Notes under the pieces: generated by a model | What the model saw: only the letters and a program-made list of their open reading frames with translations | Told to the model about the DNA's origin: nothing | Databases searched by the model: none | Shown here: positions 1 through 64,000 of the stretch, one piece after another | Position numbering within the stretch: the first letter of the stretch is position 1 | How the letters are laid out: every line of letters starts with the position of its first letter | Origin: an uncultured archaeon | GTDB lineage: Archaea; Iainarchaeota; Iainarchaeia; Iainarchaeales; Iainarchaeaceae | DNA: 64,000 bases | Assembly (NCBI GenBank): GCA_964577555.1 | Contig: CAZNZM010000002.1 | Coordinates: forward strand, 11,741-75,740 | Direction: 5' to 3' | Translations under genes and position numbers: made by a program

Positions 1-2143
1 AGGTCCATCGGCAAGTTCTTATCAAGCAACTTTCCAATTATTGGATAGCGAGGGCAATATAATTGATGTCCAAACAGTAGGCTCTGGAAACAATTTGAGG
101 GATTACTTCAAGGACAGCAAAGACGATTATGCTCTCTCAAGCAATGTGTATATTGATACAATTGCAACAGGTGCAACATCAGGCGCTGGCTATGTTGAAG
201 TAACCAAAGGCTCTGATACGCTTGAACTTTGGGATACTAAAATCTACCCATACAAGAGCGACTATACAGGGACAAAACCTTATTCGGTTTCAATAGGCAC
301 TAATGATAACTATTTGAAGTCAATCAAAATTGTGAACACTGCTGAGAAGTGGGAAGAAACCAAAACAGGTTATGACCTTGGTGCTCTTTACCCTACCAAC
401 TCTGGCCAGTCCTTGACCGGCAAAACAGGAACAACAGCAGTATTTGGGCAATCTTGGCCTGATGGAACCCTTGGAAAAGGTTACTTCAAGGTTGAGTTCC
501 TCGGATTCCAAGGAAGCGAGGAAAGAACAACCACTATGATTGGCAAGTCAACTGAAAATCTGCCATCAGGTTCAACTGGTGGAATAACATTGTATGCCGA
601 CGACGACACCAAAATGGAAATTCCGTTCTACATCCAAGTTGATGATTCAAACGGCTCGTTTGAATTCATGCAAAAACCATATTCAGTGTTTTATGACTTT
701 GGTTCAGGCGGAAAAACAGGGACTTACGACGTGAACGTTGTTGTCACATCAGGCGACTACGTGAACGGCAGACAGTGGACGGTTTCAGCTGATACTATTG
801 GCTCTGCTGACGTTAACATAACTGTTGGTTCTACCACCCACAGTAATAAACAAACAGGCTTTATTTTCCAAGTCGAAGATGTAAATTATATGATAGTAGA
901 TGCTAACACAGCGACTAACAAGACAACAATCGCTGTTGACACCGCTGTTGAGTTGTTCTATGGTAATGTGTCTGATGACGCGAGTTCAAAGAATGCGGCT
1001 ACTGCTGTATTCAACACAACCAGTGGAACATATCAAACAAAAGGGGCTTATGGTAGAATCCTTTTGTCAAACAATGCAGCGTTTGACATAAATGGAACTA
1101 CTGTTGGTCTTTACGGCACCGACAACCAAAGAAAGATTTATTACGTGCCAAAGTATAACGGCAACGACTTTTACTTGTTGCTTGAGGCACAGCAATTAAA
1201 CAAAGACAAGTCAGGGCTACAAAATGGCCATAACTTGTACTTCTTGGGTACAAGCTTGCCGGTAGATACTTCATATACTGAAGTAAAAGGCGTATCCGCC
1301 AACTATTATTTAGGTAACATTGGTGGTGACACAACTTTAGGCTCTACTGCAAGGCAATACGGCTATTATGTGCCTAAAACAACTGACTTCAATTCAGCAG
1401 CTGCATACTCTGCAAGCGACGCATACTTCGTTGCAGAATTCAGATACATTAGCGCTATAACAAGCGATTCAAACACAGACATATACATCGATACTTCGAA
1501 GGGAGCACCTCTCGGTACATTCCCGATACAGAACTTGACAGGATACTCTAGCGCAGTAAGTTATAATTCTGACGCTATTGTATTAAAGCCTGGTTCCGAT
1601 GCGGCTTACTTCCAATCGATGTATACGGATTCAGGCTCTAAATTTTCAGTGACCAACGACGACGTCACTTTGAGTTCGCCTCAAAGAGCGGAAAAAGTTG
1701 AAGTTGTTGTCTACGGCACTGAATTGCAGAGAACTGTTGAAGGCGAAAAAGTCAGTTTGAAAGAAGGTGAAACAAAAGAATTGCCTTCAGGCACAAAGGT
1801 GACTTTCAGCGGAGTCAAGGGAGGAGCTTGTAAAGTAAGCGCAGGCGAACCTGGACAACCAGGTATTTGTAAAGCGGAACCATCTTCTTACGTTGTTCCG
1901 GCTCCAATTAGAGGAAACCTCGTATTCCTTGACACGGAAAGCCCGGCAGGAACCAACATAATTGTTGGTGGTTGGGCAGTCAACAAAATGGCTGAAAAAA
2001 CCAAGTCAAAGCTCGTAGCAGCAGGCGACATGGTTGCCGAAGTTGACGCAGCAAGCGGCGACATATACGTTGCAGGCTATACTGCTGAAGACACCGGAAG
2101 GGCAGTAAAAGAACTCATAGACGCAATAGATGCATTGCAATGA
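1..2143 (+). CDS. Large T/S/N/G-rich extracellular or cell-surface protein (S-layer-like). C-terminal part only; the frame is open to the window start.
   Basis: The ORF frame has no stop from position 2. The protein is low in charged residues and rich in Thr/Ser/Gly/Asn/Tyr beta-type segments. A Cys pair lies near the C-terminus. There are no catalytic motifs. Confidence 0.4.
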   Translation, partial: GPSASSYQATFQLLDSEGNIIDVQTVGSGNNLRDYFKDSKDDYALSSNVYIDTIATGATSGAGYVEVTKGSDTLELWDTKIYPYKSDYTGTKPYSVSIGTNDNYLKSIKIVNTAEKWEETKTGYDLGALYPTNSGQSLTGKTGTTAVFGQSWPDGTLGKGYFKVEFLGFQGSEERTTTMIGKSTENLPSGSTGGITLYADDDTKMEIPFYIQVDDSNGSFEFMQKPYSVFYDFGSGGKTGTYDVNVVVTSGDYVNGRQWTVSADTIGSADVNITVGSTTHSNKQTGFIFQVEDVNYMIVDANTATNKTTIAVDTAVELFYGNVSDDASSKNAATAVFNTTSGTYQTKGAYGRILLSNNAAFDINGTTVGLYGTDNQRKIYYVPKYNGNDFYLLLEAQQLNKDKSGLQNGHNLYFLGTSLPVDTSYTEVKGVSANYYLGNIGGDTTLGSTARQYGYYVPKTTDFNSAAAYSASDAYFVAEFRYISAITSDSNTDIYIDTSKGAPLGTFPIQNLTGYSSAVSYNSDAIVLKPGSDAAYFQSMYTDSGSKFSVTNDDVTLSSPQRAEKVEVVVYGTELQRTVEGEKVSLKEGETKELPSGTKVTFSGVKGGACKVSAGEPGQPGICKAEPSSYVVPAPIRGNLVFLDTESPAGTNIIVGGWAVNKMAEKTKSKLVAAGDMVAEVDAASGDIYVAGYTAEDTGRAVKELIDAIDALQ

Positions 2144-2149
2144 AGCTGT

Positions 2150-2835
2150 TTTGCTTCATTGTAACTTATTTTTTTGGTTGCTCCTGAAAAGGAGCAATCA
2201 ACTCTTTGTTTTTTTGTGTTGGATTAAACCCTTGTTTTTCTTAATTTTTTGCAATTTTTTTTGAAATTTGTTTTATTTTTTTTGCTAGCCGTTTTTTTGT
2301 TTATTGTTTTTTTATTTTGAAAACTTGTTTTTTTTTGCAAGCTTTTTTTATCGTTTTTTTGGCATTTTTTTGTTTTTTTTTGAAGCCGATTTTTTTGTAT
2401 TTTATTTTTTGTTTGGTTTTGTTTTTGTGTGCCTAATTTTTTTTAGCCATTTATTTTTTTGTCTTTTTGCGAGTCGTTTTTTTGGTCTATTTATTTTTTT
2501 ATTTTTTTTACCAGGCATTTTTTTTGAAATTTGTTTTATTTTTTTTGTTTATTATTTTTTTGTTTTTTTAGTCAGTTTTTTTTGGCGTTTTTCTTTGTTT
2601 TTTTTTGCGAGCCGTTTTTTTTATTTTGCTTTTTTGTTGTTTGTTTTTTTTGGTGAGCCATTTTTTTGTCTTGTTTTTGCGAGCCAATTTTTTTTAGGCG
2701 TTTTTTTTGTTTTTTTAGCACAGTTTTTTTAGTTTTGATTTTTGTTTTTAGCCATTTTTTTGGGTTTTTAAGCATTTTTTTTAAGGTGTTTTTTTTTGCG
2801 GGTTTTCTTTTTTTAAGAGTTTTGGGGTGTTATTG
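2150..2835. repeat. Degenerate tandem array of the GCGAGCC(G/A)-oligo(T) repeat family. T-rich on the + strand, with an internal duplication of about 260 bp.
   Basis: Units seen directly include gctagccgttttttt, gcgagtcgttttttt, gcgagccgtttttttt, gtgagccattttttt and gcgagccaatttttttt. A 31-bp block, attttttttgaaatttgttttattttttttg, recurs at about 2259 and about 2519. Confidence 0.8.
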
Positions 2836-2839
2836 TTTG

Positions 2840-3457
2840 ATGGATTCAAAAGAAATTTACTTTTATCTTACCTTAGTTGTTGTAATTCTTATTGTGGTTT
2901 TTGGTGTTTATGTAGTGCTTAATATTGATTTTTCAGAGTATAAGCATGTTGTTGTCAAGCAGAATGTTGAGTTTGTATCTAACAGTGCAGAGCCTTCTTT
3001 AATAATTGATTCAATAAGGTCTGCTGATACTTTGGTATTTTCTCCTGCTTTTGTTGAAAGCGGGGAGGAAAATTCTTATATGGTTGAGTCTCTTACAATG
3101 TTTTCAACTGTTTTTTCCGCTAAAGGTAAGAATTTGATAGTTTTGGCAAGGGTTTTTGATTCTTCTGGCAATATGGTGTCTTGTAATTCCAATTTTGGGG
3201 ATTTGAAGAGGAACGAAGAGGTTTCTTTGGAGGATTGCAAAAAAATGTTGTCTGATAAGGATTCTGCAATTGTGCTTGTTCAATTGCCTTCTAATTCGCG
3301 AAAAGCAAGGGTTGTTTTGGAGGGCAAATCCGCTGAAATAATTTCTCCTGATATAAAGGCTGTTCCTTATGTTTCTTTTGCTTTGTTGGAAGCCATTTAT
3401 CCTGACTCTGCTAATATAATAAAAAATGTCAATTTGGCTTTGGCTGGAATGAAGTGA
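2840..3457 (+). CDS. Hypothetical membrane-anchored protein with an N-terminal TM helix.
   Basis: An ATG at 2840 is in frame with the track ORF 2666..3457. An N-terminal hydrophobic helix (LTLVVVILIVVFGVYVVL) is followed by a soluble domain. The upstream part of the track ORF is poly-T translation. Confidence 0.45.
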   Translation: MDSKEIYFYLTLVVVILIVVFGVYVVLNIDFSEYKHVVVKQNVEFVSNSAEPSLIIDSIRSADTLVFSPAFVESGEENSYMVESLTMFSTVFSAKGKNLIVLARVFDSSGNMVSCNSNFGDLKRNEEVSLEDCKKMLSDKDSAIVLVQLPSNSRKARVVLEGKSAEIISPDIKAVPYVSFALLEAIYPDSANIIKNVNLALAGMK

Positions 3458-3468
3458 GGCATTAAAAC

Positions 3469-4755
3469 ATGGTTGTTAGGCTTCGCACTATTTTAGTTTT
3501 TTTCATGATTTTTGCAATTGTTTATTTTATAGTAAAGCTTGTTTCTTTTTATTGGCTGGTTGTTTTTTTTAATATAATTCTTATTTTCATAAATAGTATT
3601 TTTTTGTTTGCGTATTTTGAAATCAAGAAGCCTAAAAAGTTTTTTTTTGATGAATGGCCTTCTGTTTCTGTAGTTATTCCTAATTATAATGGCGCAAAAA
3701 CTGTTAAAGCATGTATTGAGGCTGTTAAAAAGCTTGATTATCCTTTGAAAAAGGAAATAATTGTGGTTGATGATGGTTCAAAGGATGATTCGCTTGGCAT
3801 TATTTCAAAAATTAAGGGTATTAAAATAATTTCTTTTAAAAAGAATCGTGGAAAGTCGGCTGCGCTTAATGCGGGGATTAAAATTGCAAAAGGCGAGCTT
3901 GTTGTTACAATAGATTCTGATACTTATCCTTCTTCTGATTGTTTGATGAAAATGGTGCCTTATTTTGGCGAGGGTGTTGGGGCGGTTACTGGTTTTGTCA
4001 AGGCTCATAATGCGAGGAATTTTATTCAAAAAATCCAGGAGATAGAGTATTTGATTTCTTTTGGTTTTTTTCAGAGCGTGCTTTCTGACATAAACGCTAT
4101 TTTTGTTACTCCTGGGCCAATGAGCATTTATCGAAAAGATGTTTTGAGAAAAATAGGTGGCTTTGATGAAAATAATATTACTGAGGACATGGAGATAGCT
4201 TTTCGTTTGAGAAAGTATGGTTATAAAATCGTGGCTTGTACAGAAGCCTTTATTTTTACTGAAGTGCCTTGCACTATAAAGCAATTGTTTAAACAACGTG
4301 TGAGGTGGTATAGGGGGAAGTTTGCCAATACTTTGATTTACAAGAACATGCTTTTTAACCCTAAATATGGCGAATTTGGGCTTTTTACTTTTCCGTTTTC
4401 GGTGATAGTTGAGTGGTGTATTGTGTTGTTTATTTTTGTTTTTGTTGCTGGCAATATTGATGGTTTTGTCAATTATTTGTCTTATGTTTTTTCTTATTTG
4501 CAATTGTCCAATGTTAATGCTTTTGCTTTGTTGCCTGTTTTTACTGGTTTTAATCCTAACTTGTTTTTTTATATTATAGGCGGAGTTTTTTATTCTGTTT
4601 TTATATATTTGAGTCATTTGCTTGCAGGCGACAATTTAAGGCTTTCCAAGTTGCCTGAAATAACACTGTTTTTATTGGTTTATGGATTATTTATCCTTGT
4701 AGTCTTTTTTGTAGGTTTTTATAAGGAGATAAATAGTAGTGAAAAGATATGGTGA
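3469..4755 (+). CDS. Family 2 glycosyltransferase, processive type (cellulose/chitin-synthase-like), with C-terminal TM segments.
   Basis: It has VVIPNYNG...VVDDGS and TIDSDT (a DxD motif). QRVRWYRG matches the QxxRW signature of processive GT2 enzymes. There are multiple C-terminal hydrophobic helices. Confidence 0.75.
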   Translation: MVVRLRTILVFFMIFAIVYFIVKLVSFYWLVVFFNIILIFINSIFLFAYFEIKKPKKFFFDEWPSVSVVIPNYNGAKTVKACIEAVKKLDYPLKKEIIVVDDGSKDDSLGIISKIKGIKIISFKKNRGKSAALNAGIKIAKGELVVTIDSDTYPSSDCLMKMVPYFGEGVGAVTGFVKAHNARNFIQKIQEIEYLISFGFFQSVLSDINAIFVTPGPMSIYRKDVLRKIGGFDENNITEDMEIAFRLRKYGYKIVACTEAFIFTEVPCTIKQLFKQRVRWYRGKFANTLIYKNMLFNPKYGEFGLFTFPFSVIVEWCIVLFIFVFVAGNIDGFVNYLSYVFSYLQLSNVNAFALLPVFTGFNPNLFFYIIGGVFYSVFIYLSHLLAGDNLRLSKLPEITLFLLVYGLFILVVFFVGFYKEINSSEKIW

Positions 4756-5399
4756 ACAAGTATTTTTTGGCTATTTTGCTTACTTCCATATTGGTTTTGC
4801 TTGGTTTTTCTTTTACTCGTTGGGTTGACGAACAGCGTTTAATGGAGTTCAAAAATTCTTTTGACGAAGCTTATTTGGATTATCAAAGCGTTGAACAATT
4901 GTTGCTTTATGAATCGCTTTTTTCTGATCGGGAACATGTTTGTCCGGTTATTCGTGCAAGCATAGATTATCAAATTGGAAAGTTAAGGAAGTTGCTTTTT
5001 GAGCTTGAGGTTGCTCAAAAACAAAATGTTTTTTCAAATTTTGAGGTTCTTAAAAGAAAGTATCATTTTAACAATTTGCAATTGTATTTGCTTATTCAAA
5101 AGGCAACTGATTCTTGCGGTTATTCTGATTTGGAGCCTGTGCTTTTCTTTTATTCTGATAAAGAAAATTGTCCCGAGTGTGTTGTTCAAGGAAAGGTTTT
5201 GGATTCGCTTACTTCTAATTGTTCAAACTTAAGGGTTTTTGCTATTCCTTATGATTTTAATATTCCGCTTATTAGTGTTTTAAAAGAGAGAAATAGTGTT
5301 GTAAGGGTTCCAACTGTTATTGCTAATGATAAAAATTATGTTGGCTTGGTTTCCGGCAACAGGCTTTTGGAAGACGGACTTTATTGTCAGACGAATTAA
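4749..5399 (+). CDS. Membrane-anchored thioredoxin-like (thiol:disulfide oxidoreductase-type) protein.
   Basis: It has an N-terminal TM helix. A C-terminal CPEC (CxxC) motif is followed by a VPT cis-Pro-like motif. The start overlaps the GT2 stop (ATG 4749 versus TGA 4753-4755). Confidence 0.45.
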   Translation: MVNKYFLAILLTSILVLLGFSFTRWVDEQRLMEFKNSFDEAYLDYQSVEQLLLYESLFSDREHVCPVIRASIDYQIGKLRKLLFELEVAQKQNVFSNFEVLKRKYHFNNLQLYLLIQKATDSCGYSDLEPVLFFYSDKENCPECVVQGKVLDSLTSNCSNLRVFAIPYDFNIPLISVLKERNSVVRVPTVIANDKNYVGLVSGNRLLEDGLYCQTN

Positions 5400-5408
5400 C
5401 TTGTTTTT

Positions 5409-6683
5409 TTATTGTTTGTTTTTATTTATTGTATTTTTATCGTTTTTCATTAGTTCTCTTAGTATTGTGGTTGCGTAACCGCCTTTTTCCAGTTTGAATG
5501 AAATTTTCATTTTGAGTTTTTCTTGGTTTAGTTCGTCTTTTGTTATTTCAATTATTTTTGTTTGTTGTGGGTATATAAGCATTTTTTTTCTTGCTCCGCT
5601 GCAGCTTACTTGCATGAAGCTTTTTACTTTGAAGTCTTCTAATTTTATTTGTTCTTTTTCCAATATTTTTTTTTCAATTTCTCCGGCTTTGCCTTCTGCT
5701 AATTTTAGGTCGAATCCGAATAATGGTCCTGCCGCGTATTTTTCTTCTATAATAATGTCTCCTTCTATTGGTTCCAAACCCAATCCGGATTCTATTCTTT
5801 CGTTTATCACCATGTTGAATAAGTAGCTTTGGTACGCGTGTGTGAAAAGATAGATTAGGTGTTTTGGCATTTTTTGAAAAGCTCCAACAAAGTCATGAGG
5901 GTAGTTTGCAAGGTGATGCATTATGGTTCTTTCGTATCTGAATTTTTTTGGAAATTCGCGTAGTCCTTTTTTAAAGTCTTTGGTTTGTGCCAAGTTTTTT
6001 CTTGCTTCAAGTATTTCTTTTTCTTCTTCCGAACCATGGGTTAGGTATGTCATTATCGCTTTTTCAAAATTTCCTTTGATTAATTCTTTTCCAACCAAGT
6101 GTGTTACTTTTCTTATTCCGCCAAATCTTTGTTCTCCGAAGTAATTTGCCACTCCTTTTGTTTCCATTTCTGAAAAGCATTTTTTTGTTGTCTCTCTTAA
6201 TTCTTTTTCGTTCATTTCTATGTTTCTTATTGTAATTTCAAATTCGTTTCCTTGCAAGTCGCCTATTTGTATTGGCTTGTCTTTCCATTCAGGTTCTGTT
6301 AATGCAATGTATCTTGCTTTGAAATTTTTGAGCTTGTTTATATCAGGTTTCCAAATTGAAATTTTTTGGGATGTTATTGCTCGCCTGTCTTTTAAGCCAG
6401 CGTATCCTGTTCTTTTTGGCGAAATTCTGAGTATTCTGCCGATTCTTCTTATTGCTTCTGTTGTGTCCAAATTGAATTTTTCCATTGTGAGATGAAGGTA
6501 TTCTTTTTCGTTTTCAGGTATTTCAATTGGTTCTTGTGTTATTTCGTTGTTTTTTCCGAAGGCTTTTGTTTCAAGTTTTTTTCCTTCAAGCGTTATTTCT
6601 CTTACAATGAAATCGGAGATTCTTTTTTTTATTAAACCGCCTATCCCGTTTGTTGAAGTAGTGTAGTGTTTTATTTCAACCAT
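5409..6683 (-). CDS. truD: tRNA pseudouridine(13) synthase TruD/Pus7.
   Basis: The TruD-family motifs are present: ISDFIVREI, GYAGLKDRRAITSQ and NYFGEQRFG. Length is 424 aa. Confidence 0.8.
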   Translation of the reverse strand: MVEIKHYTTSTNGIGGLIKKRISDFIVREITLEGKKLETKAFGKNNEITQEPIEIPENEKEYLHLTMEKFNLDTTEAIRRIGRILRISPKRTGYAGLKDRRAITSQKISIWKPDINKLKNFKARYIALTEPEWKDKPIQIGDLQGNEFEITIRNIEMNEKELRETTKKCFSEMETKGVANYFGEQRFGGIRKVTHLVGKELIKGNFEKAIMTYLTHGSEEEKEILEARKNLAQTKDFKKGLREFPKKFRYERTIMHHLANYPHDFVGAFQKMPKHLIYLFTHAYQSYLFNMVINERIESGLGLEPIEGDIIIEEKYAAGPLFGFDLKLAEGKAGEIEKKILEKEQIKLEDFKVKSFMQVSCSGARKKMLIYPQQTKIIEITKDELNQEKLKMKISFKLEKGGYATTILRELMKNDKNTINKNKQ

Positions 6684-6702
6684 AAAAAATCATTTTTAAT
6701 TT

Positions 6703-7917
6703 TTATATTTTGTACCTTAAAATGGCTCCCAATCCGCCGAATCCTTTGAAAAATTGGTCTCCTTCTGGTGTTTCTGTTGAGATTGCCGCTACTTTTGTGT
6801 TTGTGTTTGCCGCCAATTCTTCTATATAGTCAATGTATTCCATTTCTTCTATTATTTCAATTTGTTCTGTTTCTTTGAATTTTTTTTCTTTGTCTACAAT
6901 GTATTTTATTCCGTTTGTTTGGTTTTCTTTGATTTTGTATACTTCCCATTCTATTCCTTCGCTTACCAATACTAGGCTTGCTTGTCCCAATTCAAGAGCT
7001 TTGAGTACTTCTTTTTCGCCGTATGTTGCTAATTCGTCTTTTGCAAGTTTTTCAAAAAAATCTGCTATTAGTTTTCTTTCTTTCATGAGGTCTGTGTCTT
7101 TTAGTACAGTTTCGCTTTTTTGTACTAGTTCTCTTATTCCTCCTTCGTCAGTGTATGATGCGTCAAGCATTGCAATTATTTTGTTTTTGAGCCTGTGGTC
7201 TAGCAAGTCTTTTTCCACAAAAAAGTTTTTTGACATTCCGGGGCCGCCTATTATTAATCCTTTGAATTTTTCTCCGTATGGCAGGAATGCAGCATTTGCT
7301 TTTTCGCTTATTCTTTTATAGAATTCTTGTTCTGCTTCTTCTCTGAGTCTTTCAAATCTTTGAGAGCTTTGTCCTCCGGCCCTTGATTTTCCGCTGTATC
7401 CTGAAGTGAATTTTCCTATTATTTCATATCTTTTGCCTATTAATGTCGCTATTGTTGCTTCGCTTTTGTCAATTGTTATTAATCCGTAAATGTTTTGTGG
7501 TTTTGACATTTCTTTTAATGGTTCAAGGTAGAATTTTGAGTCGCACCAGTATAATTTTGTTCTGAGGTCTTTTATTGGTTTTATTGTGAAAAGCCGGATG
7601 TCTGTTTTGCCTTCTGTTTCGGAAATGTTGCCGGCAAAAATCGCTATTCCGTTTTCAGGTATTTTGAAGTCTATTTGTTTGAGAAAATTTATTATTTTTC
7701 TTAATGCGGCTTGGACGTTTTTTCTTGTTGTCGGGCTTTTAATGTTTGAGCTTTGGCTTATTTCTTCTGTGAGTTGTCCCATTACTCCGCTTCTGTCTGC
7801 TTTGTTTGGAATATATACGCTTATAAGTTCTGTTCCTCTTCCTTGGTATTCTGCCATTTTTTTTAGTTTTTTTTTGAATACTATTTCTTCGCTTTGTGTT
7901 GTTTCATATTCTGGCAT
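6703..7917 (-). CDS. prf1: Peptide chain release factor aRF1 (eRF1 family).
   Basis: It has the NIKS motif (SSNIKSPTT) and the GGQ motif (RAGGQSSQRF). Length is 404 aa. Confidence 0.85.
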   Translation of the reverse strand: MPEYETTQSEEIVFKKKLKKMAEYQGRGTELISVYIPNKADRSGVMGQLTEEISQSSNIKSPTTRKNVQAALRKIINFLKQIDFKIPENGIAIFAGNISETEGKTDIRLFTIKPIKDLRTKLYWCDSKFYLEPLKEMSKPQNIYGLITIDKSEATIATLIGKRYEIIGKFTSGYSGKSRAGGQSSQRFERLREEAEQEFYKRISEKANAAFLPYGEKFKGLIIGGPGMSKNFFVEKDLLDHRLKNKIIAMLDASYTDEGGIRELVQKSETVLKDTDLMKERKLIADFFEKLAKDELATYGEKEVLKALELGQASLVLVSEGIEWEVYKIKENQTNGIKYIVDKEKKFKETEQIEIIEEMEYIDYIEELAANTNTKVAAISTETPEGDQFFKGFGGLGAILRYKI

Positions 7918-8024
7918 ATTGTTACCTTTTTATGAAAATCAGTGATTTTTCTAAGAATTATTGGTTTGCATCATTTTAATTCATTTATTGCATAAAGCTT
8001 AAATACCCAGGACGCTGTTGTCGG

Positions 8025-8175
8025 CGTGTTTCATGTTTTCATGTTTTTTTTGTTTTGGCCCGCTTTTTTTTGGGTTGTTGTTTGTTTTTTATATTTTTTT
8101 TGCAACTCATTTTTTTTTGAGTTTGTTTTTTGCAAGCCAAGTTTTTTTGAATTTATTTGTTTTTTCTTGGCTTTT
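8025..8175. repeat. GCGAGCC-oligo(T) family repeat array. T-rich on the + strand, lying between divergent genes.
   Basis: Units include ggcccgctttttttt and ttgcaagccaagttttttt, embedded in T-runs. Confidence 0.65.
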
Positions 8176-8178
8176 AGT

Positions 8179-8192
8179 AAAAGTTATATATT
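8179..8192 (+). promoter_or_regulatory. Archaeal TATA-box-like element upstream of pyrH.
   Basis: aagttatatatt lies about 30 nt upstream of the ATG at 8217, consistent with a leaderless transcript. Confidence 0.4.
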
Positions 8193-8216
8193 CTTTATTC
8201 TTAATTTTTAGGAATT

Positions 8217-9125
8217 ATGTTCGACATGTTTCAGGAGGGTGGCGAGACTTCTTCGCCTGATGCGGGTTATTTGCAGTCTTCAAATGTTTTTGTTGTTTCA
8301 ATTGGTGGCAGTATTTTGTTTGAAGAGAATGAGCCAAGCCCTGAAAAGTTCAAGGCTATTGTTGATGTTGTAACCCAATTGCATCGTTCTGGAAAGAAAA
8401 TTGTTTTGGTTGTTGGAGGTGGAAAGGTTGCAAGGCTTTATTCTGGTGTTGCAGGTTCTTTGAATTTGAATAAGTTTGAACAGGACTTGGTTGGCATAAA
8501 AGTAACGAGGCTTAATGCTTCTCTTTTGGCTGCTGCAACGCCTGACGCTCATAAAAAAGTCCTTGAAGAAATTGTTGATGCCAAGAATGTTTTGGACAAT
8601 GGGAAAATTCCTGTTTTTGGAGGCTTGGTTCCTTTTTTTACCACTGATTCTGTTGCTGCTCTTCTTGCTGAATTTCTTAATGGGGTTTTTGTGAATTTGA
8701 CTGATGTTGATGGAATTTATGATTCCAATCCAAAGGAAAATCCTGATGCCGTCATGTTTTCTGAAATATCATATTCTCGCCTTGTTTCTCTTGCAATTGC
8801 TGCAGGTTCTGCGCCGGGGCAGAATGTTGTTGTTGATATTGCGTGTGCAATGATTTTGAAAAGAAGCAAAATTCCTGCTGTTTTTTTGAATGGAAACAAT
8901 TTGGACAATTTTATGGCTTATATTAATGGCCAGTCGTTTGTTGGTACTGTTGTGAGAGATATTCCTGAAGATGTTTCAAATTCCAATTTGTCGGATGTCG
9001 GTGGTTTTCCAGATTCCGTTGTAGTGGGAAAAAAGAAGCCTAGGAAAAGGCGTTCAAAAAAACCTGTTGTCGGAAAATCCAAAGACGATTATTCACACCC
9101 TGACCCTTATCAAATTGATTTTTGA
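8217..9125 (+). CDS. pyrH: Uridylate (UMP) kinase, archaeal amino-acid-kinase family, with a basic C-terminal tail.
   Basis: VVSIGGSILF and VLVVGGGKVARLY match the aa-kinase fold. The C-terminal roughly 40 aa is KKKPRKRRSKKP-rich and is not part of the canonical enzyme. Confidence 0.7.
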   Translation: MFDMFQEGGETSSPDAGYLQSSNVFVVSIGGSILFEENEPSPEKFKAIVDVVTQLHRSGKKIVLVVGGGKVARLYSGVAGSLNLNKFEQDLVGIKVTRLNASLLAAATPDAHKKVLEEIVDAKNVLDNGKIPVFGGLVPFFTTDSVAALLAEFLNGVFVNLTDVDGIYDSNPKENPDAVMFSEISYSRLVSLAIAAGSAPGQNVVVDIACAMILKRSKIPAVFLNGNNLDNFMAYINGQSFVGTVVRDIPEDVSNSNLSDVGGFPDSVVVGKKKPRKRRSKKPVVGKSKDDYSHPDPYQIDF

Positions 9126-9143
9126 TTTTTTGGAAAGTTTTTT

Positions 9144-10154
9144 TTAGTGCATGAATTCGTCTGGTTTCCAGTCTTCCCATTTTTTTATTCCTATTGCGAT
9201 CAGGCATTCTGTGGGGTTTATTATTAGCATTTTCCAGTTTTCTGCGTCGTCTAAAACTATTCTGTTGCATGCCGTGTTTACTAGGCAGTCAAATCCTGTT
9301 CCAAGCATGTAATTTTCATTTACTAAATCCATTTCAAGCAGGTATGCTTTTTTTCCTGTTTTTTCAATTTGTTTTTTCAGTTCCAGTGCTTTTTCTTTTT
9401 GTCTTTGTCCTGATTTTATTGAAACGATTATTCCGAATGTTTTGGCTTGGGATGCCATGGCTATTGCGGCAAATCTTTTTCTCATTAATTTGTCTTTGTT
9501 TTTTTCGCTTATTTCTTCAATTGTTTTTGTAATTGGATTCACTACTATTACTGGTTTTTTTGTGTTGAACACTAACCCCATTGGGTGGAAGTAGCCGTCT
9601 CCAAAGTAGACGTTTGCTTGTATGTTTGGTTGTGCTTCTTCCACAACGGTATAATTGCATCCTAATATTTGTCCTTCGGATGCTATTCTTTGGCTGCCTT
9701 TTCCAATGTATGTTTTTATTCCGTTTCTGAATAGTATTTCTCTTATTTTTGGGATGTGTGTGTTGTATTGTGCGTTTGCTACCAGTGTAATTGTTTCTAT
9801 TTTTCTTTTTTTTAGTTCTTTTAGCAGTTTTTCTGTGCTTTCTTTTATTTCTTCTTCGCTCAGCTTGTATTCCAATGGCAGATAAAGTATTTTTTCGCTT
9901 TTATGAATTGGACTGTGTCCTATGTGTATTATTGCATCAGCATTAAGCACTTTCATGTCGTGCAATGGGAGGTCGCATGCTCCGTAGCATGGATCCATTT
10001 TTATGAAAATGTTTTCGCAGACTGTTGATAAGGTGTCTGCTATGAATTTGGTTTTTTGTTTCAAGCCTTCAGGTATTTGTATTATTGCTGTTTGTGCTTT
10101 TTTTTCCTTTAAAAATTTTTTTGCAGGTTCAAGGTCTATTATTAATTCTGCCAT
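9144..10154 (-). CDS. dph2: 2-(3-amino-3-carboxypropyl)histidine synthase (diphthamide biosynthesis Dph2).
   Basis: Length is 336 aa. Three spaced Cys residues (DPCYGACD, ILGCNYT, VNTACNRIV) are positioned as in the archaeal Dph2 radical-SAM-like fold. Confidence 0.7.
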   Translation of the reverse strand: MAELIIDLEPAKKFLKEKKAQTAIIQIPEGLKQKTKFIADTLSTVCENIFIKMDPCYGACDLPLHDMKVLNADAIIHIGHSPIHKSEKILYLPLEYKLSEEEIKESTEKLLKELKKRKIETITLVANAQYNTHIPKIREILFRNGIKTYIGKGSQRIASEGQILGCNYTVVEEAQPNIQANVYFGDGYFHPMGLVFNTKKPVIVVNPITKTIEEISEKNKDKLMRKRFAAIAMASQAKTFGIIVSIKSGQRQKEKALELKKQIEKTGKKAYLLEMDLVNENYMLGTGFDCLVNTACNRIVLDDAENWKMLIINPTECLIAIGIKKWEDWKPDEFMH

Positions 10155-10254
10155 AGTATTGTTTGTGTGTTAGAAAGTTGTTAATACTTTATGTATTTGG
10201 CGATTTTTTTTGTTTGATGTGTTTATGTTTTATTAATAAATCAGTTGTTTTTTT

Positions 10255-10305
10255 GTTGTTTGTTTTTGTCGAGCCATTTTTTGAGTCAATTTGTTTTTTT
10301 TTTGA
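10255..10305. repeat. Short GCGAGCC-oligo(T) family repeat.
   Basis: gtcgagccattttttgagtcaatttgtttttttttgagtcatttttttg. Confidence 0.5.
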
Positions 10306-10306
10306 G

Positions 10307-11035
10307 TCATTTTTTTGTTGTTTTTGTTTCAGTTTTCTTTTCTGTTGTTTTTGTTTCTTCTTTCTTTGTTTCGGTTTTGCTTGCTTCTGTGGTTGTGCTT
10401 GTTATTGTGCTTGCTGCTGCGGCTTTTGCTGTTTCTTCTTCTGCAATTATGTCTCTTGTTTTCTTTGGTTTTGTGCCTATGCTTTGAACGTCTTTGTGTA
10501 TTATTACTTCTATTTTGCATGGAAATCTTGCTTTTGCATACATTAATGCTTTTTTTGCTTTTTCTTTGAATTCGTCATTTACAAGTACTGAGAATATTTT
10601 TTGTTTGTCTCTTACTCTTACTGCCCTGCCTATTGTTTTGCCAAATGCGTGGCTCATTCCTTTTTGTATACGGTCCGCGTGTGCTCCTTGTGCTTGCTTG
10701 TTTTCTCTTAATATGTGGTATGAGTATACTCTTAGTTTTAAGAAAAATTCTTCTTTTCCAACTAGTTTTATTAGTTGTCTGTTTATCATTAGTCTTGCGC
10801 TTTCAATTGCGTTGTCTCTTATTTGGATTCCCATTGGCGGGACTCTTACTATGAGATCAAGTATTGTGTCGAATTCTTTTTGGCCGTTTCCCATGTTCCA
10901 TTGTCTTGTTTTTAATCCTGGCACTGCTCCGATATAGTCTTTTTCTTGCACTTTTTCTGCGTGCCTTGTATATGCCCTGTCTCTTGTGTGTCTATAGCAG
11001 TATCCTGGCCTTAAACCCATATTATAATCACTCAA
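10307..11035 (-). CDS. rpl10e: 50S ribosomal protein L10e (uL16) with a C-terminal T/K/E low-complexity tail of about 60 aa.
   Basis: The core MGLRPGYCYRHTRDRAYTRH...IRDNAIESARLMINRQL matches L10e. The tail is AAAASTITSTTTEASKTETKKEETKTTEKKTETKTTKK. The true start may be the internal MGLRP. Confidence 0.8.
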   Translation of the reverse strand: MSDYNMGLRPGYCYRHTRDRAYTRHAEKVQEKDYIGAVPGLKTRQWNMGNGQKEFDTILDLIVRVPPMGIQIRDNAIESARLMINRQLIKLVGKEEFFLKLRVYSYHILRENKQAQGAHADRIQKGMSHAFGKTIGRAVRVRDKQKIFSVLVNDEFKEKAKKALMYAKARFPCKIEVIIHKDVQSIGTKPKKTRDIIAEEETAKAAAASTITSTTTEASKTETKKEETKTTEKKTETKTTKK

Positions 11036-11104
11036 AATAAGTTTTTTTTATGCCTAAAAGTTACTTATTTTTCCTTAGAATGCTTTAAAAAGCTTCTCTC
11101 GGCG

Positions 11105-11360
11105 CTTTTGCTTGTTCTTTTTGCTTTCGCTTTTGCATCTTGTTCTTTGTCATTTTTTTTGTTTTGGCGAGCCGTCTTTGGCAATCATATTTTTAATTTA
11201 AATTTTTTTGTCTTTGTTGGTTTGGTTTTTGTGTGTTTTTTTTGTTGTTTTGTGAGATGTTTTTTGGTATTTTTTTTATTTTTCGTGTGTTTTTTTGTTT
11301 TTGTGTGGCAATTTTTTTTAGTTAATTTTGTTTGTATTTTGGCTTGGTTTTGCAAGTTGT
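11105..11360. repeat. GCGAGCC-oligo(T) family repeat array.
   Basis: ttggcgagccgtctttggc plus T-rich units. Confidence 0.6.
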
Positions 11361-11364
11361 TTTT

Positions 11365-11862
11365 TTATAAATATTTTCTTCTTATCATTTCGAGGCTTTC
11401 CATTCTTGTTTCTAATTTTTTTCTTTGGTAGTAATCAAGTTTTTTTATATTTTTGAGGAATTGTTTTAATGCAATGGCTTGTTTGTATGCTTCTTCGTTT
11501 CCGTTAAGTGCTTTGTTTTCGGCTTCTTTTATCATTTCTGTTATTGTTTTTTCTAATTGGTCAAATTTCGTTATTTTATTTTCTAATATTATTTGAATCA
11601 GGCTTTCAACCAATTGTTTTTTTTCTTCCTCTTTCATTCCTGTTTTTGGCCAAAATATTTCCCCTATTAATTTCATTTCATTTTCCAAACTTACTTCTAA
11701 TTTTTTTTCTCTGGTGAATTTTATTCCGTAGTTATGGGTTCCGCTTGTGTTTATTGGCGGTCTTTTTTTGGGTTCTCTCTGTGCAACTATTATATTTAAT
11801 AAGTTTTTTAATCCTGTGGCCAAGACTGTTTTATTGGTTCGTGATTGCATTCTTTTTTTCAT
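11365..11862 (-). CDS. Hypothetical protein with a basic N-terminus and a helical C-terminus.
   Basis: The ORF is 165 aa and A-rich in coding, consistent with the strand composition. No recognisable motif was found. Confidence 0.4.
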   Translation of the reverse strand: MKKRMQSRTNKTVLATGLKNLLNIIVAQREPKKRPPINTSGTHNYGIKFTREKKLEVSLENEMKLIGEIFWPKTGMKEEEKKQLVESLIQIILENKITKFDQLEKTITEMIKEAENKALNGNEEAYKQAIALKQFLKNIKKLDYYQRKKLETRMESLEMIRRKYL

Positions 11863-11956
11863 AGTATAAAATGGTGTTCTTTTATTTTATAATTTTGGTG
11901 TCGTTTTTTTGTGTCGATAGTTTTATTTAGTTTAAAAACAGATATATTGTTTATTT

Positions 11957-12736
11957 ATGCCGAACAATGCTGAAGAAATTTCTTTTGAAGATAATGAATT
12001 AGTTAAAAGAGTTTTTGAAGATAGGCAAAGGGATATAATTTTAAAAGTCAAGGTTTATCTTTCCGCGAAAATGGGAAAACAGGAGATTTTGAAGCGTCTT
12101 GAGGAAAATAATTTGTCTCCGCAGGAAAAAAAAATGGTTTGTGATATGATTGAAGAGTATTATTTTGTCGAGCAGGAAAAGTTAAACAAGTTTTTGATTA
12201 AGGGTTTTTTGGCTTTGTTGTTTGTTTTTTTTGTTTTAGGTGTTTTTTATTACGTATTTTTTTTGTATAATTCCACTTATTTTTCTTCCAAGTGTTCTAA
12301 TGTTGGTGAATTTTCAATTGATGGGGATATTATGCAAAGATCTTATGTGGTTAATGCTCTTAAAATAATTGAGTATGATTGTGATTATTTGAAATTTGTT
12401 AATTCTTTTGTTCCTAATCTTATCGTGAGGAATATTTCTTTGTTTGAAGGTGGTTTTTATGAAAAGGATTCTCGCACTGCTGTTTTGGATATTAAAAAAT
12501 TTTCTTATTATGGTTTGGCCGGAGTAATTGTTCATGAAGCATGTCATGGTTATCAAGATGCTTTTGGTTTGGATTTTTCAGAGTCTGAATGCGTTTCTAC
12601 ACAATACAATTTTTTGGAGAGTATCAATGCTTCTGATTCAGAGTTGATTTATGTAAGAAATATTGCTTCTTTTAATCCAAAGTATTCTTTTGGGAAGAAA
12701 GATGTTTTTGCTGAATGGAAATCCAAGCAAAAATAG
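11957..12736 (+). CDS. Hypothetical membrane-anchored protein with an HExxH motif (putative metallopeptidase-like).
   Basis: It has a TM helix (LALLFVFFVLGVFYYVFFL) and a VIVHEACHGYQ motif. Confidence 0.4.
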   Translation: MPNNAEEISFEDNELVKRVFEDRQRDIILKVKVYLSAKMGKQEILKRLEENNLSPQEKKMVCDMIEEYYFVEQEKLNKFLIKGFLALLFVFFVLGVFYYVFFLYNSTYFSSKCSNVGEFSIDGDIMQRSYVVNALKIIEYDCDYLKFVNSFVPNLIVRNISLFEGGFYEKDSRTAVLDIKKFSYYGLAGVIVHEACHGYQDAFGLDFSESECVSTQYNFLESINASDSELIYVRNIASFNPKYSFGKKDVFAEWKSKQK

Positions 12737-12745
12737 TTTTTGACT

Positions 12746-13378
12746 TTATTTGATTATTTTTTGGAGTTCTGCTGCGCTTTTTATTGAATTTTTTCCTAGT
12801 TGTTTTTTTGTTCCGAGTCCTGTCAATACTCCTATGAATTTCATTCCTGCTGCTTTTGCTCCTTGTTTGTCGTATACGGAGTCTCCTACTACTATGCATT
12901 CTTCTGGCCTGAGCCCGAGTTTTGCTGCTGCAATTAGGAAGCAGTCTGGTGCAGGTTTTCCTTTTGTGACGTCGTCTATTGTTATTACTGCGTCAAAGAG
13001 TTTTCTGAATTTTTTTTGGGTTGAATGGAAATATATTATGTTGCTTGATCCTGTTGCTATCGCCATTTTTATTCCTTGTTTTTTGAGTTTTTTTATTGCA
13101 TTTATTGTTCCTTTGAATTCCAATTTTTTTTCTCCTATTAATTTGAAGTAATAGTAGTGCCTTTCTTCTCTGAGATCAGCCAGTCTTAGCCCGGATTTTT
13201 TGACGCTGTCAAGTCGTTTTAGTATGTCAAGTGTGCTCATTCCCATTAGTTTTTCTATTTCTTTTGGCTTGATTTTTATGTTGTAGTCTTTTAAGAGTAA
13301 TTTGAAGGCTTTGTAGTGGTATGGTATGCTGTTTATTAGTGTTCCGTCCAAGTCAAAGATTATTCCTTTTGTTTGCAT
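12746..13378 (-). CDS. HAD-superfamily hydrolase, subfamily IA (beta-phosphoglucomutase/phosphatase-like).
   Basis: It has the N-terminal IIFDLDGTL motif and the C-terminal GDSVYD motif. Confidence 0.75.
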   Translation of the reverse strand: MQTKGIIFDLDGTLINSIPYHYKAFKLLLKDYNIKIKPKEIEKLMGMSTLDILKRLDSVKKSGLRLADLREERHYYYFKLIGEKKLEFKGTINAIKKLKKQGIKMAIATGSSNIIYFHSTQKKFRKLFDAVITIDDVTKGKPAPDCFLIAAAKLGLRPEECIVVGDSVYDKQGAKAAGMKFIGVLTGLGTKKQLGKNSIKSAAELQKIIK

Positions 13379-13424
13379 TTAATCAAAATTATTGTAAATG
13401 TTTTATTTTAATGTGTTGTTTTTT

Positions 13425-13500
13425 TTGTGAGATATTTTTTTGGTATTTGATTTTTTTTAGCAAGCCAATTTTTTTGTCAGGTTTTTGTTTCGTTTTTTTT
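13425..13500. repeat. GCGAGCC-oligo(T) family repeat.
   Basis: tagcaagccaatttttttg plus T-runs. Confidence 0.5.
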
Positions 13501-14371
13501 TTAGGTTTTGCAAGTAGTGTTTGTAGATTAAAATTATGCCGATTATTAGGACAATTGTTTGTGTTATTGTTGTTTCTGCTGTTTGGTATATTCCGAGTTC
13601 TTTTATTTTTGGAATTTGAATTATTGTTTCGTTTATTATTTTTGCTTCTTGTAGTTCGTGTATTCCTTTTCCAGCAAATTTGAATGATAGTATAAAGAGA
13701 ATTATGCTTGTAATTGAGAAAATTGTTTTGGTTGGGAGTTTGTTTTCTATTTTGTTAATTAAAAAATACGCAATTGAAAGGAAAATTATTCCTAATATGA
13801 AACCTGCTATTATGTTTGGTTGGTTTGTGGTTATTGCAAGTGCTTTGTAGAATAATACTGTTTCAAATCCTTCTCGGTAAACTGCTAAAAAAGCTATTAT
13901 GGTGAGTGTTTTTTCGCTGTTTTTGTTAATAGCGTTTTTTGTTTGTTTTTCTATGTGATTAACCCAAATTTTTTTGTCTATTTTTCCTAAAAACCAGTTT
14001 GTGGTGTATAACATTATTATTGCTGCAAGGATTGTTGTTATTCCTTCTATTATTTCTTTTTGGCTTTTGTTGCTTTCTAGTGTTTCATTAAGGGCTATTC
14101 CTGTGATAATGCTTGTGATTATTCCTAGTGCGACTCCGTAGTATATGTATTTTTTCTTTTTTTCATTTCCCGTTTTTGAAAGGTAAGCTATGATAGTTGA
14201 TATTATGATAATTGTTTCAAGTCCTTCTCTTGCAATTATTGAAAATGATTCGGCTAAAATCATTGTGCTGTTTTCTTGGTTGTTATTTTTTTGTGCGTAA
14301 TTGCTTATTGTTATTTGCGAAATTAATATTATTGATATTGCAAGTGTTGCGAAAATTGTTGTTTTTTTCAT
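13457..14371 (-). CDS. FTR1/EfeU-family high-affinity iron permease.
   Basis: Two REXXE motifs (AREGLET, YREGFET) sit in a polytopic membrane protein. It has an N-terminal signal or TM segment. Confidence 0.6.
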   Translation of the reverse strand: MKKTTIFATLAISIILISQITISNYAQKNNNQENSTMILAESFSIIAREGLETIIIISTIIAYLSKTGNEKKKKYIYYGVALGIITSIITGIALNETLESNKSQKEIIEGITTILAAIIMLYTTNWFLGKIDKKIWVNHIEKQTKNAINKNSEKTLTIIAFLAVYREGFETVLFYKALAITTNQPNIIAGFILGIIFLSIAYFLINKIENKLPTKTIFSITSIILFILSFKFAGKGIHELQEAKIINETIIQIPKIKELGIYQTAETTITQTIVLIIGIILIYKHYLQNLKKKRNKNLTKKLAC

Positions 14372-14406
14372 GGATTTATTCTTTGGCGGGTGTTTTTAAT
14401 TTAAAT

Positions 14407-17076
14407 CTATTTTTGTGTTAATATTTGTTGATTGTTTTCTGTGAGAAATATTTTGGTTGTTTCCATTAGTATGAATCCGATAATTGAGATTGTTATTATT
14501 TCCATCCAATTATTTAATGTGATTGGCGTTGTTTCAAAAATTTGTTGTAGTGGTGTTAGATAGATTATTGCTATTTGTAATATTATTGATGAAGTGATGC
14601 CAATTACAAGCCATTTGTTTTCCGTTATTTTTGAAAATCCTTTGAATGGTTGGATTGATCTGCTTCCTATTGCCGCAAACATTTGGAATATTACAAGGGT
14701 TGTGAATGCTATTGTTTTGGCTTTTTGTTCCCCTTCCCAAGCATGTTTTAGAAAAAGTAGAAAACTTCCTATCCCCATTGTAATGCCGAATATTATTATT
14801 GCGAGTAGCATTTTTCCTTGCAGTGGTTGTTCTTCTTTTTTTATTGGTGGGTTTTTCATTACTTCTTGGCCTGATTTTTCAAATCCTAATCCTATTGCTG
14901 GCAGTCCGTCTGTGAGAAGGTTCATTACAAGTATTTGCAATGGGTTTAATGGTAATGCCGTATTTTTTATCAAGGCTGCTATTACTATTGTTATTTCTCC
15001 AAGGTTGCATGATAAAAGGTATTTTGTGGAGTTCATTATTTTGTAGTATGTGTTTCTGCCTTCTTTTATTCCGGTTATTATTGTTGTGAAATTGTCGTCT
15101 GTTATGGTTGTGGCTGAGACTTCTTTTGCTATGTCTGTTCCTGTTATGCCCATTGATATTCCGACGTCTGCTTTTTTGAGGGCTGGTGCATCGTTTACGC
15201 CGTCTCCGGTCATTATGACTACTTCGCCTTTTTTTTTGAGTGCTTTTATTATTTTGAGTTTTTGTATTGGCAATGCGCGTGAAATTATTGTTACTTTGTC
15301 TATTATTTTTTGCAGGTTGTTTTCGTCAATTTTTTCAAGTTCTTCTCCTGTTAGTACTATGTCTTCTTTTTTGTAAATTCCTATTTTTTCAGCTATTGCT
15401 TTTGCTGTTTCTGAGTGGTCTCCGGTTATCATCATTATTTTTATTCCTGCGTTTTTTGCATTTTCAATTGATTCTTTTACTTCTTCTCTTGGAGGGTCAA
15501 TCATTCCTATTAAACCAACAAAAATCAGGTCTTTTTCTATTTCTTCTATTGTGTATTTTTCTTTCATATTTTCTTTGTATGCAAAGCCAAGGACTCTTAG
15601 GGCGTTTTGCGCGAATTTTGAGTTGGTTTGCAGTATTTTTTTTCTGTCTTCTTCGGTGATTTTTCTTTTTTTTCCGTTTTTTTCCAAAATTGTTGTGCAT
15701 TTTTTTAATAGAATGTCTGGGGCTCCTTTTGTGAGGGCTTGTTTTTTTCCTTTGTCGCTTATTATTGTTGTCATTAGTTTTCTTTCTGGATCAAATGGCA
15801 ATTCTTTGATTATTTTGATGTTTTTGTCTTCGGTTTTGTATCCTGTTTTTTTTGCAAATACTAGGAGAGCGGCTTCTGTAGGGTCTCCAATTACTTTCCA
15901 TTTGTCGTTTTCTTTGAATATTCTTGAATTGTTGCAGAAGGTTGATATTTGAGCCAGCATTTGTATTGCAGGATTTTTTTTGTCTTTTGTGATTAGTTCT
16001 CCTTTTGGTTCGTATCCTGAGCCAGTTATTTCGATTTCTTGGTTTTCAATAAAGATTTTTGTGACTGTCATTTCGTTTTTTGTTATTGTGCCTGTTTTGT
16101 CAGAGCAGATTATTGTTGCTTGTCCTAAGTTTTGTATTGCGTCAAGTTTTCTGACAATCATTTTGTTTTTTGCTAGTTCGTTTGCTCCAAGGGAAAGGCT
16201 TATTGTTACTACTGCTGGAAGGGAATTTGGTACTGCCGCTACTGCAAGGCTTATTGCAAAGACGAGCATTTCGTCCGGTTTTAATTTGCTTTGTATTATG
16301 CCTAATAAAAAAACTATTCCTATTATTGCTATTACTAATAAGCCTATTTGTTTTGACATTTTTTCAAATTTTTCTTCTAACGCGGTTTTTTTGATTTCTT
16401 GATGCATTATTGTTTCTGCTATTTTTCCAAATTCCGTGTTTTTGCCTGTTGCTGTTGTTATTGCGTTTCCTTTGCCATAAGTTACTATTGTTCCTGAAAA
16501 AGCCATGTTTTCTTGGTCTGCAATAGGGCAGTTTTCTGGCAGTATTTCAGTTATTTTTTTTGAGGGCACTGATTCTCCGGTCAGACTTGATTCTTCAATT
16601 TGGAGGCTTGTTTCTTCAAAAATTCTGCAATCTGCTGGCACTATGTCTCCTGCTTCAAGAAGTATTATGTCGCCTGGCACTATTTCTTTTGCGGGTATTT
16701 TTTTTTGTTTTCCTTCTCTGATGACTTTTGCTATTGGTGCAAAAAGCCTTTCCAGTTTTTCCATGGATTTTTCAGCTTTGTATTCTTGGAAAAACCCCAA
16801 CAAGCCTGAAAGTATTATTATTGTGATTATTGCAGTTGCTTCAAGATAGTCTCCTAATATTATTGAAAAGCATGTCGCCAAAAAAAGTAGTAATTGCAGA
16901 AAGCCGGTGAATTGCGATGTAAGTATTGTCAGCCATTCTCGTTTTTTTGTTTTTGGGATTTCGTTCAAGCCGTATTTGTTTATTCTTTTTTTTGCTTCTT
17001 CTTCGGAAAGCCCGTTTTTTGAAGATTGGAAGTATTCAAATATTTTGTCAATGCTTGTTGAATGCGGATTTTTCAT
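14407..17076 (-). CDS. P-type cation-transporting ATPase (P2-type, Ca2+/Mg2+-like).
   Basis: It has the CSDKTGTIT phosphorylation motif, MITGDH, and the GDGVNDAPALKKADVG hinge. Length is 889 aa. Confidence 0.85.
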   Translation of the reverse strand: MKNPHSTSIDKIFEYFQSSKNGLSEEEAKKRINKYGLNEIPKTKKREWLTILTSQFTGFLQLLLFLATCFSIILGDYLEATAIITIIILSGLLGFFQEYKAEKSMEKLERLFAPIAKVIREGKQKKIPAKEIVPGDIILLEAGDIVPADCRIFEETSLQIEESSLTGESVPSKKITEILPENCPIADQENMAFSGTIVTYGKGNAITTATGKNTEFGKIAETIMHQEIKKTALEEKFEKMSKQIGLLVIAIIGIVFLLGIIQSKLKPDEMLVFAISLAVAAVPNSLPAVVTISLSLGANELAKNKMIVRKLDAIQNLGQATIICSDKTGTITKNEMTVTKIFIENQEIEITGSGYEPKGELITKDKKNPAIQMLAQISTFCNNSRIFKENDKWKVIGDPTEAALLVFAKKTGYKTEDKNIKIIKELPFDPERKLMTTIISDKGKKQALTKGAPDILLKKCTTILEKNGKKRKITEEDRKKILQTNSKFAQNALRVLGFAYKENMKEKYTIEEIEKDLIFVGLIGMIDPPREEVKESIENAKNAGIKIMMITGDHSETAKAIAEKIGIYKKEDIVLTGEELEKIDENNLQKIIDKVTIISRALPIQKLKIIKALKKKGEVVIMTGDGVNDAPALKKADVGISMGITGTDIAKEVSATTITDDNFTTIITGIKEGRNTYYKIMNSTKYLLSCNLGEITIVIAALIKNTALPLNPLQILVMNLLTDGLPAIGLGFEKSGQEVMKNPPIKKEEQPLQGKMLLAIIIFGITMGIGSFLLFLKHAWEGEQKAKTIAFTTLVIFQMFAAIGSRSIQPFKGFSKITENKWLVIGITSSIILQIAIIYLTPLQQIFETTPITLNNWMEIITISIIGFILMETTKIFLTENNQQILTQK

Positions 17077-17119
17077 TTAACCTAAATAAAAGAAGTTTTG
17101 TTAATTAAATATTTCTATT

Positions 17120-17854
17120 TCAAAACGAAAAAATGAATATTAATAGATTGTCTGTGATGTGTGCTATGATTGACGGTGCAAGGCTTTTTTGTTTGTAACA
17201 AATCCAATTAATGAAATATAATGAGCCATACATAATACCTCCTCTAAATGCAGATAATTGATTTATTGGCGGGTGAATTATTGCAAATAAGAATGCTTGG
17301 TCAATTATAATAAGAATGATTAGTAATAAGTGTAATAAGTTTTTTTTGCCGATTTTGATAAAAATGTCTGTTATTTTTGCGTTGGTCGGTATTTGTTGAA
17401 TTGTTTCTTCAATTCTTGTTGTTTTATTAATTATTGCAAAACCAATGACTCCGAATATGATCCCTCTGAATATTATTTCTTCGAATATTGGCATCAAGAA
17501 AACAACAGTTATTATAATTCCCTGCAAGTTATTTGTTGGCAATTTTATTATTGGATGCTGGAGAATACAGTATATTGATATGATGCAATTTATCAATAAA
17601 TAAATTATCATTCCGGGGTGAAATTTAAATTCTAAAGGTTCGATTATTGTTTTTATTGTTTTTTTGTTTTTCTGTAAAAATTCTTTTATAGGGTATTTTC
17701 CTTTATCTTTATAAAATTCTGTCGCATCAATAATTTTTTTATGAATGATTTTCTTGGTTGTTGGAAAATTGGCAATTATGTAAATAATTACTATTATAAG
17801 CAAAGATATTAAGTCTGGTTTTGGAATGTCTATGTAAATGTAATTTTCAAACAT
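17120..17854 (-). CDS. CPBP-family (CAAX/Abi-like) intramembrane metalloprotease.
   Basis: It has the EEIIFRG (EExxxR) and FAIIHP (FxxxH) motifs and is polytopic. The start is trimmed to the MFENY ATG because the longer ORF overlaps tRNA-Cys. Confidence 0.6.
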   Translation of the reverse strand: MFENYIYIDIPKPDLISLLIIVIIYIIANFPTTKKIIHKKIIDATEFYKDKGKYPIKEFLQKNKKTIKTIIEPLEFKFHPGMIIYLLINCIISIYCILQHPIIKLPTNNLQGIIITVVFLMPIFEEIIFRGIIFGVIGFAIINKTTRIEETIQQIPTNAKITDIFIKIGKKNLLHLLLIILIIIDQAFLFAIIHPPINQLSAFRGGIMYGSLYFINWICYKQKSLAPSIIAHITDNLLIFIFSF

Positions 17855-17878
17855 TTTTTTATCACTATTTTTGGCCGA

Positions 17879-17949
17879 AGCTGGGAGAGGGAGTCGAACC
17901 CCCCTAGCCCGCTCTGCAGGCGGGTACATAGCCGCTCTGACATCCCAGC
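17879..17949 (-). tRNA. tRNA-Cys (anticodon GCA), with no encoded CCA.
   Basis: On the minus strand it reads GCTGGGA...CCCGC-CTGCAGA-GCGGG...GGGGG-TTCGACT-CCCTC-TCCCAGC-T. There is a perfect 7-bp acceptor stem, a T-loop and an anticodon stem-loop. D-arm pairing is weak. Confidence 0.6.
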
Positions 17950-17954
17950 TGTTG

Positions 17955-18115
17955 TTTTTTTTGTTTTAAGAAGAAGTGTTGAGAAAGGATTAAAAGCAGT
18001 CGTGTGTTTTTGTGTTTTGATTTTTTTGTTTTTTTTAGCCATTTTAGGTTTTTTTTTATTTCGTTTTGTTTTTGGTTATATTTTTTTGCCGAGTTTTTTT
18101 GAATTTTACTTTTTT
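17955..18115. repeat. GCGAGCC-oligo(T) family repeat array.
   Basis: tagccattttagg and tgccgagtttttttg units in T-runs. Confidence 0.55.
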
Positions 18116-18121
18116 TAGTTT

Positions 18122-20161
18122 TTATAAAAAGAGTGGTGCTAGTACAAGTGTGATTGTTGCTAATAGTTTTATTAGTACGTGTAGTGATGGTCCCGCGGTG
18201 TCTTTGAATGGGTCTCCTATTGTGTCTCCGATTACTGCTGCTTTGTGCGTTTCGCTTCCTTTTCCGCCTTCATACCCTTCTTCTATGAATTTTTTTGCGT
18301 TGTCCCATGCTCCGCCTGCGTTGTTGAGGAATGTTGCGAATAGTATTCCTGTTATTGTTCCTACCATTAGCATTGCTGCTACGGCTTCGTATTTTAATGC
18401 AAGTCCTATTACTAATGGGAATATTACTGCTAGTGCTCCTGGTATTATCATGTTTTTTAGTGCTCCTTGTGTTGTTATGTCCACGCATTTTGCGTAGTCT
18501 GGTTTTTTCTTGCCGTTCATTATGTCTTTGTCTTTGAATTGTCTTCTTACTTCTTCAATTATGTATGTTGCGGTTTTGCTTACTCCTCTGATTGCTCTTG
18601 ATGTGAATAGAAGTACTAGTAGTGCTCCCATTGCTGCTCCTACGAATACTTCTACTTTGGCTATGTTGACTACTTCAAATGTGTTTTTCGATAGGTGTGT
18701 TATTTCGCTCATGTATGCTGAAAATAGGAGGAATGCTGCAAGTGATGCGCTTCCTATGGCGTATCCTTTTGTGAGTGCTTTTGTCGTGTTGCCTACTGAG
18801 TCTAGTTTGTCAAGTCTTGTTCTTGTTTCTTTTTTTTCTCCTGAGAATTCTGCTATTCCTGCTGCGTTGTCTGTTATTGGTCCGAACATGTCCATTGCTA
18901 GTACGTATGTTGCTGTCATTAGCATTCCTATTGTTGCTATTGCTGTGCCGAATAATCCGCCGTTTTCGATGCCTGTTTGTTCGCCAAAGTTGTATGCCAT
19001 TAGTAGTGCTATTGAAATTGTTATGAGTGTTGGGCCTGTTGATTCTAATGCTAATGCAAATCCTGATAGGAAGTTTGTTGCGGCTCCTGTTCTTGATCCT
19101 TCAACTATTCTTTTTACTGGTCTGTGTTTGTGTTCGGTGTAGTGTTCTGTTATGAAGACGAATATTATTGAAGTGGCTATTCCTATCATGCCTGCTCCAA
19201 AAAACCATATGTTGTTGAATAACCAGTCTGTTGCGAAGTAAAGGAAAATAGAGGATAGTATTGCTGTTAGCCAGTATCCTCTGTTCATTGCTTCCATTGG
19301 GCTTTCTTTTTCGTTGAGTTTGACATACATTATTCCTGCTATTGATGCTATTATTCCTAATGCACTGGCGAGTAGCGGGAATACTACTCCGTTTTGTCCG
19401 AATATTGGGAATAGTGCTACTCCAAGTATCATTGCTCCTATGTTTTCTCCTGCTGTGCTTTCAAATAAGTCTGCTCCTCTTCCTGCGCAATCGCCTACGT
19501 TGTCTCCAACCAAATCTGCTATTACTGCTGGGTTTCTTGGGTCGTCTTCAGGTATGTTTGCTTCTACTTTTCCGACTAAGTCTGCTCCTACGTCTGCCGC
19601 TTTTGTGTATATTCCTCCGCCTAGTTGTGCAAATAGCGCCACAAATGATGCTCCAAATGCATATCCAACTATTATGAAGGGTGTTTGTTCCGGGTTAGAT
19701 CCAAATAGAATGTATGTTATTGAAACGCCAAGCAATGACATTGAAACTAGTAAAATTCCTGCTACTGCGCCTCCTTTGAATGCTATGTCAAATGCTGTGG
19801 CGAGTGATGTTTTTGCTCCTGCTGCTGTTCTTGAATTGGTGTTGACCGCCATTAGCATTGAAAGTATGCCTGCCAGTGCGCTGAGTGTTGCTCCTATTAA
19901 GAATGAAATTGATGTTGTCAGGGATTTTTCATGGGAGAAGAATTGGAATATTATGTAAAGTGCTGTTGCCACTATTATTGCAAAAATTGCTATTGTTTTT
20001 GTTTGTCTTTTCATGTATGCGGCTGCTCCTTCCCTTATGTATTCGGCTACTTCAATCATTTTTTCTGTGCCTTCTTCTTTTTTGAAGACGTAAATTGCCA
20101 GCAATGCCGAAATAACTAAAGTGATTATGCTTATTATGAAAACAATTAGTATTGGATCCAT
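18122..20161 (-). CDS. hppA: Membrane-bound proton-translocating pyrophosphatase (H+-PPase).
   Basis: It has GDNVGDCAGRGADLFES and further conserved PPase loops. It is a polytopic protein of 679 aa. Confidence 0.9.
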   Translation of the reverse strand: MDPILIVFIISIITLVISALLAIYVFKKEEGTEKMIEVAEYIREGAAAYMKRQTKTIAIFAIIVATALYIIFQFFSHEKSLTTSISFLIGATLSALAGILSMLMAVNTNSRTAAGAKTSLATAFDIAFKGGAVAGILLVSMSLLGVSITYILFGSNPEQTPFIIVGYAFGASFVALFAQLGGGIYTKAADVGADLVGKVEANIPEDDPRNPAVIADLVGDNVGDCAGRGADLFESTAGENIGAMILGVALFPIFGQNGVVFPLLASALGIIASIAGIMYVKLNEKESPMEAMNRGYWLTAILSSIFLYFATDWLFNNIWFFGAGMIGIATSIIFVFITEHYTEHKHRPVKRIVEGSRTGAATNFLSGFALALESTGPTLITISIALLMAYNFGEQTGIENGGLFGTAIATIGMLMTATYVLAMDMFGPITDNAAGIAEFSGEKKETRTRLDKLDSVGNTTKALTKGYAIGSASLAAFLLFSAYMSEITHLSKNTFEVVNIAKVEVFVGAAMGALLVLLFTSRAIRGVSKTATYIIEEVRRQFKDKDIMNGKKKPDYAKCVDITTQGALKNMIIPGALAVIFPLVIGLALKYEAVAAMLMVGTITGILFATFLNNAGGAWDNAKKFIEEGYEGGKGSETHKAAVIGDTIGDPFKDTAGPSLHVLIKLLATITLVLAPLFL

Positions 20162-20269
20162 TAGGAATTCCTCGTTTTTCTTTTGTTTTGGCTTTGTATA
20201 AAGTAATTTGGCTAACCCTTATAAAACCTTCTTTTTTGGCCGTTGCGTTACTATTGTTTTATGTTTTTT

Positions 20270-20345
20270 GCAAAGTTTTTTTTCGTTTTTTTTTGTTAGA
20301 AAACTTTTTTTTATTTCAACTCATTTAAAAAAATAAGAAATTTTT
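20270..20345. repeat. T-rich spacer with weak GCGAGCC-family character.
   Basis: The T-runs carry ttggccgttgcgtt and caaagttttttttcg. Confidence 0.35.
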
Positions 20346-20406
20346 TTTGTCTTTTTTTTGGCTCGTTAATGTGCTTGTTTTAATATTTTGTTGTTTTTAT
20401 TTTGTT

Positions 20407-20925
20407 ATGCAGAAACCTATTTTTTCTATTGTGGCTGTTTTGTCTTTGGATGGAAGGATTGCGCGTGATTCTAAGCATTTTACTGGTTGGTCTTCAAGAG
20501 AGGATAAAGAATTTTTGCATTCTTTTCTTGACAATTCGGATGTAGTGGTTGTTGGCAGGAATACTTGGGTTGCTGCGAGGCATCGTCTTTCAAAGCGTAA
20601 TTGTGTTGTTTTTACTTCAAAAGTTGATGGTGTTGTTGTCAAAGGTGAAAATCTTGTTTTTTTCAATCCTCGTAAATCTGATTTTTTTGATTTTGTTTCC
20701 AAATCAGGTTTTGTCAAAGTGGCTGTGCTTGGCGGTTCAATGGTTTTTTCTTATTTTTTGGATAATGGTTTGGTTGATAATATTTATTTGACTGTTGAGC
20801 CATTGGTTTTTGGTTCTGGTTTGTGTTTGTTTGATTCCAAGTTTGAGATTAGAAAATTCAATTTGGTTTCTTTCAAGAGGTTGAATTCTAATGGGTCGTT
20901 GCTTTTGCATTACTCAAGGCAATAA
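20407..20925 (+). CDS. RibD C-terminal domain / DHFR-like reductase (candidate diaminoribosylaminopyrimidinone-5-phosphate reductase).
   Basis: An ATG at 20407 is in frame with the track ORF. SIVAVLSLDGRIA...VVVGRNTW...AVLGGSMVF matches the RibD_C/DHFR fold. Confidence 0.55.
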   Translation: MQKPIFSIVAVLSLDGRIARDSKHFTGWSSREDKEFLHSFLDNSDVVVVGRNTWVAARHRLSKRNCVVFTSKVDGVVVKGENLVFFNPRKSDFFDFVSKSGFVKVAVLGGSMVFSYFLDNGLVDNIYLTVEPLVFGSGLCLFDSKFEIRKFNLVSFKRLNSNGSLLLHYSRQ

Positions 20926-20944
20926 AATATAATAAAATATTTTT

Positions 20945-21610
20945 GTGGCAATTGTTTTTTTTATGGTTGGGCTTGAAGCGGTTTTTTTTGATTTTGATGG
21001 CGTGATTGTTGATACTATGCGTTTGCATTCGATTGCAACTGATTTGGTTTTTAAGGATCTTGGCGTGGCTTTTCCGCGTGATAAGTTTAATGGAATGAGT
21101 TCTATGAGAACTTATGATGTTTATAAGGCTGTGTTGCCTGATTTTTCTGAAAGCGAATTGCGTTTGCTTGAGGCAAAAAAATATTCTAAGTTGAAGGAGT
21201 TGTCAAATTCCGTGGTTGTTTATCCGGGTTTTTTGGAATTTTTGTCAAAGCTTTCAGGGTTTAAAATTGGCGTTGTTTCAAATTCGAGGCGTGATTTTAT
21301 TAATTGGGTTCTTGGAAGGGTTTGCAATAATTGTAAGTTTGATGTTGTTGTTTCGGCTGATGATGTTGTAAATGGCAAGCCTGATCCTGAGTGTTATTTG
21401 AAGGCGGCTTCTATTTTTGGTGTCAAGCCTGAAAATTGTGTGGTTATTGAGGATTCTGTTGCCGGCGTGCTTGCTGGAAAGTCTGCCGGCATGAAGGTTG
21501 TGGCTCTTACTCATACTCATGACAGGATTTTTTTGTTGGATGCCGATCTTGTTGTTGATTCTTTTAAAGAGCTTTCAGTTGAAAAGTTGAGGGGGCTTTT
21601 TGTTGCTTGA
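20945..21610 (+). CDS. HAD-IA hydrolase (beta-phosphoglucomutase-family phosphatase).
   Basis: It has AVFFDFDGVIVDT and a C-terminal IEDSVAG motif. Confidence 0.75.
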   Translation: MAIVFFMVGLEAVFFDFDGVIVDTMRLHSIATDLVFKDLGVAFPRDKFNGMSSMRTYDVYKAVLPDFSESELRLLEAKKYSKLKELSNSVVVYPGFLEFLSKLSGFKIGVVSNSRRDFINWVLGRVCNNCKFDVVVSADDVVNGKPDPECYLKAASIFGVKPENCVVIEDSVAGVLAGKSAGMKVVALTHTHDRIFLLDADLVVDSFKELSVEKLRGLFVA

Positions 21611-22253
21611 AGCCGTGATTTTTGATTTTGATGGCGTGATTGTTGATACTCCTGGAATTTATTTTAAGCATATGAAGAAATTGTTGCAAAAGTATCATGC
21701 TGATATTTCCAATGAGGATGTTTCAAATCTTGTTGGCAGGCATTTTGAAGAGGAATTGGATTATATAAATAAAAAATATGGTTTGAATATTTCGCTTTAT
21801 GAGTTTGTGGCTGAAACAATAAATTCTGCAAAGGAAGACTTTGCAAAGCTTGTGCTTGATCCTTGTCTTAAAAATTTGCTTGTTGAGCTTTCACAGTTTG
21901 GTGTCAAGTTGGCAATTGCTTCAAATGGGCCTAAAAGCAATATAGATTTTATTGTTTCGCGTTTGGGTGTTGGAAAGTATTTTTCTGTAATAATTTCAGG
22001 CGATGATGTTGAAAATTATAAGCCTTTTCCTGATGTTTATCTTGCCGCTGTTGAAAGGCTTGGCGTGTCTAAGAGAAATTGTGTTGCTGTTGAGGATACT
22101 TTGATTGGCTTGAAGTCTGCTCAATCTGCGGGTTTGAAGGTGGTGGTTATTCCAAATGAGTTTACTGTTTTTTCGGATTTTTCTGGAGCCAGTCTTGTTG
22201 CCAAAGGTTTTAATGGTTTAACTTATAAGGTTCTTAATGGGCTGGTGGAATGA
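21600..22253 (+). CDS. HAD-IA hydrolase, a tandem paralog of the preceding gene.
   Basis: It has AVIFDFDGVIVDTPG and VEDTLIGL. It overlaps the upstream paralog by about 10 bp. Confidence 0.75.
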   Translation: MLLEAVIFDFDGVIVDTPGIYFKHMKKLLQKYHADISNEDVSNLVGRHFEEELDYINKKYGLNISLYEFVAETINSAKEDFAKLVLDPCLKNLLVELSQFGVKLAIASNGPKSNIDFIVSRLGVGKYFSVIISGDDVENYKPFPDVYLAAVERLGVSKRNCVAVEDTLIGLKSAQSAGLKVVVIPNEFTVFSDFSGASLVAKGFNGLTYKVLNGLVE

Positions 22254-23473
22254 AGATTGCGTTTTTTTCTGATACTCATCTTGGTTTTGATGAAAAGGGT
22301 GAAAGGGCTGATGATTCTTTTCTTGCTCTTGAATCAGCTATTGAACTTTCAGGCAATCATCGGGCTGATTTGATTGTTATTTCTGGGGATATTTTTGACA
22401 TGCGAATTCCTTCTCATTCTGTTCTTTACAAGTCTATTGTTTCTTTTTCCAAGGCAAAGAATTTTTCTTCCAATGTAATGCTTTCAATTGGAAAGGCTGG
22501 TGAAGAGAAGTCTATTTCGTTTTCAGGCATTCCGATTTTAGCAATTCATGGGAATCACGAGTATTTGGGCAAGGGTGTCAGGTCTGCTCTTGATTTGCTT
22601 GATCTTTCTGGTTCGTTGATTTATTTTCATGGAGCCAAAATAGTTGCAAGAAAGGGCTCTGAAAGAGTTTGTATTTTTGGGCTTGGCGCTGTGCCTGAAA
22701 AATCGGCTCTTGATGTTATTAGGTATTGGTCTCCAAAGCCGGAGGAAGGTGCTTCCAATGTTTTGGTTTTGCATCAGGGTTTTAAGGATTTCATGGCTGT
22801 TGATGACGAAATGATTGCTTCGCTTAGCTTGGATGATTTGCCTAAAGGTTTTGATTTGATTGTGAATGGCCATTTGCATTGGAGTAGTATTCAGGATTTG
22901 GGTGGTTCGATTTTTCTTCTTGCAGGCTCGACAATTCCTACTTCTATTAAAAAGCTTGAAGCTGAAAAATTGAAGGGTGTTTTTTTCTTTGATACTGTTT
23001 CCAAGTCTCTTGATTTTGTGGCTTTGCCTTTTCAAAGGAAAATGTTTTATCATAAAATAGTTTTTTCAGATGCAGATGCTGACAAAGTGCTTTCGGAATG
23101 TCGTAGTTTTGTTCTTGGTGATTTAAGTGTTTCTGGTGTTTTGAAGCCTCTTATTAGACTTAATCTTGTTGGCACTTTGAAAAAGGGTCTTTCTAATGCC
23201 GATGTTGATTTGGGCCCTTTTATTAATGAATTTTCTTCCAAGACTTTTCTTTCTGTTTCAAAGAATTTTTCTTCTTCTTCGTTTAAAACAAAAATTTCCG
23301 AGTTAAGGGAGTTGCAGAAGGAGAAACTTTCAATTGCTTCTGTTGGTTTTGAGTTGTTGGAAAAAAATCTTGCTGAAACCGATTTTGGGAAGGAGTTTGA
23401 CGCCAAAAAACTTTTTGAATTGCTTGGGTCTGACGAGCTTGATGAGGCTATGTATCTTTTTTTGAAATCGTGA
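22250..23473 (+). CDS. mre11: Mre11-family metallophosphoesterase (DNA double-strand-break repair nuclease homolog).
   Basis: MKIAFFSDTHLG, IVISGDIFD, AIHGNHE, VLVLHQGF and NGHLH are the calcineurin-fold motifs. Their order and spacing match archaeal Mre11. No rad50 is adjacent. Confidence 0.55.
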   Translation: MKIAFFSDTHLGFDEKGERADDSFLALESAIELSGNHRADLIVISGDIFDMRIPSHSVLYKSIVSFSKAKNFSSNVMLSIGKAGEEKSISFSGIPILAIHGNHEYLGKGVRSALDLLDLSGSLIYFHGAKIVARKGSERVCIFGLGAVPEKSALDVIRYWSPKPEEGASNVLVLHQGFKDFMAVDDEMIASLSLDDLPKGFDLIVNGHLHWSSIQDLGGSIFLLAGSTIPTSIKKLEAEKLKGVFFFDTVSKSLDFVALPFQRKMFYHKIVFSDADADKVLSECRSFVLGDLSVSGVLKPLIRLNLVGTLKKGLSNADVDLGPFINEFSSKTFLSVSKNFSSSSFKTKISELRELQKEKLSIASVGFELLEKNLAETDFGKEFDAKKLFELLGSDELDEAMYLFLKS

Positions 23474-23990
23474 TTTGTTTTTTTTGTAGAATGTTTTTTG
23501 TTCAAATCATTTTTTTTAATTTTTTTATTTTTTTTCGCTGGCTTTTTTTAGAAGTTTTTTTCAAGATTTTTTTATTGGTTTTTTTGTTTTTTTTAATTTG
23601 TTTATTTTTTTTGCGAGCCAAGTATTTTAAGTGTGTTTTTTTGTGTGAAACTTTTTTTTTGTGATTTGTGTTTTTAGGTAATTTGTTTTTTAGACATTTT
23701 TTTATTTTTTTAATTATTTTTTTAAAAATAATTTTGTTTTTTTGCGAGCCGTTTTTTTGTTGTTTTTTTTTGGATTCTTTTTTGCGGGACGATTTTTTTG
23801 TTATTTTTTTGTGAATTTGTTTTTTTTAAGTTTGTTTCGGAATTATGTTTTTTTTGTGCAATTTTATTTTTTTGTGGTTTTTTTTTGGCTATTTTTTGCG
23901 AGCCGTTTTTTTTTAATTTTGTTTTTTTGTTTTAGCCACTTTTTTTGTCATTTTTTTTGAATTGTTTTTTTTATTCTTTTTTTAGGAATT
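23470..23990. repeat. GCGAGCC-oligo(T) family repeat array between convergent genes.
   Basis: ttgcgagccaagtatttt, ttgcgagccgtttttttg, tgcgggacgatttttttg, ttgcgagccgtttttttttaa and ttagccactttttttg. Confidence 0.8.
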
Positions 23991-25350
23991 CGGCGTAGTT
24001 TACCATGTGCATTATGGATTTTGCCGCTGAGCCGGGGTAGTCGTATGTTGTGAATCCGTGTTCTTCTATTTTTTTTAGTTGTTCTGCGGTGTATTCTCCT
24101 CCTACTGCAACAACTATTATTGGTTTGCTCGTGTTTTCTCTTGCTTGTTTTAGTATTGTGAGTTCGTCCGCGTTTAATGTTGAGAGTGTGAATAATATCA
24201 TTATTACTATTATGTCTACGTTGTTGTCTTCTATGCATGCTTTGATTGCAATGTCGTATTTTTTGGCGTCTGCGTCTCCTAAAAGGTCAAGCGGGTTTGA
24301 GATTTTTATTTTCAGTTCTTGTTCTAGTTTTTCTTTTGTTTTTTCGCTGAGTGTTGCTAGTTCCATTTGTCTGTTTATTATGTGGTCTGCCATTACTATT
24401 CCGAATCCTCCTCCGTTTGTGATTATTTGTACTTTTTTGCCTTTTGGGAGGGGTTCGTTTTCAAGTATTTTTGCTGTTGAAAACAGGTCTTGTATTCCAA
24501 ACGCTGATATTATGCCTGCTTGGTGGAAGACTGCTTCGTATACTTTTGCCGATCCTGCGAGTGAGCCGGTGTGTGAGATTGCTGCTTTGCTTGTTTCTTC
24601 GTGTTTTCCGCCTTTTAGTATTATGATTGGTTTTTTTTTGGCGACTTTTTTTGCTGTTTCAAAAAATTTTCTTCCGTTTTTTGCTCCTTCTAAGTACATT
24701 GTAATGACTTTTGTTCCTTTGTCTTCTCCAAAGTATTCGAGTAAATCTGATTCGTCTATGTCCATTGCGTTTCCGTATGATGCGAATTTGTTTAATCCGA
24801 ATCTTTGTGTTGCAGCCCAGTCGAGTATCATTGAACCAAGTGCTCCGGATTGTGATATGAATGACAAGGTTCCTTTTGCAGGGCTTTTCATTCTTGTGTT
24901 TTCAAAAAACGTGGTGTCTATTCCGCTTTCTGTTGATTTTACTCCTACGCAATTTGGGCCCATTACTCTTGTTTGAGGGTATTTGTTTATTATTTGTCTT
25001 ATCTTTTCGGTTAATTCTTTTTCTCCTGTTTCTGAAAATCCTGCGCTTATTATTATTGTTGCTTTTATTTGCATTTCTGCGCATTCTTCAAGTGTTTTTG
25101 GGACGAATTCTTTTGGCACTGCGATTATTGCAAGGTCTATGTTGTCTGGGACGGCTTTTATTGAGGAGTATGCTTTTGTTCCTTGTATTGTAGTGTATTT
25201 TGGGTTTATTGGGTATGCTTTGTCTTTAAGAGCGTTTTTTATGTTTTTAAAAATAGTGTATCCTACGCTGTTTTCGTTGTTTGAGGCGCCTATTACTGCA
25301 GCGGTTTTTGGGTTGAAGAATTTGTCTATTGATTCTATGTTTTGTTTCAT
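23971..25350 (-). CDS. acdA: ADP-forming acetyl-CoA synthetase alpha-type subunit (CoA-binding / succinyl-CoA-synthetase-like).
   Basis: It has the N-terminal CoA-binding Rossmann AAVIGASNNENSVGY followed by a ligase-CoA domain. Length is 459 aa. Confidence 0.75.
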   Translation of the reverse strand: MKQNIESIDKFFNPKTAAVIGASNNENSVGYTIFKNIKNALKDKAYPINPKYTTIQGTKAYSSIKAVPDNIDLAIIAVPKEFVPKTLEECAEMQIKATIIISAGFSETGEKELTEKIRQIINKYPQTRVMGPNCVGVKSTESGIDTTFFENTRMKSPAKGTLSFISQSGALGSMILDWAATQRFGLNKFASYGNAMDIDESDLLEYFGEDKGTKVITMYLEGAKNGRKFFETAKKVAKKKPIIILKGGKHEETSKAAISHTGSLAGSAKVYEAVFHQAGIISAFGIQDLFSTAKILENEPLPKGKKVQIITNGGGFGIVMADHIINRQMELATLSEKTKEKLEQELKIKISNPLDLLGDADAKKYDIAIKACIEDNNVDIIVIMILFTLSTLNADELTILKQARENTSKPIIVVAVGGEYTAEQLKKIEEHGFTTYDYPGSAAKSIMHMVNYAEFLKKE

Positions 25351-25502
25351 AATTGATAATAAATATTTTAACGATTATTAAGCTTTCTAATTGCATGAAG
25401 TTTGGTGTAATTTCAAGAATTGAGTTGTTTTATGTTGTTTTACAATTGTTGATTGGGGTTAAGTGTTTGTTTTTTTTCTTTTTTTATGGGCGCGGGAGGG
25501 CA

Positions 25503-25829
25503 ATGCCTTTTAGTTTGTTTGATTTTCCATCTGATGCTTTGTTTTTTGATTTTGTTTTTCATGAGTTGATGCATGTTTTGATAGGTTTGCTTGCTTTGGT
25601 TTATGGAATGAACGTTCCTGAATTTAGGGTTGGTTTTTTGCTTCCTCGGATTTTTTTTGCTGTTTTTATTCATAATTTTTTTTATTGGTTGACTAATGTT
25701 CATCCAAGCGTTATTTATTCTGTTATTGATTTTGGTTCTGATTCGGTAATTTTATTGAGTTTTGTTTTTACTGGCTTTTTATTGGGTAAGTGGAATAAAT
25801 TAAAAGCTTTTAAAGTTCCTTTTTTTTAG
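25503..25829 (+). CDS. Small hypothetical membrane protein with an HExxH motif inside a TM helix.
   Basis: The internal ATG at 25503 gives about 108 aa. FHELMHVLIGLLALVYG lies within a hydrophobic segment. Confidence 0.3.
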   Translation: MPFSLFDFPSDALFFDFVFHELMHVLIGLLALVYGMNVPEFRVGFLLPRIFFAVFIHNFFYWLTNVHPSVIYSVIDFGSDSVILLSFVFTGFLLGKWNKLKAFKVPFF

Positions 25830-25834
25830 TATTT

Positions 25835-26150
25835 TTTTTGTTTGTCTTTTGGCTTGTTTTTGCAAGCCATGTTTGTTTTGTAAGCAGTTTTTTTGCAGAG
25901 ACATTTTTTTCATTTTTTTTGAAATTAATTTTATTTTTGTATTTGTTTTGGCTGGTAGTTTTTTTGTGAAGCCATTTTTTTTAGGCATTTTTATTTTTTT
26001 GATCTAAATTATTTTTTGTCTTTTTTTTGGTAAAAAATGTTTTTTTATTGTTTGCTTTTTTGCAAGCTGTTTATTTTTTTTGAAAAAATAATTTTTTTGT
26101 TTTTGGTCGTTTTTTTTTGCGAGCCGTTTTAGGCAATTTTATTTTTTTTA
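25835..26150. repeat. GCGAGCC-oligo(T) family repeat array.
   Basis: tgcaagccatgtttg, gtgaagccatttttttt, ttgcaagctgtttatttttttt and ttgcgagccgttttagg. Confidence 0.75.
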
Positions 26151-27236
26151 TGGTAAAAAGTCTTCTTCTTTGATTTTTTTTGGCACGTATTCTTCTGTTA
26201 TGAATCTTATTCCTTTTTTGCTTAGTGCTTCTAATTCCAGTTTTACTGCTTTTTGTCTCATGTTTGTGAATTCTTCTTTCCATTGTTTTGCTTGGAACCA
26301 TTCGTAATTTTCCATTTCTTTTAGCCTTTTAGCGTCTAGTTGGTTGAGTTTGATTGTGACTTCTTTTGGTATTTTGAATTTTTCAATGTCTAGTGTTGTT
26401 AGTCCTACAAATTTTGCTGCTGGAGTTGCCAGTTTTTCTTCTGAGTATGAAAGCGATATTGAGCCTTGTTTTATTACTGAGTATATGTACATTCCCCATG
26501 GGTCTGCATCGCAGAGCACGTATAATGGCAAGCCGTATTCTTTGTTTAGTCTTTGTGCAAGCCTTCTTTCTCCTCTTCCTGGTTGGCCTCTTCCTGTTAG
26601 TATTATGCATTTGTGTTTTTTCCAGAATTGGTCTTCGTTGAATCTTCTCCATACTGCGTCTTTTTCAATGAATAGTATGTATTCTGCGTTGACTTTTTTG
26701 AATTCTATGTTGTCTGGTTCAACGTTTGATGGTACGCTCCATCCGCCTGAGCCCATTTTTGTTAGGTCTATGTTGTCTTTTCCGTCTCTGAGTTGTATGT
26801 CTCCTGCGATTATTCCTTTTGCTGAAGCCGCTAAGTGTAGTTCTTCTCTTAAGAGGTCTAGTGATGCTTCTATGTCTTCGATGCATGGGTCTGATTCTGA
26901 TTGTTCTTCAAAGGTGTTTTCGTTTGTGCCTTCTATTGTGTGTTTTAGTGCGTAGTAAAGATCCCTAATGCTTACTGTTGCTTTTGCTTCTATGACTTTT
27001 TTTATTTCTGCTGCTACGAGTATTGTTTGCATGAATTTTCTGCTGTGTGCAATGTTGAGGAATTGCCTCTCTGACATTTTGTCCCCGAGTTTTATTGTGC
27101 CGGTTTTTTTGTCAAAGAAGACGTTTCCTAGTGTTCTTACTGGCACTGCGTATGTTGGTCCTTTTCCTGCTTCTATTTGTTTTAGCAGTGTTGTTCCTAT
27201 GTTTTCAAGTTTTTGTTGTACCTCTTTGTCCGCCAT
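26148..27236 (-). CDS. top6A: DNA topoisomerase VI subunit A (Spo11-like).
   Basis: It has IEKDAVWRRF and the Toprim DxD motif CDADPWG. Length is 362 aa. Confidence 0.85.
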   Translation of the reverse strand: MADKEVQQKLENIGTTLLKQIEAGKGPTYAVPVRTLGNVFFDKKTGTIKLGDKMSERQFLNIAHSRKFMQTILVAAEIKKVIEAKATVSIRDLYYALKHTIEGTNENTFEEQSESDPCIEDIEASLDLLREELHLAASAKGIIAGDIQLRDGKDNIDLTKMGSGGWSVPSNVEPDNIEFKKVNAEYILFIEKDAVWRRFNEDQFWKKHKCIILTGRGQPGRGERRLAQRLNKEYGLPLYVLCDADPWGMYIYSVIKQGSISLSYSEEKLATPAAKFVGLTTLDIEKFKIPKEVTIKLNQLDAKRLKEMENYEWFQAKQWKEEFTNMRQKAVKLELEALSKKGIRFITEEYVPKKIKEEDFLP

Positions 27237-27238
27237 TT

Positions 27239-28975
27239 TTACTCACTCTCTTCTTCAAATCTTTGTTTATTTTTTGTTTTTTCTTTTGCTTTTTTTTCTT
27301 TTTCTTTTATTTTTTCAAAATTTTTTTCAATTTCTTCTTCTGTTGGTTCTCCTTTTGCTTCTAATTCTTTTTCTTTTTGTTCTTCTAGCTTAAGGTGTTT
27401 TAGCACTATGTTGTGGAGTTTTTCTTCTATTTCTTTTTTGTTCTTTTTTGTCAGTTCTGCTATTGCTGTTGCTACTTCGCTTGCGTATTTGTAGTACATT
27501 TTTCTTTTTGCTTCTTTTTCTGCTTGTCTTCTTACCATGCCAACGTAGTGGTATATTTTTCTTCCTGTTTCCATGATGGCTAATCTCAATTCTTCCATTA
27601 TTTCGTCTTCGTCGCTTATTGCTTGTTTTCCTGCGCTTGTGTATGGTATGTGTACTGATATTAGGTTGACAAATATTGTGAGTGGCGCGTTTTCATAGTC
27701 TTTTAGTCCGTATCTTTTCCAGTCAATTGTTTGTATTGCTTTTGTTATTGCGCATCCGCCTTGATCGAATAGCAGTGGCGCTCTGTTTGCGAATCTCATT
27801 ATTTCTATTTTTCTTGTTTTTTGTCCTTCTTCGTTTGTTTCTCCTTCTTTGCCTGCATTTCCGCCGTATGCTATTCCTACTTCTATTTGGAATGGAAATC
27901 CGCCTTTATATACTGCTGGTTTTCTTGTTACAACTGAGATGAATTCTGGTTTTACTATTGATTCGAGGCTTTTTTTTATTCTTTCTTCTCCTATTGGCAA
28001 GAGTCCGTCTGTGCGTGGCGCTATGAATGTCATTTTTTTGAATTGTTGTATTATTTCTTCCGCTTCTTCCCAGGTTAGTTGGTGGGGGTCTTTGTTGAGG
28101 TCAAATTTTAGGTTTTTTTGCATTTCTTCGATTGATTTGTCGCCTATTCTGTCGAATGTGTTTTTTAAAAAGGTTGAGACTTTTTTTGCTTCCGTGTACT
28201 TTGCAAGGGTATAGACTTCGTCCACGTTTACTCCTTTTGGATGTGGTTTCATTTCTATTGGTTTTCCAGGTAGTTCTTTGAGTGTTCTTTTGAAAATTGT
28301 TTTTTCTCCTGTGGGTTCTATGAATATTATTTGTGCGTGCGGGTTTGCTATTGCTGTCCTTCTTAAGTATTCTAATGGTGCTTGATCTGAATTTACGTAT
28401 TTTACTCCTTTGAATTTTGCTTTTATTATTGTGCCTCTGAATTCTTTGTTTATTTCTTGCAAGTTGGATATTTTTGGTTCGTTTTTTTTAGGGTCAATTG
28501 TGAGTTCAAGGCTTATAGGTTTTCCTTTGCCTGTTCCTGTAATGACTTGTACTGCTTTTCCTGTTGTTATTTGTGATAGCATAGTGCATCCTGATGCTCC
28601 GATTCCTTGTTGTCCGCGTGTTTGCATCATTCTGTGGAATTTTGTTCCTGCTAAGAGTTTTCCAAGAGCTTTGCCTACTGTTTCTTGTGTCAAGCCAGGC
28701 CCGTTGTCTTTTACAATGACTTCGTAATATTCTTCTCCAAGTTCTTTGATTTGGACTTCTACGTCTGGCAATATGTTTGCTTCTTCGCATGCGTCTATTG
28801 AGTTTGTAACATATTCGTGGACTATTGTTGTAAGTGTTTTGATTTTTCCGGTTAATCCTAGCATTTGCATGTTCTTTTTGAAGAATTCGGCCACGCTGTG
28901 TTCTTTGAATTCTTTTGCTATTTCTTCGGCTGTTTTGCCGTTGCTTTGTATGTTTTCTTCTGCCATTTTTTTCAC
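27239..28975 (-). CDS. top6B: DNA topoisomerase VI subunit B (GHKL ATPase) with a K/E-rich C-terminal tail.
   Basis: The Bergerat-fold motifs are present (EYVTNSIDACEE, VKDNGPGL). It sits immediately upstream of top6A. Confidence 0.85.
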   Translation of the reverse strand: MKKMAEENIQSNGKTAEEIAKEFKEHSVAEFFKKNMQMLGLTGKIKTLTTIVHEYVTNSIDACEEANILPDVEVQIKELGEEYYEVIVKDNGPGLTQETVGKALGKLLAGTKFHRMMQTRGQQGIGASGCTMLSQITTGKAVQVITGTGKGKPISLELTIDPKKNEPKISNLQEINKEFRGTIIKAKFKGVKYVNSDQAPLEYLRRTAIANPHAQIIFIEPTGEKTIFKRTLKELPGKPIEMKPHPKGVNVDEVYTLAKYTEAKKVSTFLKNTFDRIGDKSIEEMQKNLKFDLNKDPHQLTWEEAEEIIQQFKKMTFIAPRTDGLLPIGEERIKKSLESIVKPEFISVVTRKPAVYKGGFPFQIEVGIAYGGNAGKEGETNEEGQKTRKIEIMRFANRAPLLFDQGGCAITKAIQTIDWKRYGLKDYENAPLTIFVNLISVHIPYTSAGKQAISDEDEIMEELRLAIMETGRKIYHYVGMVRRQAEKEAKRKMYYKYASEVATAIAELTKKNKKEIEEKLHNIVLKHLKLEEQKEKELEAKGEPTEEEIEKNFEKIKEKEKKAKEKTKNKQRFEEESE

Positions 28976-29505
28976 AATTCAAATTTTTGATTGTTGTAAT
29001 GTCTTTTTAAAGATTCGTATGCCATGTTGTGTGTTGCTCCGCCCAAGAGCATTTCTATTGCGCTTTTTGCTTTTTCGACTCCTTCTGGTTTGCCTATTAT
29101 TGATATGGTTTTGCCGTAAACCGATATTTTTGTTCCTGTTTCTTTTTCTATTTCTTCTCTTGCTTCTCCTTTGCTGCCTATTACTCTTCCTTTTTTTGCT
29201 TTCATTCTGTTTTCGCTTTTTCCGAGTATTTCTCTTAATTCAATTATTTCGAGTGTTGTTTCGTCTTGCAGTAGTTTGAAAGCGTTTTCCGGTGAAAATC
29301 CTCGCCCTATTGCTTTTACTATATTCATTGCTTTGAGAAAGCCGATTGGGTTGCCTTTCATTTGTATTTCGACTTCTCCTGAATTGCTGTCAATTTCAAT
29401 TTTTGTATGCGTAGTTTTGGCTATGTATGTTTTTGTTTTTCCTTTTTGTCCTATTAAGACTCCTATGCGTTCGTGCGGTATCAAGAGAAATTCCGTGTTT
29501 TGCAT
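28972..29505 (-). CDS. Two-KH-domain RNA-binding protein (Dim2/Pno1-like).
   Basis: It has two GxxG KH loops (IGQKGKTK, IGSKGEAR). Adjacency to rio1 is a conserved archaeal pairing. Confidence 0.7.
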   Translation of the reverse strand: MQNTEFLLIPHERIGVLIGQKGKTKTYIAKTTHTKIEIDSNSGEVEIQMKGNPIGFLKAMNIVKAIGRGFSPENAFKLLQDETTLEIIELREILGKSENRMKAKKGRVIGSKGEAREEIEKETGTKISVYGKTISIIGKPEGVEKAKSAIEMLLGGATHNMAYESLKRHYNNQKFEL

Positions 29506-29574
29506 TTTAATGATAAAATATGTTGAAGTATTATTAAGTTATTGTCTTTCCTGAATTTTAAAAAGTGCTTTGCA

Positions 29575-29935
29575 GGTCGTTTTTTTTATTTTTCTATTGT
29601 TTTTTTAGTCATTTTTTTTGTCTATTCTGGTTTTTGTCTCTTTTTTTTAATTTTTTTCTTTTGTGTGTTTTTTTTCAAGCCGTTTTTTTGTTTTTTTTGG
29701 TGAGCCTTTTTATTTTTTGAATTTTGTTTTTTTTGTTTTTTTTTGGCGAGTCTTTTTTTTCTATTTTTTTGCTTTATTTTTTTTGTTCTTTTCAGTGTTG
29801 TGTTTGTTTTTTTATTTGCAATTTGTTTTTTTTGTTAACTGTTTTTTTTTGACAATTTTTATTTTTTTTAAGTTTTATTTTTTTAGGCTGTTTTTTTTGG
29901 ATTTCTTTTGGTTGTTTTGGCGATTTTTGGAGTTT
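29575..29935. repeat. GCGAGCC-oligo(T) family repeat array. It contains a 50-bp block identical to 40416..40465.
   Basis: ttcaagccgtttttttg, ggtgagcctttttattttttgaattttg and ttggcgagtctttttttt. Confidence 0.8.
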
Positions 29936-29938
29936 GGT

Positions 29939-30712
29939 TTATTTTTTTTCTATTTCTTTTTTTCTTTGTTTTATGTCTGAGTACATTTTTTCGTAGTTGG
30001 TTTTAACTCCTTTTTTTGCAAAGTATGTTGACATGTTTAGTATGTCTCTTTCAAAGAATTCTTTGCTTTTTGGGTGTGAGGTTATGACTGCTTGTGCAAA
30101 ATCTATGAACCATAATTTTTTTTCTTTGACGAGTATGTTGTATTCTGAAAGGTCGGAGTGTATCAGGCCAGCCATGTAGTATTTTACTATGAAATTTATT
30201 GTTTGTTCGTAGTAGTTTTCAAGTTCTTTTGGAGTTGGGTTTGTTTCTTTGAGCCTTGGTGCTGGTGTTGAATTTTTTCCGATGAATTCCATTACTACTA
30301 TGTTGTTTTTGAATGCTAGTGGCAGCGGGACGTTGAGTTTTGCGTGGGTTGCTTCAAGGAGGTTTTTGAATTCTTTTTTTGCCCATGAGTTTATTAGGTT
30401 TCTTATGTCTGTTTTGATTTTTCCGAATCTGTGGTCTCCTGCAATGTATTCGTTCATTCGTTTGAAATTTGTTGTTTCTTTTTTGTATATTTTGACTGCT
30501 CTTGTTCTGCCAGCCAAGTCTGTTGCGGCAAATACGTGTGCTTCTTTTCCTGTGCTTATAATGTGTTCAAGCACGTCAAAGTGTCCTTTTTGTGCTAGGT
30601 CATGTATTGTGTCAAGTGTTTGTTTGTCAAATACTTTTGCAAATGTTTTTCTATCTGATTCTTTTTTGAATCTTTTTTCTAAAATCGGGTTGTCTTCGTA
30701 TTCTATTTCCAT
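29939..30712 (-). CDS. rio1: RIO-type serine/threonine protein kinase (Rio1).
   Basis: It has an ATP-binding lysine region, the catalytic loop LIHSDLSEYNILV, and the metal-binding FIDFAQAV. Confidence 0.8.
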   Translation of the reverse strand: MEIEYEDNPILEKRFKKESDRKTFAKVFDKQTLDTIHDLAQKGHFDVLEHIISTGKEAHVFAATDLAGRTRAVKIYKKETTNFKRMNEYIAGDHRFGKIKTDIRNLINSWAKKEFKNLLEATHAKLNVPLPLAFKNNIVVMEFIGKNSTPAPRLKETNPTPKELENYYEQTINFIVKYYMAGLIHSDLSEYNILVKEKKLWFIDFAQAVITSHPKSKEFFERDILNMSTYFAKKGVKTNYEKMYSDIKQRKKEIEKK

Positions 30713-30759
30713 GTTTATATTTGTTTTGGGATTTGATTAAAATTAGTACTATAGGTGGT

Positions 30760-31083
30760 TTATGTTTGGAATTTGTTTAAGTAGCCGTTTTTTTTGAGGT
30801 GTTCTACTTGTGTGCCTATGTATCTCCAAACCACGTCCGCTTTTGATGGTTGGAAGTCCCATAATTTTATTATGACAATGTCTCTTTCTCTCAGCCATGT
30901 TTTCTTTTTCATTCTTCCAGGTATTCTGCATATTCTTTCTTTTCCGTCTTCGCATAGTATTTTGACTTGGTTGGAGCCGTGGAGTTGTATTACTTGTCCG
31001 AACATTTCCAGTTTGTCTTTTTTTGGCATAACTATTTTTCTTAAATGTTCTTCTTGGATTTCTTGTTCGTTTTCTTCTGTCAC
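30760..31083 (-). CDS. eif1a: Translation initiation factor 1A (aIF-1A).
   Basis: The S1-like OB fold matches eIF1A: VIQLHGSNQVKILCEDGKERICRIPGRMKKK...RDIVII. Confidence 0.8.
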   Translation of the reverse strand: MTEENEQEIQEEHLRKIVMPKKDKLEMFGQVIQLHGSNQVKILCEDGKERICRIPGRMKKKTWLRERDIVIIKLWDFQPSKADVVWRYIGTQVEHLKKNGYLNKFQT

Positions 31084-31085
31084 TT

Positions 31086-31376
31086 TTACACCTTGATTAT
31101 AATTGCGTGTTCTATTCCGCAGATTTTTATTATCTCTTTTTCGTTTATTAAACCTTCTTTGATGGCTGTTTTTATTGGTTCTTTGCCGAACAAGTTTATG
31201 CTTGTGGCTTCTTTCATGAGTTGTGCGAGTTTTTTGTGGTTTGTTTTTTCTCCTTTATAGAATTCTTCGGAAATTTGTATGTCGTATTTTTCATCTTTGA
31301 AATTTTTTCCAATAAGATTTTCTTCGCAAGCCGCGAGTATTGTTTCGTTTCCCATTTGGTGTATTTTGTAGTACAA
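31086..31376 (-). CDS. Conserved archaeal small protein (DUF424-like).
   Basis: At 96 aa, the pattern HQMGNETILAACEENLIGK...GIEHAIIIKV resembles the DUF424 family. Confidence 0.4.
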   Translation of the reverse strand: MYYKIHQMGNETILAACEENLIGKNFKDEKYDIQISEEFYKGEKTNHKKLAQLMKEATSINLFGKEPIKTAIKEGLINEKEIIKICGIEHAIIIKV

Positions 31377-31380
31377 TATT

Positions 31381-31788
31381 TCACCCTAGTTTTTTGAGCG
31401 GGCTTATTGCGCCGCATGCTGTGCATTTCATTACTTTTACCCCGCTCTTGTCAATTATTTGGGTATCTGGCTTGCCACAAGCGTGGCACAGGACGTATTC
31501 TTTTAAGTAGCTTGCAAAGAGTTTTGTTATTGTGTCTTGGTAGAATTTGCCGCTTAATATGAGTTTTCCGTCTTCTATTGTGCCTGCTGTTGCGGTTTCT
31601 TTTGTTAGATATTTGTAAAATTGTTTTTCATCTCTTGAAATTGTTTTCATTGCTTGGCTGAAGTTTTTTATTATTGTTTTTTTGCCTTCTATTGTGCTTT
31701 GCATTGTTGGTAATTCGAATCTGTCTTTTGAAACGGTTTTTTCAGGCAGGCTCATATAAAGCCTTTTGAGCATAGAGTCATAATCCAT
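31381..31788 (-). CDS. eif2b: Translation initiation factor 2 beta subunit (aIF-2beta).
   Basis: It has a C-terminal C4 zinc ribbon (CHACGKPDT...CTACGA) preceded by the aIF2-beta core. Confidence 0.8.
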   Translation of the reverse strand: MDYDSMLKRLYMSLPEKTVSKDRFELPTMQSTIEGKKTIIKNFSQAMKTISRDEKQFYKYLTKETATAGTIEDGKLILSGKFYQDTITKLFASYLKEYVLCHACGKPDTQIIDKSGVKVMKCTACGAISPLKKLG

Positions 31789-31864
31789 GCTAATTTAGTG
31801 TTGAAATAGGCTTTTAAATAATCCTTGGGTTTGGTTTTGGAATTGTTTTTGGTTTTATTGTTGT

Positions 31865-32233
31865 TTAAGGTGATAATTCCAACTTATATGTTGCCAAAGT
31901 TAGCAATGAATTGCTGTGTCTGACAATAAGGTACCAGGTATTATCTCTTTCTGCAATTTGTACTTGTATAAAAGGTTTTTCTTGAAATTGTTTTTTTAAA
32001 TTAGTTGGAATGGTAAAATTTATCTGCTTTCCTTTTGCATTTGTAAAAACTTTTCCTAAATCTAAAGTAGCAATTACTCCATTAGTTATTACTCTAATGC
32101 CATCTACTACCTTGTTTTCTGGTTTTATTCCTCTTAATACTACTATTGGCGCCGGTTTTATATTTGGCATTTTGTGTTTAGGTCCAGGTTTAGGCTCTCT
32201 GCCTCGTCTTCTTATTCTTAATATATTTCGCAT
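31865..32233 (-). CDS. Hypothetical basic protein.
   Basis: It is 122 aa with an Arg/Lys-rich N-terminus and beta-rich middle segments. No recognisable signature was found. Confidence 0.35.
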   Translation of the reverse strand: MRNILRIRRRGREPKPGPKHKMPNIKPAPIVVLRGIKPENKVVDGIRVITNGVIATLDLGKVFTNAKGKQINFTIPTNLKKQFQEKPFIQVQIAERDNTWYLIVRHSNSLLTLATYKLELSP

Positions 32234-32493
32234 TAATAAGGCATATCATTGTTTCTAATATAAATAGCTTTACTTTTTGTTGGTTGTGTAGAAATCTTGT
32301 TTGCTTTTTAAGCAAGTTTCGCTTATTCTTTTTGATTTTTCAAAACAAAAGCAAGTTAATTTTTCTTATCTTATCTGGTTTATAAGTTCCAAAAATTAAT
32401 TAGTTTGCATTAAGTAAATTATCTGTGTATTGATATAGAATAAAAGTGGTGCTTTTAATTAATGGTAATTGCACTGGCATAGACGCTTCCCAG

Positions 32494-32505
32494 CGTTTAT
32501 ATTGT
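32494..32505 (+). promoter_or_regulatory. TATA-box-like element upstream of mcm.
   Basis: gtttatattg lies about 30-35 nt upstream of ATG 32535. Confidence 0.4.
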
Positions 32506-32534
32506 GTTTTAAGAATAAACTGTGGTGGGGGAAA

Positions 32535-34649
32535 ATGTACGGGGAAGCAGAGAACAAGAAAGTTTCGTTGGATGAAAATCCGCTTGTTGAGAAATTTGGC
32601 GAGTTTTTAAGGCATAAATGTTCTAAGGAAATTGAGAAGCTTGCTCAAAAGTATCCTGAGAAGAGGAGTCTTTTGGTTGATTTTAAGGAGCTTGAGCGTT
32701 TTGATTTTGAGCTTGCAGATGAGTTGCTTGTAAATCCTGACGAGTCGATGGAAGCGATTTCAGAAGCGATAAGCCAAATTGAATTGCCTTTGCTTGATGA
32801 AAAAAAATTCAAGCCGCATGTAAGGTTTTACAATATTCCTGCTGAAAAAAGTCCCATACTTAGAAAACTTAGTGCTGAGCATATTGGCAAGCTTATTTCT
32901 GTTGAGGGTGTTGTAAGGCAAGTTACTGAAGTGCTTCCTAAGTTGAAGTATGCTTTGTGGCGATGCACTAGGTGTGATGCAACTTATAAGATTCCGCAAT
33001 CAAAGAATTATTCAAGGGCTCCTAATTATTGTGCTGAATGTAAGCAGAAGGCGTTTGAGTTGATTGAAGAGAAAAGCGAGTTTATTGATTATCAAAAAAT
33101 TCAGATTCAAGAGCCTCTTGAGTATTTGAAGGGCAATCAGCAGGCTACTAATCTTGATATTTATGTGAGTGATGATTTGGTGAATAAAGCAAGTCCTGGT
33201 GACAGGGTAAAAATAACCGGGGTGCTTAGGCTTGTTCCTCCGAAAGAGAAGAAGACTGTTTATGGAAGGTATTTGGAGGCTGTGTATATTGAAGAAACTG
33301 CGAAGGAGTTTGAAGAAGTTGAAATTACTAAGGAAGAGGAAGAGGAAATAAGGAAGCTTGCCGCGAATGAAAATATTTATGAAATGTTGATTCAAAGCAT
33401 TGCGCCTCATATTTATGGGCATGAAATAATGAAAGAGGCTATTGCGTTGCAGTTGTTTGGCGGGGTTAAGAAGGTTTTGCCAAATGATCAATTTGTTAGG
33501 GGTAATATTCATGTTTTGCTTGTTGGTGATCCTGGAATGGCGAAGTCTGCTGTTTTGAAAGCAACTAATAGTATTGCTCCTAAATCAATATATATTGCTG
33601 GTAAGACTTCAAGTGGTGCTGGTATTTCTGCTACTGCTGTAAAGGACGAGTTTGGTGAAGGTGGTTGGACTTTGAAGGCTGGTGCGCTTGTGCTTGCTTC
33701 TGGTGGCATGGCGATGATTGACGAGTTTGATAAAATGGATTCTGAGGATAGGAGTGCTATGCATGAAAGTATGGAGCAACAAACCATAAGCGTTGCGAAA
33801 GCTGGTATTGTAACAAAATTTAGAACCGAGACTTCCATATTGGCTGCTGCTAATCCTAAATATTCCAGGTTTGACCCTTATAGGCCGTTTATTGAACAAA
33901 TTGATTTGCCTGCGTCTCTCATAAGCAGGTTTGATTTGTTTTTTATGATTAGGGACATTCTTGACAGGACAAAGGATGCTGAAATAGCTGGGCATATACT
34001 TAGGACTCATAAGGCTGGGGAAATGATGTTGCAGTTGTCAAAGAAGGGTGTTCAGAGCAAATCTGAAGAGCTTGAACAAATAAAAGAGCAAATCACTCCA
34101 AGGATTTCAGGGGAGATTCTTAAAAAATATATTTCTTATGCCAGGCAGAATGTTTTTCCGATTTTGAGTGATGAATCTCTTAAAGAGCTTATGGAGTTTT
34201 ATGTTGGTTTGAGGGATCAGGGTAGAAAAGAAGGTTCTTATAGTGCTACGCATAGGCAACTTGAAGGTCTTATAAGGCTTTCTGAAGCCAGTGCGAGAGT
34301 CAGGTTATCTGATGTTGTTGAAAGGCAGGACGTGGAGCGTGCAATAAGGTTGGTTAGGGCTTCGTTGCAAGATCTTGTTACTGATCCTGAAACTGGAAAA
34401 ATAGACATTGATATAATCACTGCTGGGCATACTCATACTACTCTTTCAAATTTGAAGAAGATATTTGATATAATAAAGGAGAAGTGTCAGACTAATGACA
34501 TGGTGTCAATAGAGGAAATAATTGCTGAGGGACAGGCTCAAGGCATTGATGCAAACAAGGTAAGGGATTTGATAGAAAAGTTGCAAAAGAAAGGTGAAAT
34601 TTATATGCCTAGGAATGGTTATTATAAAGCTAAAGGCGAGTTTAATTAA
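32535..34649 (+). CDS. mcm: MCM replicative helicase.
   Basis: It has a Zn-finger CxxC pair (CTRCDA...CAECKQ), Walker A GDPGMAKS, Walker B IDEFDKM, and an arginine finger region. The start is set at the internal ATG 32535. Confidence 0.9.
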   Translation: MYGEAENKKVSLDENPLVEKFGEFLRHKCSKEIEKLAQKYPEKRSLLVDFKELERFDFELADELLVNPDESMEAISEAISQIELPLLDEKKFKPHVRFYNIPAEKSPILRKLSAEHIGKLISVEGVVRQVTEVLPKLKYALWRCTRCDATYKIPQSKNYSRAPNYCAECKQKAFELIEEKSEFIDYQKIQIQEPLEYLKGNQQATNLDIYVSDDLVNKASPGDRVKITGVLRLVPPKEKKTVYGRYLEAVYIEETAKEFEEVEITKEEEEEIRKLAANENIYEMLIQSIAPHIYGHEIMKEAIALQLFGGVKKVLPNDQFVRGNIHVLLVGDPGMAKSAVLKATNSIAPKSIYIAGKTSSGAGISATAVKDEFGEGGWTLKAGALVLASGGMAMIDEFDKMDSEDRSAMHESMEQQTISVAKAGIVTKFRTETSILAAANPKYSRFDPYRPFIEQIDLPASLISRFDLFFMIRDILDRTKDAEIAGHILRTHKAGEMMLQLSKKGVQSKSEELEQIKEQITPRISGEILKKYISYARQNVFPILSDESLKELMEFYVGLRDQGRKEGSYSATHRQLEGLIRLSEASARVRLSDVVERQDVERAIRLVRASLQDLVTDPETGKIDIDIITAGHTHTTLSNLKKIFDIIKEKCQTNDMVSIEEIIAEGQAQGIDANKVRDLIEKLQKKGEIYMPRNGYYKAKGEFN

Positions 34650-34745
34650 CTTTTTTTTGAAGTTATTTAATTTTTTAAAACCATTTCATCAGAATCATAG
34701 AATTTGGTTAAATAGTAATAAATATGGCATATTCTAATTAGTTTT

Positions 34746-35690
34746 ATGCAATTATTTTCTGTTTTGCAAATAATAATCGGTTTTATAGTTTTGGCTAAAG
34801 CTTCAGAGTTTGCAATTCATAGGGCTTCTGCAATATCTCGCCATTTCGGGCTTTCTGAATATATGGTTGGTTTTATAGCAGTTGGCTTGCTTTCCGTTTT
34901 GCCTGAATTGGGTATAAGCATTATGTCGGCAGTTGAGGGCGAATCGCAATTTGGTTTGGGTGTATTATTAGGAAGCAATATAGCTGATTTAACTTTGGTG
35001 GTTGGAATTGTCGCGCTTTTTGCAGGACAAATAAAGATGAGGGATAAGTTGATAAAGAAAGCCGACAAGTTGCTTTTGTCTATTTCAATGCCTACTCTTT
35101 TGTTGTTGGATGGTGAATTATCGGCTTTTGACGGTTGCATTTTGTTGTTTTGTTTTGTTCTTTATGCTCATGGAATAATAACTTCGGAGCATCCGTTGAA
35201 TAAGCAAGTATTTAGAGTTAGGGTTGATGTTTTGTGGGAACTTGTAATGTTGTTTGCTGCTATAATAATAGTTCTTGTTTCAGGTCATTTTATAACAGAT
35301 GGTGCAAAAGTATTGAGTTTGAATCTTGGCCTTCCTTTATTTGTTATTGGCATTGTTTTGGCAATAGGAACTTGCGCTCCTGAATTAATTTTTTCAATAA
35401 ACGCTGCAAGAAAAAACAAGTTGGAACTTGGTTTTGGCGACATAATAGGAAACGTGTTTGCCGATGCAACTGCAGTAATAGGCATTATATCAATAATTTC
35501 TCCGATAAGGCCCAATCCTCCTGAAATGGCAATATCCAGTGGCATATTCATGTCGTTAAGTCTTGCAATTTTAATATTTATTTTCAATCAAAAAGGCAGC
35601 TTAGGAAAAGCTACAGGCGTGGTTTTGATTATTATTTACATAATTTTTCTGGTTGCGCAATTCTTTATTGATGCATTGTTGCTTTATTAA
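34746..35690 (+). CDS. CaCA-family Na+/Ca2+ exchanger (YrbG-like).
   Basis: It has two alpha-repeats, GSNIADLTLVVG and GNVFADATAVIG. It is a polytopic protein of 314 aa. Confidence 0.7.
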   Translation: MQLFSVLQIIIGFIVLAKASEFAIHRASAISRHFGLSEYMVGFIAVGLLSVLPELGISIMSAVEGESQFGLGVLLGSNIADLTLVVGIVALFAGQIKMRDKLIKKADKLLLSISMPTLLLLDGELSAFDGCILLFCFVLYAHGIITSEHPLNKQVFRVRVDVLWELVMLFAAIIIVLVSGHFITDGAKVLSLNLGLPLFVIGIVLAIGTCAPELIFSINAARKNKLELGFGDIIGNVFADATAVIGIISIISPIRPNPPEMAISSGIFMSLSLAILIFIFNQKGSLGKATGVVLIIIYIIFLVAQFFIDALLLY

Positions 35691-35697
35691 GAAATTT

Positions 35698-37884
35698 TTA
35701 GAGTATTTTGATTTTTTTTGCTTTGCCGCCGCAATATTTTGTTATGTTCTCAAAAATTTTTTCAAGAGCAGAATTAATTTCTTCTTGTGAAGTATTTTCA
35801 TTGCCTTGGACATAAATTAAAATATTTTTTGTTGAGTTTGTAACTTTTGTTTGTTCGCATTGTTTTATGTCCATTCTGCATAAAACGATTTTGTTATCTA
35901 CGAATATGTATTCTCCTTTTGGTATACTGCTTTTTTCAGTGGAGCCCATTGGTGTAAAATCTTCATTGCCATTAGAGATTGTTGCCTTGATGTTGCCTGA
36001 AATTTTGTCAAGGTCATGGCATCCTACAACAAGCCCTTTGGTTAGCGATACAATGTTATAAGAATCTACTGCGGTATTGATGCTTGGCAGTTTTCCAGCC
36101 GTACTTACTATTTCAACCAGATTGGAAATGGCGTTTTTTGTATTTTTTACTCCGAGTTTGTTGTAAATTTCGTAGTATCCTTTTACTTGTTTAGAATTAA
36201 TGGTTTTGGATAAATCAAGCTTTTTGGTTTCCATAGATATTTTTTTTTCAAGCCCTTCGTGTTTCTTTTTGATTGAAACTCCTTCAACTATTCCCGCGGA
36301 TATTTTTAATCCAATGTTTTTTAAGTCTCTTGAAATGGAAAAAGAAATGTCTTTTGTTTGAGTTTCCTTTTTTTCTTCATCAATTTTCTTGAATAGTATT
36401 TCTTTTTTTCCGAGTTTTGTTCCGGGTTTGAGCAAATTAAATTTTGCTTCAAAAAACGCGCCTTTACTAGGAGTGTTGCAATTCAATTGTTTTAATATTT
36501 TTTCAGAAGTTGAAGGAATGAATGGCCATAATAGTATTGATATTATTCTGATGGAATCAAGTACCGAATAGAGTGTTTTTTCAGCTTCTTTTCCTTCAAG
36601 TTTCCACGGTTCTGTGTCGTTTATGTATTTATTGCATTCCGCGATGAATGAGAATATTTCTGCAAGAGAATTATGTGTTTCAAGTTTTTCCATGCATGAA
36701 GAAATTTTTTCCAAATCAAGTTTTGATGAGAGCCTTTCATCGGTTTTTGCATCAGGAACAATTGAATCAAGTTTTTTTTCCGAGAGTGAAATTACTCGGT
36801 AAACCAAATTTCCTAGCGAATCAGCCAGTTCGTTGTTATGTCTTTCAATCAAAGCATTAATTGAAAAATTTCCGTCTTCTCCAAGCGGGATTTCTCGGAG
36901 CAAATAATATCTTACTGCATCAACTCCGTAATTTGAACTTATTTCTATTGGGTCAATCATTTTTCCTGAGCTTTTTGAAAGTTTTTCCCCTGAAGCGGTG
37001 TTTATGAATCCGTGTACGAATACGCGCTTTGGAGGTTCTATGTTCATTGCAAAAAGCATGCATGGCCAAATTACGCTGTGAAACCAAAGAATGTCTTTGC
37101 CAATAACATGGATGTCTGCTGGCCAGAACTTGTCAAATTGTTTTGAAGGATAATCAATGCCTGAAATATAATTAAGTAATGCGTCAAACCATACATAAAT
37201 AACGTGTCTTTTGTCGTGTTTTAACGGTATTCCCCATGAAAAACTTGTTCTTGAAACGCTTAAGTCTTTAAGCCCTTCTTTAATCCTGTTAATTATTTCT
37301 TGCCTTCGCCTCACGGGAAAAATAAATTCCGGGTTTTTTTCGAAATAGTCCAAAAGTTTTTGTTGATACTTTCCCATTCTGAAAAAATAACTTTCTTCGC
37401 TTAAAGGTTCCGGCTTTTTTTTGTGTATTGGGCATAACCCGTCAATTAAATCTTTTTCAAGGTAGAATGCTTCGCATCCTGTGCAATAAAGTCCTTCGTA
37501 TTTTCCCAAATAAATGTCTCCTTTGTCCATGACTCTTTGAAAAAGCATTTGGCATATTTCTTCGTGCCCTTTTTCAGTCGTCCTTATGAATCTGTCGTTT
37601 GAAATGTTCCAAGCTAAGCAAAGTGATTTAAAGTGTTCAACTTGCAAATCAACGAATTCTTTTGGCTTCAGGCCTGATTTCATTGCGGCTTGTTCAATTT
37701 TTTTTCCGTGTTCGTCTGTGCCTGTCAGAAAAAATACTTCTTCTCCTTTGAGCCTGTGCCATCTTGCCAAGCAATCCGCAATTACTTTTTCGTAGGCGTG
37801 CCCTAAATGGGGTTTTGAATTTGGGTAGTCAATTGCTGTTGTAATATAAAATTTTTCCGGCTTGGGTTTTTTGGGATTTTTCAT
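35698..37884 (-). CDS. metG: Methionyl-tRNA synthetase with a C-terminal tRNA-binding extension.
   Basis: It has the HIGH-type PHLGHAY, the KMSKS-type KLSKSSGK, and a Zn knuckle CTGCE...CPIH. Confidence 0.9.
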   Translation of the reverse strand: MKNPKKPKPEKFYITTAIDYPNSKPHLGHAYEKVIADCLARWHRLKGEEVFFLTGTDEHGKKIEQAAMKSGLKPKEFVDLQVEHFKSLCLAWNISNDRFIRTTEKGHEEICQMLFQRVMDKGDIYLGKYEGLYCTGCEAFYLEKDLIDGLCPIHKKKPEPLSEESYFFRMGKYQQKLLDYFEKNPEFIFPVRRRQEIINRIKEGLKDLSVSRTSFSWGIPLKHDKRHVIYVWFDALLNYISGIDYPSKQFDKFWPADIHVIGKDILWFHSVIWPCMLFAMNIEPPKRVFVHGFINTASGEKLSKSSGKMIDPIEISSNYGVDAVRYYLLREIPLGEDGNFSINALIERHNNELADSLGNLVYRVISLSEKKLDSIVPDAKTDERLSSKLDLEKISSCMEKLETHNSLAEIFSFIAECNKYINDTEPWKLEGKEAEKTLYSVLDSIRIISILLWPFIPSTSEKILKQLNCNTPSKGAFFEAKFNLLKPGTKLGKKEILFKKIDEEKKETQTKDISFSISRDLKNIGLKISAGIVEGVSIKKKHEGLEKKISMETKKLDLSKTINSKQVKGYYEIYNKLGVKNTKNAISNLVEIVSTAGKLPSINTAVDSYNIVSLTKGLVVGCHDLDKISGNIKATISNGNEDFTPMGSTEKSSIPKGEYIFVDNKIVLCRMDIKQCEQTKVTNSTKNILIYVQGNENTSQEEINSALEKIFENITKYCGGKAKKIKIL

Positions 37885-38084
37885 AAAGAAAAATTCAAGG
37901 AAATTTAATTTAAATATGATTGGAAAGCAAAAAAATTCCTAAATTAATACTTTTTGCCAGATAATGGCTTGCGTGAAAATGTTATCTTTTTTTTGCGAGC
38001 AGTTTTTCAATCAAGTATTTTATTTTTTTGTACGACGTTGTTAAATAATTATTTTTTATTTAGTTGTGTATTTGAGTTATATTA

Positions 38085-38708
38085 ATGTCGAGGATAAGGG
38101 ATTTGAGGGATTTAAAAAACGAGGAAATGTTTCATTTTCCTTCTTGGTTAAAGTATTTTTTTATTATTGCTTTTTTGTTGCTTTTTGCCTATTTGGTTTT
38201 TTCAAACATGGTTTTTGTTAAAAGCTTTGTAATAGGTTATGGTTTGTTGGGTCTTTTTGTAGGTTCAATAATAGCTAATGCAACCGTGCTTTTTCCAGTG
38301 CCTGTTGTTGATGTTGTTTTTCTTGCACTTGCCGGCGATTCAACTTCTATTTTTGAAGCAATTTTTTTGGGCTTTGTCGTTGGTTCTGGTGCGGCGATTG
38401 GTGAAATGAGTGCTTATCTTGCCGGGCTTTTTGGGATTCAGGCTGCGGAAAGGGTGAAGAAAGCAGAGTTTGATAAAATGAAAATAATAAGGGAAAAAAT
38501 CAGCAAGTTTGGCGGTTATTTCATTTTTTTCTCTGCTTTGGTGCCTTTTCCTTTTGATATAATCGGCATAACTGCTGGCTTGATTAAGTTTGATTATCGC
38601 AGGTTTTTTGTTGCTGCTTTGGCTGGCAAACTCGCTCGTTATGTAATTCTTTCGTTGGCTTCATTTTATGGAATTCATACGATTAAGTCTTTTTTTGGTA
38701 TTGCGTGA
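38085..38708 (+). CDS. DedA/TVP38-family membrane protein.
   Basis: The glycine-rich re-entrant motifs GSGAAIGEMSAY and LVPFPFDIIGITAGL are present. Confidence 0.55.
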   Translation: MSRIRDLRDLKNEEMFHFPSWLKYFFIIAFLLLFAYLVFSNMVFVKSFVIGYGLLGLFVGSIIANATVLFPVPVVDVVFLALAGDSTSIFEAIFLGFVVGSGAAIGEMSAYLAGLFGIQAAERVKKAEFDKMKIIREKISKFGGYFIFFSALVPFPFDIIGITAGLIKFDYRRFFVAALAGKLARYVILSLASFYGIHTIKSFFGIA

Positions 38709-38710
38709 TT

Positions 38711-39538
38711 TTACAAGAAAATAATTTTAAGTATTATAAATGTTGCAATCATGAATGTTGATTGTACTGGTAGTGCTGGCAAGGGTGTTTTCTTTTTTGA
38801 ACTCGTATCTATTGTTGTCATTAGTCCAAGCATGGATGCAAAAATTATTGTTCCTGAAAATAGTAATGCGTATTCTGTTTGGTAATTTTTTTTTGCTTCT
38901 GCGAGAATTGATACTGCGAATGTCAATGGTATTACTAAATCTCCTGTGCCTAGTTCGAATTTTTTTTCTTTTGTCGGTATTGCAAATGTAAAAGCCAGGT
39001 TTTTGTCTATAATTCCTTTTGCAAGCGCCACCATGTGTTTTGTTTTGAAAACCGCTATATAATCGTATATTGCAAGCAAAATTATGAATATTGCTATTGC
39101 GTCTGCCCCAATGCTTGCTCCTATTAGTGCTCCTGCTCCTGCAGTGGCAATTATGCTTGTTATGTTTCTCAAAAAAATATTTTTTGCGAATACCAGCCTT
39201 GCTGTTATTATTCCTATTCCTGCCCCTAATATTAAAAATTCTGGGGGGTTGTAAGGCACTAAAATTATGATAATAGAACTGAATATTGCAATGCTTTCAA
39301 TTATTTTGAATATTATGTATGAAAACAAGTTTGGCATTAATTTGAGCATTAAAAGTATTATTCCTGTTATTATTAACATCCAAATTAGTAATGCTATGAC
39401 ATTAACCAAAGAGTTTGGGTTTTCTTCTATTATTATTGCTCTTATGTTGTTTTTTGTCAGGAAATTGCCTGCGCTTAAGCCAAGTATCATTGTGGTTGCG
39501 AAAATTAGTGATAATTTGTAGTTTATTTCTTTGTTCAT
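38711..39538 (-). CDS. Presenilin / signal-peptide-peptidase-like intramembrane aspartyl protease (A22 family) homolog.
   Basis: A YD motif (IYDYIAVF), a GxGD motif (LGTGDLVIP) and a C-terminal PAL motif (PLPALP) sit in consecutive TM helices. It is a polytopic protein of 275 aa. Confidence 0.6.
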   Translation of the reverse strand: MNKEINYKLSLIFATTMILGLSAGNFLTKNNIRAIIIEENPNSLVNVIALLIWMLIITGIILLMLKLMPNLFSYIIFKIIESIAIFSSIIIILVPYNPPEFLILGAGIGIITARLVFAKNIFLRNITSIIATAGAGALIGASIGADAIAIFIILLAIYDYIAVFKTKHMVALAKGIIDKNLAFTFAIPTKEKKFELGTGDLVIPLTFAVSILAEAKKNYQTEYALLFSGTIIFASMLGLMTTIDTSSKKKTPLPALPVQSTFMIATFIILKIIFL

Positions 39539-39623
39539 GTTTCATTTTTAGACAACAATTATTTAATTGTTTTCCTTGGCGGTTTGTTGATTATGTATTT
39601 GTTAGTTTTGTAGTTTGTTTTTT

Positions 39624-40286
39624 TTATTCGAATATTTTTCTTCCAATTCTTATTACTGTTGCTCCTTCTTCTATTGCTATTTCATAATCGTTGCTCATTC
39701 CCATGCTGAGGTGTTTTAAATTAAGGTTTTCTTTTATGTCGCATAATTTTTGGAAATATGGCCTTGCTTCTTCGGGGTTTTTGACCAATGGTGCTATTGT
39801 CATGAGGCCTATGAATTTTACGTTGTTGTATGGCAGGTTTTTCATTGTTGTAAGCATTGATTCCACTTCTTCTGGTTTCATTCCGTATTTTTGCGGTTCG
39901 TTTGATGTATTAACTTGCAGAAAAATGTTTTGTATTTTTTCGATGTCGAGGCTTGCGTAATGTATTTTTCTTAGCAAGTCAAGGCTGTCAACCGATTGTA
40001 TGTAATCGCACATTTGAACTGCTTTTTTTACTTTGTTGCTTTGCAAGTGTCCTATAAAGTGTATGTCTGTTTTGAGTTCTTTTAAGTCAGGGTATTTTTC
40101 TTCGAGTTCTTGTATGGTGCTTTCGCCTATGTCTGTAATGCCGTGTGAAACAGCTTCTTTTATTTGGTTTATTTCTCTTTCTTTTGTTGCCGCCACTATT
40201 GTTATTTCTTCTGGTTTTCTTCTGACTTTATTGCATGCCTTGGCAATTGTTTTTCTTATTTCTTCAATGTTTTGTTTTATGCTCAT
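39624..40286 (-). CDS. yggS: YggS/PLPBP-family pyridoxal-phosphate homeostasis protein.
   Basis: It has the alanine-racemase N-terminal-like TIM barrel with a Lys in VAATKER, and GHLQSNK. Confidence 0.75.
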   Translation of the reverse strand: MSIKQNIEEIRKTIAKACNKVRRKPEEITIVAATKEREINQIKEAVSHGITDIGESTIQELEEKYPDLKELKTDIHFIGHLQSNKVKKAVQMCDYIQSVDSLDLLRKIHYASLDIEKIQNIFLQVNTSNEPQKYGMKPEEVESMLTTMKNLPYNNVKFIGLMTIAPLVKNPEEARPYFQKLCDIKENLNLKHLSMGMSNDYEIAIEEGATVIRIGRKIFE

Positions 40287-40299
40287 GTTTATTATTTTA

Positions 40300-40640
40300 T
40301 TGCGTCATGTTTTTATTATTCTTGGCTTAATTGTTTTTTTTGTCTTTGTTTTGTTTTTTTTTTCAAGCCGTTTTTTTGTTTGTTAGTTTTTTTAGTTATT
40401 TTTTTGTTTTTTTTATGAGCCTTTTTATTTTTTGAATTTTGTTTTTTTTGTTTTTTTTTGGCGAGCCTTTTTTTGTCATTTTTTTTTGTAAGTCATTTTT
40501 TTCTTGTTTTTTTTTGTGGATTGTTTTTTTTATAAGCCAATTATTTTTTTTGTTTTTTTGGCGAGCGTTTTTTTTGGTATTTTTTTTGAAATTTTGTTTT
40601 TTTTTCTTTTTGGTTTTTATTTTGTCTCGCCTTTTTTGCC
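40300..40640. repeat. GCGAGCC-oligo(T) family repeat array. It contains a 50-bp block identical to 29701..29750.
   Basis: tcaagccgtttttttg, atgagcctttttattttttgaattttg, tggcgagcctttttttg, ataagccaattatttttttt and tggcgagcgttttttttgg. Confidence 0.8.
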
Positions 40641-41030
40641 TACTACTCGTATTAGCGAGCCCCATTTTATGTATTGTACTTCGTTTCCGCTTGCAAGCCC
40701 CGTAACGTCTTTCGGTTTTTCAATTTCGTTTATTGAATAATCTTTTGTGTCCATTATTTGTATTCTGTCTCCCATTATTGCTACTACTTGTGCGTCGCCT
40801 TTTTCAATTATGGGAATTTCAACATCGGCATCCACCGGTTTGAGAAGTGTTTTTTTGACGTCTCTGAATATTCCCATTCCTGTGGCCCTGATTTTTGCCG
40901 CTCCGTGTTTTCCCGGTTTTGATTTTTCAACGCCTTTTATTTGACAGGGTTCTCCTTCAATTAGCGCGTATGATCCTTCTTTAAGGTCTCCTGCGTATCC
41001 GAATTTTTTTTCTCCTTCAGTTATTACCAT
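40617..41030 (-). CDS. eif5a: Translation initiation factor 5A (aIF-5A, hypusine-containing).
   Basis: It has the hypusination loop SKPGKHGAAK and SH3-like plus OB domains. Length is 137 aa. Confidence 0.85.
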   Translation of the reverse strand: MVITEGEKKFGYAGDLKEGSYALIEGEPCQIKGVEKSKPGKHGAAKIRATGMGIFRDVKKTLLKPVDADVEIPIIEKGDAQVVAIMGDRIQIMDTKDYSINEIEKPKDVTGLASGNEVQYIKWGSLIRVVGKKGETK

Positions 41031-41175
41031 TTTTTTTCACCTGCATTGAAATCGCCTTAGTTAATTTTAAATAGGTTTGCAAAACCCCTTGTATTTGTCT
41101 TTTAATTGGTTTTTAGGCTGTTTTTTTGCCCTTGTGTGAGTTTTTTAATGGTATTTCGGTATTACTTATATTGTT

Positions 41176-41628
41176 ATGTTCAGGTTTGTTAAGAGAATAT
41201 TTGATAAAGGCAATGATTGTCGTAATCTTGCCGTTTTTATTGATGGCCCAAATATTTTGAGGAAGGATTTGGGTGTTAGTCTTGCCGATATTAAGAAAAA
41301 TCTTGAAAAATTTGGAAAGGTGAAGATTGGCAGGGTTTTTATGAATCAATATGCTTCTGAAAAACTTGTTGAAGCTGTTGTGAATCATGGTTTTGAGTCT
41401 GTGATTACTGTTGGTGATGTTGATGTTTCAATGGTTGCTGATGCTGTTGAAGCAGTATTTAATCCGCAGATTCACACTATTGTTTTTGTGACGAGGGATT
41501 CGGATTTTTTGCCTGCTATTATAAAAGCCAAGCGTGAGGGAAAGGAAACAATTGTTATGCTTACTGAAGAGGCCAGTTCTGTTTCTCTTAAAAATAATGC
41601 TGATCATGTTATTTTGCTTGGGAAGTGA
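41176..41628 (+). CDS. NYN-domain (LabA/DUF88-like, PIN-fold) putative ribonuclease.
   Basis: The acidic residues are arranged as in NYN domains: LAVFIDGPN, VGDVDVSMVADA and VFVTRDSDFLP. Confidence 0.6.
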   Translation: MFRFVKRIFDKGNDCRNLAVFIDGPNILRKDLGVSLADIKKNLEKFGKVKIGRVFMNQYASEKLVEAVVNHGFESVITVGDVDVSMVADAVEAVFNPQIHTIVFVTRDSDFLPAIIKAKREGKETIVMLTEEASSVSLKNNADHVILLGK

Positions 41629-41634
41629 TTTTGC

Positions 41635-42129
41635 ATGAATCTTCCTGTAGGTGATATAATTGGAAGGGGTATTAATTTAAAGGAAGTGGATATTCGTAAG
41701 CTTATTGAAGGTTTTTATGACAAGGGTTTTTCTGGTTATCTTGTTGCTTCTCTTTATGGTTTTGATTCGGTTGAAGAGGGCGTATTGCTTTTCAAGGATG
41801 GTTTGCTTATTGCCGCTATTTACGAGTATGAATTTTATGGAATAACTATTTTTGGCGATGTTGCTTTGCCACATATATTCAATTCTTTTGCTGCTGATTT
41901 TATTGTGGCTGATATAGTGTCTCTTTCTAATCAGCAAATTGATCTTGTTACTGCTTTTAATGATAAAGCTAAGTTGAATAAGGTTTTGCAAAAAGGCGAT
42001 GTTGGAAGGTTAATGGTCAAAGCGTTTTCTAAAGATCTTGCCAAATCTGTATTGTCCAATTTGGTAAGTTCTGCAGAGGACAAGGCTGAGATTTTTAAGA
42101 AGCTCGGTTTAGCTGGTTTGGGTGAGTGA
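41635..42129 (+). CDS. Hypothetical protein, possibly a Roadblock-like fold, translationally coupled to neighbours.
   Basis: It is 164 aa. The start lies 7 bp after the NYN stop, and the stop overlaps the next start. Confidence 0.35.
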   Translation: MNLPVGDIIGRGINLKEVDIRKLIEGFYDKGFSGYLVASLYGFDSVEEGVLLFKDGLLIAAIYEYEFYGITIFGDVALPHIFNSFAADFIVADIVSLSNQQIDLVTAFNDKAKLNKVLQKGDVGRLMVKAFSKDLAKSVLSNLVSSAEDKAEIFKKLGLAGLGE

Positions 42130-42590
42130 TTGTGTTTAGGGGTGCCAAGCTGTTTTTGAAAAAGTTTGCTGAAAAAATTCTTGATGTTGATGATACTTCT
42201 AAGCCAGAGTCCCAGTTGCGTTTGTTGGAAGGTTATTCTGAGCGTTTCAAGTTTGAGTATGATTTGTCAGACATTGATAATTTTTTGAAGGTGTTGAAGA
42301 AGAAGCATCTTGTTGATGAAATTGTTGTTTCGACTTTGCATGGCAGTGCTATTGGTTCTACTAATGGCGATTCTGTTTCTCAGGCTGTTTCTAGTGCAGC
42401 GCTTTTCAATTATGTAAAGTCTGAGCTTCCTAAAAGCGAGGCTTTGATTGTAAAGTCTAATGGTTGGCACATGATTTTTAATTATGGAAAAAAACTTTAT
42501 ATAGTAAAGGCTTCTAGTAATCTTAATATGGTTGAGTTGAAAGCATTGGCCCGCGAAATAGAGTCTTTTCTTGAAAAGAATGCTATTTAA
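42126..42590 (+). CDS. Roadblock/LC7-domain protein.
   Basis: EIVVSTLHGSAIGSTNGDS...ALIVKSNGWHMIFNYGKKLYIVKASSNLNMVELK matches the Roadblock alpha-beta core pattern. Confidence 0.5.
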   Translation: MIVFRGAKLFLKKFAEKILDVDDTSKPESQLRLLEGYSERFKFEYDLSDIDNFLKVLKKKHLVDEIVVSTLHGSAIGSTNGDSVSQAVSSAALFNYVKSELPKSEALIVKSNGWHMIFNYGKKLYIVKASSNLNMVELKALAREIESFLEKNAI

Positions 42591-42624
42591 TAGTTGCTTT
42601 TACATAACGTTTTAATAATCTAAA

Positions 42625-42636
42625 TTCTATAAATAC
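42625..42636 (+). promoter_or_regulatory. TATA-box-like element upstream of minD.
   Basis: ttctataaatac lies about 25 nt upstream of the candidate GTG start at 42655. Confidence 0.4.
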
Positions 42637-42654
42637 TTTGGCTTGGTGTTTTTT

Positions 42655-43452
42655 GTGGTAAGGGTAATTTCGGTAATTTCAGGCAAAGGCGGGGTGGGAA
42701 AGACCACTATTGCAGCCAATCTTGGCGTGGCTCTTGCAAAGAGAGGGCTTAAAGTGCTTCTCATTGATGCGGATATTGCCATGGCTAATACTTCTTTGCT
42801 TTTGAATATGCAGAATTCTCCGATTACTTTGCATGATGTTCTTTTGGGCGAGGCTTCTGTGCAGGACGCTATTTATGATGGTCCTGCTGGTTTGAAATTT
42901 ATGCCTTCTGGTCTTAGTCTTGAAAATTATCGCAGGGTTGATTCTGAAAGGTTGCAGTCAATAATTGATTCAGTGAGGGTTCAATTTGATTTTATAATTT
43001 TGGATTGTGCGGCTGGAATTGAAAAGAATGTGCTTGCCGCGATTTCAGCTTCTGATGAAGTTCTTTTGGTTGCTATGCCTACTAGTCCAAGCATTGCTGA
43101 TGTTTTAAAAGCAAAGATTACTGCCCAGCGTCTTGGTGCAAAGCCGATTGGAACTATTTTGAATTTTGTTCGTGATGAAAGGGGCGAGGTTCAAAAGGAT
43201 GAAGTAATGAAGATTTTGGAGCTTCCTGTGCTTGGTTCTGTGCCTTATGACGACGAAGTGAGGCGCAGTTTTATGCAGGAAAATATGATGCCTTTTATTT
43301 TGAGGTCTCCTTCCTGTCCTGCTGCTGTTGCATTGCAAAAGATTGCTGCAAGGCTTGCTGGTTTGCCAATGCTGCAAGAAGAGAAGAAAACGGGTTTTTT
43401 GAGCGGTTTTTTAAATAAATTGTTTTCTATTTTTAAAGGTAAGCCAAAGTGA
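42655..43452 (+). CDS. minD: MinD/ParA-family P-loop ATPase (deviant Walker A).
   Basis: It has SGKGGVGKTT and LLIDADIAMANTS. The start is set at GTG 42655. The track ORF starts at TTG 42643. Confidence 0.8.
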   Translation: MVRVISVISGKGGVGKTTIAANLGVALAKRGLKVLLIDADIAMANTSLLLNMQNSPITLHDVLLGEASVQDAIYDGPAGLKFMPSGLSLENYRRVDSERLQSIIDSVRVQFDFIILDCAAGIEKNVLAAISASDEVLLVAMPTSPSIADVLKAKITAQRLGAKPIGTILNFVRDERGEVQKDEVMKILELPVLGSVPYDDEVRRSFMQENMMPFILRSPSCPAAVALQKIAARLAGLPMLQEEKKTGFLSGFLNKLFSIFKGKPK

Positions 43453-43467
43453 TGGGGGGTTTTTAGT

Positions 43468-43686
43468 ATGAGTGGAAGGCCATTTGATCTTTTGAGTGCG
43501 GCAATAGGCAAGGATGTTATTGTTGAATGCAAGGGGAATGTTTCTTACCGTGGCACTCTTAAAGCATTTGACGTGCATATGAATGTTGTTCTTGAGAATG
43601 CTGAAAAGTTTGAGAATTCCGACCCAAAAAATAAGTATGGCAAGCTTCTTATTCGTGGCGAGAATGTTATACTTATTAGTCCTTGA
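43468..43686 (+). CDS. Sm-like archaeal protein (SmAP/LSm).
   Basis: At 72 aa, it has the Sm1/Sm2 motifs (VIVECKGNVSYRGTLKAFDVHMNVVL, IRGENVILI). Confidence 0.8.
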   Translation: MSGRPFDLLSAAIGKDVIVECKGNVSYRGTLKAFDVHMNVVLENAEKFENSDPKNKYGKLLIRGENVILISP

Positions 43687-43691
43687 TTTTT

Positions 43692-43785
43692 GGGCCCTTA
43701 GTGTAGAGGCTAACACGCGTGCATGGCATTAAGTTTGAACTTACCAATGTGCACGATACGCCGGGTTCGAGTCCCGGAGGGTCCA
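43692..43785 (+). tRNA. tRNA-Ala (anticodon GGC) with a 21-nt intron at the canonical 37/38 position; no encoded CCA.
   Basis: The acceptor pair GGGCCCT/AGGGTCC has G3:U70. The D-stem GTGT/ACAC is perfect. The anticodon stem CGTGC/GCACG is separated by 28 nt, namely the loop ATGGCA-[intron ttaagtttgaacttaccaatg]-T. The T-arm is CCGGG-TTCGAGT-CCCGG. Confidence 0.8.
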
Positions 43786-43931
43786 TTTTGCATTTTTTTT
43801 AAAGTTTGGTGCTAAAAATATTGGTTTTAAGCAATCGCTTGTTTTTCCGGATTTTTAAGTTGTTTTACAATAAAAAAATCCATTTTTTTTGGCACCCCTC
43901 AATAATTAATAATAGTATTTCGTAAAATAGT

Positions 43932-45620
43932 ATGACTTCCATGTTGTTTCCTGCCAATAAAAAGAAAATTCTTAAGGAATCGATTACTAGGTTGTTGCAA
44001 TTAGGCATACCTGACTTGGATATTATTCAAAATCTTCAAAGTGTTGGAGTTCCTGAATCTCTTGCAAAGTCTATTTTAAAGGAAACTAAGGAAGAGTTGG
44101 CTGGAAAACAATCCAAACAATCTTTAAAGCCTGTTTCTGAAATTAAAAATTTGGTTGCTTCTGGTGAAAAACAAGTTGAAGACAAACCCGTTTCAAAAAG
44201 CGATTCCGAATCAGCAGTTTCTGGTGATGTTGAATCTGAAGAAGAATTGATTGACGAGTTTTATGATGATAGGGAAAAAGAAGATGATTCTAATTTGCCC
44301 GATTCTCTCAGCGAAATAAAAAAGTCAATAGTTGAAGATAAGGTTGAAACGGATTCCAGTTCTGGGAAAAAAAATTCTTCTTTGGAAATTGAGACTTCTG
44401 TTTCTCACGAGGCAAGCGATGTTTCTTCTCTTTGGGAGAAAGGCATACTTGCCACTGTTGATGCAAAGTTAACCGAAATGGAGCGAATAAGAGATGAATT
44501 GGACAAGGTTCTGGACCAAAAAATTTCAGAGAAAATGAAGGTTGAAATTAAGAAAGTGGAAGCTGTTCTTGAATCTGAACGCGCTCTTTTTTACAACAAA
44601 ATAGACAGCCATCTTGAATCAAAGGCCGAAGAATTAAAGAATGTGATTGCTGCACAATCCAAGCAGTTGCAGGATGTTAATGCCAAGGCTGCTGATATTC
44701 TTTCCAAGGTCGGAGTTGAAAAAAAGTTTAATGCGGAGCTTTTGAATAGTTTGAATGAAAAAATTGCCAGTATTGAGACTTTGCGTAGCCAAATGCTTTC
44801 TCAATTGAATCAATCCCAACTTGAACAGAGTTTGAAGTTCAAAAATTTTATGGATGAATCTGCAAAAAGGCGTGAGGAACTTGAGGCGAGAATTTCGAGG
44901 GCTTTGCAACTTGAATCAAAGATAGCTGAAGGGCTTATTGAGGACGCCAAGAATCGTATTGAGGAGATGAGGCTTGACAAGGATGCAGAGCTTTCAAAGA
45001 AGATTAACGAGAAAGTTAAGGAGCTTGATGATATTATTGCGAAGATTGATCCGAAGGGAATTGTTGAAACCGGCAAGCGCATTAAAATTCTTGATGAACA
45101 AGTAACCAAAAAAATAAGCGAGATTGACGCATTGTTGGAAAAGAAGTTTAATGATGCTGATCGTAAGATTGAGGAAAGCATTTCTGAAATGCAGGCCGCT
45201 TTGGAGAAAGCAGAGGATGAGAGGTTTGCAAAATTGAAGGAGGAGTATGCTCAAGCAATGGATGAGATGTTTAGCCAAGAGCTTGAAATTTGGGATAAAA
45301 AAATAAAATCCAAAGAGGAAGAAATAGAAAAGTTGAAGGAGCAGATTGATATTGAAAAATTTAATGCTTCTCTTGAGTCGCTTGATATTTTTAAGGATCA
45401 GTTTGTGAATACTATAAGCAAAAGCATTGATGATTATAACAGGGCTAAAAAGGAGCTTGCTGAAAAAGTTATTGCAAGGGACAAGGCGATTAATGATTAT
45501 TTGAAGAGAATTGATTCAAAGTTGGCTGAGTTGAGCGAGTTTCAGCAAAAGTTTTCAAAAAAGTTTGCCGAGATGTTGGACAAGACGGAAAGTTCGGTTG
45601 AGAAAAAACAAAAAAAGTAG
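43932..45620 (+). CDS. Long coiled-coil protein (filament- or scaffold-like) with an N-terminal globular domain and an acidic Ser/Glu linker.
   Basis: It is 562 aa. Continuous heptad-type E/K/L-rich sequence runs from about residue 150 to the C-terminus. No Walker or ABC motifs are present. Confidence 0.5.
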   Translation: MTSMLFPANKKKILKESITRLLQLGIPDLDIIQNLQSVGVPESLAKSILKETKEELAGKQSKQSLKPVSEIKNLVASGEKQVEDKPVSKSDSESAVSGDVESEEELIDEFYDDREKEDDSNLPDSLSEIKKSIVEDKVETDSSSGKKNSSLEIETSVSHEASDVSSLWEKGILATVDAKLTEMERIRDELDKVLDQKISEKMKVEIKKVEAVLESERALFYNKIDSHLESKAEELKNVIAAQSKQLQDVNAKAADILSKVGVEKKFNAELLNSLNEKIASIETLRSQMLSQLNQSQLEQSLKFKNFMDESAKRREELEARISRALQLESKIAEGLIEDAKNRIEEMRLDKDAELSKKINEKVKELDDIIAKIDPKGIVETGKRIKILDEQVTKKISEIDALLEKKFNDADRKIEESISEMQAALEKAEDERFAKLKEEYAQAMDEMFSQELEIWDKKIKSKEEEIEKLKEQIDIEKFNASLESLDIFKDQFVNTISKSIDDYNRAKKELAEKVIARDKAINDYLKRIDSKLAELSEFQQKFSKKFAEMLDKTESSVEKKQKK

Positions 45621-45624
45621 TTTT

Positions 45625-45940
45625 TTTTGTTTTTGTGAGTTGTTTTTTTAGGCGTTTTATTTTTTTTGTTTGGTGTTTTTTTTTGAATTTGCTTTTTTTG
45701 TGTTGTTTTTTTTGTGATTTTATTTTTTTTAATTCCAAATTGTTTTGTCTTTTTTTGTGGCTTGGATTTTTTGTTTGAATTTTTGTTTTTTTTGCGAGCC
45801 GAATTTTTTTTATTTTTGAAATTTAATTTGTTTTTTTTGTTTGATCTGATTTTTTTGCTGGCATATTTAGTTTTTTTTCTATTTTTATTTTTTTCTTTTT
45901 AATGTTTGTTTTGTTTTTTTTTGTTTTACCAAAATTATTA
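45625..45940. repeat. GCGAGCC-oligo(T) family repeat array.
   Basis: ttgcgagccgaatttttttt plus T-rich units. Confidence 0.65.
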
Positions 45941-45945
45941 TATAA
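45934..45945 (+). promoter_or_regulatory. TATA-box-like element upstream of ppsA.
   Basis: attattatataa lies about 35-40 nt upstream of ATG 45979. Confidence 0.35.
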
Positions 45946-45978
45946 CACTATTTCCTCGTAATTTAAGGTGTTTTTTTT

Positions 45979-48390
45979 ATGGATAAGAAAAACAAGATTG
46001 TTTTGTGGTTTGATGAGATTGGTATAGAGGATGTGCCTCTTGTAGGGGGCAAGAATGCTTCTTTAGGTGAGATGTATAGGCAGTTGTCTTCTAAGGGGGT
46101 TAGGGTGCCTAATGGTTTTGCGCTTACTGCTTTTGCTTATAGGCTTTTTATGGAAAAAACAGGGCTTAGGGAAATGATAAAGTCAGAGTTGAAGGGGCTT
46201 GATACAAGTGATATGGATTCGCTTGCCAAAAAGGGGCATAATATTAGGCAAATGATTGTTAAGGCTCAAATGCCTAAGGAAATTGAAGACGAGATTGTTG
46301 TTGCTTATAAGAAACTTGAAGACCAATATGGTAAGGGTGTTGATGTTGCTGTAAGGAGTTCTGCTACTGCTGAGGATTTGCCTGATGCGAGTTTTGCGGG
46401 TCAACAGGAAACTTATCTTAATGTGAGGGGTTATGCTGATGTTGTTAATGCTTCAAAAAAATGCATAGCTTCGCTTTTCACTAATAGGGCTATTTCGTAT
46501 CGTGTTGACAAGAATTTTGATCATTTTTCTATTGCCCTTTCTGTTGGCGTTCAGAAGATGGTTCGTTCCGATCTTGCGTGTAGCGGTGTGATGTTTACTA
46601 TTGATACTGAAACAGGTTTTGACAAGGTTGTGCTTATAAGCGGGGCTTGGGGGCTTGGCGAGAGTGTTGTGCAAGGGGCTGTTAATCCTGATCAGTATAT
46701 TGTTTTTAAGCCAACTCTTGAAAATGGTTTTAGGCCGATTTTGAGTAAGAAGCTGGGCGAAAAGGCTATTAAAATAGTTTATAGCCATGAGGGGCTTAAG
46801 CCTGTAAAAACAGTCAGTACTTCAGAAAGGGAGCGTCACAAGTTTACTCTTTCTGATGATGAAATTCTTCAATTGGCCAAATGGGGTGTTGAGATAGAGA
46901 AGCATTATACTTCTAAGCGTGGCAGGAAAACTCCTATGGATATTGAGTGGGCCAAGGATGGTCATACTGGGGAGCTTTTTATTGTCCAGGCTAGGCCTGA
47001 AACAGTGCAAAGCCAAAAAGATAGGAGTGTTTTTGAGCAATATGTTTTGAAGGGCAAGGGCAAGGTTTTGGTTGAAGGTGAAGCAATTGGTGAAAAAATT
47101 GGTTTTGGAAGGGCTCGTGTGATTGCTGATGTTTCAAAGATAAGCGAGTTCAGGAAAGGCGAGGTTTTGGTTACTGATACTACTGATCCTGATTGGGAGC
47201 CTATAATGAAAATTGCTTCTGCAATTGTGACTGAGCGTGGAGGCAGGACTTCTCATGCTGCTATTGTTTCTCGTGAACTTGGTATTCCTGCTATTGTTGG
47301 AACTAATAATGCTACTGAAAGGATTCGCACTGGAAAAATGGTTACTGTGTCTTGTGCTGAAGGTGAAAGGGGCAGGGTTTATGATGGCAAGTTGCAGTTT
47401 GAAGTCAGAAAGGTTGATTTAAAGTTTCTTCCAAAGACGCGTACTAAATTGATGATGAATGTTGGGAATCCTGAGCAGGCTTTGGAGTTTGCTTCTATTC
47501 CGAATGATGGTGTTGGTTTGGCTCGTGAAGAGTTTATTGTGAATTCTTATATTAAGATTCATCCTAATGCTTTGTTGCATTTTGTCGAGTTGAAGGATGA
47601 AAAGGCGAGGCATGAAATTTTGAGGTTGACTTTTGGTTACAAGGACAAGGTGCAGTTTTATATTGACAAGCTTGCTGAGGGTATTGCAATGATTTCTGCG
47701 GCGTTTTATCCTAACCCTGTAATTTTGCGGTTTTCAGATTTCAAGTCAAACGAGTATGCTAATTTGATTGGTGGCAGTCAATTTGAGCCAAAGGAAGAGA
47801 ATCCGATGATTGGTTGGCGCGGTGCTTCTCGTTATTATGATCCTAATTTTAGAGAGGCTTTTGGTTTGGAATGTGCTGCGGTAAAGAAGGTGCGCGAGGA
47901 AATGGGTCTTGTGAATTTGAAGGTTATGATTCCTTTTTGCAGAACTGTTGAAGAAGGAAGAAAGTGCATTGCTGAAATGGCTAAAAATGGGTTAAAGCAA
48001 GGCAAGGATGGTCTTGAAGTTTATGTGATGTGCGAGATACCTTCTAATGTTATTCTTGCTGAGGAGTTTTGCAAGGTTTTTGACGGTTTTTCGATTGGGA
48101 GCAATGATTTGACTCAACTTGCTCTTGGGCTTGACAGGGATTCTGGTATTGTGACTCATATTGCAAATGAAAAAAATGAGGCTGTGAAGCGATTAATCAG
48201 CCAAGTTATTAAAGTTGCCAAGTCGAATAACAAGAAGATTGGTATTTGTGGTCAAGCGCCTTCAGATTTTCCGGACTTTGCCGAATTTCTTGTTGAACAA
48301 GGCATTGATTCGATTTCGCTTAATCCTGATACTGTTTTAAAGACAAGGCAAATTATTGCAAAAAAGGAAAAAGAGCTCAAAATAATTTGA
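45979..48390 (+). CDS. ppsA: Phosphoenolpyruvate synthase (pyruvate, water dikinase).
   Basis: It has an ATP-grasp N-domain, the phosphohistidine domain GGRTSHAAIVSRELGIPAIVG, and a C-terminal PEP-utilising TIM barrel. Length is 803 aa. Confidence 0.9.
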   Translation: MDKKNKIVLWFDEIGIEDVPLVGGKNASLGEMYRQLSSKGVRVPNGFALTAFAYRLFMEKTGLREMIKSELKGLDTSDMDSLAKKGHNIRQMIVKAQMPKEIEDEIVVAYKKLEDQYGKGVDVAVRSSATAEDLPDASFAGQQETYLNVRGYADVVNASKKCIASLFTNRAISYRVDKNFDHFSIALSVGVQKMVRSDLACSGVMFTIDTETGFDKVVLISGAWGLGESVVQGAVNPDQYIVFKPTLENGFRPILSKKLGEKAIKIVYSHEGLKPVKTVSTSERERHKFTLSDDEILQLAKWGVEIEKHYTSKRGRKTPMDIEWAKDGHTGELFIVQARPETVQSQKDRSVFEQYVLKGKGKVLVEGEAIGEKIGFGRARVIADVSKISEFRKGEVLVTDTTDPDWEPIMKIASAIVTERGGRTSHAAIVSRELGIPAIVGTNNATERIRTGKMVTVSCAEGERGRVYDGKLQFEVRKVDLKFLPKTRTKLMMNVGNPEQALEFASIPNDGVGLAREEFIVNSYIKIHPNALLHFVELKDEKARHEILRLTFGYKDKVQFYIDKLAEGIAMISAAFYPNPVILRFSDFKSNEYANLIGGSQFEPKEENPMIGWRGASRYYDPNFREAFGLECAAVKKVREEMGLVNLKVMIPFCRTVEEGRKCIAEMAKNGLKQGKDGLEVYVMCEIPSNVILAEEFCKVFDGFSIGSNDLTQLALGLDRDSGIVTHIANEKNEAVKRLISQVIKVAKSNNKKIGICGQAPSDFPDFAEFLVEQGIDSISLNPDTVLKTRQIIAKKEKELKII

Positions 48391-48396
48391 TTGTTT

Positions 48397-48472
48397 TGGT
48401 GGGCCCGGCAGGAATTGAACCTGCTACCTCCACCGTGTCAAGGTGACGTCATAACCGATAGACCACGGGCCC
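48397..48472 (-). tRNA. tRNA-Val (anticodon GAC) with genomically encoded CCA.
   Basis: The minus strand reads GGGCCCG-TG-GTCT..GAC-G-TCACC-TTGACAC-GGTGG-AGGTA-GCAGG-TTCAATT-CCTGC-CGGGCCC-A-CCA. Confidence 0.85.
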
Positions 48473-48556
48473 AACAAGTTTTCGTTATTGAATTGGCTTA
48501 AATAATATTAAAAAGGTTGATTTTTTCTTTTCATTTGATGTTTTTTTTGAGTTTTT

Positions 48557-49588
48557 TTAGTTTAAAAATTTTGTTTGGTGGCAACTAAGCGTTTCTTTTT
48601 TTTGGGTTGTTTTGACAATTTTTTGTTTTTCTGTTTTGTTTAATTTTTTTAATTGTTTGCAGGTTCCGCATATTTCGCCGTTGCATGGTTCGCCGCATAT
48701 TATGCATTCTTTGAACTTTGCTTCTTTTTCTTTTTCTATTTTTTTGAGCAGTGGCTTTAATTGTTTGTGTGCTTCAAGTATTTTGAATTTTGTTCCGGGA
48801 AAATTGTTTTCCAGTTCGTTTAGCATTTGTCTGTAATAATTTCTTTTAGCCATCCAAGAGTATGGGCAACATTCTTGGCTGTAATATTCTATTCTTTTCA
48901 TGTTTGCGTATGCTATTATTTCTTTTTCTGGAGTTTCGTAGAGTGGTTTTATTCTTGGAACCAGTTTTTTGTTTTTTCTTTGTCCTGTTGTTTCTCCGCT
49001 TCGTGCAATTCTTGTCAAGTCGTTGTCTGTAATGCTCATTATTATGCTTTGGACTTCGTCGTCTAGGTTGTGTCCTGTTGCGAGTTTGTCAGCGCCTATT
49101 TCTGTTGCTTTTTCGTTTAGTATTTTTCTTCTAAAAACCCCGCAGAATGAACATGTGCTTCCAAGCGATTTGTCTTTTGTTATTTTTTCCATTGTTTCGT
49201 GCATGTCAATTCCTATTTCTTTTTCAAATTTTGCGATTTGGTATTCTATGTTGTTTTTGTCGCAGTATCTTTTTGCGATTTCTATTGCCTTGTCTCTGTA
49301 TCCTTTTATTCCTTCGTCAATCATTATTGCTGTTATTTTATTGTGTTTTGTTTTTCCGAATAGTTCGTTCAGTATGTGTAGCGTTACCATTGAGTCTTTT
49401 CCTCCTGATACTCCTACTGCTATTTTTTCTCCGTATTTTAGCATGCCTTCTTTGGCAGTGGTTTTTTTTATTCTTTTTTCAAATAGTTCGATGAAGTGCT
49501 TTTTGCACAAGTTGTGTGGCCCGTATGGCAAGACTATTGTTGTCTGTTCATTGCATCTGTCGCATTTGTTGTTTATTTTCAGTTCCAT
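48557..49588 (-). CDS. PP-loop ATPase tRNA 2-thiolation protein (NcsA/Ncs6/TtuA family).
   Basis: It has the PP-loop SGGKDS, an N-terminal Zn finger CDRC...C, and a C-terminal CIICGEPC...CGTC zinc ribbon. Confidence 0.7.
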   Translation of the reverse strand: MELKINNKCDRCNEQTTIVLPYGPHNLCKKHFIELFEKRIKKTTAKEGMLKYGEKIAVGVSGGKDSMVTLHILNELFGKTKHNKITAIMIDEGIKGYRDKAIEIAKRYCDKNNIEYQIAKFEKEIGIDMHETMEKITKDKSLGSTCSFCGVFRRKILNEKATEIGADKLATGHNLDDEVQSIIMSITDNDLTRIARSGETTGQRKNKKLVPRIKPLYETPEKEIIAYANMKRIEYYSQECCPYSWMAKRNYYRQMLNELENNFPGTKFKILEAHKQLKPLLKKIEKEKEAKFKECIICGEPCNGEICGTCKQLKKLNKTEKQKIVKTTQKKETLSCHQTKFLN

Positions 49589-49676
49589 TATTTAGAATTT
49601 TGTTTAAAAGGTTTTAAAATACTCGGGTAATTGGGTGTTCATTTTTAAATATTTTTCACTATTGTTTTCAAAATAA

Positions 49677-49686
49677 GTTTTATATT
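49677..49686 (+). promoter_or_regulatory. TATA-box-like element at the head of the superoperon (upstream of rpl15e).
   Basis: ttttatatta lies about 30 nt upstream of TTG 49706 and about 55 nt upstream of ATG 49742. Confidence 0.35.
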
Positions 49687-49741
49687 ACTTCTCTATAAGG
49701 ATTAATTGTCTAAAAGAGGATTTTTTTGTGAAGTGGTTTCA

Positions 49742-50347
49742 ATGAGTTTTTCAAAACATGTTTCAAGTACTTTCCAAAAAGAGTTCAAGAAGTCTAGAAA
49801 GGATGGCGCTTATAATTATGCCGCAATTTTTAGAAATAGGGTTATTGAGCAAAGAAAGAAGGGTGTTGCTGTTGTTAGGCTTGACGGTCCTACAAATATT
49901 CCGAGGGCTCGTTCTTTGGGTTATAAGGCTAAACAAGGTGTTTTTGTTGTATTGGTTAGGGTTAGGAAGGGTTCTGGGCTTAAAAGGAGGCCTTCTAGTG
50001 GAAGAAAGCCAAAGCAAATGGGTATTTCAAAGCTAACTAGGAGGATTTCAAGGCAGTCAATGGCTGAAATTAAGGCTTCTGCCAAATATCCTAATTGTGA
50101 AGTGTTGAATAGTTATTGGGTTGGCGAGGATGGTTTGAATACTTTTTATGAAGTCATTTTAGTTGATACAAATAGTCCTTCTGTTAAGTCTGATAAGTCT
50201 TTAAAGTGGATTTCTTCTGGTAAGCATAGGGGCAGAGCAGAGCGTGGAAAGACTTCTAGTGCAAGAAAAAGCAGGGGTTTGAAGCGTGGAAAAGGGCATG
50301 AAAAAAATTTTCCTAGTTTGAGGGCCAAGCATAGGCTTGCAAAGTGA
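49742..50347 (+). CDS. rpl15e: 50S ribosomal protein L15e.
   Basis: VVRLDGPTNIPRARSLGYKAKQG, NSYWVGEDG and the basic C-terminus match L15e. ATG 49742 was chosen; the track ORF starts at TTG 49706. Confidence 0.8.
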   Translation: MSFSKHVSSTFQKEFKKSRKDGAYNYAAIFRNRVIEQRKKGVAVVRLDGPTNIPRARSLGYKAKQGVFVVLVRVRKGSGLKRRPSSGRKPKQMGISKLTRRISRQSMAEIKASAKYPNCEVLNSYWVGEDGLNTFYEVILVDTNSPSVKSDKSLKWISSGKHRGRAERGKTSSARKSRGLKRGKGHEKNFPSLRAKHRLAK

Positions 50348-50387
50348 ATTTATTGCTATTTAATATTTTTTGTCTTAATTTTTATTC

Positions 50388-50996
50388 ATGCTTGATTTGA
50401 CATTTGGTTATTGTCCTGTTTCGGGGTTGGCTTCAAAGCTTAATGTGAAGGCTTTTGTTGTTGCCGGTTTTTTCAAAAAAGATTTGCCGAAATCAAGTGA
50501 TTTTGATTTTTATTCGTGCAGTGTTTTTTCAAAGCCTGATTTTTCTGGTTTGAAGAAATCAAGGCTTTTATCAGATTTTGTTGCTGTTGATGGTTGTTCT
50601 CCTGAATTGTGTGCTTGGGCTGCCAATTCCAAAGTTGATTTGCTTCTTCAGCCTTTTAGCGTTGAAGGAAATTTTGTTGATTCTGAAACCGCAGGTATTT
50701 TGTCTCGAAATAATGTTTTTGTCGGCATTTTGTTTTCCGAATTTTTGAAGTTGAATGGTTATCAAAGGCAGTTGTTGTTGAAAAATGCGGTTCAGTGTAT
50801 TAAGGTTCTTGAAAATGCAGGTGTAAAAATAGTTTTTTTTTCAGGTGCTGAAAACGAGTTTCAATTGCGCTCTCCTCGTGATTTTTCTTCTTTTGGAGTT
50901 TTGTTGGGTTTGAAGCGTGAAAGTGCTTTGAGGTGCGTGAAGCAAAATTTGAGTTTGTTTTTGGGGCGATTGCATGAGGGTTCCAAGTCAAATTGA
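50388..50996 (+). CDS. rnp3: RNase P protein component 3 (Rpp30).
   Basis: The C-terminal two-thirds aligns by eye to archaeal Rpp30 (VDLLLQPF..., ...IVFFSGAENEFQLRSPRDFSSFGVLLGL). Position after rpl15e agrees with the conserved order. Confidence 0.65.
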   Translation: MLDLTFGYCPVSGLASKLNVKAFVVAGFFKKDLPKSSDFDFYSCSVFSKPDFSGLKKSRLLSDFVAVDGCSPELCAWAANSKVDLLLQPFSVEGNFVDSETAGILSRNNVFVGILFSEFLKLNGYQRQLLLKNAVQCIKVLENAGVKIVFFSGAENEFQLRSPRDFSSFGVLLGLKRESALRCVKQNLSLFLGRLHEGSKSN

Positions 50997-51516
50997 ATGC
51001 GAAGAGTTATTGAAAAAATACGCTGTGCCTGAGAATATTATTGCTCATACTGCTATGGTTAGAAAGGTTGCGAATTTTCTTGCTTTAAAAATTTCAATGA
51101 GGGGTGTAAAAGTTGATTTGGAAGCTGTTGACAAAGGTGCGTTGCTTCATGATTTGATGAAAATGTATTGTATAAAGAACGGTTGCAGGCATGCTGCAGA
51201 GGCTGAGAAGGTTCTGGCTGGTTTGGGTTATCGTGAATTCGGGTTTTTGTTGAAGTTACATGGCCTTGAAGAAGTTAATTATTTTGACGATAATACTCCT
51301 ATAGAAGCTAAAATAATTTGGTATGCTGATAAAAGGGTTAATCATGATAAAGTGGTTTCTATGGATCAGCGGTATGAGTATTTGAAGGAGCGTTATGGTT
51401 CTATTTCAAAGGGAAAGATGGATGAAATAATTGGAACTGAAAAGAATTCAAAAAGGTTGGAAAAAGAATTGCTTGGTTTGGCAGGTGTTAACGAATCTTT
51501 GGAGGGTTTGTTGTGA
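50974..51516 (+). CDS. HD-domain phosphohydrolase.
   Basis: H...HD...D is arranged as HTAMV...LLHDLMK...YADKRVNHD. It is inserted between rnp3 and rnp2. Confidence 0.6.
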   Translation: MRVPSQIECEELLKKYAVPENIIAHTAMVRKVANFLALKISMRGVKVDLEAVDKGALLHDLMKMYCIKNGCRHAAEAEKVLAGLGYREFGFLLKLHGLEEVNYFDDNTPIEAKIIWYADKRVNHDKVVSMDQRYEYLKERYGSISKGKMDEIIGTEKNSKRLEKELLGLAGVNESLEGLL

Positions 51517-51854
51517 CAAAAGTTAAGAAGTTTGTTAATCCTATTCCAAGGGTTTTGCGTGGCAAGAAAAGGTATTTAAAATTTGCTTTTTTGTCTTTAA
51601 AAAGTTTTTCCGAAAAATCTGTTTGGTCTTCTGTCATGAGTGTTTTTTTTCAGCTTTTTGGCGAGGTTGGTTTGGCAAATCAGAAGCTTTGGTTTGTGTC
51701 TTGGAATCAGGATAAATGTGAAGGTATTATTCGCTGTAGCCATGATTCGGTTGAGCATGTAAAAGCCGGTTTGTTGTTTGTGCAGGAAATTGATAGTGAT
51801 AAGGTAATTCCTGTTTTGCTTAAGGTTTCTGGTTCTATTAAGAAGTTGAAGTGA
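51513..51854 (+). CDS. rnp2: RNase P protein component 2 (Pop5).
   Basis: At 113 aa, it has LRGKKRYLKFAF (an R-x-K-x-RY-type N-terminal motif). Position before psmA agrees with the conserved order. Confidence 0.55.
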   Translation: MTKVKKFVNPIPRVLRGKKRYLKFAFLSLKSFSEKSVWSSVMSVFFQLFGEVGLANQKLWFVSWNQDKCEGIIRCSHDSVEHVKAGLLFVQEIDSDKVIPVLLKVSGSIKKLK

Positions 51855-51954
51855 TTTTTTTTGGTTATTATTATTTTTTTGGTTTTTTTGAAAGTATTAT
51901 TTATATACCTTACTATAATGAAATAGTATTGTTTTTCGAAGAGAGTGATTTGTT

Positions 51955-52677
51955 TTGTATCCAAGTTCTCAGCCTGCAAACTATGATCGTGCAGCCACGA
52001 TGTTTTCGCCTGATGGAAGGCTTTATCAGGTGGAGTATGCATCTAAAATAGTTTCGCAAGGCACTATGGGTGTTGCTTGTAAGTTTTCTGATGGTGTTGT
52101 TTTTGCTGCTGATAAGAAGATAACCAGCAGGCTTTTGATTCCCGACTCTGTTGAGAAAATTTTTCCTATTGATGATCATATTATTGCGGTTTCTGCGGGG
52201 CTTGTTGGTGATGCCAGGCGTCTTATTGGCATTGCTAGGCAGAAGGCTCAAGAGAATAGGATTTATTATGATAGTGAGATTCAAATAGAGACTCTTGTTA
52301 AGGAAGTTTCAAACATAAAACAGCTTTATACTCAATATGGCGGTATGAGGCCTTTTGGCATTTCATTTATTGTTGGAGGTGTTGATAGTACTGGCAAGCG
52401 TCTTTTTGAAACAGAGCCTTCTGGTGCTCTTGCCGAATATCATGCAATTGCCATAGGCAAAAACAGGAATAAAGCCATGGATTTTTTTGAAAAGGAATAT
52501 AAGGAGAATCTTTCAAGGGATGCTGGGGTAAGGCTTTTGCTTAAAGCTCTTGAGTTTGGGCTTGACGAGAAGGAGAAGCTTGACATTAAAAGGGTTCAAG
52601 TAATGTATGTTGATTCTTCAAAAAAGTTTACTTCCATATCCCAAGAAGAGCTTAAGTTAATAATTTCAAAACAATGA
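51955..52677 (+). CDS. psmA: Proteasome alpha subunit.
   Basis: It has YDRAATMFSPDGRLYQVEYA. A TTG start is forced because an in-frame TGA lies 9 nt upstream and the conserved YDR precedes the first ATG. Confidence 0.9.
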   Translation: MYPSSQPANYDRAATMFSPDGRLYQVEYASKIVSQGTMGVACKFSDGVVFAADKKITSRLLIPDSVEKIFPIDDHIIAVSAGLVGDARRLIGIARQKAQENRIYYDSEIQIETLVKEVSNIKQLYTQYGGMRPFGISFIVGGVDSTGKRLFETEPSGALAEYHAIAIGKNRNKAMDFFEKEYKENLSRDAGVRLLLKALEFGLDEKEKLDIKRVQVMYVDSSKKFTSISQEELKLIISKQ

Positions 52678-52720
52678 GTTTTGATTGAATTTGTTTTTTT
52701 TAGGGAAAAGGTAATTTAAA

Positions 52721-53422
52721 ATGGTAAGGGTAGAGGATGCGGTAATTGCTCGGTTTGAACATTCTGGGGAGAGATTTGAAATACTTGTAGATCCCAACCT
52801 TGCAATGGATTTGAAGCATGGCAAAGATGTTGATTTTGATGATCTTTTAGCCATTGATTCTATTTTCAAGGATGCGCATAAGGGCGAGGTTAAGAGTGAG
52901 GAGTCTTTGAGAAAGGTTTTTGGAACCACTAATGTTTATGATGTTGCGAGGCGTATTATACTTGAAGGCGAGGTGCAATTGACAACTCAACAAAGGAAGG
53001 AGATTGCCGATAGGAAAAGAAAGGAGATAATTAATTTTATTTCAAGAAACGCTATGAATCCACAGACAAAGGCTCCGCATCCTGCCCAAAGAATTGAGGC
53101 TGCTCTTAATGAGCTTAAATTTAATGTTGATATAAATAAGCCTACTCAGGAGTTGGTGCAAGAGGCTCTTAAAGGCATTAGAAAGTTGCTTCCTATTTCA
53201 ATGGATAAGCTTAATATTGCGGTAAAAATTCCTGCTGAGTTTTCAGGCAAGGCTTCTGTTATTTTGCATAAGTATGGTTTGAAAAAGGAGGAGTGGCAGA
53301 ATGATGGTAGTTTGGTTGCGCTTCTTGAATTGCCTGCTGGAGCAAAGCAGGATCTTTTCAATGAATTGAATCATTTGACGCATGGACAGGTTGAGTCAAG
53401 GATTTTGGAGAACAAGGGGTGA
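52721..53422 (+). CDS. sdo1: Ribosome maturation protein SDO1/SBDS homolog.
   Basis: It has the N-terminal FYSH domain VRVEDAVIARFEHSGERFEILVDP. It sits in the conserved position between psmA and rrp4. Confidence 0.8.
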   Translation: MVRVEDAVIARFEHSGERFEILVDPNLAMDLKHGKDVDFDDLLAIDSIFKDAHKGEVKSEESLRKVFGTTNVYDVARRIILEGEVQLTTQQRKEIADRKRKEIINFISRNAMNPQTKAPHPAQRIEAALNELKFNVDINKPTQELVQEALKGIRKLLPISMDKLNIAVKIPAEFSGKASVILHKYGLKKEEWQNDGSLVALLELPAGAKQDLFNELNHLTHGQVESRILENKG

Positions 53423-53428
53423 GTTTTT

Positions 53429-54103
53429 GTGAAAAGATTGGTTATACCTGGTGAATTGGTGACTGAGGAGAGGAAGAAGTTGGGTTCTCATGTTTTTGTG
53501 CGTGAGGGCAAAATTTATTCTGATTCCATTGGTTTGGTGAATGATGAGAGTGATTTTGCTTCTGTCGTGCCTCTTGAAGGCAGGTATATGCCTCAAGTTG
53601 GTGATATTGTAATAGGGGTTATTACTGGGGAGAAATTTGCTGTTTATGTCATTGATATAAATAGTTTTTATCAAAGTTTTGTTTTGAAGAAGGATATTCG
53701 TGAAATGCTTAAACCTGGTAGTATTGTTTCTGCAAAAGTTGTTAAGGTTAATGAGCTTAATGAAGTGGAACTTGCAATGCCGAGGCTTTTTTTTGGTGGT
53801 GAAGTTATTGATATTTCTCCTGTGAAAATACCTCGTGTTATAGGCCGGGATGGTTCTATGTTGAATTTGCTTAAAGAGGGTACCGGCTCTATGATAATGG
53901 TTGGCAGGAATGGGCGTATTTGGGCAAAAGGCGGCAATATTGATTTGCTCAAAAAGGCTCTTGCCAAGATTGAGTCGGAAGCTCATTTGGATAATCTTAC
54001 TAACAGAGTTGCTGAGTTTCTTAATTTGCATTCTGTTAATAAGCCGAAATTGGCTTCTGATGGTTTGCATGATGGTTTTGATAATGAAGAGGTTGATCAT
54101 TAA
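53429..54103 (+). CDS. rrp4: Exosome RNA-binding subunit Rrp4 (S1 + KH).
   Basis: It has an S1 domain (GDIVIGVITGE...VSAKVVKV) and a KH domain (RVIGRDGSMLNLL). It starts at GTG. Confidence 0.85.
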   Translation: MKRLVIPGELVTEERKKLGSHVFVREGKIYSDSIGLVNDESDFASVVPLEGRYMPQVGDIVIGVITGEKFAVYVIDINSFYQSFVLKKDIREMLKPGSIVSAKVVKVNELNEVELAMPRLFFGGEVIDISPVKIPRVIGRDGSMLNLLKEGTGSMIMVGRNGRIWAKGGNIDLLKKALAKIESEAHLDNLTNRVAEFLNLHSVNKPKLASDGLHDGFDNEEVDH

Positions 54104-54870
54104 TGGGTAAAAAGAAGGAAGTTGAAATGACATATGTGGATTCAAAAGGTAAAAGGCTTGATGGAAGAAAAGTTGATGAGCTTAGGCCTATAAAAATAAC
54201 TTGTGGAGTCATACCAATGGCTGATGGTTCTGCTTACCTTGAATGGGGGCAGAATAAGGTTATTGCTGCGGTTCATGGGCCTTCTGAATGTTTGCCAAAG
54301 CATACTGCTTCGCCGTATAAGGCAATGGTGAAGTTTAGTTATAGGATGGCTACTTTCAGCGTGCCTGATAGAAAAAATCCCAAGCCTGGCAGAAGGGAGA
54401 TTGAGATTTCGAAGGTTTGTGGTGAAGCTCTTGAAAGAGTGATTTTTACTGAGCGTTTTCCAAATACTGAAATTAATATAACTGTTGAAATAATTGACAG
54501 CAACGCTGGTTCAAGGATTGCTGCTCTTACTGCAGCTTCCGTGGCGCTTGCAGATGCTGGCATTCCAATGAGGGACATGGTTTGTGGCACAAGTGTTGGC
54601 AAGGCTGGTGGCAAGTTGATTGTGGATTTGAATAAGGATGAAGAGGATGCTCCTGATGCTGTTGATATTCCTGTTGCAATAATGCCTAATACTGGTGAGA
54701 TAGTTTTGTTGCAGCTTGACGGGATATTGACTCGCAAAGAGTGGGATGATGCTGTGAAAATGGCTTTTGAAGCAGCGCAAAAGGTTTATGAAATACAAAG
54801 ACAGGCTCTTAAAGCCAAATATGCTGAGCCTGATGCAGTTAGTGAGAAAGGAGTTGAGCAGGATGAGTAA
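54103..54870 (+). CDS. rrp41: Exosome RNase PH subunit Rrp41.
   Basis: It has the RNase PH fold (RLDGRKVDELRPI, DGSAYLEWG). Its ATG overlaps the rrp4 stop. Confidence 0.85.
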   Translation: MGKKKEVEMTYVDSKGKRLDGRKVDELRPIKITCGVIPMADGSAYLEWGQNKVIAAVHGPSECLPKHTASPYKAMVKFSYRMATFSVPDRKNPKPGRREIEISKVCGEALERVIFTERFPNTEINITVEIIDSNAGSRIAALTAASVALADAGIPMRDMVCGTSVGKAGGKLIVDLNKDEEDAPDAVDIPVAIMPNTGEIVLLQLDGILTRKEWDDAVKMAFEAAQKVYEIQRQALKAKYAEPDAVSEKGVEQDE

Positions 54871-55642
54871 TGGTTTTTGGGATTTGAGGGTTGATAAGAT
54901 TATTGCTGATCTCAAGGAAGGCAAGAGGCAGGATGGCAGGAAAGTTGACGAGCTTAGAAACGTGGTTATTACAAATAACATAAGCGAGAATGCTGCTGGT
55001 TCAGCAAGAGTTAAATGGGGCTATACTGATGTTATATTTGGAGTAAAATTTGAAATTGCTGAACCTTATCCTGATACTCCTGATGAAGGCGGCATAAGTG
55101 TAGGAGTTGAACTTTTGCCAATGGCGGATCCTGATTATGAAGTTGGTCCGCCTTCGGAAGAGGCTATTGAGCTTTCAAGAGTTGTTGACAGGGGAATAAG
55201 AGAGAGCAAGGGTATTGATTTTAAGGAGCTTTGCCTTGTTGAAGGTGAAAAAGTTTTGATGGCTTATGTGGATGGTTATGTCATTAATAATGATGGCAAC
55301 CTTTTTGATGCGTGTGCAATTGGTGCTTTGAGTTCTCTTCTAAATTGCAGACTTCCAAAAGTTGAAGACGGCAAAATCGTGGCAGGAGAATACTCTGGCA
55401 AATTGAAGTTGAAGTACAAACCAATTTTAAGCACTTTTGGCAAAATAGGGACTGTCATTGTTGCTGATCCTTTGTTGGCTGAAGAAAAAGCAATGTCTGC
55501 AAGGTTTTCGGTTTCTTTGATGGACGATGACAGAATATGTGCGTTTCAAAAAGGACTTTCAGGTTCTTTTAAATTGGACGAAATAAACAATTGTCTTGAC
55601 ATTGCCGCAAAGAACAGTAAGCTTTTAAGAAAGTTATTGTAG
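54863..55642 (+). CDS. rrp42: Exosome RNase PH-like subunit Rrp42.
   Basis: It has QDGRKVDELRNVV. ATG 54863 overlaps the rrp41 stop in the ATGAGTAA arrangement. The longer track ORF is a read-through artefact. Confidence 0.8.
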   Translation: MSNGFWDLRVDKIIADLKEGKRQDGRKVDELRNVVITNNISENAAGSARVKWGYTDVIFGVKFEIAEPYPDTPDEGGISVGVELLPMADPDYEVGPPSEEAIELSRVVDRGIRESKGIDFKELCLVEGEKVLMAYVDGYVINNDGNLFDACAIGALSSLLNCRLPKVEDGKIVAGEYSGKLKLKYKPILSTFGKIGTVIVADPLLAEEKAMSARFSVSLMDDDRICAFQKGLSGSFKLDEINNCLDIAAKNSKLLRKLL

Positions 55643-55653
55643 GAGTGTAAATT

Positions 55654-56010
55654 ATGGGTAGTACAAAAAAAGTTAAAAGTACAGGGCGTTTTGGCTCGCG
55701 TTATGGCGTAGGGATAAGAAAAAGGCTTCTTGATATAGAGCCAGAACAAAAAGCAAAAAACAAATGCCCTGATTGTGGTTCTTATAATGTTAAAAGGGTA
55801 AGCAAAGGTATTTTTGAATGCAAAAAATGCAATGCCAAATTTATTGGCGGAGCCTATTTGCCTCAAACTCTTGCCGGCAAAATTATAAATCAAATGGTTT
55901 CACTTAAAAGTTTCTCACAAGAAATGCTTGCTTCGCTTTCAAAGGCAAAGGGCGAAGAATTGCAAAGTGATGGCCAACAAGGTGATAATGAAAAAAAGGA
56001 GGTTGCTTGA
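55654..56010 (+). CDS. rpl37ae: 50S ribosomal protein L37ae (eL43) with a C-terminal extension.
   Basis: It has the C4 ribbon CPDCG...CKKCN and the GVGIRKRL core. About 25 extra C-terminal residues are present. Confidence 0.85.
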   Translation: MGSTKKVKSTGRFGSRYGVGIRKRLLDIEPEQKAKNKCPDCGSYNVKRVSKGIFECKKCNAKFIGGAYLPQTLAGKIINQMVSLKSFSQEMLASLSKAKGEELQSDGQQGDNEKKEVA

Positions 56011-56142
56011 ATGTATAAATGTTTGCAATGCGGAAAGGAAGTTTCTAACCTAGTGGCTGGTGCGATCAGGTGTCCTGCTTGCGGTTCAAAAATTTTTTCC
56101 AAAATGAGAGACTCTATTTTAAAAAATGTGAAGGCAGTTTGA
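56011..56142 (+). CDS. rpoP: DNA-directed RNA polymerase subunit P (RpoP/Rpb12).
   Basis: A 43-aa ORF absent from the track reads MYKCLQCGKEVSNLVAGAIRCPACGSKIFSKMRDSILKNVKAV, a C4 zinc ribbon. It is in the conserved position after rpl37ae. Confidence 0.7.
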   Translation: MYKCLQCGKEVSNLVAGAIRCPACGSKIFSKMRDSILKNVKAV

Positions 56143-56378
56143 TGGAACAAGTTTTTTTGGAATTCAGGTTTCAAAACGAAACCTGTGCCAATTTTGCGGT
56201 TTTGGCATTATCGCCTGAATTGAATAGAAGATTAGGTCAACGTTCTTCAATTTTAATACAAAGCAATAAAAATATTGTCAAGCTTAAAATATTTGCAAAT
56301 GACAAGCATGCTTTGAAAGCTTCAGAGCATTCTTATAAAAGTTTGTTGGGTCTTTGTCTTAAACTTTGCAATTTATGA
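56142..56378 (+). CDS. pcc1: KEOPS complex subunit Pcc1-like.
   Basis: The 78-aa MEQVFLEFRFQNETCANFAVLALSPEL...ALKASEHSYKSLLGLC fits the Pcc1 pattern F-E-F-x-S-x-x-A...L-x-P-E and the C-terminal helix. Its ATG overlaps the rpoP stop. Confidence 0.5.
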   Translation: MEQVFLEFRFQNETCANFAVLALSPELNRRLGQRSSILIQSNKNIVKLKIFANDKHALKASEHSYKSLLGLCLKLCNL

Positions 56379-56391
56379 AGGTGGATTTTTT

Positions 56392-56745
56392 ATGGTTGAT
56401 TTGAACAAAAACATTCAAGAATTTGAAAGAAGCAGGGTTCAACTTGCCGCAATAGAAAACCAAAGCAATACTCTTTCAATGCAAAGCAAATTCATAGATG
56501 AAGCGTTGAAAGAATTAAAAGAAACTAAAGAGGAAAAGGTTTACAAGGCTGTTGGAAACATTTTAATACTTTCAGATTCAAAAAAAGTCATGAAAGAACT
56601 TGAAGAGCAGAAGGAAACAATTGCCTTGAGATTGAAGACAATTAAAAAGCAGGAAGAAGCAGTTATTGACAAAATGAACAAGCTCAAAAACGAAATTGAA
56701 AATGCTCAAAAAAGTTCCACTGGAGAAAATAAAGAGGAAAATTAA
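56392..56745 (+). CDS. pfdB: Prefoldin beta subunit.
   Basis: It is a 117-aa coiled-coil hairpin protein. It is in the conserved superoperon position. Confidence 0.75.
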   Translation: MVDLNKNIQEFERSRVQLAAIENQSNTLSMQSKFIDEALKELKETKEEKVYKAVGNILILSDSKKVMKELEEQKETIALRLKTIKKQEEAVIDKMNKLKNEIENAQKSSTGENKEEN

Positions 56746-57759
56746 ATGGTGCTGAAAAGCCTTTCAAAGTTTTTCGGCAAAAAATTGCTTATTATTGCTC
56801 ATTCCGGCGCTGATGTTGATGCCATGGCTTCGGCTGGCGCCATATATTTTTCATTACGTAAAAAAATCCAGATTAAAATAGGTGTTCCGGACCATGTGAA
56901 CCTCAACGCAAAAAAATTGTGTGAAAGCCTTGGCATAAAATACGAAATTAATCCTTTATTAAAAAATTTTGATTGCGTTTTATGTGTTGACTTTTCAAGT
57001 AGCGAAATGCTTGGGTCGATGAAAAAAGATTTTGATTTTTTTACTGGTGAAAAATTTGTTATAGATCACCACGACAAAAAAAAGCCACGTCTTGTTCCTG
57101 AAAACAATTTTGTAATTAGGGAAACCGCTGTTTCTTCGACTGAAATTGTTTATGAATTGCTGAAATCAACCAATGGAGCAACCATTTCAAAAAAAGCATA
57201 TGCTTGTATTGCAGCCGGAATAATTTCAGATTCTGCAGGATTTATGGTTGCCGACCACAATACTTTTTCAATAATGGCTGATTCTCTTAAAGGCGCAGGC
57301 ATGTCGTATTATAAAGTCGCTTCGCTTTTTTATTTGCCAAAAGATATTTCCGAATCCATTGCAATGTTAAAAGCGGCAAAAAGAGCAAGGTTTTTCAGGA
57401 GTAGCAATGTTTTAATTGCAATATCTCAAATAGGTTCTTTTGAAGCTGATGCCGCTTCAGGATTGATTAAGTTAGGAGCGACTGTCGCCTTTTGTGGTTA
57501 TGCTGAGAAAAGCAAAATAAGGGTTAGTGGTAGAGTGAATAATAATTGGTTAAAAGAAAACAACTTTGATTTGGCAAAAGACGTATTTCAAAAACTTGCG
57601 TTAAAGTTTGGCGGAGCGGGTGGTGGCCATTCCGGAGCGGCTGGTTTCAACGGAAACGGAGAAGAAGTTGAATCAGTTTTATTAGAATGCGTAAGGCTTG
57701 TCCATTCATTTGTTTTAAATAAATTTAAAGGGGCAAAATTGAGTGAACTTGTTGATTAA
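56746..57759 (+). CDS. DHH-family phosphoesterase (NrnA-like, DHH + DHHA1).
   Basis: It has IIAHSGADVDAMAS, the DHH motif VIDHHD, and the DHHA1 motif GGGHSGAAGF. Confidence 0.7.
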   Translation: MVLKSLSKFFGKKLLIIAHSGADVDAMASAGAIYFSLRKKIQIKIGVPDHVNLNAKKLCESLGIKYEINPLLKNFDCVLCVDFSSSEMLGSMKKDFDFFTGEKFVIDHHDKKKPRLVPENNFVIRETAVSSTEIVYELLKSTNGATISKKAYACIAAGIISDSAGFMVADHNTFSIMADSLKGAGMSYYKVASLFYLPKDISESIAMLKAAKRARFFRSSNVLIAISQIGSFEADAASGLIKLGATVAFCGYAEKSKIRVSGRVNNNWLKENNFDLAKDVFQKLALKFGGAGGGHSGAAGFNGNGEEVESVLLECVRLVHSFVLNKFKGAKLSELVD

Positions 57760-57845
57760 TTTTTTAGCGCTTGCCGCTTTGAAAGTGAAAAATTGTGTCT
57801 TTTAAGAACCTTAAGAACCAAGTACTTTAATTGGTAGTAGGCCCT

Positions 57846-58031
57846 TTATTTTTTTCTTTTTTTTCTTTCAGCTTCAAGGTCTTTTATTTTTTCAATTTCT
57901 TCAGGATTATATGGTTTTGCATATTTCCTGTATTTTGTTTTAGCCCAATGTTCAGGTTGTTTTTTTCTTAATTCAAGCTCTTCATTTATCAAATTTTTTC
58001 TGAGTTTTTCCGACGGTTTAGGAAACTGCAC
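57846..58031 (-). CDS. Small basic hypothetical protein.
   Basis: It is 61 aa and K/R/E-rich with no motif. Confidence 0.25.
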   Translation of the reverse strand: MQFPKPSEKLRKNLINEELELRKKQPEHWAKTKYRKYAKPYNPEEIEKIKDLEAERKKRKK

Positions 58032-58148
58032 ATATTAATATTGTTTTTTTTATATTTAAGCCAACCTGTTAAATGTGTTAGATGAAAGAGGTTTAAAAGT
58101 TTTTGATTTTTTTTTAGCTTCAATTGGTCAATTAAGAATTTTTCATAT

Positions 58149-58466
58149 TTACATGTTTTTTATTTTTAAAAAACAAGATTCGCATATGAATTTATCCATG
58201 AAGTCCATTCCATTTTTGCTGAATTGAGAGCACAATATGCACGGTCTGCCTTCTTTTATTTTAGTTTGGAGGCTCCAAATGTAAAGAGTTTCCCAGTCAA
58301 GCCAAGCAGGAAGAACAATTTCATTTAATACTGTTTTATCGTTTTGCTGTATTCTAATAATTTGAGATGGTACTAGTTGTTTATTGAGTTTTTCCAAAAA
58401 TTCAACTCTTTCTTTTTGTCCTCGTCTTATCATATCTAATTTTTTTGCTTCCCAAATTTCATCCAT
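58149..58466 (-). CDS. Hypothetical protein with a C-terminal CxxC...CxxC zinc-ribbon-like motif.
   Basis: It is 105 aa and contains CILCSQ...CESCF. Confidence 0.35.
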   Translation of the reverse strand: MDEIWEAKKLDMIRRGQKERVEFLEKLNKQLVPSQIIRIQQNDKTVLNEIVLPAWLDWETLYIWSLQTKIKEGRPCILCSQFSKNGMDFMDKFICESCFLKIKNM

Positions 58467-58647
58467 GAATTAAGAAAATGCATTAATATATTTAATTTCA
58501 ACTGTTGTCAGATTTGCCGGTTAAAGTTGTAAATTTTTATTTAAAAAACAGGGGCCTTTTTGTGCGCAAGGCTTGGCAATTATGCATTGTTTTTATCTGA
58601 AAAAAATTGTGCTTTAATAGGGTAAGAAGTATTTTAAATTAATTTTT

Positions 58648-59013
58648 TTAAAGGTATATTATTTTTTTTCCTTTTTTTATTTTTTTCCTTTCAGCATACT
58701 TTATCAGATAATGGCAGGTGCTTTTAGGTATGCCTGTTATTTTCTCTATTTCTCGGTATGTTCTGTTGTCTCTGTGCATTTCCACTACTTCTAAAATTTT
58801 TTCCAAGTCGAGTTTTATAGGTCTTCCAGCAGAATTTTCAACAATTATGTTTCCGCCTGATTCTTTTATGAGTTTTAAAGTTTTTTTTGGCATTCGCTCT
58901 AATGTGCTTTTCGGCATTCTGAATTCTTTTATTCCTGATTCAATCATTTTTTTCACATAGGCAAATTTTTGAGGCCTTGCCAAATGGATTTTTGTTTCAT
59001 TCATACTACTCAT
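58648..59013 (-). CDS. Hypothetical DNA-binding protein with a C-terminal helix-turn-helix (resolvase/transposase-type HTH).
   Basis: It is 121 aa and contains TYREIEKITGIPKSTCHYLIKY. Confidence 0.4.
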   Translation of the reverse strand: MSSMNETKIHLARPQKFAYVKKMIESGIKEFRMPKSTLERMPKKTLKLIKESGGNIIVENSAGRPIKLDLEKILEVVEMHRDNRTYREIEKITGIPKSTCHYLIKYAERKKIKKGKKIIYL

Positions 59014-59056
59014 TTTTGATATACGTAACTTTTTTAAGTAAATTCAAATTCTTTTT

Positions 59057-60262
59057 TTGCTGATTTGTATGAAAGGTTTTGACAGTATTAAGTCTGCATT
59101 GAAAGATCTTAAAAATGGAAAAATGGTGGTTGTGGTTGATGGTGATGATCGGGAAAATGAAGGGGATATTTTGCTTGCTGCCGAAAAGGCGACTCCAGAA
59201 AAATTGAATTTTATAATAAAAGAAGCAAGAGGCCTTTTATGTGTTCCAATAACACAGAAAAAAGCAGATCAATTGGGCCTTCCGAAAATGACTTGGCAGA
59301 ATGACAAATTTAATACTCCTTTTACTGTTTCTGTTGATGCGGCTTCTTGCGGTACAGGTATAAGCGTGCAAGACAGGCTTCTCACTATTAAAAAAATTCT
59401 TTCCGAAAAGTCCAAACCAGAGTCATTGCGCCGACCCGGGCATTTGTTTCCTTTGGTTGCTCAGGATGCAGGAGTTCTTGCGAGGCCGGGCCACACGGAA
59501 GCCGCGGTTGATTTGCTTTTGCTTGCAAATCTGAAACCAGTCGGAGTAATTTCAGAAATTATGAACGATGACGGTTCAATGGCAAGGTTGCCAGAATTAA
59601 AGAAATTTGCTAAATTGCATAATTTGAAATTGATTTCAATAAGGGATTTAATCGATTACAAGATTTCTGCAGGAAAAAACATTTTAGAATGTGGTCATGC
59701 CAAGCTTCCAACAAAATTTGGAAATTTTGAAGCAATAGGTTTTCGCGATTCCCTTGCAAACGAAATTTATTTAGTAGTAAAAAAAGGAGATTTGAAAAAA
59801 GGCAAATCGCCTTTGGTAAGAATTCATTCTGCATGCATAACTGGAGATGTTTTTCACAGCCTTAGGTGTGACTGCAATGATCAATTGCATGCAGCGTTAA
59901 AAAAAATTGAAAGAAATGGAAATGGTTTGGTTATTTATGTGCCTCATCATGAAGGCAGAGGGGCTGGGCTTTTGAACAAGCTTAAAGCTTATGAATTGCA
60001 AGAAAAAGGCAGGGACACTGTTGATGCAAATTTGGAGCTTGGCTTGGAAATTGATAGCAGGGATTTTGGTCCAAGCGCACAAATTTTGCTTCATTTAGGA
60101 ATTAAGAAAATCAGATTAATGAGCAACAACCCTGTAAAAAAATTGAATCTTGAAGCTTATGGTATAAAGATCACAGAAGTGGTGCCTTTAAAGGTAAAAC
60201 CTAACAAATATAATAAATTTTATCTTGAAACCAAAAAATTAAAATTAGGACATTTTTTATAA
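59057..60262 (+). CDS. ribBA: Bifunctional 3,4-dihydroxy-2-butanone-4-phosphate synthase / GTP cyclohydrolase II (bacterial-type RibBA).
   Basis: The RibB half has VVVDGDDRENEGDIL and ARPGHTEA. The RibA half has RIHSACITGDVFHSLRCDCNDQL and EGRGAGLLNK. Confidence 0.85.
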   Translation: MLICMKGFDSIKSALKDLKNGKMVVVVDGDDRENEGDILLAAEKATPEKLNFIIKEARGLLCVPITQKKADQLGLPKMTWQNDKFNTPFTVSVDAASCGTGISVQDRLLTIKKILSEKSKPESLRRPGHLFPLVAQDAGVLARPGHTEAAVDLLLLANLKPVGVISEIMNDDGSMARLPELKKFAKLHNLKLISIRDLIDYKISAGKNILECGHAKLPTKFGNFEAIGFRDSLANEIYLVVKKGDLKKGKSPLVRIHSACITGDVFHSLRCDCNDQLHAALKKIERNGNGLVIYVPHHEGRGAGLLNKLKAYELQEKGRDTVDANLELGLEIDSRDFGPSAQILLHLGIKKIRLMSNNPVKKLNLEAYGIKITEVVPLKVKPNKYNKFYLETKKLKLGHFL

Positions 60263-60325
60263 AATTTGTTTTTTGAAATTATTCATTAAACATTTGTTTA
60301 AATTAATTTATCAAGGTGTTTTAAA

Positions 60326-61234
60326 TTGTCTGAAAAATTCTCTGCTATATTTGGGCTTATAGTTTCGTCTTTTATTTTTGCAATTGTAGGGATTTCTTAC
60401 AAATTGTTTATTTCAATAGGAATTGCATTTATTTCTTTTTTTTGGATAACTCGGTTGTTAAAATTGCTTACTGTTTACGGGATTATGAAAGCAAGAGGAA
60501 TAAATATTGAAATAATCAGTGATAGGCGAGAATTATTTTTTCTTTATTTAAACGGTTTTTTTAGCGTAATAAGTCCTATTTTTTTTGCTCTTGCATTGAT
60601 TTATACAAAAGTATCAACAGCATATTTCCTTTCATACACAATGCCTGCCTGGACTTTGATTTTTTCAGTTGCATTTCTTGGTGAAAAAATTTCTTTAAAA
60701 AAATTATTCGGAATAATGCTTACTGTTATTGGAATTTTTTTGATTACACAACCTGGCGACTTATCTTTAGTAAATTTAGGTTTTATTTTTGGGGTTCTTA
60801 CAGCTTTTTCTCATGCCGGGGATATTATAACCTCGCGAGAACTTAAAGATTATAAACCTGAATTAGTTTCGTTTTACTCTAACTTTTTTCAATTTGTCAT
60901 ATTTACTCTGGCTTTTTTTGCAATGTCAAAAGAAATTATTTTTTGGGAGCCTATAATTATTTTTTATTTAATAATTATTGGCATACTTTTGGGAGTTGCC
61001 AGTTCTTTTTATTATTACTCTCTGCATTATATTGAAGCCTCGAAAGCAGCAATAATATCACTTACAGAACTCATATTTGCTTTATTTTTAGGCATGTTGC
61101 TTTTACAAGAGACTCATTCCATTTTTGAATGGTTTGGTTATTTGTTTATAATACTTGCAGCAGGGATATTTATTTTGAGAAAATCATCTATTCAAAATTT
61201 TACACGATTGATAAATTTCAAAAGAAAATACTAG
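60326..61234 (+). CDS. EamA/DMT-superfamily transporter.
   Basis: It has about 10 TM helices in two halves, each ending in a G-rich helix (LTVIGIFLI / ILAAGIFIL). Confidence 0.5.
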   Translation: MSEKFSAIFGLIVSSFIFAIVGISYKLFISIGIAFISFFWITRLLKLLTVYGIMKARGINIEIISDRRELFFLYLNGFFSVISPIFFALALIYTKVSTAYFLSYTMPAWTLIFSVAFLGEKISLKKLFGIMLTVIGIFLITQPGDLSLVNLGFIFGVLTAFSHAGDIITSRELKDYKPELVSFYSNFFQFVIFTLAFFAMSKEIIFWEPIIIFYLIIIGILLGVASSFYYYSLHYIEASKAAIISLTELIFALFLGMLLLQETHSIFEWFGYLFIILAAGIFILRKSSIQNFTRLINFKRKY

Positions 61235-61459
61235 AGTCTTTTGCAAGTTGTTTTAGTTTAAAGTAATAATTTATGAAGAAATAAATAGAATGGTGCTCTC
61301 ATATATAATCCGATGCTTTATGACTTCTATTAGCAAGCTTGGTTAAATTATTACACAAGAATTTTGATCAGCGTTCGCAAACACGACAATTATAGAAATT
61401 TTGGCATGCCAAACATTAAATAATTGTTTTTTATTATTTTGTGTTTTAATTTTAATTAA

Positions 61460-61798
61460 ATGGCAAAAAAATCTGGGTATCCAGAATTGTCTGAGTTAGA
61501 ATTGCGCATACTTGAAATAGTTAGGGAGCGTTGGCCGTCGTCTGCTTTGGAAATAGCTGAGAATTTAGGTGAAGATGTTTCCTCACATGAAAAACGAAAG
61601 CAACAATCAACCAAATATATTTATTATTTGAAAAAACTCGTTGAGAAAAGGCTGATTCTGTCAAAAAGAGCCGGCAATTTGTTATTGGTTTGGCCAATTG
61701 AAGCCGAAGCCTATAGGGCAATTCACCGCATAATTTCAGAAGCTGAAAAAAACGCAGTTGCATGTATTGAAAAAAAGGCAGGTTATAAAAATGCTTAA
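61460..61798 (+). CDS. Winged-helix transcriptional regulator.
   Basis: It has LSELELRILEIVRERWPSSALEIAENLG (an HTH recognition helix). Length is 112 aa. Confidence 0.5.
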   Translation: MAKKSGYPELSELELRILEIVRERWPSSALEIAENLGEDVSSHEKRKQQSTKYIYYLKKLVEKRLILSKRAGNLLLVWPIEAEAYRAIHRIISEAEKNAVACIEKKAGYKNA

Positions 61799-62360
61799 CT
61801 CGTTTTTGGATAAATACATATTTACAAATTCTTTTAGCTACAAACACAACAACTTTTATTTAGTAAACATTCCGCTTGTTATAATTCCGGTTACTACTTT
61901 GGTTGCAATAGCTGAACAAAACAACAAAGACCTTAATATTGAAGTTTATTATTCAATAAAAGAGTCAATAATTTCTTTAATAAAAGAAAACATAATATTT
62001 GAATTTGGCACTAGCAATGAAAAAATTGTCGAATTCATGAATAATTTTTTTTCAGCTTGTGGTTGGGGGAAAATAGATATTATTGACCTTGATAAATTAA
62101 ATACGCGTGCAATACTTTCAGTTACAAATTCTCCTGTAGCAAAATTGTGTAAAATATCAAAAAATCCTTGTGACACTTTTCTGAGAGGCTTTTTTGCAGC
62201 AATATTTTCAACATATTTCAAAAAAGATATTGATTGTGTGGAAATAAAATGTGCCTGTCTTGGTTCGCAATCATGCGAGTTTATTATAAAACCTATTCAA
62301 GAATTCAATTTTGAAAATAATCTGACAAGAAATCAATTATTGTCTAAAAAAGATTTTTGA
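61791..62360 (+). CDS. V4R (4-vinyl-reductase-like) domain protein.
   Basis: ATG 61791 overlaps the upstream stop. The C-terminal VEIKCACLGSQSCEFII fits the E-x2-C-x3-G-x3-C-x-F V4R signature. Confidence 0.45.
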   Translation: MLNSFLDKYIFTNSFSYKHNNFYLVNIPLVIIPVTTLVAIAEQNNKDLNIEVYYSIKESIISLIKENIIFEFGTSNEKIVEFMNNFFSACGWGKIDIIDLDKLNTRAILSVTNSPVAKLCKISKNPCDTFLRGFFAAIFSTYFKKDIDCVEIKCACLGSQSCEFIIKPIQEFNFENNLTRNQLLSKKDF

Positions 62361-62458
62361 AATGTTTTATCATGTTAATTAAATTCAAAAGATTCAGTCA
62401 ATTACACAAAAAACTAGCAATTTTAATAACACCAGAACCTTTTAAATATGCCAAATAC

Positions 62459-63208
62459 ATGATATTTTTAATGATTGAAAGATGTCCTACAGGTATAGAA
62501 GGTTTGGATAAGGCATTAAACGGCGGAATACCAAGAAACAATATTGTCCTAATTTCAGGCGGAGCAGGAACCGGAAAAAGCACCCTTTGCCTTCAATTCT
62601 TAATTAACGGAGTAAAAATATTCAACGAAAAAAGCCTTTATATCTCAACAGAACAAAGCAAAAAAGAAATATTCAAAACAGCAGAGAGCTTTGGCTGGGA
62701 TTTGGCTTCACTCGAAGCCACTAACAAACTAAAAGTAGTTTACTTCGACATTGTCGAAACCGACGGCTTCTTAGAAAAAATGTATGAACTTTACACTTCT
62801 TTTATGCCAAAAAGAGTTGTCATAGACTCGTTAACAACACTAGCAGATTCTTTACTAATTTCCAATAAAGAAACAGACAAATCCTATTCGCTAGTTAAAA
62901 TAGCAGATAGTGTCTCACCAATACCAAAAACAGAAAGGCTAGTTCAAAAAAGCCTGCTTTATCACTTGATGAAAAAACTCCGCCTCTTTGACTCAACAAT
63001 CCTTCTAACTTCAGAATTACTTGAAGGACAAAACGGCCTCAGCGCCGACCAAATAAGCGAATTCGTATGTGATGGAGTGATGGTTTTAAAATATTTAGCA
63101 ATAGGCGAAACATTGAGTAGGACTATTGAAATAAAAAAAATGAGATACACTACTATTGAAGGCGGAATAAAATCTTATGAATTTAGTGATAATGGAATAA
63201 TACTTTGA
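62459..63208 (+). CDS. KaiC-like / RecA-superfamily single-domain ATPase.
   Basis: It has PTGIEGLDKALNGGIP...LISGGAGTGKSTL (Walker A) and a Walker B region VVIDSLT. The start is uncertain. The track ORF starts at TTG 62357. ATGs lie at 62459 and 62471. Confidence 0.65.
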   Translation: MIFLMIERCPTGIEGLDKALNGGIPRNNIVLISGGAGTGKSTLCLQFLINGVKIFNEKSLYISTEQSKKEIFKTAESFGWDLASLEATNKLKVVYFDIVETDGFLEKMYELYTSFMPKRVVIDSLTTLADSLLISNKETDKSYSLVKIADSVSPIPKTERLVQKSLLYHLMKKLRLFDSTILLTSELLEGQNGLSADQISEFVCDGVMVLKYLAIGETLSRTIEIKKMRYTTIEGGIKSYEFSDNGIIL

Positions 63209-63230
63209 TTTTTATGCGAGGTTAATTTTT

Positions 63231-64000
63231 ATGGATATTAAAGATAATTTTGTTAGACTTTATGTAAAGAGATTTGTAATTCCAAGAGCTTTGATTTTAG
63301 ATGTTCCTGGTTTTGTTAATTTTAAAATTTCTGGAAAAACTTCAATTTTTGCAAGACAACTTTTAGTTCCTGAATCATTTTTTATTAATTTAGAAAAAGT
63401 TATTGTCGAAAAATTCGGTGAAAAAGGAAAATCGATTTTTTATTCTGTTGGAAAAAAATTCGGTTATAGTTTTGCACAATTAGGAAGATTTGAAAATATC
63501 TCAGATCATCCTGGCGATGCTGTTAAGGATTGGATTGTTATAGCTAGTAAATTTGTTGAAGGAACTTATGCTTCTGAAATAAGCCAAGTTATTGATGTGA
63601 AAAATAAAACAGTAGATTATACTCTAAAAAATTTTGTAATTTGTAGAAAGTTAGGTTACGATTTTTTTTTAGCTACTGGCGGTGCAGCAGGTGTCATTGC
63701 ATGGTTATTTCAAGATAAAAACATAGAAGGGTATTATTATGATAATAAATTTTTGGAAGATGGCAACATTTGTAAAGTAAAATGTGCGCCATATAAAATA
63801 TTAAAAAATTCATTTTCTGACAACGTATTTTCTGAAACTAATTTAGATGATCTTACTCATGATCCAATGAATTACTTGAAGTTTAACGAAGAAAAGCCAC
63901 TAAGATATAATAAATCTTTTAGTAATTATCTAGATGCAAAAATATTTTCTTATGAAAATGGTATTGTGAGTTATAATTATAATAAAGAAAGATTTTTTTT
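63231..64000 (+). CDS. Hypothetical protein, possibly a second V4R-like domain protein. The 3' end runs off the window.
   Basis: An open frame runs from ATG 63231 to the window end, at least 256 aa. The Cys and Gly pattern FVICRKLGYDFFLATGGAAGV...CKVKCAPY resembles the upstream V4R protein. Confidence 0.35.
   Translation, partial: MDIKDNFVRLYVKRFVIPRALILDVPGFVNFKISGKTSIFARQLLVPESFFINLEKVIVEKFGEKGKSIFYSVGKKFGYSFAQLGRFENISDHPGDAVKDWIVIASKFVEGTYASEISQVIDVKNKTVDYTLKNFVICRKLGYDFFLATGGAAGVIAWLFQDKNIEGYYYDNKFLEDGNICKVKCAPYKILKNSFSDNVFSETNLDDLTHDPMNYLKFNEEKPLRYNKSFSNYLDAKIFSYENGIVSYNYNKERFF

Follow-up and report, generated by a model that had tools for sequence, protein, structure and literature searches.

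T-rich intergenic arrays of uniform orientation in a Diapherotrites archaeon, probably degenerate minisatellites on a strongly skewed strand

Described systems and the present locus

Replication-associated strand skew, an excess of G over C and of T over A on one strand, is described from Borrelia, many bacteria, some archaea and animal mitochondria. Synonymous sites of genes in both orientations are affected, and the skew survives local gene inversions. Asymmetry of this kind is usually tied to the direction of replication. Archaeal oligo-U terminators are hairpin-less T-runs of the non-template strand, located right after the stop codon and often several in a row. Minisatellites and AT-rich homopolymer spacers, such as the poly(dA:dT) tracts of Plasmodium and Dictyostelium, consist of degenerate head-to-tail units with fast turnover and a composition at mutational equilibrium. 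KOPS, Chi and other architecture-imparting sequences are short oligomers whose orientation is strongly skewed with replication; KOPS and Chi are dispersed and lie mostly inside genes. REP/BIME elements, MITEs and IS200/IS605-derived PATEs are short intergenic repeats that occupy many spacers and vary in presence between close lineages. The Diapherotrites Ca. Forterrea is among the archaea with replication-associated strand skew, and a complete Diapherotrites genome has a single origin-to-terminus cumulative GC-skew pattern adjoining cdc6 (PMC5905446).

The DNA analysed here, a 64-kb stretch referred to as the window, comes from a Diapherotrites (DPANN) archaeon. With the replication-associated skews it shares the excess of G and T on one strand, the effect on synonymous sites of both orientations and the survival of inversions, but the magnitude is unusual (AT skew -0.63 to -0.69 at four-fold degenerate sites, T:A 4-5:1). 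Such a ratio is closer to that of mitochondria than to that of a typical prokaryotic chromosome. The T-runs in its spacers resemble archaeal terminators in having no hairpin, in following + strand stop codons and in being serial; unlike terminators, they fill spacers of 100-700 bp on one DNA strand whatever the gene direction, and runs of seven or more T (T7+) are tolerated within + strand ORFs. Degenerate head-to-tail units, fast turnover and an equilibrium composition are shared with minisatellites and AT-rich spacers, whereas here polarity is strictly single-stranded over at least 77 kb, T-runs are bounded at 7-9, and unlinked arrays in a compact DPANN genome share a specific GC core. This core recalls KOPS and Chi as a short oligomer oriented with the presumed direction of replication, but it is tandemly clustered, decaying, dispensable per locus, limited to a narrow clade and not dispersed over genes. 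Occupation of many spacers and variable presence between close lineages also recall REP/BIME, MITEs and PATEs; in contrast to these, palindromes or hairpins, inverted termini and defined element boundaries are lacking. We consider it probable (roughly 60%) that these spacers are lineage-specific, degenerate, fast-turnover minisatellites, co-oriented through a strand-wide mutational asymmetry.

Anatomy and decay of the arrays

A reading made from the letters of the window (hereafter the sequence-only reading) had reported a strictly co-oriented repeat family in these spacers. The family is real: the 14 array spacers (3380 bp in total, Table 1) hold 158 T7+ runs and no A7+ run, and the counts for the whole 64-kb window are 328 and 40. 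Tandem, convergent and divergent gene pairs are all included among the array-bearing spacers. Arrays are enriched where the spacer holds a gene 3' end, and most divergent (promoter-only) spacers have small arrays or none. Phe-rich ORFs that run across the arrays (e.g. 2304-2732) had rightly been called artefacts.

Table 1. Position and content of arrays and skew domains. Strand refers to the polarity of the T-tracts; (+) and (-) after a gene give its orientation.
Feature	Position	Strand	Context	Cores and remarks
Extreme strand-asymmetry domain	2840-55642			four-fold sites on + strand: T 0.62-0.64, A 0.12-0.14
Largest T-tract array, ~675 bp	2160-2835	+	between S-layer-like gene (ends 2143) and 205-aa gene (starts 2840)	GCTAGCC 2284, GCGAGTC 2469, GCGAGCC 2607 and 2679, GTGAGCC 2653; tandem periods 40 and 54 bp
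Short array	8040-8175	+	divergent, eRF1 (-) / amino-acid kinase gene (+)	GCAAGCC 8132
Array	10200-10306	+	diphthamide-synthesis gene (-) / ribosomal protein L16/L10e (-)	TCGAGCC 10269
Array	11150-11364	+	two - strand genes	GCGAGCC 11167
Short array	13415-13500	+	two - strand genes	GCAAGCC 13460
T-tract array	17955-18121	+	tRNA-Cys (-) / H+-pyrophosphatase gene (-)	no intact core
Short T-tract stretch	20225-20330	+	divergent	
497-bp array	23474-23970	+	convergent, Metallophos (+) / CoA ligase (-)	exact GCGAGCC at 23613, 23744 and 23898
318-bp array	25830-26147	+	144-aa membrane-protein gene (+) / Topo VI-A (-)	GCAAGCC 25862, GCGAGCC 26119
Array	29575-29938	+	KH-domain gene (-) / RIO1 (-)	GTGAGCC 29700, GCGAGTC 29746
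Lone single unit, T8-GCGAGCA-T	37985-38030	+	divergent	
Array	40330-40640	+	two - strand genes, Ala_racemase_N-family gene / IF5A	GCGAGCC 40461, GCGAGCG 40561
1-2 isolated T-tract units	41115-41150	+	divergent	
Array	45621-45935	+	two + strand genes, 562-aa protein / PEP synthase	GCGAGCC 45794
Fully C-to-T-decayed island GTGAGTTG	45643	+	inside array 45621-45935	
Low-skew island	56000-64000, on to ~66.9 kb outside the window			four-fold-site AT skew -0.1 to -0.25

The basic unit, ~16-17 bp long, is a run of T7-9 (typically T8) followed by the 8-nt island GCGAGCCG. Neighbouring T-runs are most often separated by 8 nt and most often start 16-17 bp apart. Degenerate head-to-tail periods of 40-54 bp with 74-79% matches were found with TRF, and the arrays at 29.6 kb and 40.3 kb have a repeat of ~230 bp in common (80% identity). 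The unit had been described as reiterated every 30-50 bp, with a GC-rich core; the elementary spacing is instead 16-17 bp, the 40-54 bp periods are higher-order repeats, and the core is found in only a minority of the units.

Searching for GCGAGCCRTTTTTTT with up to two mismatches gave 15 matches, all on the + strand, where 1.17 were expected and none of 100 shuffles reached 15. The 77-kb extended sequence has 11 exact copies of GCGAGCC on the + strand and one on the - strand, and nine of the ten + copies in the window are located within intergenic T-tract arrays, often several per array. From the composition of the arrays ~0.0006 copies would be expected by chance, and composition alone would predict an excess of the reverse complement on the + strand. 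The 11:1 ratio, contrary to this tendency, argues that the cores share common descent; the orientation count proposed in the sequence-only reading thus gave, over the 77 kb examined, a skew beyond that of composition.

Core variants differ mostly by transitions. Core-less 8-nt islands match a transition-decayed GCGAGCCG at 5.74 positions, compared with 4.89 for position-shuffled islands (0.05% of shuffles reach the observed value), and the majority of islands look like transition-decayed cores.

The length distribution of T-runs in the spacers is bimodal and not geometric, with 29, 67, 71, 19 and 2 runs of length 6, 7, 8, 9 and 10, respectively. Mononucleotide shuffles give 21.7, 13.3 and 8.4 runs of length 7, 8 and 9 and ~8.6 runs of 11 or more; no spacer run is longer than 10. 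Composition alone is insufficient for a peak at 7-8 with an absolute ceiling at 10; selection for a fixed tract length may be at work. Apart from A/T-only matches, no hairpins or terminal inverted repeats were found in the arrays, RNA folding of the arrays gave z = 0.12 (no structure), and only tRNAs scored above threshold when the window was compared with the Rfam covariance models, the arrays remaining unmatched.

Strand asymmetry and comparison with relatives

Between 2.8 and 55.6 kb, T exceeds A on the + strand at the four-fold degenerate sites of all 52 genes (52/52), in both orientations (T:A ~4.4-5.4; G 0.13-0.17, C 0.08-0.11). AT skew at these sites is -0.63 in + genes and -0.69 in - genes and GC skew is +0.09 and +0.36, so that the AT component is far stronger than the GC component. 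The base composition of the 14 array spacers (T 0.645, A 0.128, G 0.157, C 0.070) is that of the four-fold sites. In line with the replichore-oriented polarity considered in the sequence-only reading, the repeats run parallel to a chromosome-scale asymmetry in which the + strand is richer in G than in C and in T than in A. This asymmetry would most simply be linked to replication, for which the single-origin skew pattern of the complete Diapherotrites genome (PMC5905446) is indirect support; because the available 77 kb of extended sequence all carry one polarity, the link is one that we infer.

The low-skew island served as an internal control: from 56000 to 64000, T7+ and A7+ runs are balanced and arrays are absent. 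The island was probably acquired recently. The boundary at 55.3 kb had been taken as the end of the polar domain, but since the skew and the T-tract arrays return at 66.9-73 kb, past the end of the window, it is instead the edge of this ~10-kb island. Likewise, the statement that no copy occurs after 46 kb holds inside the window and fails beyond it, as the same JGI contig has a T-tract array at 71.9-72.15 kb. The contig has a further array, with a GGCGAGCCA core, at -3954 to -3818, likewise outside the window.

In two relatives, L110 and L118, genes of either orientation show equally extreme skew. The MCM gene and the eIF-2beta/DUF424/eIF-1A cluster have the opposite orientation in L110 to that in the window, and their skew follows the strand that they now occupy; skew is therefore a property of the strand and not of the gene. 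A mild version is present in Ca. Iainarchaeum andersonii (+0.28 and +0.33). The search of related genomes suggested in the sequence-only reading located the core in the arrays of sister lineages and not in L110 or L118, which do have the skew. In more distant relatives skew and T-tracts are shared, and the core is missing.

The arrays themselves turn over rapidly. The 497-bp array corresponds to 3 bp in a sister lineage of ~91% identity, with plain T-runs at the junctions of the alignment, and to a 159-bp T-tract spacer without the core in the outgroup L118. At the 25.8-kb spacer the sister lineage has an array of ~390 bp with the same cores and polarity that is not colinear. In both this array and the one at 29.6 kb, core and polarity are kept in sister lineages at ~90% genome identity while the sequence is unalignable, and the relative L112 has near-perfect tandem units of ~109 bp containing GCGAGCCAAG-T8 in the 29.6-kb spacer. 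Within the sister lineage, L115 differs from L116 and L117 by small indels in a T-tract region. The three assemblies of the window population (3/3) are 100% identical, and no length polymorphism was seen among them. Despite the turnover of the arrays, two lineages retain the exact core, a persistence that could point to selection on the core instead of repeated copying.

Explanations for the arrays

The minisatellite reading, raised in the sequence-only reading as one alternative (a lineage-specific miniature repeat expanded by slippage), is the one that the evidence favours. The founding unit, ~16-17 bp made up of T7-9 and then the 8-nt GCGAGCCG, would have multiplied into tandem copies, plausibly through slippage or through unequal exchange between T-runs. 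Array DNA would also have been copied from spacer to spacer; a copying or insertion step is required, since local slippage cannot turn a 3-bp spacer into 497 bp of array with three exact cores. Complete loss of an array may occur as well. Units would then erode, mainly by C-to-T and G-to-A changes, toward the neutral composition of the strand. The uniform orientation would not be selected in the repeat but would result from the strand asymmetry (T:A ~4-5:1, G>C), and as the whole strand is T-rich, including its synonymous positions, no special orientation signal is needed. The + strand has the composition usual for a leading strand and would be the one exposed as lagging-strand template. As a side-effect, the T-tracts probably terminate transcription of the + strand only: archaeal transcription stops at oligo-T of the non-template strand, and the arrays should therefore work as one-way terminators or insulators, which the T6-8 tracts after + strand stops (see below) would fit. 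Neutral minisatellites account for the scarcity of arrays in divergent spacers only via promoter constraint.

It is tentatively conceivable, at rather long odds, that the arrays are instead selected as multi-U-tract terminators or insulators of + strand genes, intrinsic or assisted by aCPSF1/FttA, which would also block + strand antisense or divergent transcription into - genes. Archaeal terminators are U4-7 tracts, termination being stronger with more tracts, and in Methanococcus two or more U-tracts improve aCPSF1 binding and termination (PMC8716108). Consistent with this, a T6-8 tract follows the stop by 1-50 nt in + strand genes at the end of a transcription unit, the largest arrays are those of spacers holding a gene 3' end, and the narrow T7-9 class suits a functional tract length. 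The same arrays, however, trail - strand genes, whose RNA would carry A-tracts; the earlier conclusion that the repeats cannot all be terminators of their neighbours therefore stands. Oligo-T terminators are missing 3' of nearly all - strand genes (longest downstream T-run 1-5), T5 or longer almost never being present there. T7+ is not avoided on the sense strand of + ORFs (26 observed, 20.4 +/- 2.8 from synonymous shuffles), arrays of 300-700 bp are far beyond the needs of termination, and the convergent Metallophos / CoA ligase pair of the sister lineage copes with a 3-bp spacer.

A bolder proposal, which we hold to be doubtful, is that, under so extreme an asymmetry, only one strand has kept the oligo-U terminator, and that T8-GCGAGCCG is a selected, replication-oriented cis element, either a polar terminator/insulator or a priming/loading site. 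As a polar terminator/insulator it would stop only transcription co-directional with the fork; as a priming/loading site it would be a preferred position on the T-rich lagging-strand template. The other strand's genes would then need to terminate independently of U-tracts.

Somewhat less credit is given to GCGAGCC plus T-tract as a functional replichore-polar motif read by a DNA translocase, a recombination or a replication factor (an analogue of KOPS or Chi, or a lagging-strand priming/loading site). Its 11:1 orientation, which base composition does not predict, its retention in sister lineages despite turnover and the agreement of its polarity with the G>C and T>A asymmetry across at least 77 kb would all fit. 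The KOPS- or Chi-like role put forward in the sequence-only reading is nevertheless not supported, for several reasons. Polarity is common to all weakly constrained sites, as seen in the 52 genes, and the arrays have four-fold-site composition. The core is confined to intergenic arrays, only one of the ten + copies in the window lying elsewhere (clustering, not dispersal), and most copies are decaying. The sister lineage does without one whole array, and the more distant L110 and L118 share the skew without the core. No FtsK gamma domain and no RecBCD/AddAB is encoded among the proteins of the window; FtsK- and RecBCD-type readers are not known to be typical of archaea.

Poly(dA:dT) tracts may also serve as structural DNA, in the form of histone-free spacers or bends, with polarity as a mutational by-product. 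Dense homopolymeric A:T tracts are specifically intergenic here and the strand bias independently explains their polarity, but this is improbable given a spacing peak of 16-17 bp with no 10-11 bp helical phasing, arrays that are least developed in divergent promoter spacers, the places with the greatest need of nucleosome-free DNA, and the replacement of one array by 3 bp in the sister lineage.

Descent from a non-autonomous mobile element with fork-oriented insertion (a MITE or a relic of an IS200/IS605-type single-strand transposon, a class whose insertion is orientation-biased relative to replication) is very improbable, for although three exact cores lie in 497 bp where the sister lineage has 3 bp and the arrays at 29.7 kb and 40.4 kb share ~230 bp (80% identity), the arrays are without terminal inverted repeats, subterminal hairpins, defined ends or target-site duplications, the window encodes no transposase, and the copies vary in length and internal order like tandem arrays. 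The outgroup L118 already has a T-tract spacer at the site of the 497-bp array, so that loss in the sister lineage is equally possible.

Source of the sequence and anatomy of the arrays

Archaeal housekeeping genes in the window include those for eRF1, a diphthamide-synthesis protein, topoisomerase VI A and B, MCM, RIO1, eIF-1A, eIF-2beta, IF5A, MetRS, an H+-pyrophosphatase and PEP synthase. The nearest homologues of its MCM are labelled Candidatus Diapherotrites or Iainarchaeum, i.e. DPANN archaea. Many Diapherotrites MCM genes carry a LAGLIDADG homing endonuclease intein (proteins of ~1170–1240 aa; P0002, P0008, P0014, P0018, P0020, P0021 and P0029 are among the homologues of this type), and the window's own MCM has no intein.

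Two JGI metagenome contigs (sample 3300043177) and Logan contigs (SRR12686701) were 100% identical to the window, without strain variation among the three assemblies of this population, and with them the sequence reaches from −3954 to 73208 in window coordinates (~77 kb). The JGI assembly of 3300043177 is broken at ~46609–46640, within the PEP synthase gene; Ga0484859_0000717 and Ga0484859_0000928 overlap by ~31 nt according to coordinate arithmetic, and the window bridges both. No sign of a chimera was seen at this join, because the skew runs on across it. Several short-read contigs terminate within T-rich spacers or arrays, as expected because these spacers are repeats, and the arrays fragment short-read assemblies.

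Runs of at least seven T (T7+) outnumber those of at least seven A (A7+) by 328 to 40 in the whole window and by 158 to 0 in the 14 array spacers (3380 bp; T 0.645, A 0.128, G 0.157, C 0.070). The exact GC-rich core of the repeat, GCGAGCC, was found 11 times on the + strand and once on the − strand of the 77 kb, and nine of the ten + copies within the window are located in arrays, where base composition predicts about 0.0006. Allowing up to two mismatches, GCGAGCCRTTTTTTT gave 15 matches (expected 1.17), 15/15 on the + strand. Arrays were found in tandem, convergent and divergent spacers alike; in most divergent spacers they are small or absent. The repeat family described in the sequence-only reading is real and strictly co-oriented, whichever way the flanking genes point.

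The unit given in that reading stands as far as the T-runs with a GC core are concerned and needs correction in two respects: the core precedes only a minority of T-runs, and the elementary spacing is 16–17 bp, not 30–50 bp. The modal gap between T-runs is an island of 8 nt, and periods of 40–54 bp are higher-order repeats of the arrays. The flanks of the core share T-runs only (T7–9, optional G, GCGAGCC, G/A, T7–9), and core variants are largely transitions, e.g. GTGAGCC, GCGAGTC and GCAAGCC. Position 1 of the 8-nt islands is G in 28/32, with C or T where the core has C, and in the island GTGAGTTG each of the three C of the core has become T. Islands without an intact core match transition-decayed GCGAGCCG at 5.74 positions, compared with 4.89 in position-shuffled controls (0.05% of shuffles reach the observed value). 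The arrays at 29.7 kb and 40.4 kb have ~230 bp in common at 80% identity.

Lengths of the spacer T-runs are bimodal (6 nt, 29 runs; 7 nt, 67; 8 nt, 71; 9 nt, 19; 10 nt, 2; >10 nt, 0), and shuffled spacers give a smooth geometric tail with ~8.6 runs of at least 11. The ceiling is window-wide: spacer T-runs never exceed 10 nt, and runs of at least 9–10 are also depleted in coding sequence on both strands relative to synonymous shuffles, so that the upper length limit looks like a property of homopolymers genome-wide and not one peculiar to the arrays. Helical phasing of the T-tracts (curved DNA) was considered and not found, the spacing peaking at 16–17 bp. An Rfam search of the window returned no families besides tRNAs.

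Strand asymmetry of the surrounding sequence

At four-fold degenerate sites T exceeds A on the + strand in 52/52 genes between 2.8 and 55.6 kb (2840–55642), whichever way they are read, with a T:A ratio of ~4.4–5.4. Genes on the + strand use T-ending codons (four-fold sites T 0.623, A 0.142) and those on the − strand A-ending codons (T 0.635, A 0.117 when read on the + strand), with four-fold AT skews of −0.63 and −0.69 and GC skews of +0.09 and +0.36, respectively. The base composition of the arrays is essentially that of the four-fold sites, and the polarity is a property of the strand, not of the repeat.

The more distant relative L110 (GCA_038889715.1; MCM 79% identical, GC 33%) has the same extreme asymmetry, and most syntenic genes face the same way with respect to the skew as in the window. 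Local inversions set MCM and the eIF-2beta/DUF424/eIF-1A cluster of L110 (10001–13941) apart from those of the window (30760–34649); the flanking genes are not inverted, and the inverted genes have the full skew of the strand that now holds them: the asymmetry goes with the strand through rearrangements. An apparent polarity switch at L110 1–1800 was rejected, as its two + ORFs are shadow frames of the PEP synthase gene on the opposite strand. A second distant relative, L118 (GCA_037441005.1), is equally extreme (+0.34 to +0.85; A7+ 33 vs T7+ 3), Ca. Iainarchaeum andersonii (AQRS01000043) is mildly skewed (+0.28 and +0.33) and relatives at ~50% GC show little skew; together these values fit a gradient.

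The direction of transcription makes no difference to the skew; the simplest cause is therefore one of the replication type, and the asymmetry is probably replication-linked. A complete Diapherotrites genome has a single origin-to-terminus GC-skew pattern, adjoining cdc6 (PMC5905446). Window 29912–36972 and the sister lineage L112 (~90% identity) have 643 differences. Their transitions are roughly symmetric (CT 181, AG 207; unpolarised counts, without a nucleotide-level outgroup). On the + strand, 106 G<->T differences compare with 32 of the complementary A<->C type (3.3-fold), a comparison that is likewise unpolarised and does not identify the causal mutation, and that hints at strand-asymmetric transversions. 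No earlier description of a skew of such magnitude, or of T-tract arrays, was found in the Diapherotrites/DPANN literature searched. With a T:A ratio of 4–5:1 at synonymous sites of one strand, in genes of any direction, this cellular chromosome offers an unusually clear natural setting in which to study strand-specific mutation. The reduced genomes of DPANN archaea, possibly deficient in repair functions, may have a bearing on this.

The sequence-only reading had placed a compositional boundary at 55.3 kb and had seen no copy of the repeat after ~46 kb. In the extended sequence 55.3 kb is the edge of a low-skew island, not the end of the polar domain, and the lack of copies after ~46 kb holds only inside the window. 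The skew declines from ~52 kb, is weak at 56–66.9 kb (four-fold AT skew −0.1 to −0.25, T7+ and A7+ balanced) and is back at −0.65 to −0.76 beyond 66.9 kb (T7+ vs A7+ 11:0 in the 66–68 kb bin), and another array was found further to the right (see table). The weakly skewed segment is probably a recently acquired island whose composition has yet to adjust to that of the strand, and it serves as an internal control because no arrays occur there. An S-layer-like gene near the left end also escapes the skew (four-fold AT skew −0.04); its match to the Pfam family S_layer_C is faint only.

Arrays outside the window and other located features (window coordinates)
Feature	Position	Remarks
T-tract array with GGCGAGCCA core	−3954 to −3818	left contig end
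S-layer-like gene	−877 to 2143	start in L107, the contig extending the window to the left; 41–2143 in the window; 1007 aa; GC 43%
Hairpin-plus-T-run sites	2135–2164, 2174–2201	after the S-layer-like gene
HAD-family hydrolase paralogues	20963–21610, 21600–22253	neighbours; 93% identity over 46 nt near the starts (repeat D20), suggesting tandem gene duplication
tRNA gene (+)	43692–43785	~24-nt intron in the anticodon loop; Rfam 45.9 bits, missed by ARAGORN; directly downstream of a small Sm/LSM-like ORF
Low-skew segment	56–66.9 kb	~10 kb, past 64000 in L105, the contig extending the window to the right; RibBA (fused DHBP synthase / GTP cyclohydrolase II), EamA, V4R-domain protein, KaiC-like ATPase, PcrB, small HTH proteins
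T-tract array	71.9–72.15 kb	outside the window, in the extended sequence

Turnover in related lineages

In L112 the spacer downstream of RIO1 contains near-perfect tandem units of ~109 bp with GCGAGCCAAG-T8, of the same polarity as the window's array and not alignable to it; the array lies at a contig end, and the perfect copies could be partly an assembly effect. The sister lineage represented by L115–L117 (91% identity, three samples) has an array of ~390 bp before Topo VI-A, with cores CGAGCCAAG, GGCGAGCCG and GTGAGCCA, again of the same polarity and not colinear. The convergent Metallophos/CoA-ligase spacer is a 497-bp array with three exact cores in the window and measures 3 bp in L115–L117 (alignment A1); in the outgroup L118 it consists of 159 bp of T-tracts without the core. 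Within ~10% divergence, then, arrays undergo expansion and replacement and can disappear. At least one array is individually dispensable, and the core is limited to the window and its sister lineages, the skew and the T-tract spacers being older. Among the relatives in which the unit was looked for, as the sequence-only reading had suggested, the sister lineages have the core with the same polarity and L110 and L118 have none. A genome-collection scan with TTTTGCGAGCCGTTTTTT gave 96 single-copy matches, apparently by chance, in unrelated, mostly bacterial genomes; none fits the window and none has a T-run bias. A metagenome scan with TTTTTTTGCGAGCCGTTTTTTT gave 4 matches, all unrelated.

We favour, with a probability of about 0.6, a lineage-specific T8-GCGAGCCG minisatellite family in the spacers, co-oriented as a by-product of the extreme, probably replication-linked, strand asymmetry. 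The data show the anatomy, the polarity, the match in composition, the decay series and the turnover; the tie to replication, the activity as terminators and the mechanism, slippage and copying, are what we infer from them. On this view T8-GCGAGCCG units would be amplified in tandem, array DNA would be copied from spacer to spacer, units would be eroded by the mutational bias of the strand and arrays would now and then be deleted. Strand-biased mutation and slippage can, on this reading, build or erase hundreds of bp of spacer within ~10% divergence. The arrays behave like three known things put together: a strand skew of the replication type, the dynamics of minisatellites and the oligo-T terminators of archaea.

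Transcription termination and other explanations

In + strand genes at the end of a transcription unit, a T6–8 tract follows at most ~50 nt past the stop; genes on the − strand (e.g. 23971–25350, 26148–27236 and 29939–30712) almost never have T5+ within 60 nt past the stop, where the sequence is A-rich instead. The known archaeal termination signal consists of oligo-U tracts of 4–7, and multiple U-tracts improve aCPSF1 binding and termination (PMC8716108). With such a signal the arrays should stop transcription of the + strand only, likely as a side-effect. That they were selected as terminators or insulators is unlikely, since T7+ is not avoided inside + strand ORFs (26 observed vs 20.4 expected), as it would be if T7 were a strong terminator. 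In addition, array length is far beyond the needs of termination, − strand genes equally have arrays after them, and a sister lineage dispenses with one of them, its spacer being 3 bp. The strand asymmetry, which leaves half of the genes without oligo-T terminators, is more surprising than the repeat itself: if only the genes of one strand retain the signal, how does the other half terminate?

The KOPS- or Chi-like polar motif proposed in the sequence-only reading, or a priming site, has to account for a core that is confined to decaying, dispensable tandem arrays and is missing in relatives with the same skew. Although the core is oriented 11:1 without being favoured by composition and outlives array turnover, the arrays do not have the tested features of KOPS and Chi, dispersal through genes and conservation with a reader, and we consider a function of this kind improbable. 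In genome scans, the co-orientation of a T-rich repeat should be weighed against the skew at neutral sites before it is called an orientation signal. A role of the T-tracts as histone-excluding or structural DNA is less probable still. A mobile element is scarcely credible, as the arrays fail the tested feature of MITE and REP elements: no hairpins or inverted termini were found in them, and RNA folding is no better than in shuffles (z = 0.12).

In a scan for sigma-70 promoters and hairpin terminators, which is uninformative for an archaeon, the two hairpin-plus-T-run sites after the S-layer-like gene look like bacterial-style terminators.

Follow-up and report, generated by a model that had tools for sequence, protein, structure and literature searches.

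The 64-kb stretch of DNA analyzed here (the window) belongs to a contig of an Iainarchaeota archaeon (Diapherotrites, DPANN). An earlier note on its sequence had described a block of seven features, all of which were found in their places (Table 1). The shared orientation of the block was confirmed. At least three apparent transcription units can be distinguished within it. The surroundings are purely housekeeping. Annotation, which covered about two thirds of the ORFs in the window, revealed informational and housekeeping genes like those for MCM, Topo VI, RIO kinase, aIF1A/2beta, MetRS, aIF5A and PEP synthase as well as L15e, RNase P p30, proteasome alpha, SBDS, Rrp41/42, L37ae and prefoldin beta.

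Table 1. Features of the block within the 64-kb window.
Feature	Position	Strand	Evidence
NYN-domain protein, TIGR00288 family, 150 aa	41176..41628	+	PF01936 and TIGR00288 profile matches
DUF2226-family protein, 164 aa, PATAN-related	41635..42129	+	orthologue matches to PF09987
Roadblock/LC7-fold protein, 154 aa (152 aa from GTG 42132)	42126..42590	+	AF2 model and Foldseek
TATA-like element TATAAATA	42628..42635	+	read from sequence
Archaeal-type MinD ATPase, 265-269 aa by start codon	42643..43452	+	TIGR01969
Sm-like archaeal protein (SmAP), 72 aa	43468..43686	+	PF01423, NF001963
tRNA-Ala(GGC), 21-nt intron 43729-43749 at canonical position 37/38	43692..43785	+	intron-mode ARAGORN and intron removal
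Coiled-coil-like protein, 562 aa	43932..45620	+	composition and heptad contrast

The first gene encodes a protein for which a NYN/PIN fold had been suggested. It matches PF01936 with 88.7 bits (cut-off 24.2; E=7e-25) and TIGR00288 with 174.3 bits, just below the cut-off of 178.45. The acidic motifs FxDGPN, DxDV and TRDSDF are kept across 20 orthologues. By its match to the model and its retained acidic catalytic residues, the protein belongs to the NYN family, and it is predicted to be a Mg-dependent RNase. Its N-terminal segment is basic and amphipathic (hydrophobic moment 0.92).

Both small proteins encoded downstream had been regarded as Roadblock-like, which holds for the 154-aa protein; the 164-aa protein belongs to DUF2226. 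The gap between the NYN and DUF2226 genes is short, as described, and measures 6 nt instead of 7 bp. The window's 164-aa protein itself scores 18.0 bits against PF09987, under the cut-off of 22. The family was matched by 31 of its 37 orthologues (best 8.5e-11), and distant relatives reach 24-52 bits, so that by these profile matches the protein is a DUF2226 member at the family level. Weak matches to DUF4388/PatA_N (PF14332) occur in 11 of the 37 orthologues (best E=0.0028), and one Theionarchaea relative matches both DUF2226 (1e-13) and DUF4388 (9e-9). From these matches, the DUF2226 and PATAN families look weakly related. The AF2 model (pLDDT 86, pTM 0.78) shows the element order beta-alpha-beta-beta-beta-beta-alpha-beta-alpha-beta-alpha, which is unlike Roadblock. 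Foldseek against the PDB gave no match at E<=0.001 (best E=0.069), and in hhalign its profile showed no resemblance to that of the Roadblock protein next to it (probability 0.1%). By these three results, the 164-aa protein is not Roadblock-like. Its orthologues share an invariant N-terminus (MNLPxG) and the C-terminal motif IFKKLGL. With no more than 194 cluster representatives in a set of 1.84 billion proteins, the family is small.

For the 154-aa protein, the proposed resemblance to Roadblock/MglB was borne out by structure prediction. Its AF2 model has an overall pLDDT of 77, with block values of 82-90 in residues 50-152, which follow the order alpha-beta-beta-alpha-beta-beta-beta-alpha. 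Foldseek against the PDB assigned a probability of 1.0 to Asgard Roadblock, MP1/p14, LAMTOR and MglB, with 82 matches at E<=1e-3 and a lowest E of 1.6e-5. According to this predicted structure, the protein carries the Roadblock fold. It has no match in Pfam or NCBIfam, and no Roadblock family appears among the Pfam matches at E<=1 of 36 members of its family; one homologue bears the UniRef name ‘Roadblock/LC7’. The fold is preceded by a helical N-terminal extension of about 45 aa with the conserved motif LDxDDTxxP, in which D22, T24 and P27 are invariant in the family. Among its 42 homologues, all those with taxon-specific names are from Diapherotrites. The described 4-bp overlap with the DUF2226 gene exists if the start at 42126 is used. 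More likely, translation starts at GTG 42132, 2 nt past the DUF2226 stop, because this start matches both the JGI gene call and the N-termini of the homologues.

The next gene encodes the deviant-Walker-A MinD/ParA ATPase that had been recognized before. It matches TIGR01969 with 284.7 bits (cut-off 201.75), which identifies it as an archaeal MinD, and contains the deviant Walker A sequence SGKGGVGKT (KGGVGKT motif). The closest solved protein is MinD-1 of A. fulgidus (1HYQ), which aligns over the full length with E=5e-63. The C-terminus, GFLSGFLNKLFSIFKG, is a predicted amphipathic helix of the membrane-targeting type, and motifs resembling KKGFL..(I/L)F were also found at the C-terminus of MinD from distant syntenic orthologues. 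Between the Roadblock gene and MinD lies a spacer of 52-64 bp containing the TATA-like element TATAAATA, about 24 nt upstream of the start GTG 42655; from its sequence and position it may act as the promoter element of MinD. Scans for sigma-70 promoters and terminators are uninformative for archaea. Within the 64-kb window, no ORF combines a P-loop with an NKxD motif as in small GTPases, and the NTPase adjoining the Roadblock gene is MinD rather than a Ras-like GTPase. Of the proposed Roadblock pair coupled to MinD, one Roadblock protein remains, the other member being DUF2226.

The Sm protein reported to follow MinD was confirmed by PF01423 (79.8 bits, E=1.2e-22) and NF001963 (94.7 bits). The intron-containing tRNA behind it is missed by default ARAGORN and by Rfam at the gathering threshold. 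ARAGORN in intron mode detects it but labels it Gly(ACC). This label is overturned by removal of the intron, which yields tRNA-Ala, as the earlier note had it, with a GGC anticodon and G3:U70. Downstream of Sm, most relatives have an orthologue of this tRNA-Ala(GGC), which may contain or lack an intron.

The last gene of the block encodes a protein of three parts. A conserved domain of about 55 aa at the N-terminus is followed by a linker that is variable and acidic/Ser-rich (residues 61-165, rich in S/E/D/K) and by a conserved helical region of about 400 aa, which opens with LWEKGILATVDAKL. This region is rich in K/E/L, contains 1.5% Pro+Gly and shows heptad contrast; by composition it appears to be coiled-coil-like and alpha-helical. 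No sequence match was found in Pfam, NCBIfam or the PDB. The three-part architecture is common to 16 further distinct homologues (17 aligned sequences including the window's own, 3 of them cut by the end of the locus). Where a locus holds both genes, the coiled-coil gene always lies downstream of Sm at a distance of 245-2679 bp, with variable genes in between and its own promoter-like region. It was found only in Iainarchaeia-type loci. The architecture had been described correctly; membership of the protein in a module with MinD is less well backed, given this loose spacing and restricted occurrence. In one relative (L004) a weakly HEAT-like protein was seen.

Gene order is kept well beyond close relatives. 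MinD is located at most 1.2 kb downstream of DUF2226 on the same strand in 29 of the 32 distinct DUF2226 loci with enough flank, and at 1.5 kb in one more. An overlap of 1-4 bp between the two genes is frequent. In loci without a Roadblock gene between them, it is 4 bp in Micrarchaeota (L034) and 1 bp in L039; L037 has a gap of 2 bp. The adjacency was found in Iainarchaeia, in Micrarchaeota and in further divergent lineages and persists at a DUF2226 divergence corresponding to profile E-values of 1e-13 to 1e-25. All sampled Iainarchaeia species contain the DUF2226-(Roadblock)-MinD module; no MinD was found near a multi-domain DUF2226 protein of Theionarchaea. Since most loci are from Iainarchaeia and phylogenetically non-independent, these counts correspond to roughly six to eight independent lineages. 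A Roadblock homologue is inserted between DUF2226 and MinD in 24 of the 32 loci, including the distant L040, and in L041-L043 its position is taken by a protein of 151-169 aa with a weak collinear alignment (hhalign E=0.003). It was not detected at the loci of Micrarchaeota, L037 and L039 and is therefore dispensable at the locus. In 23 of 26 loci, the gene directly behind MinD is Sm, and the two commonly share 4 bp. DUF2226 is directly preceded by NYN in 19 of 30 loci; in the other 11, NYN is missing from this position.

Conserved order can persist without functional coupling, because DPANN genomes are compact and the region is a housekeeping string. The genes could thus form a housekeeping superoperon that inertia or joint expression keeps intact in streamlined genomes, with each product acting independently. 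MinD would then work without partners or with ones whose genes lie elsewhere, and the functions of DUF2226 and the Roadblock protein would be unrelated to it. Such an arrangement would fit the informational and housekeeping content of the whole 64-kb window and the equally good conservation of aIF5A, Sm and tRNA-Ala around the block. HVO_0596, which is co-transcribed with MinD2 of Haloferax as its operon partner, shows no phenotype and no demonstrable interaction (PMC11588486). However, in L039, where aIF5A, NYN and Sm are absent and every other neighbour differs, DUF2226 and MinD are still adjacent. The overlaps of 1-4 bp in loci lacking the Roadblock gene and the small size of the DUF2226 family, of which almost every instance found adjoins MinD, also argue against mere inertia. 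We consider a superoperon of independent genes rather unlikely.

On the basis of these identities, folds and gene linkages, we propose that DUF2226-(Roadblock)-MinD forms the functional core of a MinD-centred module for spatial organisation in DPANN archaea, a tentative reading with a probability of about 0.45. The tight spacing of the NYN, DUF2226 and Roadblock genes in the window was counted in its favour. The cell-polarity or positioning module suggested in the earlier note, which had been staked on a Roadblock fold and a conserved gene order, is plausible for these three genes, by gene linkage and by analogy, and both features were found. It is weaker for the coiled-coil and NYN proteins. 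Several observations count against the module: the spacer with the TATA-like element parts the small-protein genes from MinD, the Roadblock gene is dispensable at the locus, the Theionarchaea protein lacks a neighbouring MinD, and Sm is coupled to MinD as tightly as DUF2226 yet has no obvious positioning role. The case of HVO_0596 likewise advises caution.

MinC and MinE are absent from archaea, and we therefore propose the two small co-encoded proteins as dedicated partners of MinD. In the proposed module, MinD is expected to form dimers with ATP and to attach to the membrane by its C-terminal amphipathic helix. The role of an adaptor or regulator in contact with MinD and/or the cargo would fall to the PATAN-related DUF2226 protein, and the Roadblock protein with its conserved N-terminal helical peptide might modulate the nucleotide cycle, like MglB for MglA or MinE for MinD. 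Candidate cargo would be the FtsZ division ring, the type-IV-pilus/archaellum machinery or the coiled-coil protein as a scaffold. NYN, Sm and tRNA-Ala are probably housekeeping neighbours, co-transcribed or co-localised RNA-metabolism genes of the string that need not join the mechanism. PATAN domains are membrane-localising protein-interaction output modules, often encoded near MglA/MglB (10.1101/2021.06.11.447907), and according to the work cited in PMC3149612, Roadblock/MglB proteins are established regulators of NTPases. As DUF2226 almost always and the Roadblock protein usually lie beside MinD in DPANN, they are the first concrete candidates for archaeal MinD partners; DUF2226 is the candidate most tightly linked to MinD. 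A more far-reaching version, in which both are the missing MinE/MinC-type partners and, with MinD, make up a system specific to archaea that patterns the membrane and places division or surface machinery in DPANN cells, seems doubtful at present.

An RNA-centred complex is a further reading, with NYN, Sm and MinD in, for example, a membrane-associated RNA-processing or decay assembly and DUF2226 and Roadblock as adaptors. NYN before and Sm after the MinD core in several DPANN lineages, the common MinD/Sm overlap, the intact catalytic motifs of NYN and its conserved amphipathic N-terminus would agree with it. However, the frequent absence of NYN from its position and the lack of both NYN and Sm in L039 make it very unlikely. 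Both are near-universal archaeal genes with general roles, and a MinD-dependent RNA machine would, to our knowledge, be unprecedented in archaea.

Attachment pili, which belong to the type-IV-pilus-type machines, matter to DPANN lifestyles. A FleN/FlhG-like trio could set the number or placement of such surface machines instead of acting in division. Support for this reading comes from the literature: among the regulators associated with archaeal T4P systems, FleN/MinD (arCOG00589) is the most abundant, and T4P loci often encode Roadblock proteins (arCOG02603) (PMC4858521). A PATAN domain binds to the pilus motor PilB1 as well as to the platform PilC (10.1101/2021.06.11.447907), and MinD4 and MinD2 of Haloferax position archaella and chemosensory arrays (PMC11588486). 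However, no gene for pilin, PilB/ArlI or TadC was identified in the syntenic loci or among the annotated genes of the window (about two thirds of its ORFs). The core housekeeping location and the presence in all sampled Iainarchaeia species fit a core cell-cycle role better, and we regard a pilus or archaellum regulator as improbable.

The proposed MinD-centred module can be compared with several known systems. Bacterial MinCDE likewise contains a MinD ATPase with deviant Walker A and C-terminal amphipathic helix, and the small co-encoded proteins could fill the roles of the MinE activator and MinC adaptor. Their folds (Roadblock; DUF2226/PATAN-like) are unrelated, however, and Pfam and NCBIfam gave no MinC or MinE match among the genes of the block. 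Oscillation and FtsZ inhibition are without evidence here. Among archaeal MinDs, a role in positioning has been shown by experiment only for MinD4 and MinD2 of Haloferax volcanii, whose partners are not established (PMC11588486, PMC13228585). They belong to the same family, and a small gene is likewise conserved downstream of MinD2. The partner genes differ, haloarchaeal MinD4 has its own C-terminal extension, and the cargo in Haloferax is the archaellum and chemosensory arrays. The Dip/Arco divisome-positioning oscillator, described in 2026 preprints, is an archaeal three-gene operon as well, with a membrane-binding NTPase, a small regulator and a further component. It consists of an Era-like GTPase, a SepF-like DUF2073 protein and a Zn-ribbon protein (PMC13228585, 10.64898/2026.07.23.738820); none of these domains was detected among the block's genes by Pfam and NCBIfam. 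PomXYZ of Myxococcus combines a ParA/MinD-like ATPase with coiled-coil scaffold proteins, an analogy that may apply to the downstream coiled-coil protein and the weakly HEAT-like protein of L004. There is no sequence relationship, and the coiled-coil gene is only loosely linked here. In the literature, we found no description of the DUF2226-Roadblock-MinD combination and encountered no Roadblock-fold regulator of a ParA/MinD-type ATPase. If the proposed module is real, a Roadblock-fold protein would regulate such an ATPase and not a small GTPase. MglA/MglB with nearby PATAN proteins resembles it in that a Roadblock-fold and a PATAN-related protein are encoded beside a P-loop NTPase. Here, the NTPase is of the ParA/MinD type instead of Ras-like, and the Roadblock protein has diverged beyond the reach of the Pfam model and bears an additional helical region at its N-terminus. 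By analogy with MglA/MglB, the P-loop NTPase would be expected to alternate between association with a cellular location and release from it.

Every open reading frame that the earlier note had listed for the block was found again, on the plus strand and with the same coordinates. The window sequence at the block is identical to a region of a 149-kb JGI metagenome contig, and all close homologues with a taxon-specific name belong to Candidatus Diapherotrites / Iainarchaeum (DPANN). The acidic motifs of the NYN protein are kept across 20 orthologues, and its N-terminus is basic and amphipathic. The description of the ATPase as a MinD with deviant Walker A motif was confirmed by the motif KGGVGKT and by a TIGR01969 score above the cut-off. 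Its C-terminal helix is GFLSGFLNKLFSIFKG, and the nearest solved structure is Archaeoglobus MinD-1 (1HYQ, E=5e-63).

Features of the block and the basis of their assignment
Feature	Position	Strand	Basis
NYN protein	41176-41628	+	PF01936, 88.7 bits; TIGR00288, 174 bits (slightly below cut-off)
DUF2226 protein (164 aa)	41635-42129	+	
Roadblock-fold protein (154 aa)	42126-42590	+	
Archaeal-type MinD	42643-43452	+	TIGR01969, 284.7 bits (cut-off 201.75)
Sm protein	43468-43686	+	family model match
tRNA-Ala(GGC)	43692-43785	+	21-nt intron 43729-43749 at position 37/38; G3:U70; orthologous genes
Coiled-coil-like protein (562 aa)	43932-45620	+	three-part architecture

The two small proteins in front of MinD had been taken as a Roadblock pair, which is not supported because they belong to different families and folds. 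The 154-aa protein gave no match in Pfam or NCBIfam. Its AlphaFold model, built from 36 homologues, reached a pLDDT of 77 overall with blocks of 82-90 across the domain, and residues 50-152 follow the order alpha-beta-beta-alpha-beta-beta-beta-alpha. With this model, Foldseek returned a probability of 1.0 to Asgard Roadblock proteins, MP1/p14, LAMTOR subunits and MglB. The protein carries an additional N-terminal helical region of ~45 aa, in which a D-x-T-x-x-P motif is invariant. A start at GTG 42132, resulting in 152 aa, is more likely for this gene. The 164-aa protein is, judged by its orthologues, a member of the DUF2226 family. PF09987 was matched by 31 of its 37 orthologues and DUF4388/PATAN, weakly, by 11 of them. 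Modelling was successful here too, with a confident pLDDT of 86, but the strand order is unlike that of the Roadblock-fold protein and Foldseek detected no significant fold match in the PDB. A comparison of both profiles revealed no similarity (hhalign, probability 0.1%), and together with the fold data this rules out two Roadblock paralogues. Sequence searches of the PDB with both small proteins and the coiled-coil-like protein gave nothing meaningful.

DUF2226 is a small family: a search of 1.84 billion proteins gave 194 cluster-50 representatives at E<=1e-3. Many members outside Iainarchaeia (the Micrarchaeota locus L034, 2964-3992; proteins P0161, P0177, P0184, P0197 and P0213) possess a low-complexity tail of 90-180 aa rich in Pro, Ala and Lys, and several of these tails finish with a short conserved basic helix, e.g., AEKLKKLLLKEK. 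Such a tail resembles a flexible tether carrying a peptide for binding or membrane contact at its end. A DUF2226-Roadblock fusion was considered for the 342-aa Micrarchaeota protein and rejected, as its tail is of this low-complexity type and hhalign to the Roadblock profile remained empty.

For the analysis of gene order, 44 loci were gathered from 22 GTDB Iainarchaeia species, metagenomic relatives, Micrarchaeota and three further divergent DUF2226 lineages, in addition to a Theionarchaea locus. The scan of the genome collection used one very specific peptide pattern and therefore yielded Iainarchaeia only; metagenomes were scanned for divergent DUF2226 with a 6-sequence subgroup alignment. 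Mapping by profile and phmmer resulted in 34 distinct DUF2226 loci. MinD lies at most 1.2 kb downstream of DUF2226 on the same strand in 29 of the 32 loci with at least 1.6 kb of downstream sequence, across several DPANN lineages, and in one more at 1.5 kb. The exceptions are a rearranged Iainarchaeia locus and a multi-domain Theionarchaea DUF2226 protein. A Roadblock homologue is located between both genes in 24/32 loci, including the distant L040. In L041-L043 this position is taken by a protein of 151-169 aa with a weak collinear alignment (hhalign E=0.003, probability 11%). Where no Roadblock gene lies between them, the reading frames of DUF2226 and MinD share 4 bp in Micrarchaeota and 1 bp in L039, and are separated by 2 bp in L037. 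DUF2226-MinD is the strongest and most specific signal, with the Roadblock-fold protein as a frequent third member.

Every gene annotated in the window has a housekeeping role (MCM, Topo VI, RIO kinase, aIF1A/2beta, MetRS, aIF5A, PEP synthase, L15e, RNase P p30 and a proteasome-SBDS-exosome-L37ae-prefoldin string), and the block could be an inert string of housekeeping genes. The metagenomic locus L039, however, retains the DUF2226-MinD pair without aIF5A, NYN and Sm. No other single observation speaks as strongly against mere synteny, and we regard the inert string as rather unlikely. L039 (contig Ga0072504_109197; NCBI protein NPA86056.1) comes from a MAG labelled 'bacterium' by NCBI; an archaeal source is indicated by the genes for Sec61beta, an RLI ABC protein, TYW2 and NFACT at the locus.

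Of the other genes that the earlier note had combined with these, Sm comes after MinD in 23 of 26 loci, and the two usually overlap by 4 bp. NYN precedes DUF2226 in 19/30, and the coiled-coil gene was seen only in Iainarchaeia-type loci. An RNA-centred assembly of NYN, Sm and MinD would fit the conserved Sm position, but with NYN so often missing and the pair in L039 lacking both it appears improbable. The 562-aa protein has no family match; 16 further distinct homologue sequences share its architecture, in which an acidic linker of variable sequence joins two conserved parts, an N-terminal domain of ~50 aa and a helical region rich in Lys, Glu and Leu and nearly free of Pro and Gly. Where a locus contains both genes, it starts 245-2679 bp downstream of Sm, with variable genes in between. 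Some relatives encode a 189-203-aa protein there (L004 8103-8672; L006 8123-8734), with a weak HEAT-repeat match in L004 and none in Pfam in L006; at about this place the window contains only the tRNA and a spacer.

This tRNA was detected neither by default ARAGORN nor by Rfam at gathering threshold. ARAGORN in intron mode parsed it as Gly(ACC). Removal of the intron gives a canonical tRNA-Ala(GGC), in agreement with the intron-containing tRNA noted before, and Gly(ACC) was dropped in view of G3:U70, the clean 5-bp anticodon stem and the orthologous tRNA-Ala genes. Most related loci also have a tRNA-Ala(GGC) downstream of Sm, either intronless or with an intron of 18-30 nt.

The spacing in the window suggests three units. 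The first would be NYN-DUF2226-Roadblock, with a 6-nt gap followed by an overlap or a 2-nt gap. The second follows a 52-64 bp spacer with TATAAATA and comprises MinD, then Sm after a gap of 15 nt, and the tRNA 5 nt past the Sm stop codon; the coiled-coil gene after a 145-nt T-rich spacer would be the third. Scans for sigma-70 promoters and terminators, models inappropriate for archaea, were not above shuffled expectation.

Several further features of the window were observed. Of the 32 2-kb windows of 1-64000, 30 have a positive GC skew, and the cumulative skew climbs nearly throughout, dipping only in the other two; 28 have a negative AT skew (minimum -0.55). The plus strand is G- and T-rich irrespective of gene orientation. 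This looks like a single replication arm with unusually strong skew. Extremely lysine-rich small ORFs occur on the minus strand within T-rich spacers of the plus strand (40396-40665, 45490-45738, 25800-25988), one overlapping the aIF5A 3' end and another running antisense to the final part of the coiled-coil gene. Two were called genes by JGI (89 aa and 41 aa). Such ORFs may be real basic peptides or may arise artefactually from spacers with A/T runs. A classic archaeal exosome superoperon (51955-56745: proteasome alpha, SBDS, Rrp41, Rrp42, L37ae, prefoldin beta) has an ORF (53429-54103) between SBDS and Rrp41, and L15e, RNase P p30 and an HD protein upstream. The window MCM (32469-34649, 726 aa) has no intein family match; the MCM of two relatives contains an intein (L004 417-3047; L005 1-1479), one with a LAGLIDADG endonuclease domain. 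Neither an FtsZ motif nor a P-loop combined with NKxD was found in any window ORF.

ParA/MinD ATPases require partner proteins, which stimulate ATP hydrolysis and provide the link to the cargo. To our knowledge, MinC and MinE are absent from archaea although MinD is present, and the partners of archaeal MinD are an old question. In Haloferax, MinD4 and MinD2 place the motility machinery and not the division ring, with partners not established (PMC11588486). Roadblock/MglB proteins are described in PMC3149612, citing Koonin and Aravind 2000, as NTPase regulators. PATAN domains are membrane-localising interaction modules which bind the pilus motor, and their genes often lie near MglA/MglB (10.1101/2021.06.11.447907). 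Archaeal type IV pilus loci are associated with FleN/MinD genes as well as with Roadblock genes (PMC4858521), as would suit a dedicated pilus or archaellum regulator; no pilus gene is among the annotated window genes, and we consider this reading unlikely. Among PubMed Central papers under open licence and bioRxiv preprints, searches that also covered PATAN with MinD and arCOG00589 gave no description of DUF2226/PF09987 function or of the DUF2226-MinD linkage.

Based on the gene linkage and the literature on MinD, Roadblock and PATAN, a positioning module built around MinD, in which DUF2226 and the Roadblock-fold protein are candidate partners, would be the most likely reading, with a probability of roughly 0.45. 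DUF2226, almost always directly upstream of MinD, and the often interposed Roadblock-fold protein are two concrete partner candidates, and the linkage covers several DPANN lineages of minimal genomes. Regulation of a ParA/MinD ATPase by the Roadblock-fold protein, if true, would widen the known reach of an ancient NTPase-regulator family and give a first functional lead on DUF2226. Division-ring placement in Haloferax depends on the Dip/Arco GTPase system, which is unrelated to MinD (2026 preprints PMC13228585; 10.64898/2026.07.23.738820); identity of the block with this system is excluded because the domains differ. As a MinD/ParA module the block is of an already known kind and not categorically new; its new part would be the previously unrecognised families of the candidate partners.

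Follow-up and report, generated by a model that had tools for sequence, protein, structure and literature searches.

An unskewed mosaic patch with its left edge inside rrp42 in a strongly strand-asymmetric stretch of an Iainarchaeota chromosome

We analysed a 64,000-nt stretch of DNA from an uncultured archaeon of the Iainarchaeota (hereafter the window), whose + strand contains 26,077 T, 15,675 A, 13,105 G and 9,143 C. The window opens on the + strand with the C-terminal 700 aa of an S-layer protein (41-2143; full size ~1008 aa in relatives), assigned through homologues that are annotated as S-layer or carry PF05124. A T-rich intergenic spacer follows (2144-2839, + strand), in which sequence reading and motif statistics identified oriented motifs of the form T-run/[GC]RAGCC/T-run. 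A strand-asymmetry domain, delimited by composition and gene identities (2668-54942), then has a + strand rich in T and G whatever the gene direction; its core genes encode aRF1, TruD, PyrH, Dph2, a P-type ATPase, PPase, Mre11, Top6A/B, MCM (32,469-34,649), MetRS, PpsA, NcsA, L15e, RNase P subunits, PsmA, SBDS, Rrp4 and Rrp41, and a GT2 gene lies at 3469-4755. The exosome subunit gene rrp42 (54863-55642, + strand; NCBIfam NF003282, E 3.9e-82) is intact at 259 aa. From its C-terminal part onward, a near-neutral block A (55340-62380) holds L37ae, RpoP, Pcc1, prefoldin beta, a DHH phosphoesterase, three small - strand ORFs, RibBA, EamA, a 112-aa ORF and V4R. A gene for a KaiC/RadA-like ATPase (62372-63208, + strand) comes next, and block C runs from 63209 to the window end at 64000 and on to ~66.8 kb beyond it. 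Exact-protein look-ups of the first ORF and of the GT2 gene found no record, and a metagenome contig scan with the GT2 protein gave distant homologues only (39% identity or less) and no flank of the window lineage.

Third codon positions in the skewed regime, read on the + strand, are ~.55 T,.22 G,.15 A and.07 C in either gene orientation. For nearly all genes between ~2.7 and ~55.3 kb, the per-gene third-position AT skew is -0.2 to -0.86 and the GC skew +0.2 to +0.69 (both in + strand reading). At 4-fold degenerate sites of the domain, also read on the + strand, + genes have A.14, C.11, G.13, T.62 and - genes A.12, C.08, G.17, T.63 (AT skew ~-0.65); as the two gene sets are alike, the asymmetry belongs to the DNA strand, whichever way it is transcribed. 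The first-pass annotation had spoken of a replication-associated type of keto (G+T) skew, very strong and indifferent to coding direction, and these values bear it out. All-position skews over 53 kb are +0.19 (GC) and -0.30 (AT); the third-position keto skew is +0.5 to +0.8 versus +0.16 to -0.12 at first and second positions, and intergenic DNA of the domain is.55 T and.20 A. The skew is thus strongest at synonymous and intergenic sites, which are weakly selected, and this implies a mutational origin. It is also large enough to alter the amino-acid usage of the encoded proteins, with valine at 8.7% for + genes and 4.0% for - genes. These data are best explained by a host chromosome, of the Iainarchaeota (Diapherotrites, DPANN), under exceptionally strong strand-specific mutation pressure. 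Contigs of relatives are either skewed in the same manner (L005, L007, L024, L028 and L032) or, for close relatives L006, L025 and L031, unskewed.

Strongly skewed sequence spans at least 70 kb with an unskewed patch inside it, and no polarity reversal was found in the window with its 9 kb extension (~73 kb) or in the 10 kb that L024 adds further left. The skew had been reported to run from position 1 to about 55.3 kb; it does so from ~2.7 kb, but the first gene (41-2143) is unskewed, and at gene scale the domain is patchy, for example in a weaker sub-block (31732-37651; segmentation and sliding profile) with a third-position keto skew of +0.33 that covers a hypothetical gene, MCM, an Na/Ca exchanger and MetRS. 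Third positions of the S-layer gene are A.30, C.26, G.14, T.30 (GC3.40), identically in the window and in L024, where the flanks are skewed on the visible side; the gene is an unskewed exception within the skewed domain, likely explained by codon selection in a highly expressed gene. That the T-rich spacer at 2.1-2.8 kb might mark a further regime boundary, and possibly an origin, was considered and rejected: L024 has a comparable spacer after its S-layer gene, and the 10 kb to the left of that gene are skewed with the same polarity. The T-run/GCGAGCC-type motif has 17 matches versus 0.26 expected, all on the + strand and between 2.2 and 45.8 kb, in keeping with the earlier remark that these repeats disappear downstream.

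The composition changes within rrp42, whose first ~160 codons are skewed and last ~100 are not (third-position keto skew by thirds: +0.30, +0.47, +0.01). The maximum-likelihood change point is 55,339 (2-lnL interval 54,931-55,354, which we take as the left junction; lnL gain 173-182), with 54,943 as the other best point; 300 site shuffles yielded lnL gains of at most 11.6, and 300 shuffles of 100-codon blocks gains of at most 66.4. From L37ae on, both skews are ~0 at per-gene third positions within the window. The first-pass annotation had placed an abrupt change in the 3' third of rrp42 at about 55.3-55.4 kb, with a continuous reading frame, and had proposed third-position skews and relatives as checks; the inflection lies where it was placed, the gene is uninterrupted, and relatives compared at the 3' end of rrp42 and downstream are collinear. 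The contig L005, from another metagenome and with 88.9% nucleotide identity to the window, switches at the same codon (~160; thirds +0.35, +0.30, -0.07), and its change-point interval maps to nt 23-449 of its own rrp42. Contigs of Logan SRR12686701 and JGI 3300043177 are 100% identical to the window over this junction and also span the right one. Identity across these assemblies, together with the same junction in L005, indicates a feature that is real and heritable.

The same observations bear on a chimeric assembly join of two co-occurring related genomes, one of two explanations first offered. Such a join would suit a junction in a conserved gene with the frame preserved, but two other assemblies from different pipelines are identical over both junctions, a distinct lineage has the same left junction, and a protein search returned no alternative all-skewed or all-neutral Rrp42 of the window lineage; we assign it practically no probability. 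A genome contig scan with Rrp42 returned only distant, unskewed species representatives (54-68%).

On the JGI contig, skew of the same polarity is back at ~66.8 kb, about 2.8 kb past the window end (change point 66,800; lnL gain 191.6), so that the earlier statement that everything downstream is ordinary applies inside the window only. Segmentation sets edges at ~55.3 kb (lnL gain 199) and ~66.8 kb (lnL gain 192), and the keto skew across the site passes from +0.5 through ~0 to +0.59, its sign unchanged between the flanks. Contigs L029 and L030, 100% identical to the window, reach the equivalent of 73.2 kb. Because skew is regained at 66.8 kb, and because L024 is skewed left of the window, the composition change in rrp42 marks the left boundary of an ~11.5 kb unskewed mosaic patch (~55.3-66.8 kb) and not the start of a new regime. 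The other explanation offered at first was a replication origin, terminus or inversion breakpoint at rrp42, in line with the abruptness of the change and with a terminus-type switch nearby in L028. The skew, however, drops to ~0 without reversing sign and resumes in the same polarity 11.5 kb on, and synteny over the junction is kept in relatives. For an origin in particular, the junction is in coding and not intergenic sequence, and Orc1/Cdc6 was not found among the window proteins scanned (a subset of ORFs). We regard this explanation as refuted, with barely any probability left to it.

Three blocks make up the patch. Block A has a keto skew of +0.10 and a third-position GC of.28. The KaiC-like gene is reversed (keto skew -0.42; 4-fold sites A.47, C.23, G.04, T.26), and the reversed stretch matches the limits of the gene; its neighbours, V4R and a 382-aa gene on the other side, are neutral or weakly positive. 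Block C has a third-position GC of.16 and a keto skew of +0.18. Over the patch, third positions are A.33, C.12, G.15, T.40 (GC3.28), and 4-fold sites are.29-.39 A and.41-.51 T; pooled 4-fold counts of ~464 T and ~318 A (derived) represent a weak skew of the same polarity as the domain. Intergenic DNA of the patch (T.46, A.29) is less skewed than that of the domain, and the domain's imprint on amino-acid usage is absent, with valine at 5.2-5.5% in patch + genes. The patch has none of the features of a classical genomic island or mobile element and consists of core genes; no integrase, tRNA, flanking repeats or Rfam families were found at its edges.

Could selection on codon usage hold these genes against the mutation bias, as it apparently does in the S-layer gene, which is unskewed with identical third positions in two lineages and lies beside skewed sequence in L024? 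L37ae, RpoP and prefoldin are plausibly well expressed, but the patch also holds DHH, RibBA, an EamA transporter, V4R, PcrB, a HAD hydrolase and hypothetical ORFs. Moreover, patch third positions (GC3.28) are unlike those of the S-layer gene (GC3.40), the boundary falls in mid-gene, patch intergenic DNA is less skewed too, and orthologues of patch genes are skewed in L007 and L028. This explanation is largely refuted and very improbable.

The gene order rrp41-rrp42-L37ae-(RpoP)-Pcc1-prefoldin-DHH is kept, with all genes on one strand, in L005, L006, L007, L025 and L028. In L007 and L028, the skew continues uninterrupted through rrp42, L37ae, DHH and RibBA, which demonstrates that the pressure does act on patch genes in sister lineages. 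The window shares the arrangement RibBA-EamA-V4R-KaiC with the unskewed L006; in the skewed L007 and L028, RibBA is followed directly by HTH_SB and beta-CASP. The KaiC-like gene takes the composition of its surroundings in relatives, being neutral in L006 and of extreme opposite polarity in L032, where V4R and KaiC lie in an opposite-polarity domain with third-position AT skew up to +0.94; its reversed skew in the window is therefore a product of history, not of selection on this one gene. A donor of the KaiC-like gene was sought; its homologues (97, 82, 75, 74 and 69% identity) form a series that looks vertical, and the one contig examined (L032) supplied context and no donor.

What lies at the locus is thus a patch with two edges, conserved in a relative and flanked by the same polarity on both sides. 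Our preferred explanation, held with moderate confidence, is that the patch was imported by homologous replacement, with a crossover in the conserved rrp42, before the divergence of the two sampled lineages, and is still short of equilibrium. Under this explanation, the + strand would be the lagging-strand template, exposed in single-stranded form, on which C would deaminate to U and A to hypoxanthine, so that its weakly selected sites would all be pushed toward T and G, irrespective of the strand that carries the gene. Recombination would have installed the patch with its left crossover within rrp42, and a crossover within a conserved gene is what homologous replacement predicts. Import would predate the split of the window and L005 lineages; the patch would have been under the strand-specific pressure for less time than its surroundings and may have shifted only about a quarter of the way to the skewed equilibrium. 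A rough two-state estimate from window-L005 third-position divergence, which assumes that the patch was unskewed near the split, gives A ~.32 and T ~.43, and the observed 4-fold values of the patch agree with it. The three-block mosaic (neutral; an opposite-polarity KaiC-like gene; very AT-rich) suggests more than one event. The core of the chimera explanation, a join of related genomes inside a conserved gene, survives here and is best explained as a natural recombination join and not as an assembler artefact. There is a documented case of homologous recombination in the population genome of a Diapherotrite (PMC5905446).

Several observations run against import. No donor lineage for the patch was found. 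Amino-acid identity to relatives, with close sisters sparsely sampled, has no step along rrp42 (window versus L031 by thirds:.91,.88,.89) or between flanking and patch genes, and the vertical-looking KaiC-like series and the edges free of integrase, tRNA and flanking repeat count on the same side. Window-L005 third-position identity is similar on either side of the junction (~.79 upstream versus ~.78 downstream) and so gives no independent dating. For an unskewed donor to cross over with a skewed recipient, recombination would have to work at perhaps 80-87% nucleotide identity (an estimate). Hypermutation of the skewed domain was rejected, as window-L005 third-position divergence is no higher there (~.81 identity) than in the patch (.75). 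Every outgroup is saturated at its synonymous sites, with a third-position identity of.44 or less, and window-L005 substitutions are therefore unpolarised.

The composition of block A can also be read in terms of replication dynamics in place. Here the patch would be copied about equally in both directions, so that both strands would be mutated equally and AT-richness would arise without skew; we judge this unlikely. It accommodates the sharp edges conserved in L005, the finding of no phylogenetic sign of import, a 4-fold GC in block A (.23-.26) equal to that of the domain (.25), and A and T values near the strand-symmetrised domain composition. The equal GC is a point against import as well, being equally expected if the same mutation process hit both strands equally in place. 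Polarity switch points also shift within the clade without local rearrangement: L028 switches polarity in the NMD3-FtsZ gene order, and the window lineage does not. A specific version, no less unlikely, has weak or occasional initiation near 66.8 kb and a leftward fork halted head-on in the exosome/ribosomal operon near rrp42. Against replication in place, inspection of ~66.8 kb turned up no Orc1/Cdc6, no repeat cluster and no AT-rich element of the unwinding type, and the model leaves unexplained both the reversal confined to the KaiC-like gene and the third-position GC of block C, which is much lower. To stop forks at one fixed point inside a gene, some barrier would be required, and none is evident. 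We know of no archaeal precedent for a replicon-scale feature of 11.5 kb.

The reversal of the KaiC-like gene would suit a relic, in which all or part of the patch once belonged to an opposite-skew domain (the other replichore, or the same place before a switch point moved) and is now relaxing through zero toward the + skew; we give this little, though not negligible, weight. The KaiC-like gene would, with equally little weight, be its least relaxed remnant. The opposite-polarity domain around V4R and KaiC in L032 fits, as does the terminus-type polarity switch of L028 ~7 kb downstream of rrp42, at a cumulative GC skew maximum. Yet adjacent genes would need very different synonymous rates, given the neutral or weakly positive neighbours of the KaiC-like gene; no translocation breakpoint is possible at a left edge inside an intact gene in conserved synteny; and both flanks have positive polarity.

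Whatever the history of the patch, the size of a gene-orientation-independent skew in an archaeon is the more notable result. As some relatives are skewed and other close ones are not, the trait switches on or off quickly, and the presence of skew could be tied to particular replication or repair genes being gained or lost. With a bias of this strength, DNA of a different history stands out at gene resolution, as at the rrp42 junction and the KaiC-like gene, and composition serves as a natural indicator of recombination, rearrangement and residence time in unculturable organisms. Composition-based quality filters for MAGs and chimera detectors would wrongly flag such genuine junctions. If replication in place were the true cause, composition would be a high-resolution, evolution-averaged map of fork direction and would reveal kilobase-scale replication architecture in an uncultured DPANN archaeon.

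Among known systems, replication-associated strand asymmetry of the type described by Lobry and Grigoriev comprises GC and AT skews with a G+T-rich leading strand. The window resembles it in that the skew goes with the DNA strand regardless of gene direction, peaks at 4-fold and intergenic sites and has G over C and T over A on the same strand, and in that L028 has a polarity switch with a cumulative GC skew maximum. Unlike typical cases, the window skew is far larger, is dominated by AT skew and shifts amino-acid usage, and ~73 kb of the window lineage contain no polarity switch. Bacterial-type cumulative GC skew has been reported for the Diapherotrite 'Forterrea' (PMC5905446). The skewed lineage and its relatives run counter to a survey that describes archaeal chromosomes as largely without strand-specific mutational skews (PMC12999951), and their skew is far above the typical bacterial effect of ~2.5% given in the SkewDB abstract (PMC8941118). 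A literature search turned up no description of extreme skew in Iainarchaeota or DPANN, nor of such a strand difference in archaea.

A second point of comparison is the concept of Lawrence and Ochman, in which acquired DNA ameliorates toward its host and recombination leaves compositional mosaics. In common with this, the patch is sharply bounded, off-composition and weakly trending to the host pattern, with one junction inside a conserved gene. It differs in being atypical in strand symmetry and not in GC content, in comprising core syntenic genes with no mobility genes, tRNA or att repeats found, and in that no donor or phylogenetic incongruence was detected for it. In vertebrate mitochondria, the asymmetry between heavy and light strands is classically attributed to deamination of the strand that stays single-stranded. 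The parallel extends to a G+T-rich versus an A+C-rich strand and to an effect that alters protein composition; in contrast to mitochondria, there is no evidence here for strand-displacement replication, and the patch does not form a gradient away from an origin. The order UBA1400 of the CPR Microgenomates has a G/C strand disparity over whole chromosomes (Kadnikov et al. 2020, PMC7143001) and, like the window lineage, is an ultra-small uncultured group in which a very large disparity keeps one direction over long distances and is present or absent among related lineages. These are bacteria with complete genomes, and their disparity concerns G versus C only (29.8% C, 15.0% G; A ~ T; PMC7143001), whereas T versus A dominates in the window. 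No internal unskewed patch was described in UBA1400 (PMC7143001); the window lineage has one.

Strand composition was assessed on the longest non-overlapping ORFs, with third-codon positions scored on the + strand. In nearly every gene from ~2.7 to ~55.3 kb, on either coding strand, these positions had AT skews between -0.2 and -0.86 and GC skews between +0.2 and +0.69; over the window, base counts were T 26,077 versus A 15,675 and G 13,105 versus C 9,143. The + strand composition of 4-fold degenerate sites was A.14 C.11 G.13 T.62 under + genes and A.12 C.08 G.17 T.63 under - genes. This similarity shows that the asymmetry is a property of the DNA strand, independent of transcription and coding. 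These data bear out the first-pass annotation, which had described a T- and G-rich + strand irrespective of coding direction. The skew also leaves an imprint on proteins (valine: 8.7% in + strand genes versus 4.0% in - strand genes). Skewed sequence was seen directly over ~59 kb in the window lineage, with a further 10 kb contributed by the orthologous flank of a relative.

Neutral sites at which one strand has far more T than A and more G than C, under genes of any direction, bear the classical signature of deamination. Deamination of C to U and of A to hypoxanthine, acting on whichever strand stays single-stranded longest in replication, would produce this skew; on that reading, which we infer, replication forks would traverse the skewed domain from left to right. 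Skew was weaker (keto skew, i.e. G+T excess, +0.1 to +0.4) in three sub-blocks of the domain: 17100-18000 (an Rce1-like protease beside tRNA-Cys), 31732-37651 (a hypothetical gene, MCM, Na/Ca exchanger and MetRS) and 43930-45620 (a 562-aa protein without family match). These may be older imports that have partly equilibrated.

Long intergenic spacers (300-700 bp) consist of T runs of 6-9 bases broken by a short motif (GCGAGCC, GCAAGCC or TGAGCC, for example); T-run spacers lie at 2150-2830, 8096-8158, 10263-10394, 23473-23971, 25830-26148, 29584-29898, 40286-40620 and 45620-45980. The pattern TTTTTTNNRAGCCRNTTTTT, with one mismatch allowed, gave 17 matches (0.26 expected), all on the + strand regardless of flanking gene direction. 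Such spacers may be old repeats that decayed under the mutation bias, or they may form a functional motif tied to strand orientation, and a similar T-rich spacer follows the S-layer gene in a relative's contig, L024 (13030-13468). The S-layer gene itself (41-2143) has third positions of A.30 C.26 G.14 T.30, exactly equal in L024, whose S-layer protein is 85% identical; in both lineages its third-position GC is higher. In L024 the gene (10001-13027) is the sole unskewed part, and the 10 kb upstream are strongly skewed with the same polarity, so that a second boundary at ~2.1-2.8 kb of the window was rejected. We infer that codon selection on a very highly expressed gene overrides an extreme mutation bias here. 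Two PCNA genes, PriL, PriS and GINS51 are clustered on a skewed strand ~5-10 kb upstream of the L024 S-layer gene (1-5150); Orc1/Cdc6 was not seen in this cluster or among the window proteins scanned.

A likelihood scan of third positions placed a change point at 55,339 (2-lnL interval 54,931-55,354), with a gain of 173-182 lnL units; among 300 random orderings of sites the largest gain was 11.6, and among 300 of 100-codon blocks it was 66.4. It falls within rrp42 (54,863-55,642), whose successive thirds have third-position keto skews of +0.30, +0.47 and +0.01. The abrupt break reported inside this gene was thus accurately located, the gene is intact with its frame continuous across it, and the GCGAGCC-Tn repeats do vanish afterwards (0 TTTTTTNNRAGCCRNTTTTT matches in the unskewed patch). 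The junction region is the archaeal exosome/proteasome superoperon (NcsA, L15e, Rpp30, Rpp14, PsmA, SBDS, Rrp4, Rrp41, Rrp42, L37ae, RpoP, Pcc1, prefoldin beta and DHH phosphoesterase), and the remaining skewed stretch carries further core genes (aRF1, TruD, Dph2, Top6A/B, MCM, MetRS, PpsA and Mre11). Nearest homologues come from MAGs labelled Diapherotrites or Iainarchaeum (DPANN archaea).

One proposed explanation was a chimeric assembly joining two related genomes within a conserved gene. Window 48,401-64,000 is matched at 100% identity by Logan contig SRR12686701 (21.5 kb), and window 52,372-64,000 likewise by JGI contig 3300043177 (43 kb), which further right also equals the Logan contig; either assembly may, however, share a sample with the window's source. 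The truly independent evidence is L005 (JGI 3300035183), a contig from a distinct lineage with 88.9% nucleotide identity over 10.3 kb: its genes are skewed as far as rrp42 and neutral from L37ae onward, with the change point again inside rrp42 (keto skew by thirds +0.35, +0.30, -0.07). The junction is therefore inherited and older than the split between the window lineage and L005. As an assembly artefact a join is very improbable; as natural recombination it probably stands.

The other proposal, a replication origin or terminus or an inversion breakpoint, was assessed on a composite of the window and the JGI/Logan contigs reaching the equivalent of 73.2 kb. Segmentation on third positions gave the S-layer gene (43-2,143; keto skew -0.12, GC.40), the skewed domain (2,668-54,940; +0.33 to +0.72, GC.29-.34), Patch A (54,943-62,380; +0.10, GC.28), a KaiC-like gene (62,383-63,148; -0.42, GC.31), Patch C (63,151-66,797; +0.18, GC.16) and a second skewed block (66,800-73,207; +0.59, GC.29). 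The last has genes on both strands: a 93-aa ORF, an HTH gene, an ATP-grasp gene, beta-CASP, NMD3 and FtsZ. Since polarity is equal on both flanks, there is no polarity switch at the patch, and gene order at the junction is kept in all relatives examined; an origin, terminus or inversion is accordingly most unlikely, and the feature is an unskewed mosaic patch of ~11.5 kb. A GC-rich hairpin (CCCCGCC-TTTC-GGCGGGG; 14826-14862 of L029, an identical contig extending rightward; ~67.2 kb window-equivalent) interrupts the otherwise AT-rich spacer that separates the HTH gene from the 93-aa ORF, ~400 bp beyond the right end of the patch, and has no Rfam match.

The strand-skew trait is labile within the clade. 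Two relatives' contigs, L007 and L028 (Rrp42 77-78% identical), are skewed through rrp42, L37ae, DHH and RibBA without a step. In L028 (GCA_038884735.1), polarity reverses in terminus fashion (cumulative GC skew maximum) at 7200-8330, between NMD3/HTH and FtsZ, a distance of ~7 kb downstream from rrp42. NMD3 and FtsZ follow the same order in the window lineage without reversal, so switch points shift in the clade without local rearrangement. L032 (GCA_038889715.1, 1-11792; KaiC 74% identical) is skewed even more extremely and in the opposite polarity: its third-position AT skew climbs to +0.94, and across ProRS, Nop56, fibrillarin, V4R and KaiC, third positions of its + strand genes reach A.73 and T.02. 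L006, L025 and L031, the next-closest lineage (Rrp42 89% amino-acid identity), are unskewed. L031 (SRR11567540) has third-position GC of ~.6 without skew versus ~.3 with extreme skew in the window lineage, indicating that AT-richness and strand asymmetry have both shifted a great deal between lineages still close in protein sequence.

Because skew pressure acts on orthologues in sister lineages, either an unusual history or a process peculiar to this locus must account for the patch. We lean towards a recombinational import whose amelioration is incomplete after a shorter residence under skew pressure. Homologous replacement would have installed the patch and left a crossover inside conserved rrp42, as such replacement predicts, and published work describes recombination in a Diapherotrite (PMC5905446). 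Also favouring import, patch composition varies internally at gene scale, patch proteins carry no amino-acid imprint of skew, the RibBA-EamA-V4R-KaiC arrangement is that of unskewed L006 and not of skewed L007/L028, and pooled 4-fold sites are weakly skewed in the same direction (roughly T 464 versus A 318). A rough two-state calculation from window-L005 third-position divergence, an estimate of ours that involved no model fitting, predicts A ~.32 and T ~.43 for DNA unskewed near the split; the patch itself has A.29-.39 and T.41-.51. Against import, no donor was found in searches and no mobility signatures at the patch, and amino-acid identity shows no step at the junction in comparison with any relative.

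The KaiC/RadA-like ATPase gene (62372-63208, +) has reversed skew (4-fold sites A.47 C.23 G.04 T.26) confined to the gene, amid neutral neighbours and conserved synteny; that the patch is a relic of opposite polarity is nevertheless unlikely. In relatives the gene's composition tracks its surroundings, which we count, together with the gene-confined reversal, for import, and its homologue series looks vertical, which we count against. Every homologue alignment begins at ~residue 34, so the start was probably called too far upstream. The 4-fold-site GC of Patch A equals that of the skewed domain, a further point against import, and a strand-symmetric form of the same mutation process acting in place would also give this equality; we regard such in-place replication dynamics as improbable. 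Selection is a far less credible account of the patch.

The rrp42 junction is itself of moderate interest; the more notable result is that strand asymmetry in this archaeal clade is extreme, evolves fast and ignores gene orientation. Skew of the replication type is well documented. Our literature search found no report of skew of comparable size in Iainarchaeota or DPANN; a Diapherotrite with bacterial-like cumulative skew has been published (PMC5905446), and some CPR bacteria have a whole-chromosome G/C disparity, though with A ~ T (PMC7143001). As a general concept, un-ameliorated acquired DNA suits the patch, whose odd property, however, is strand symmetry and whose cargo consists of core, syntenic genes.
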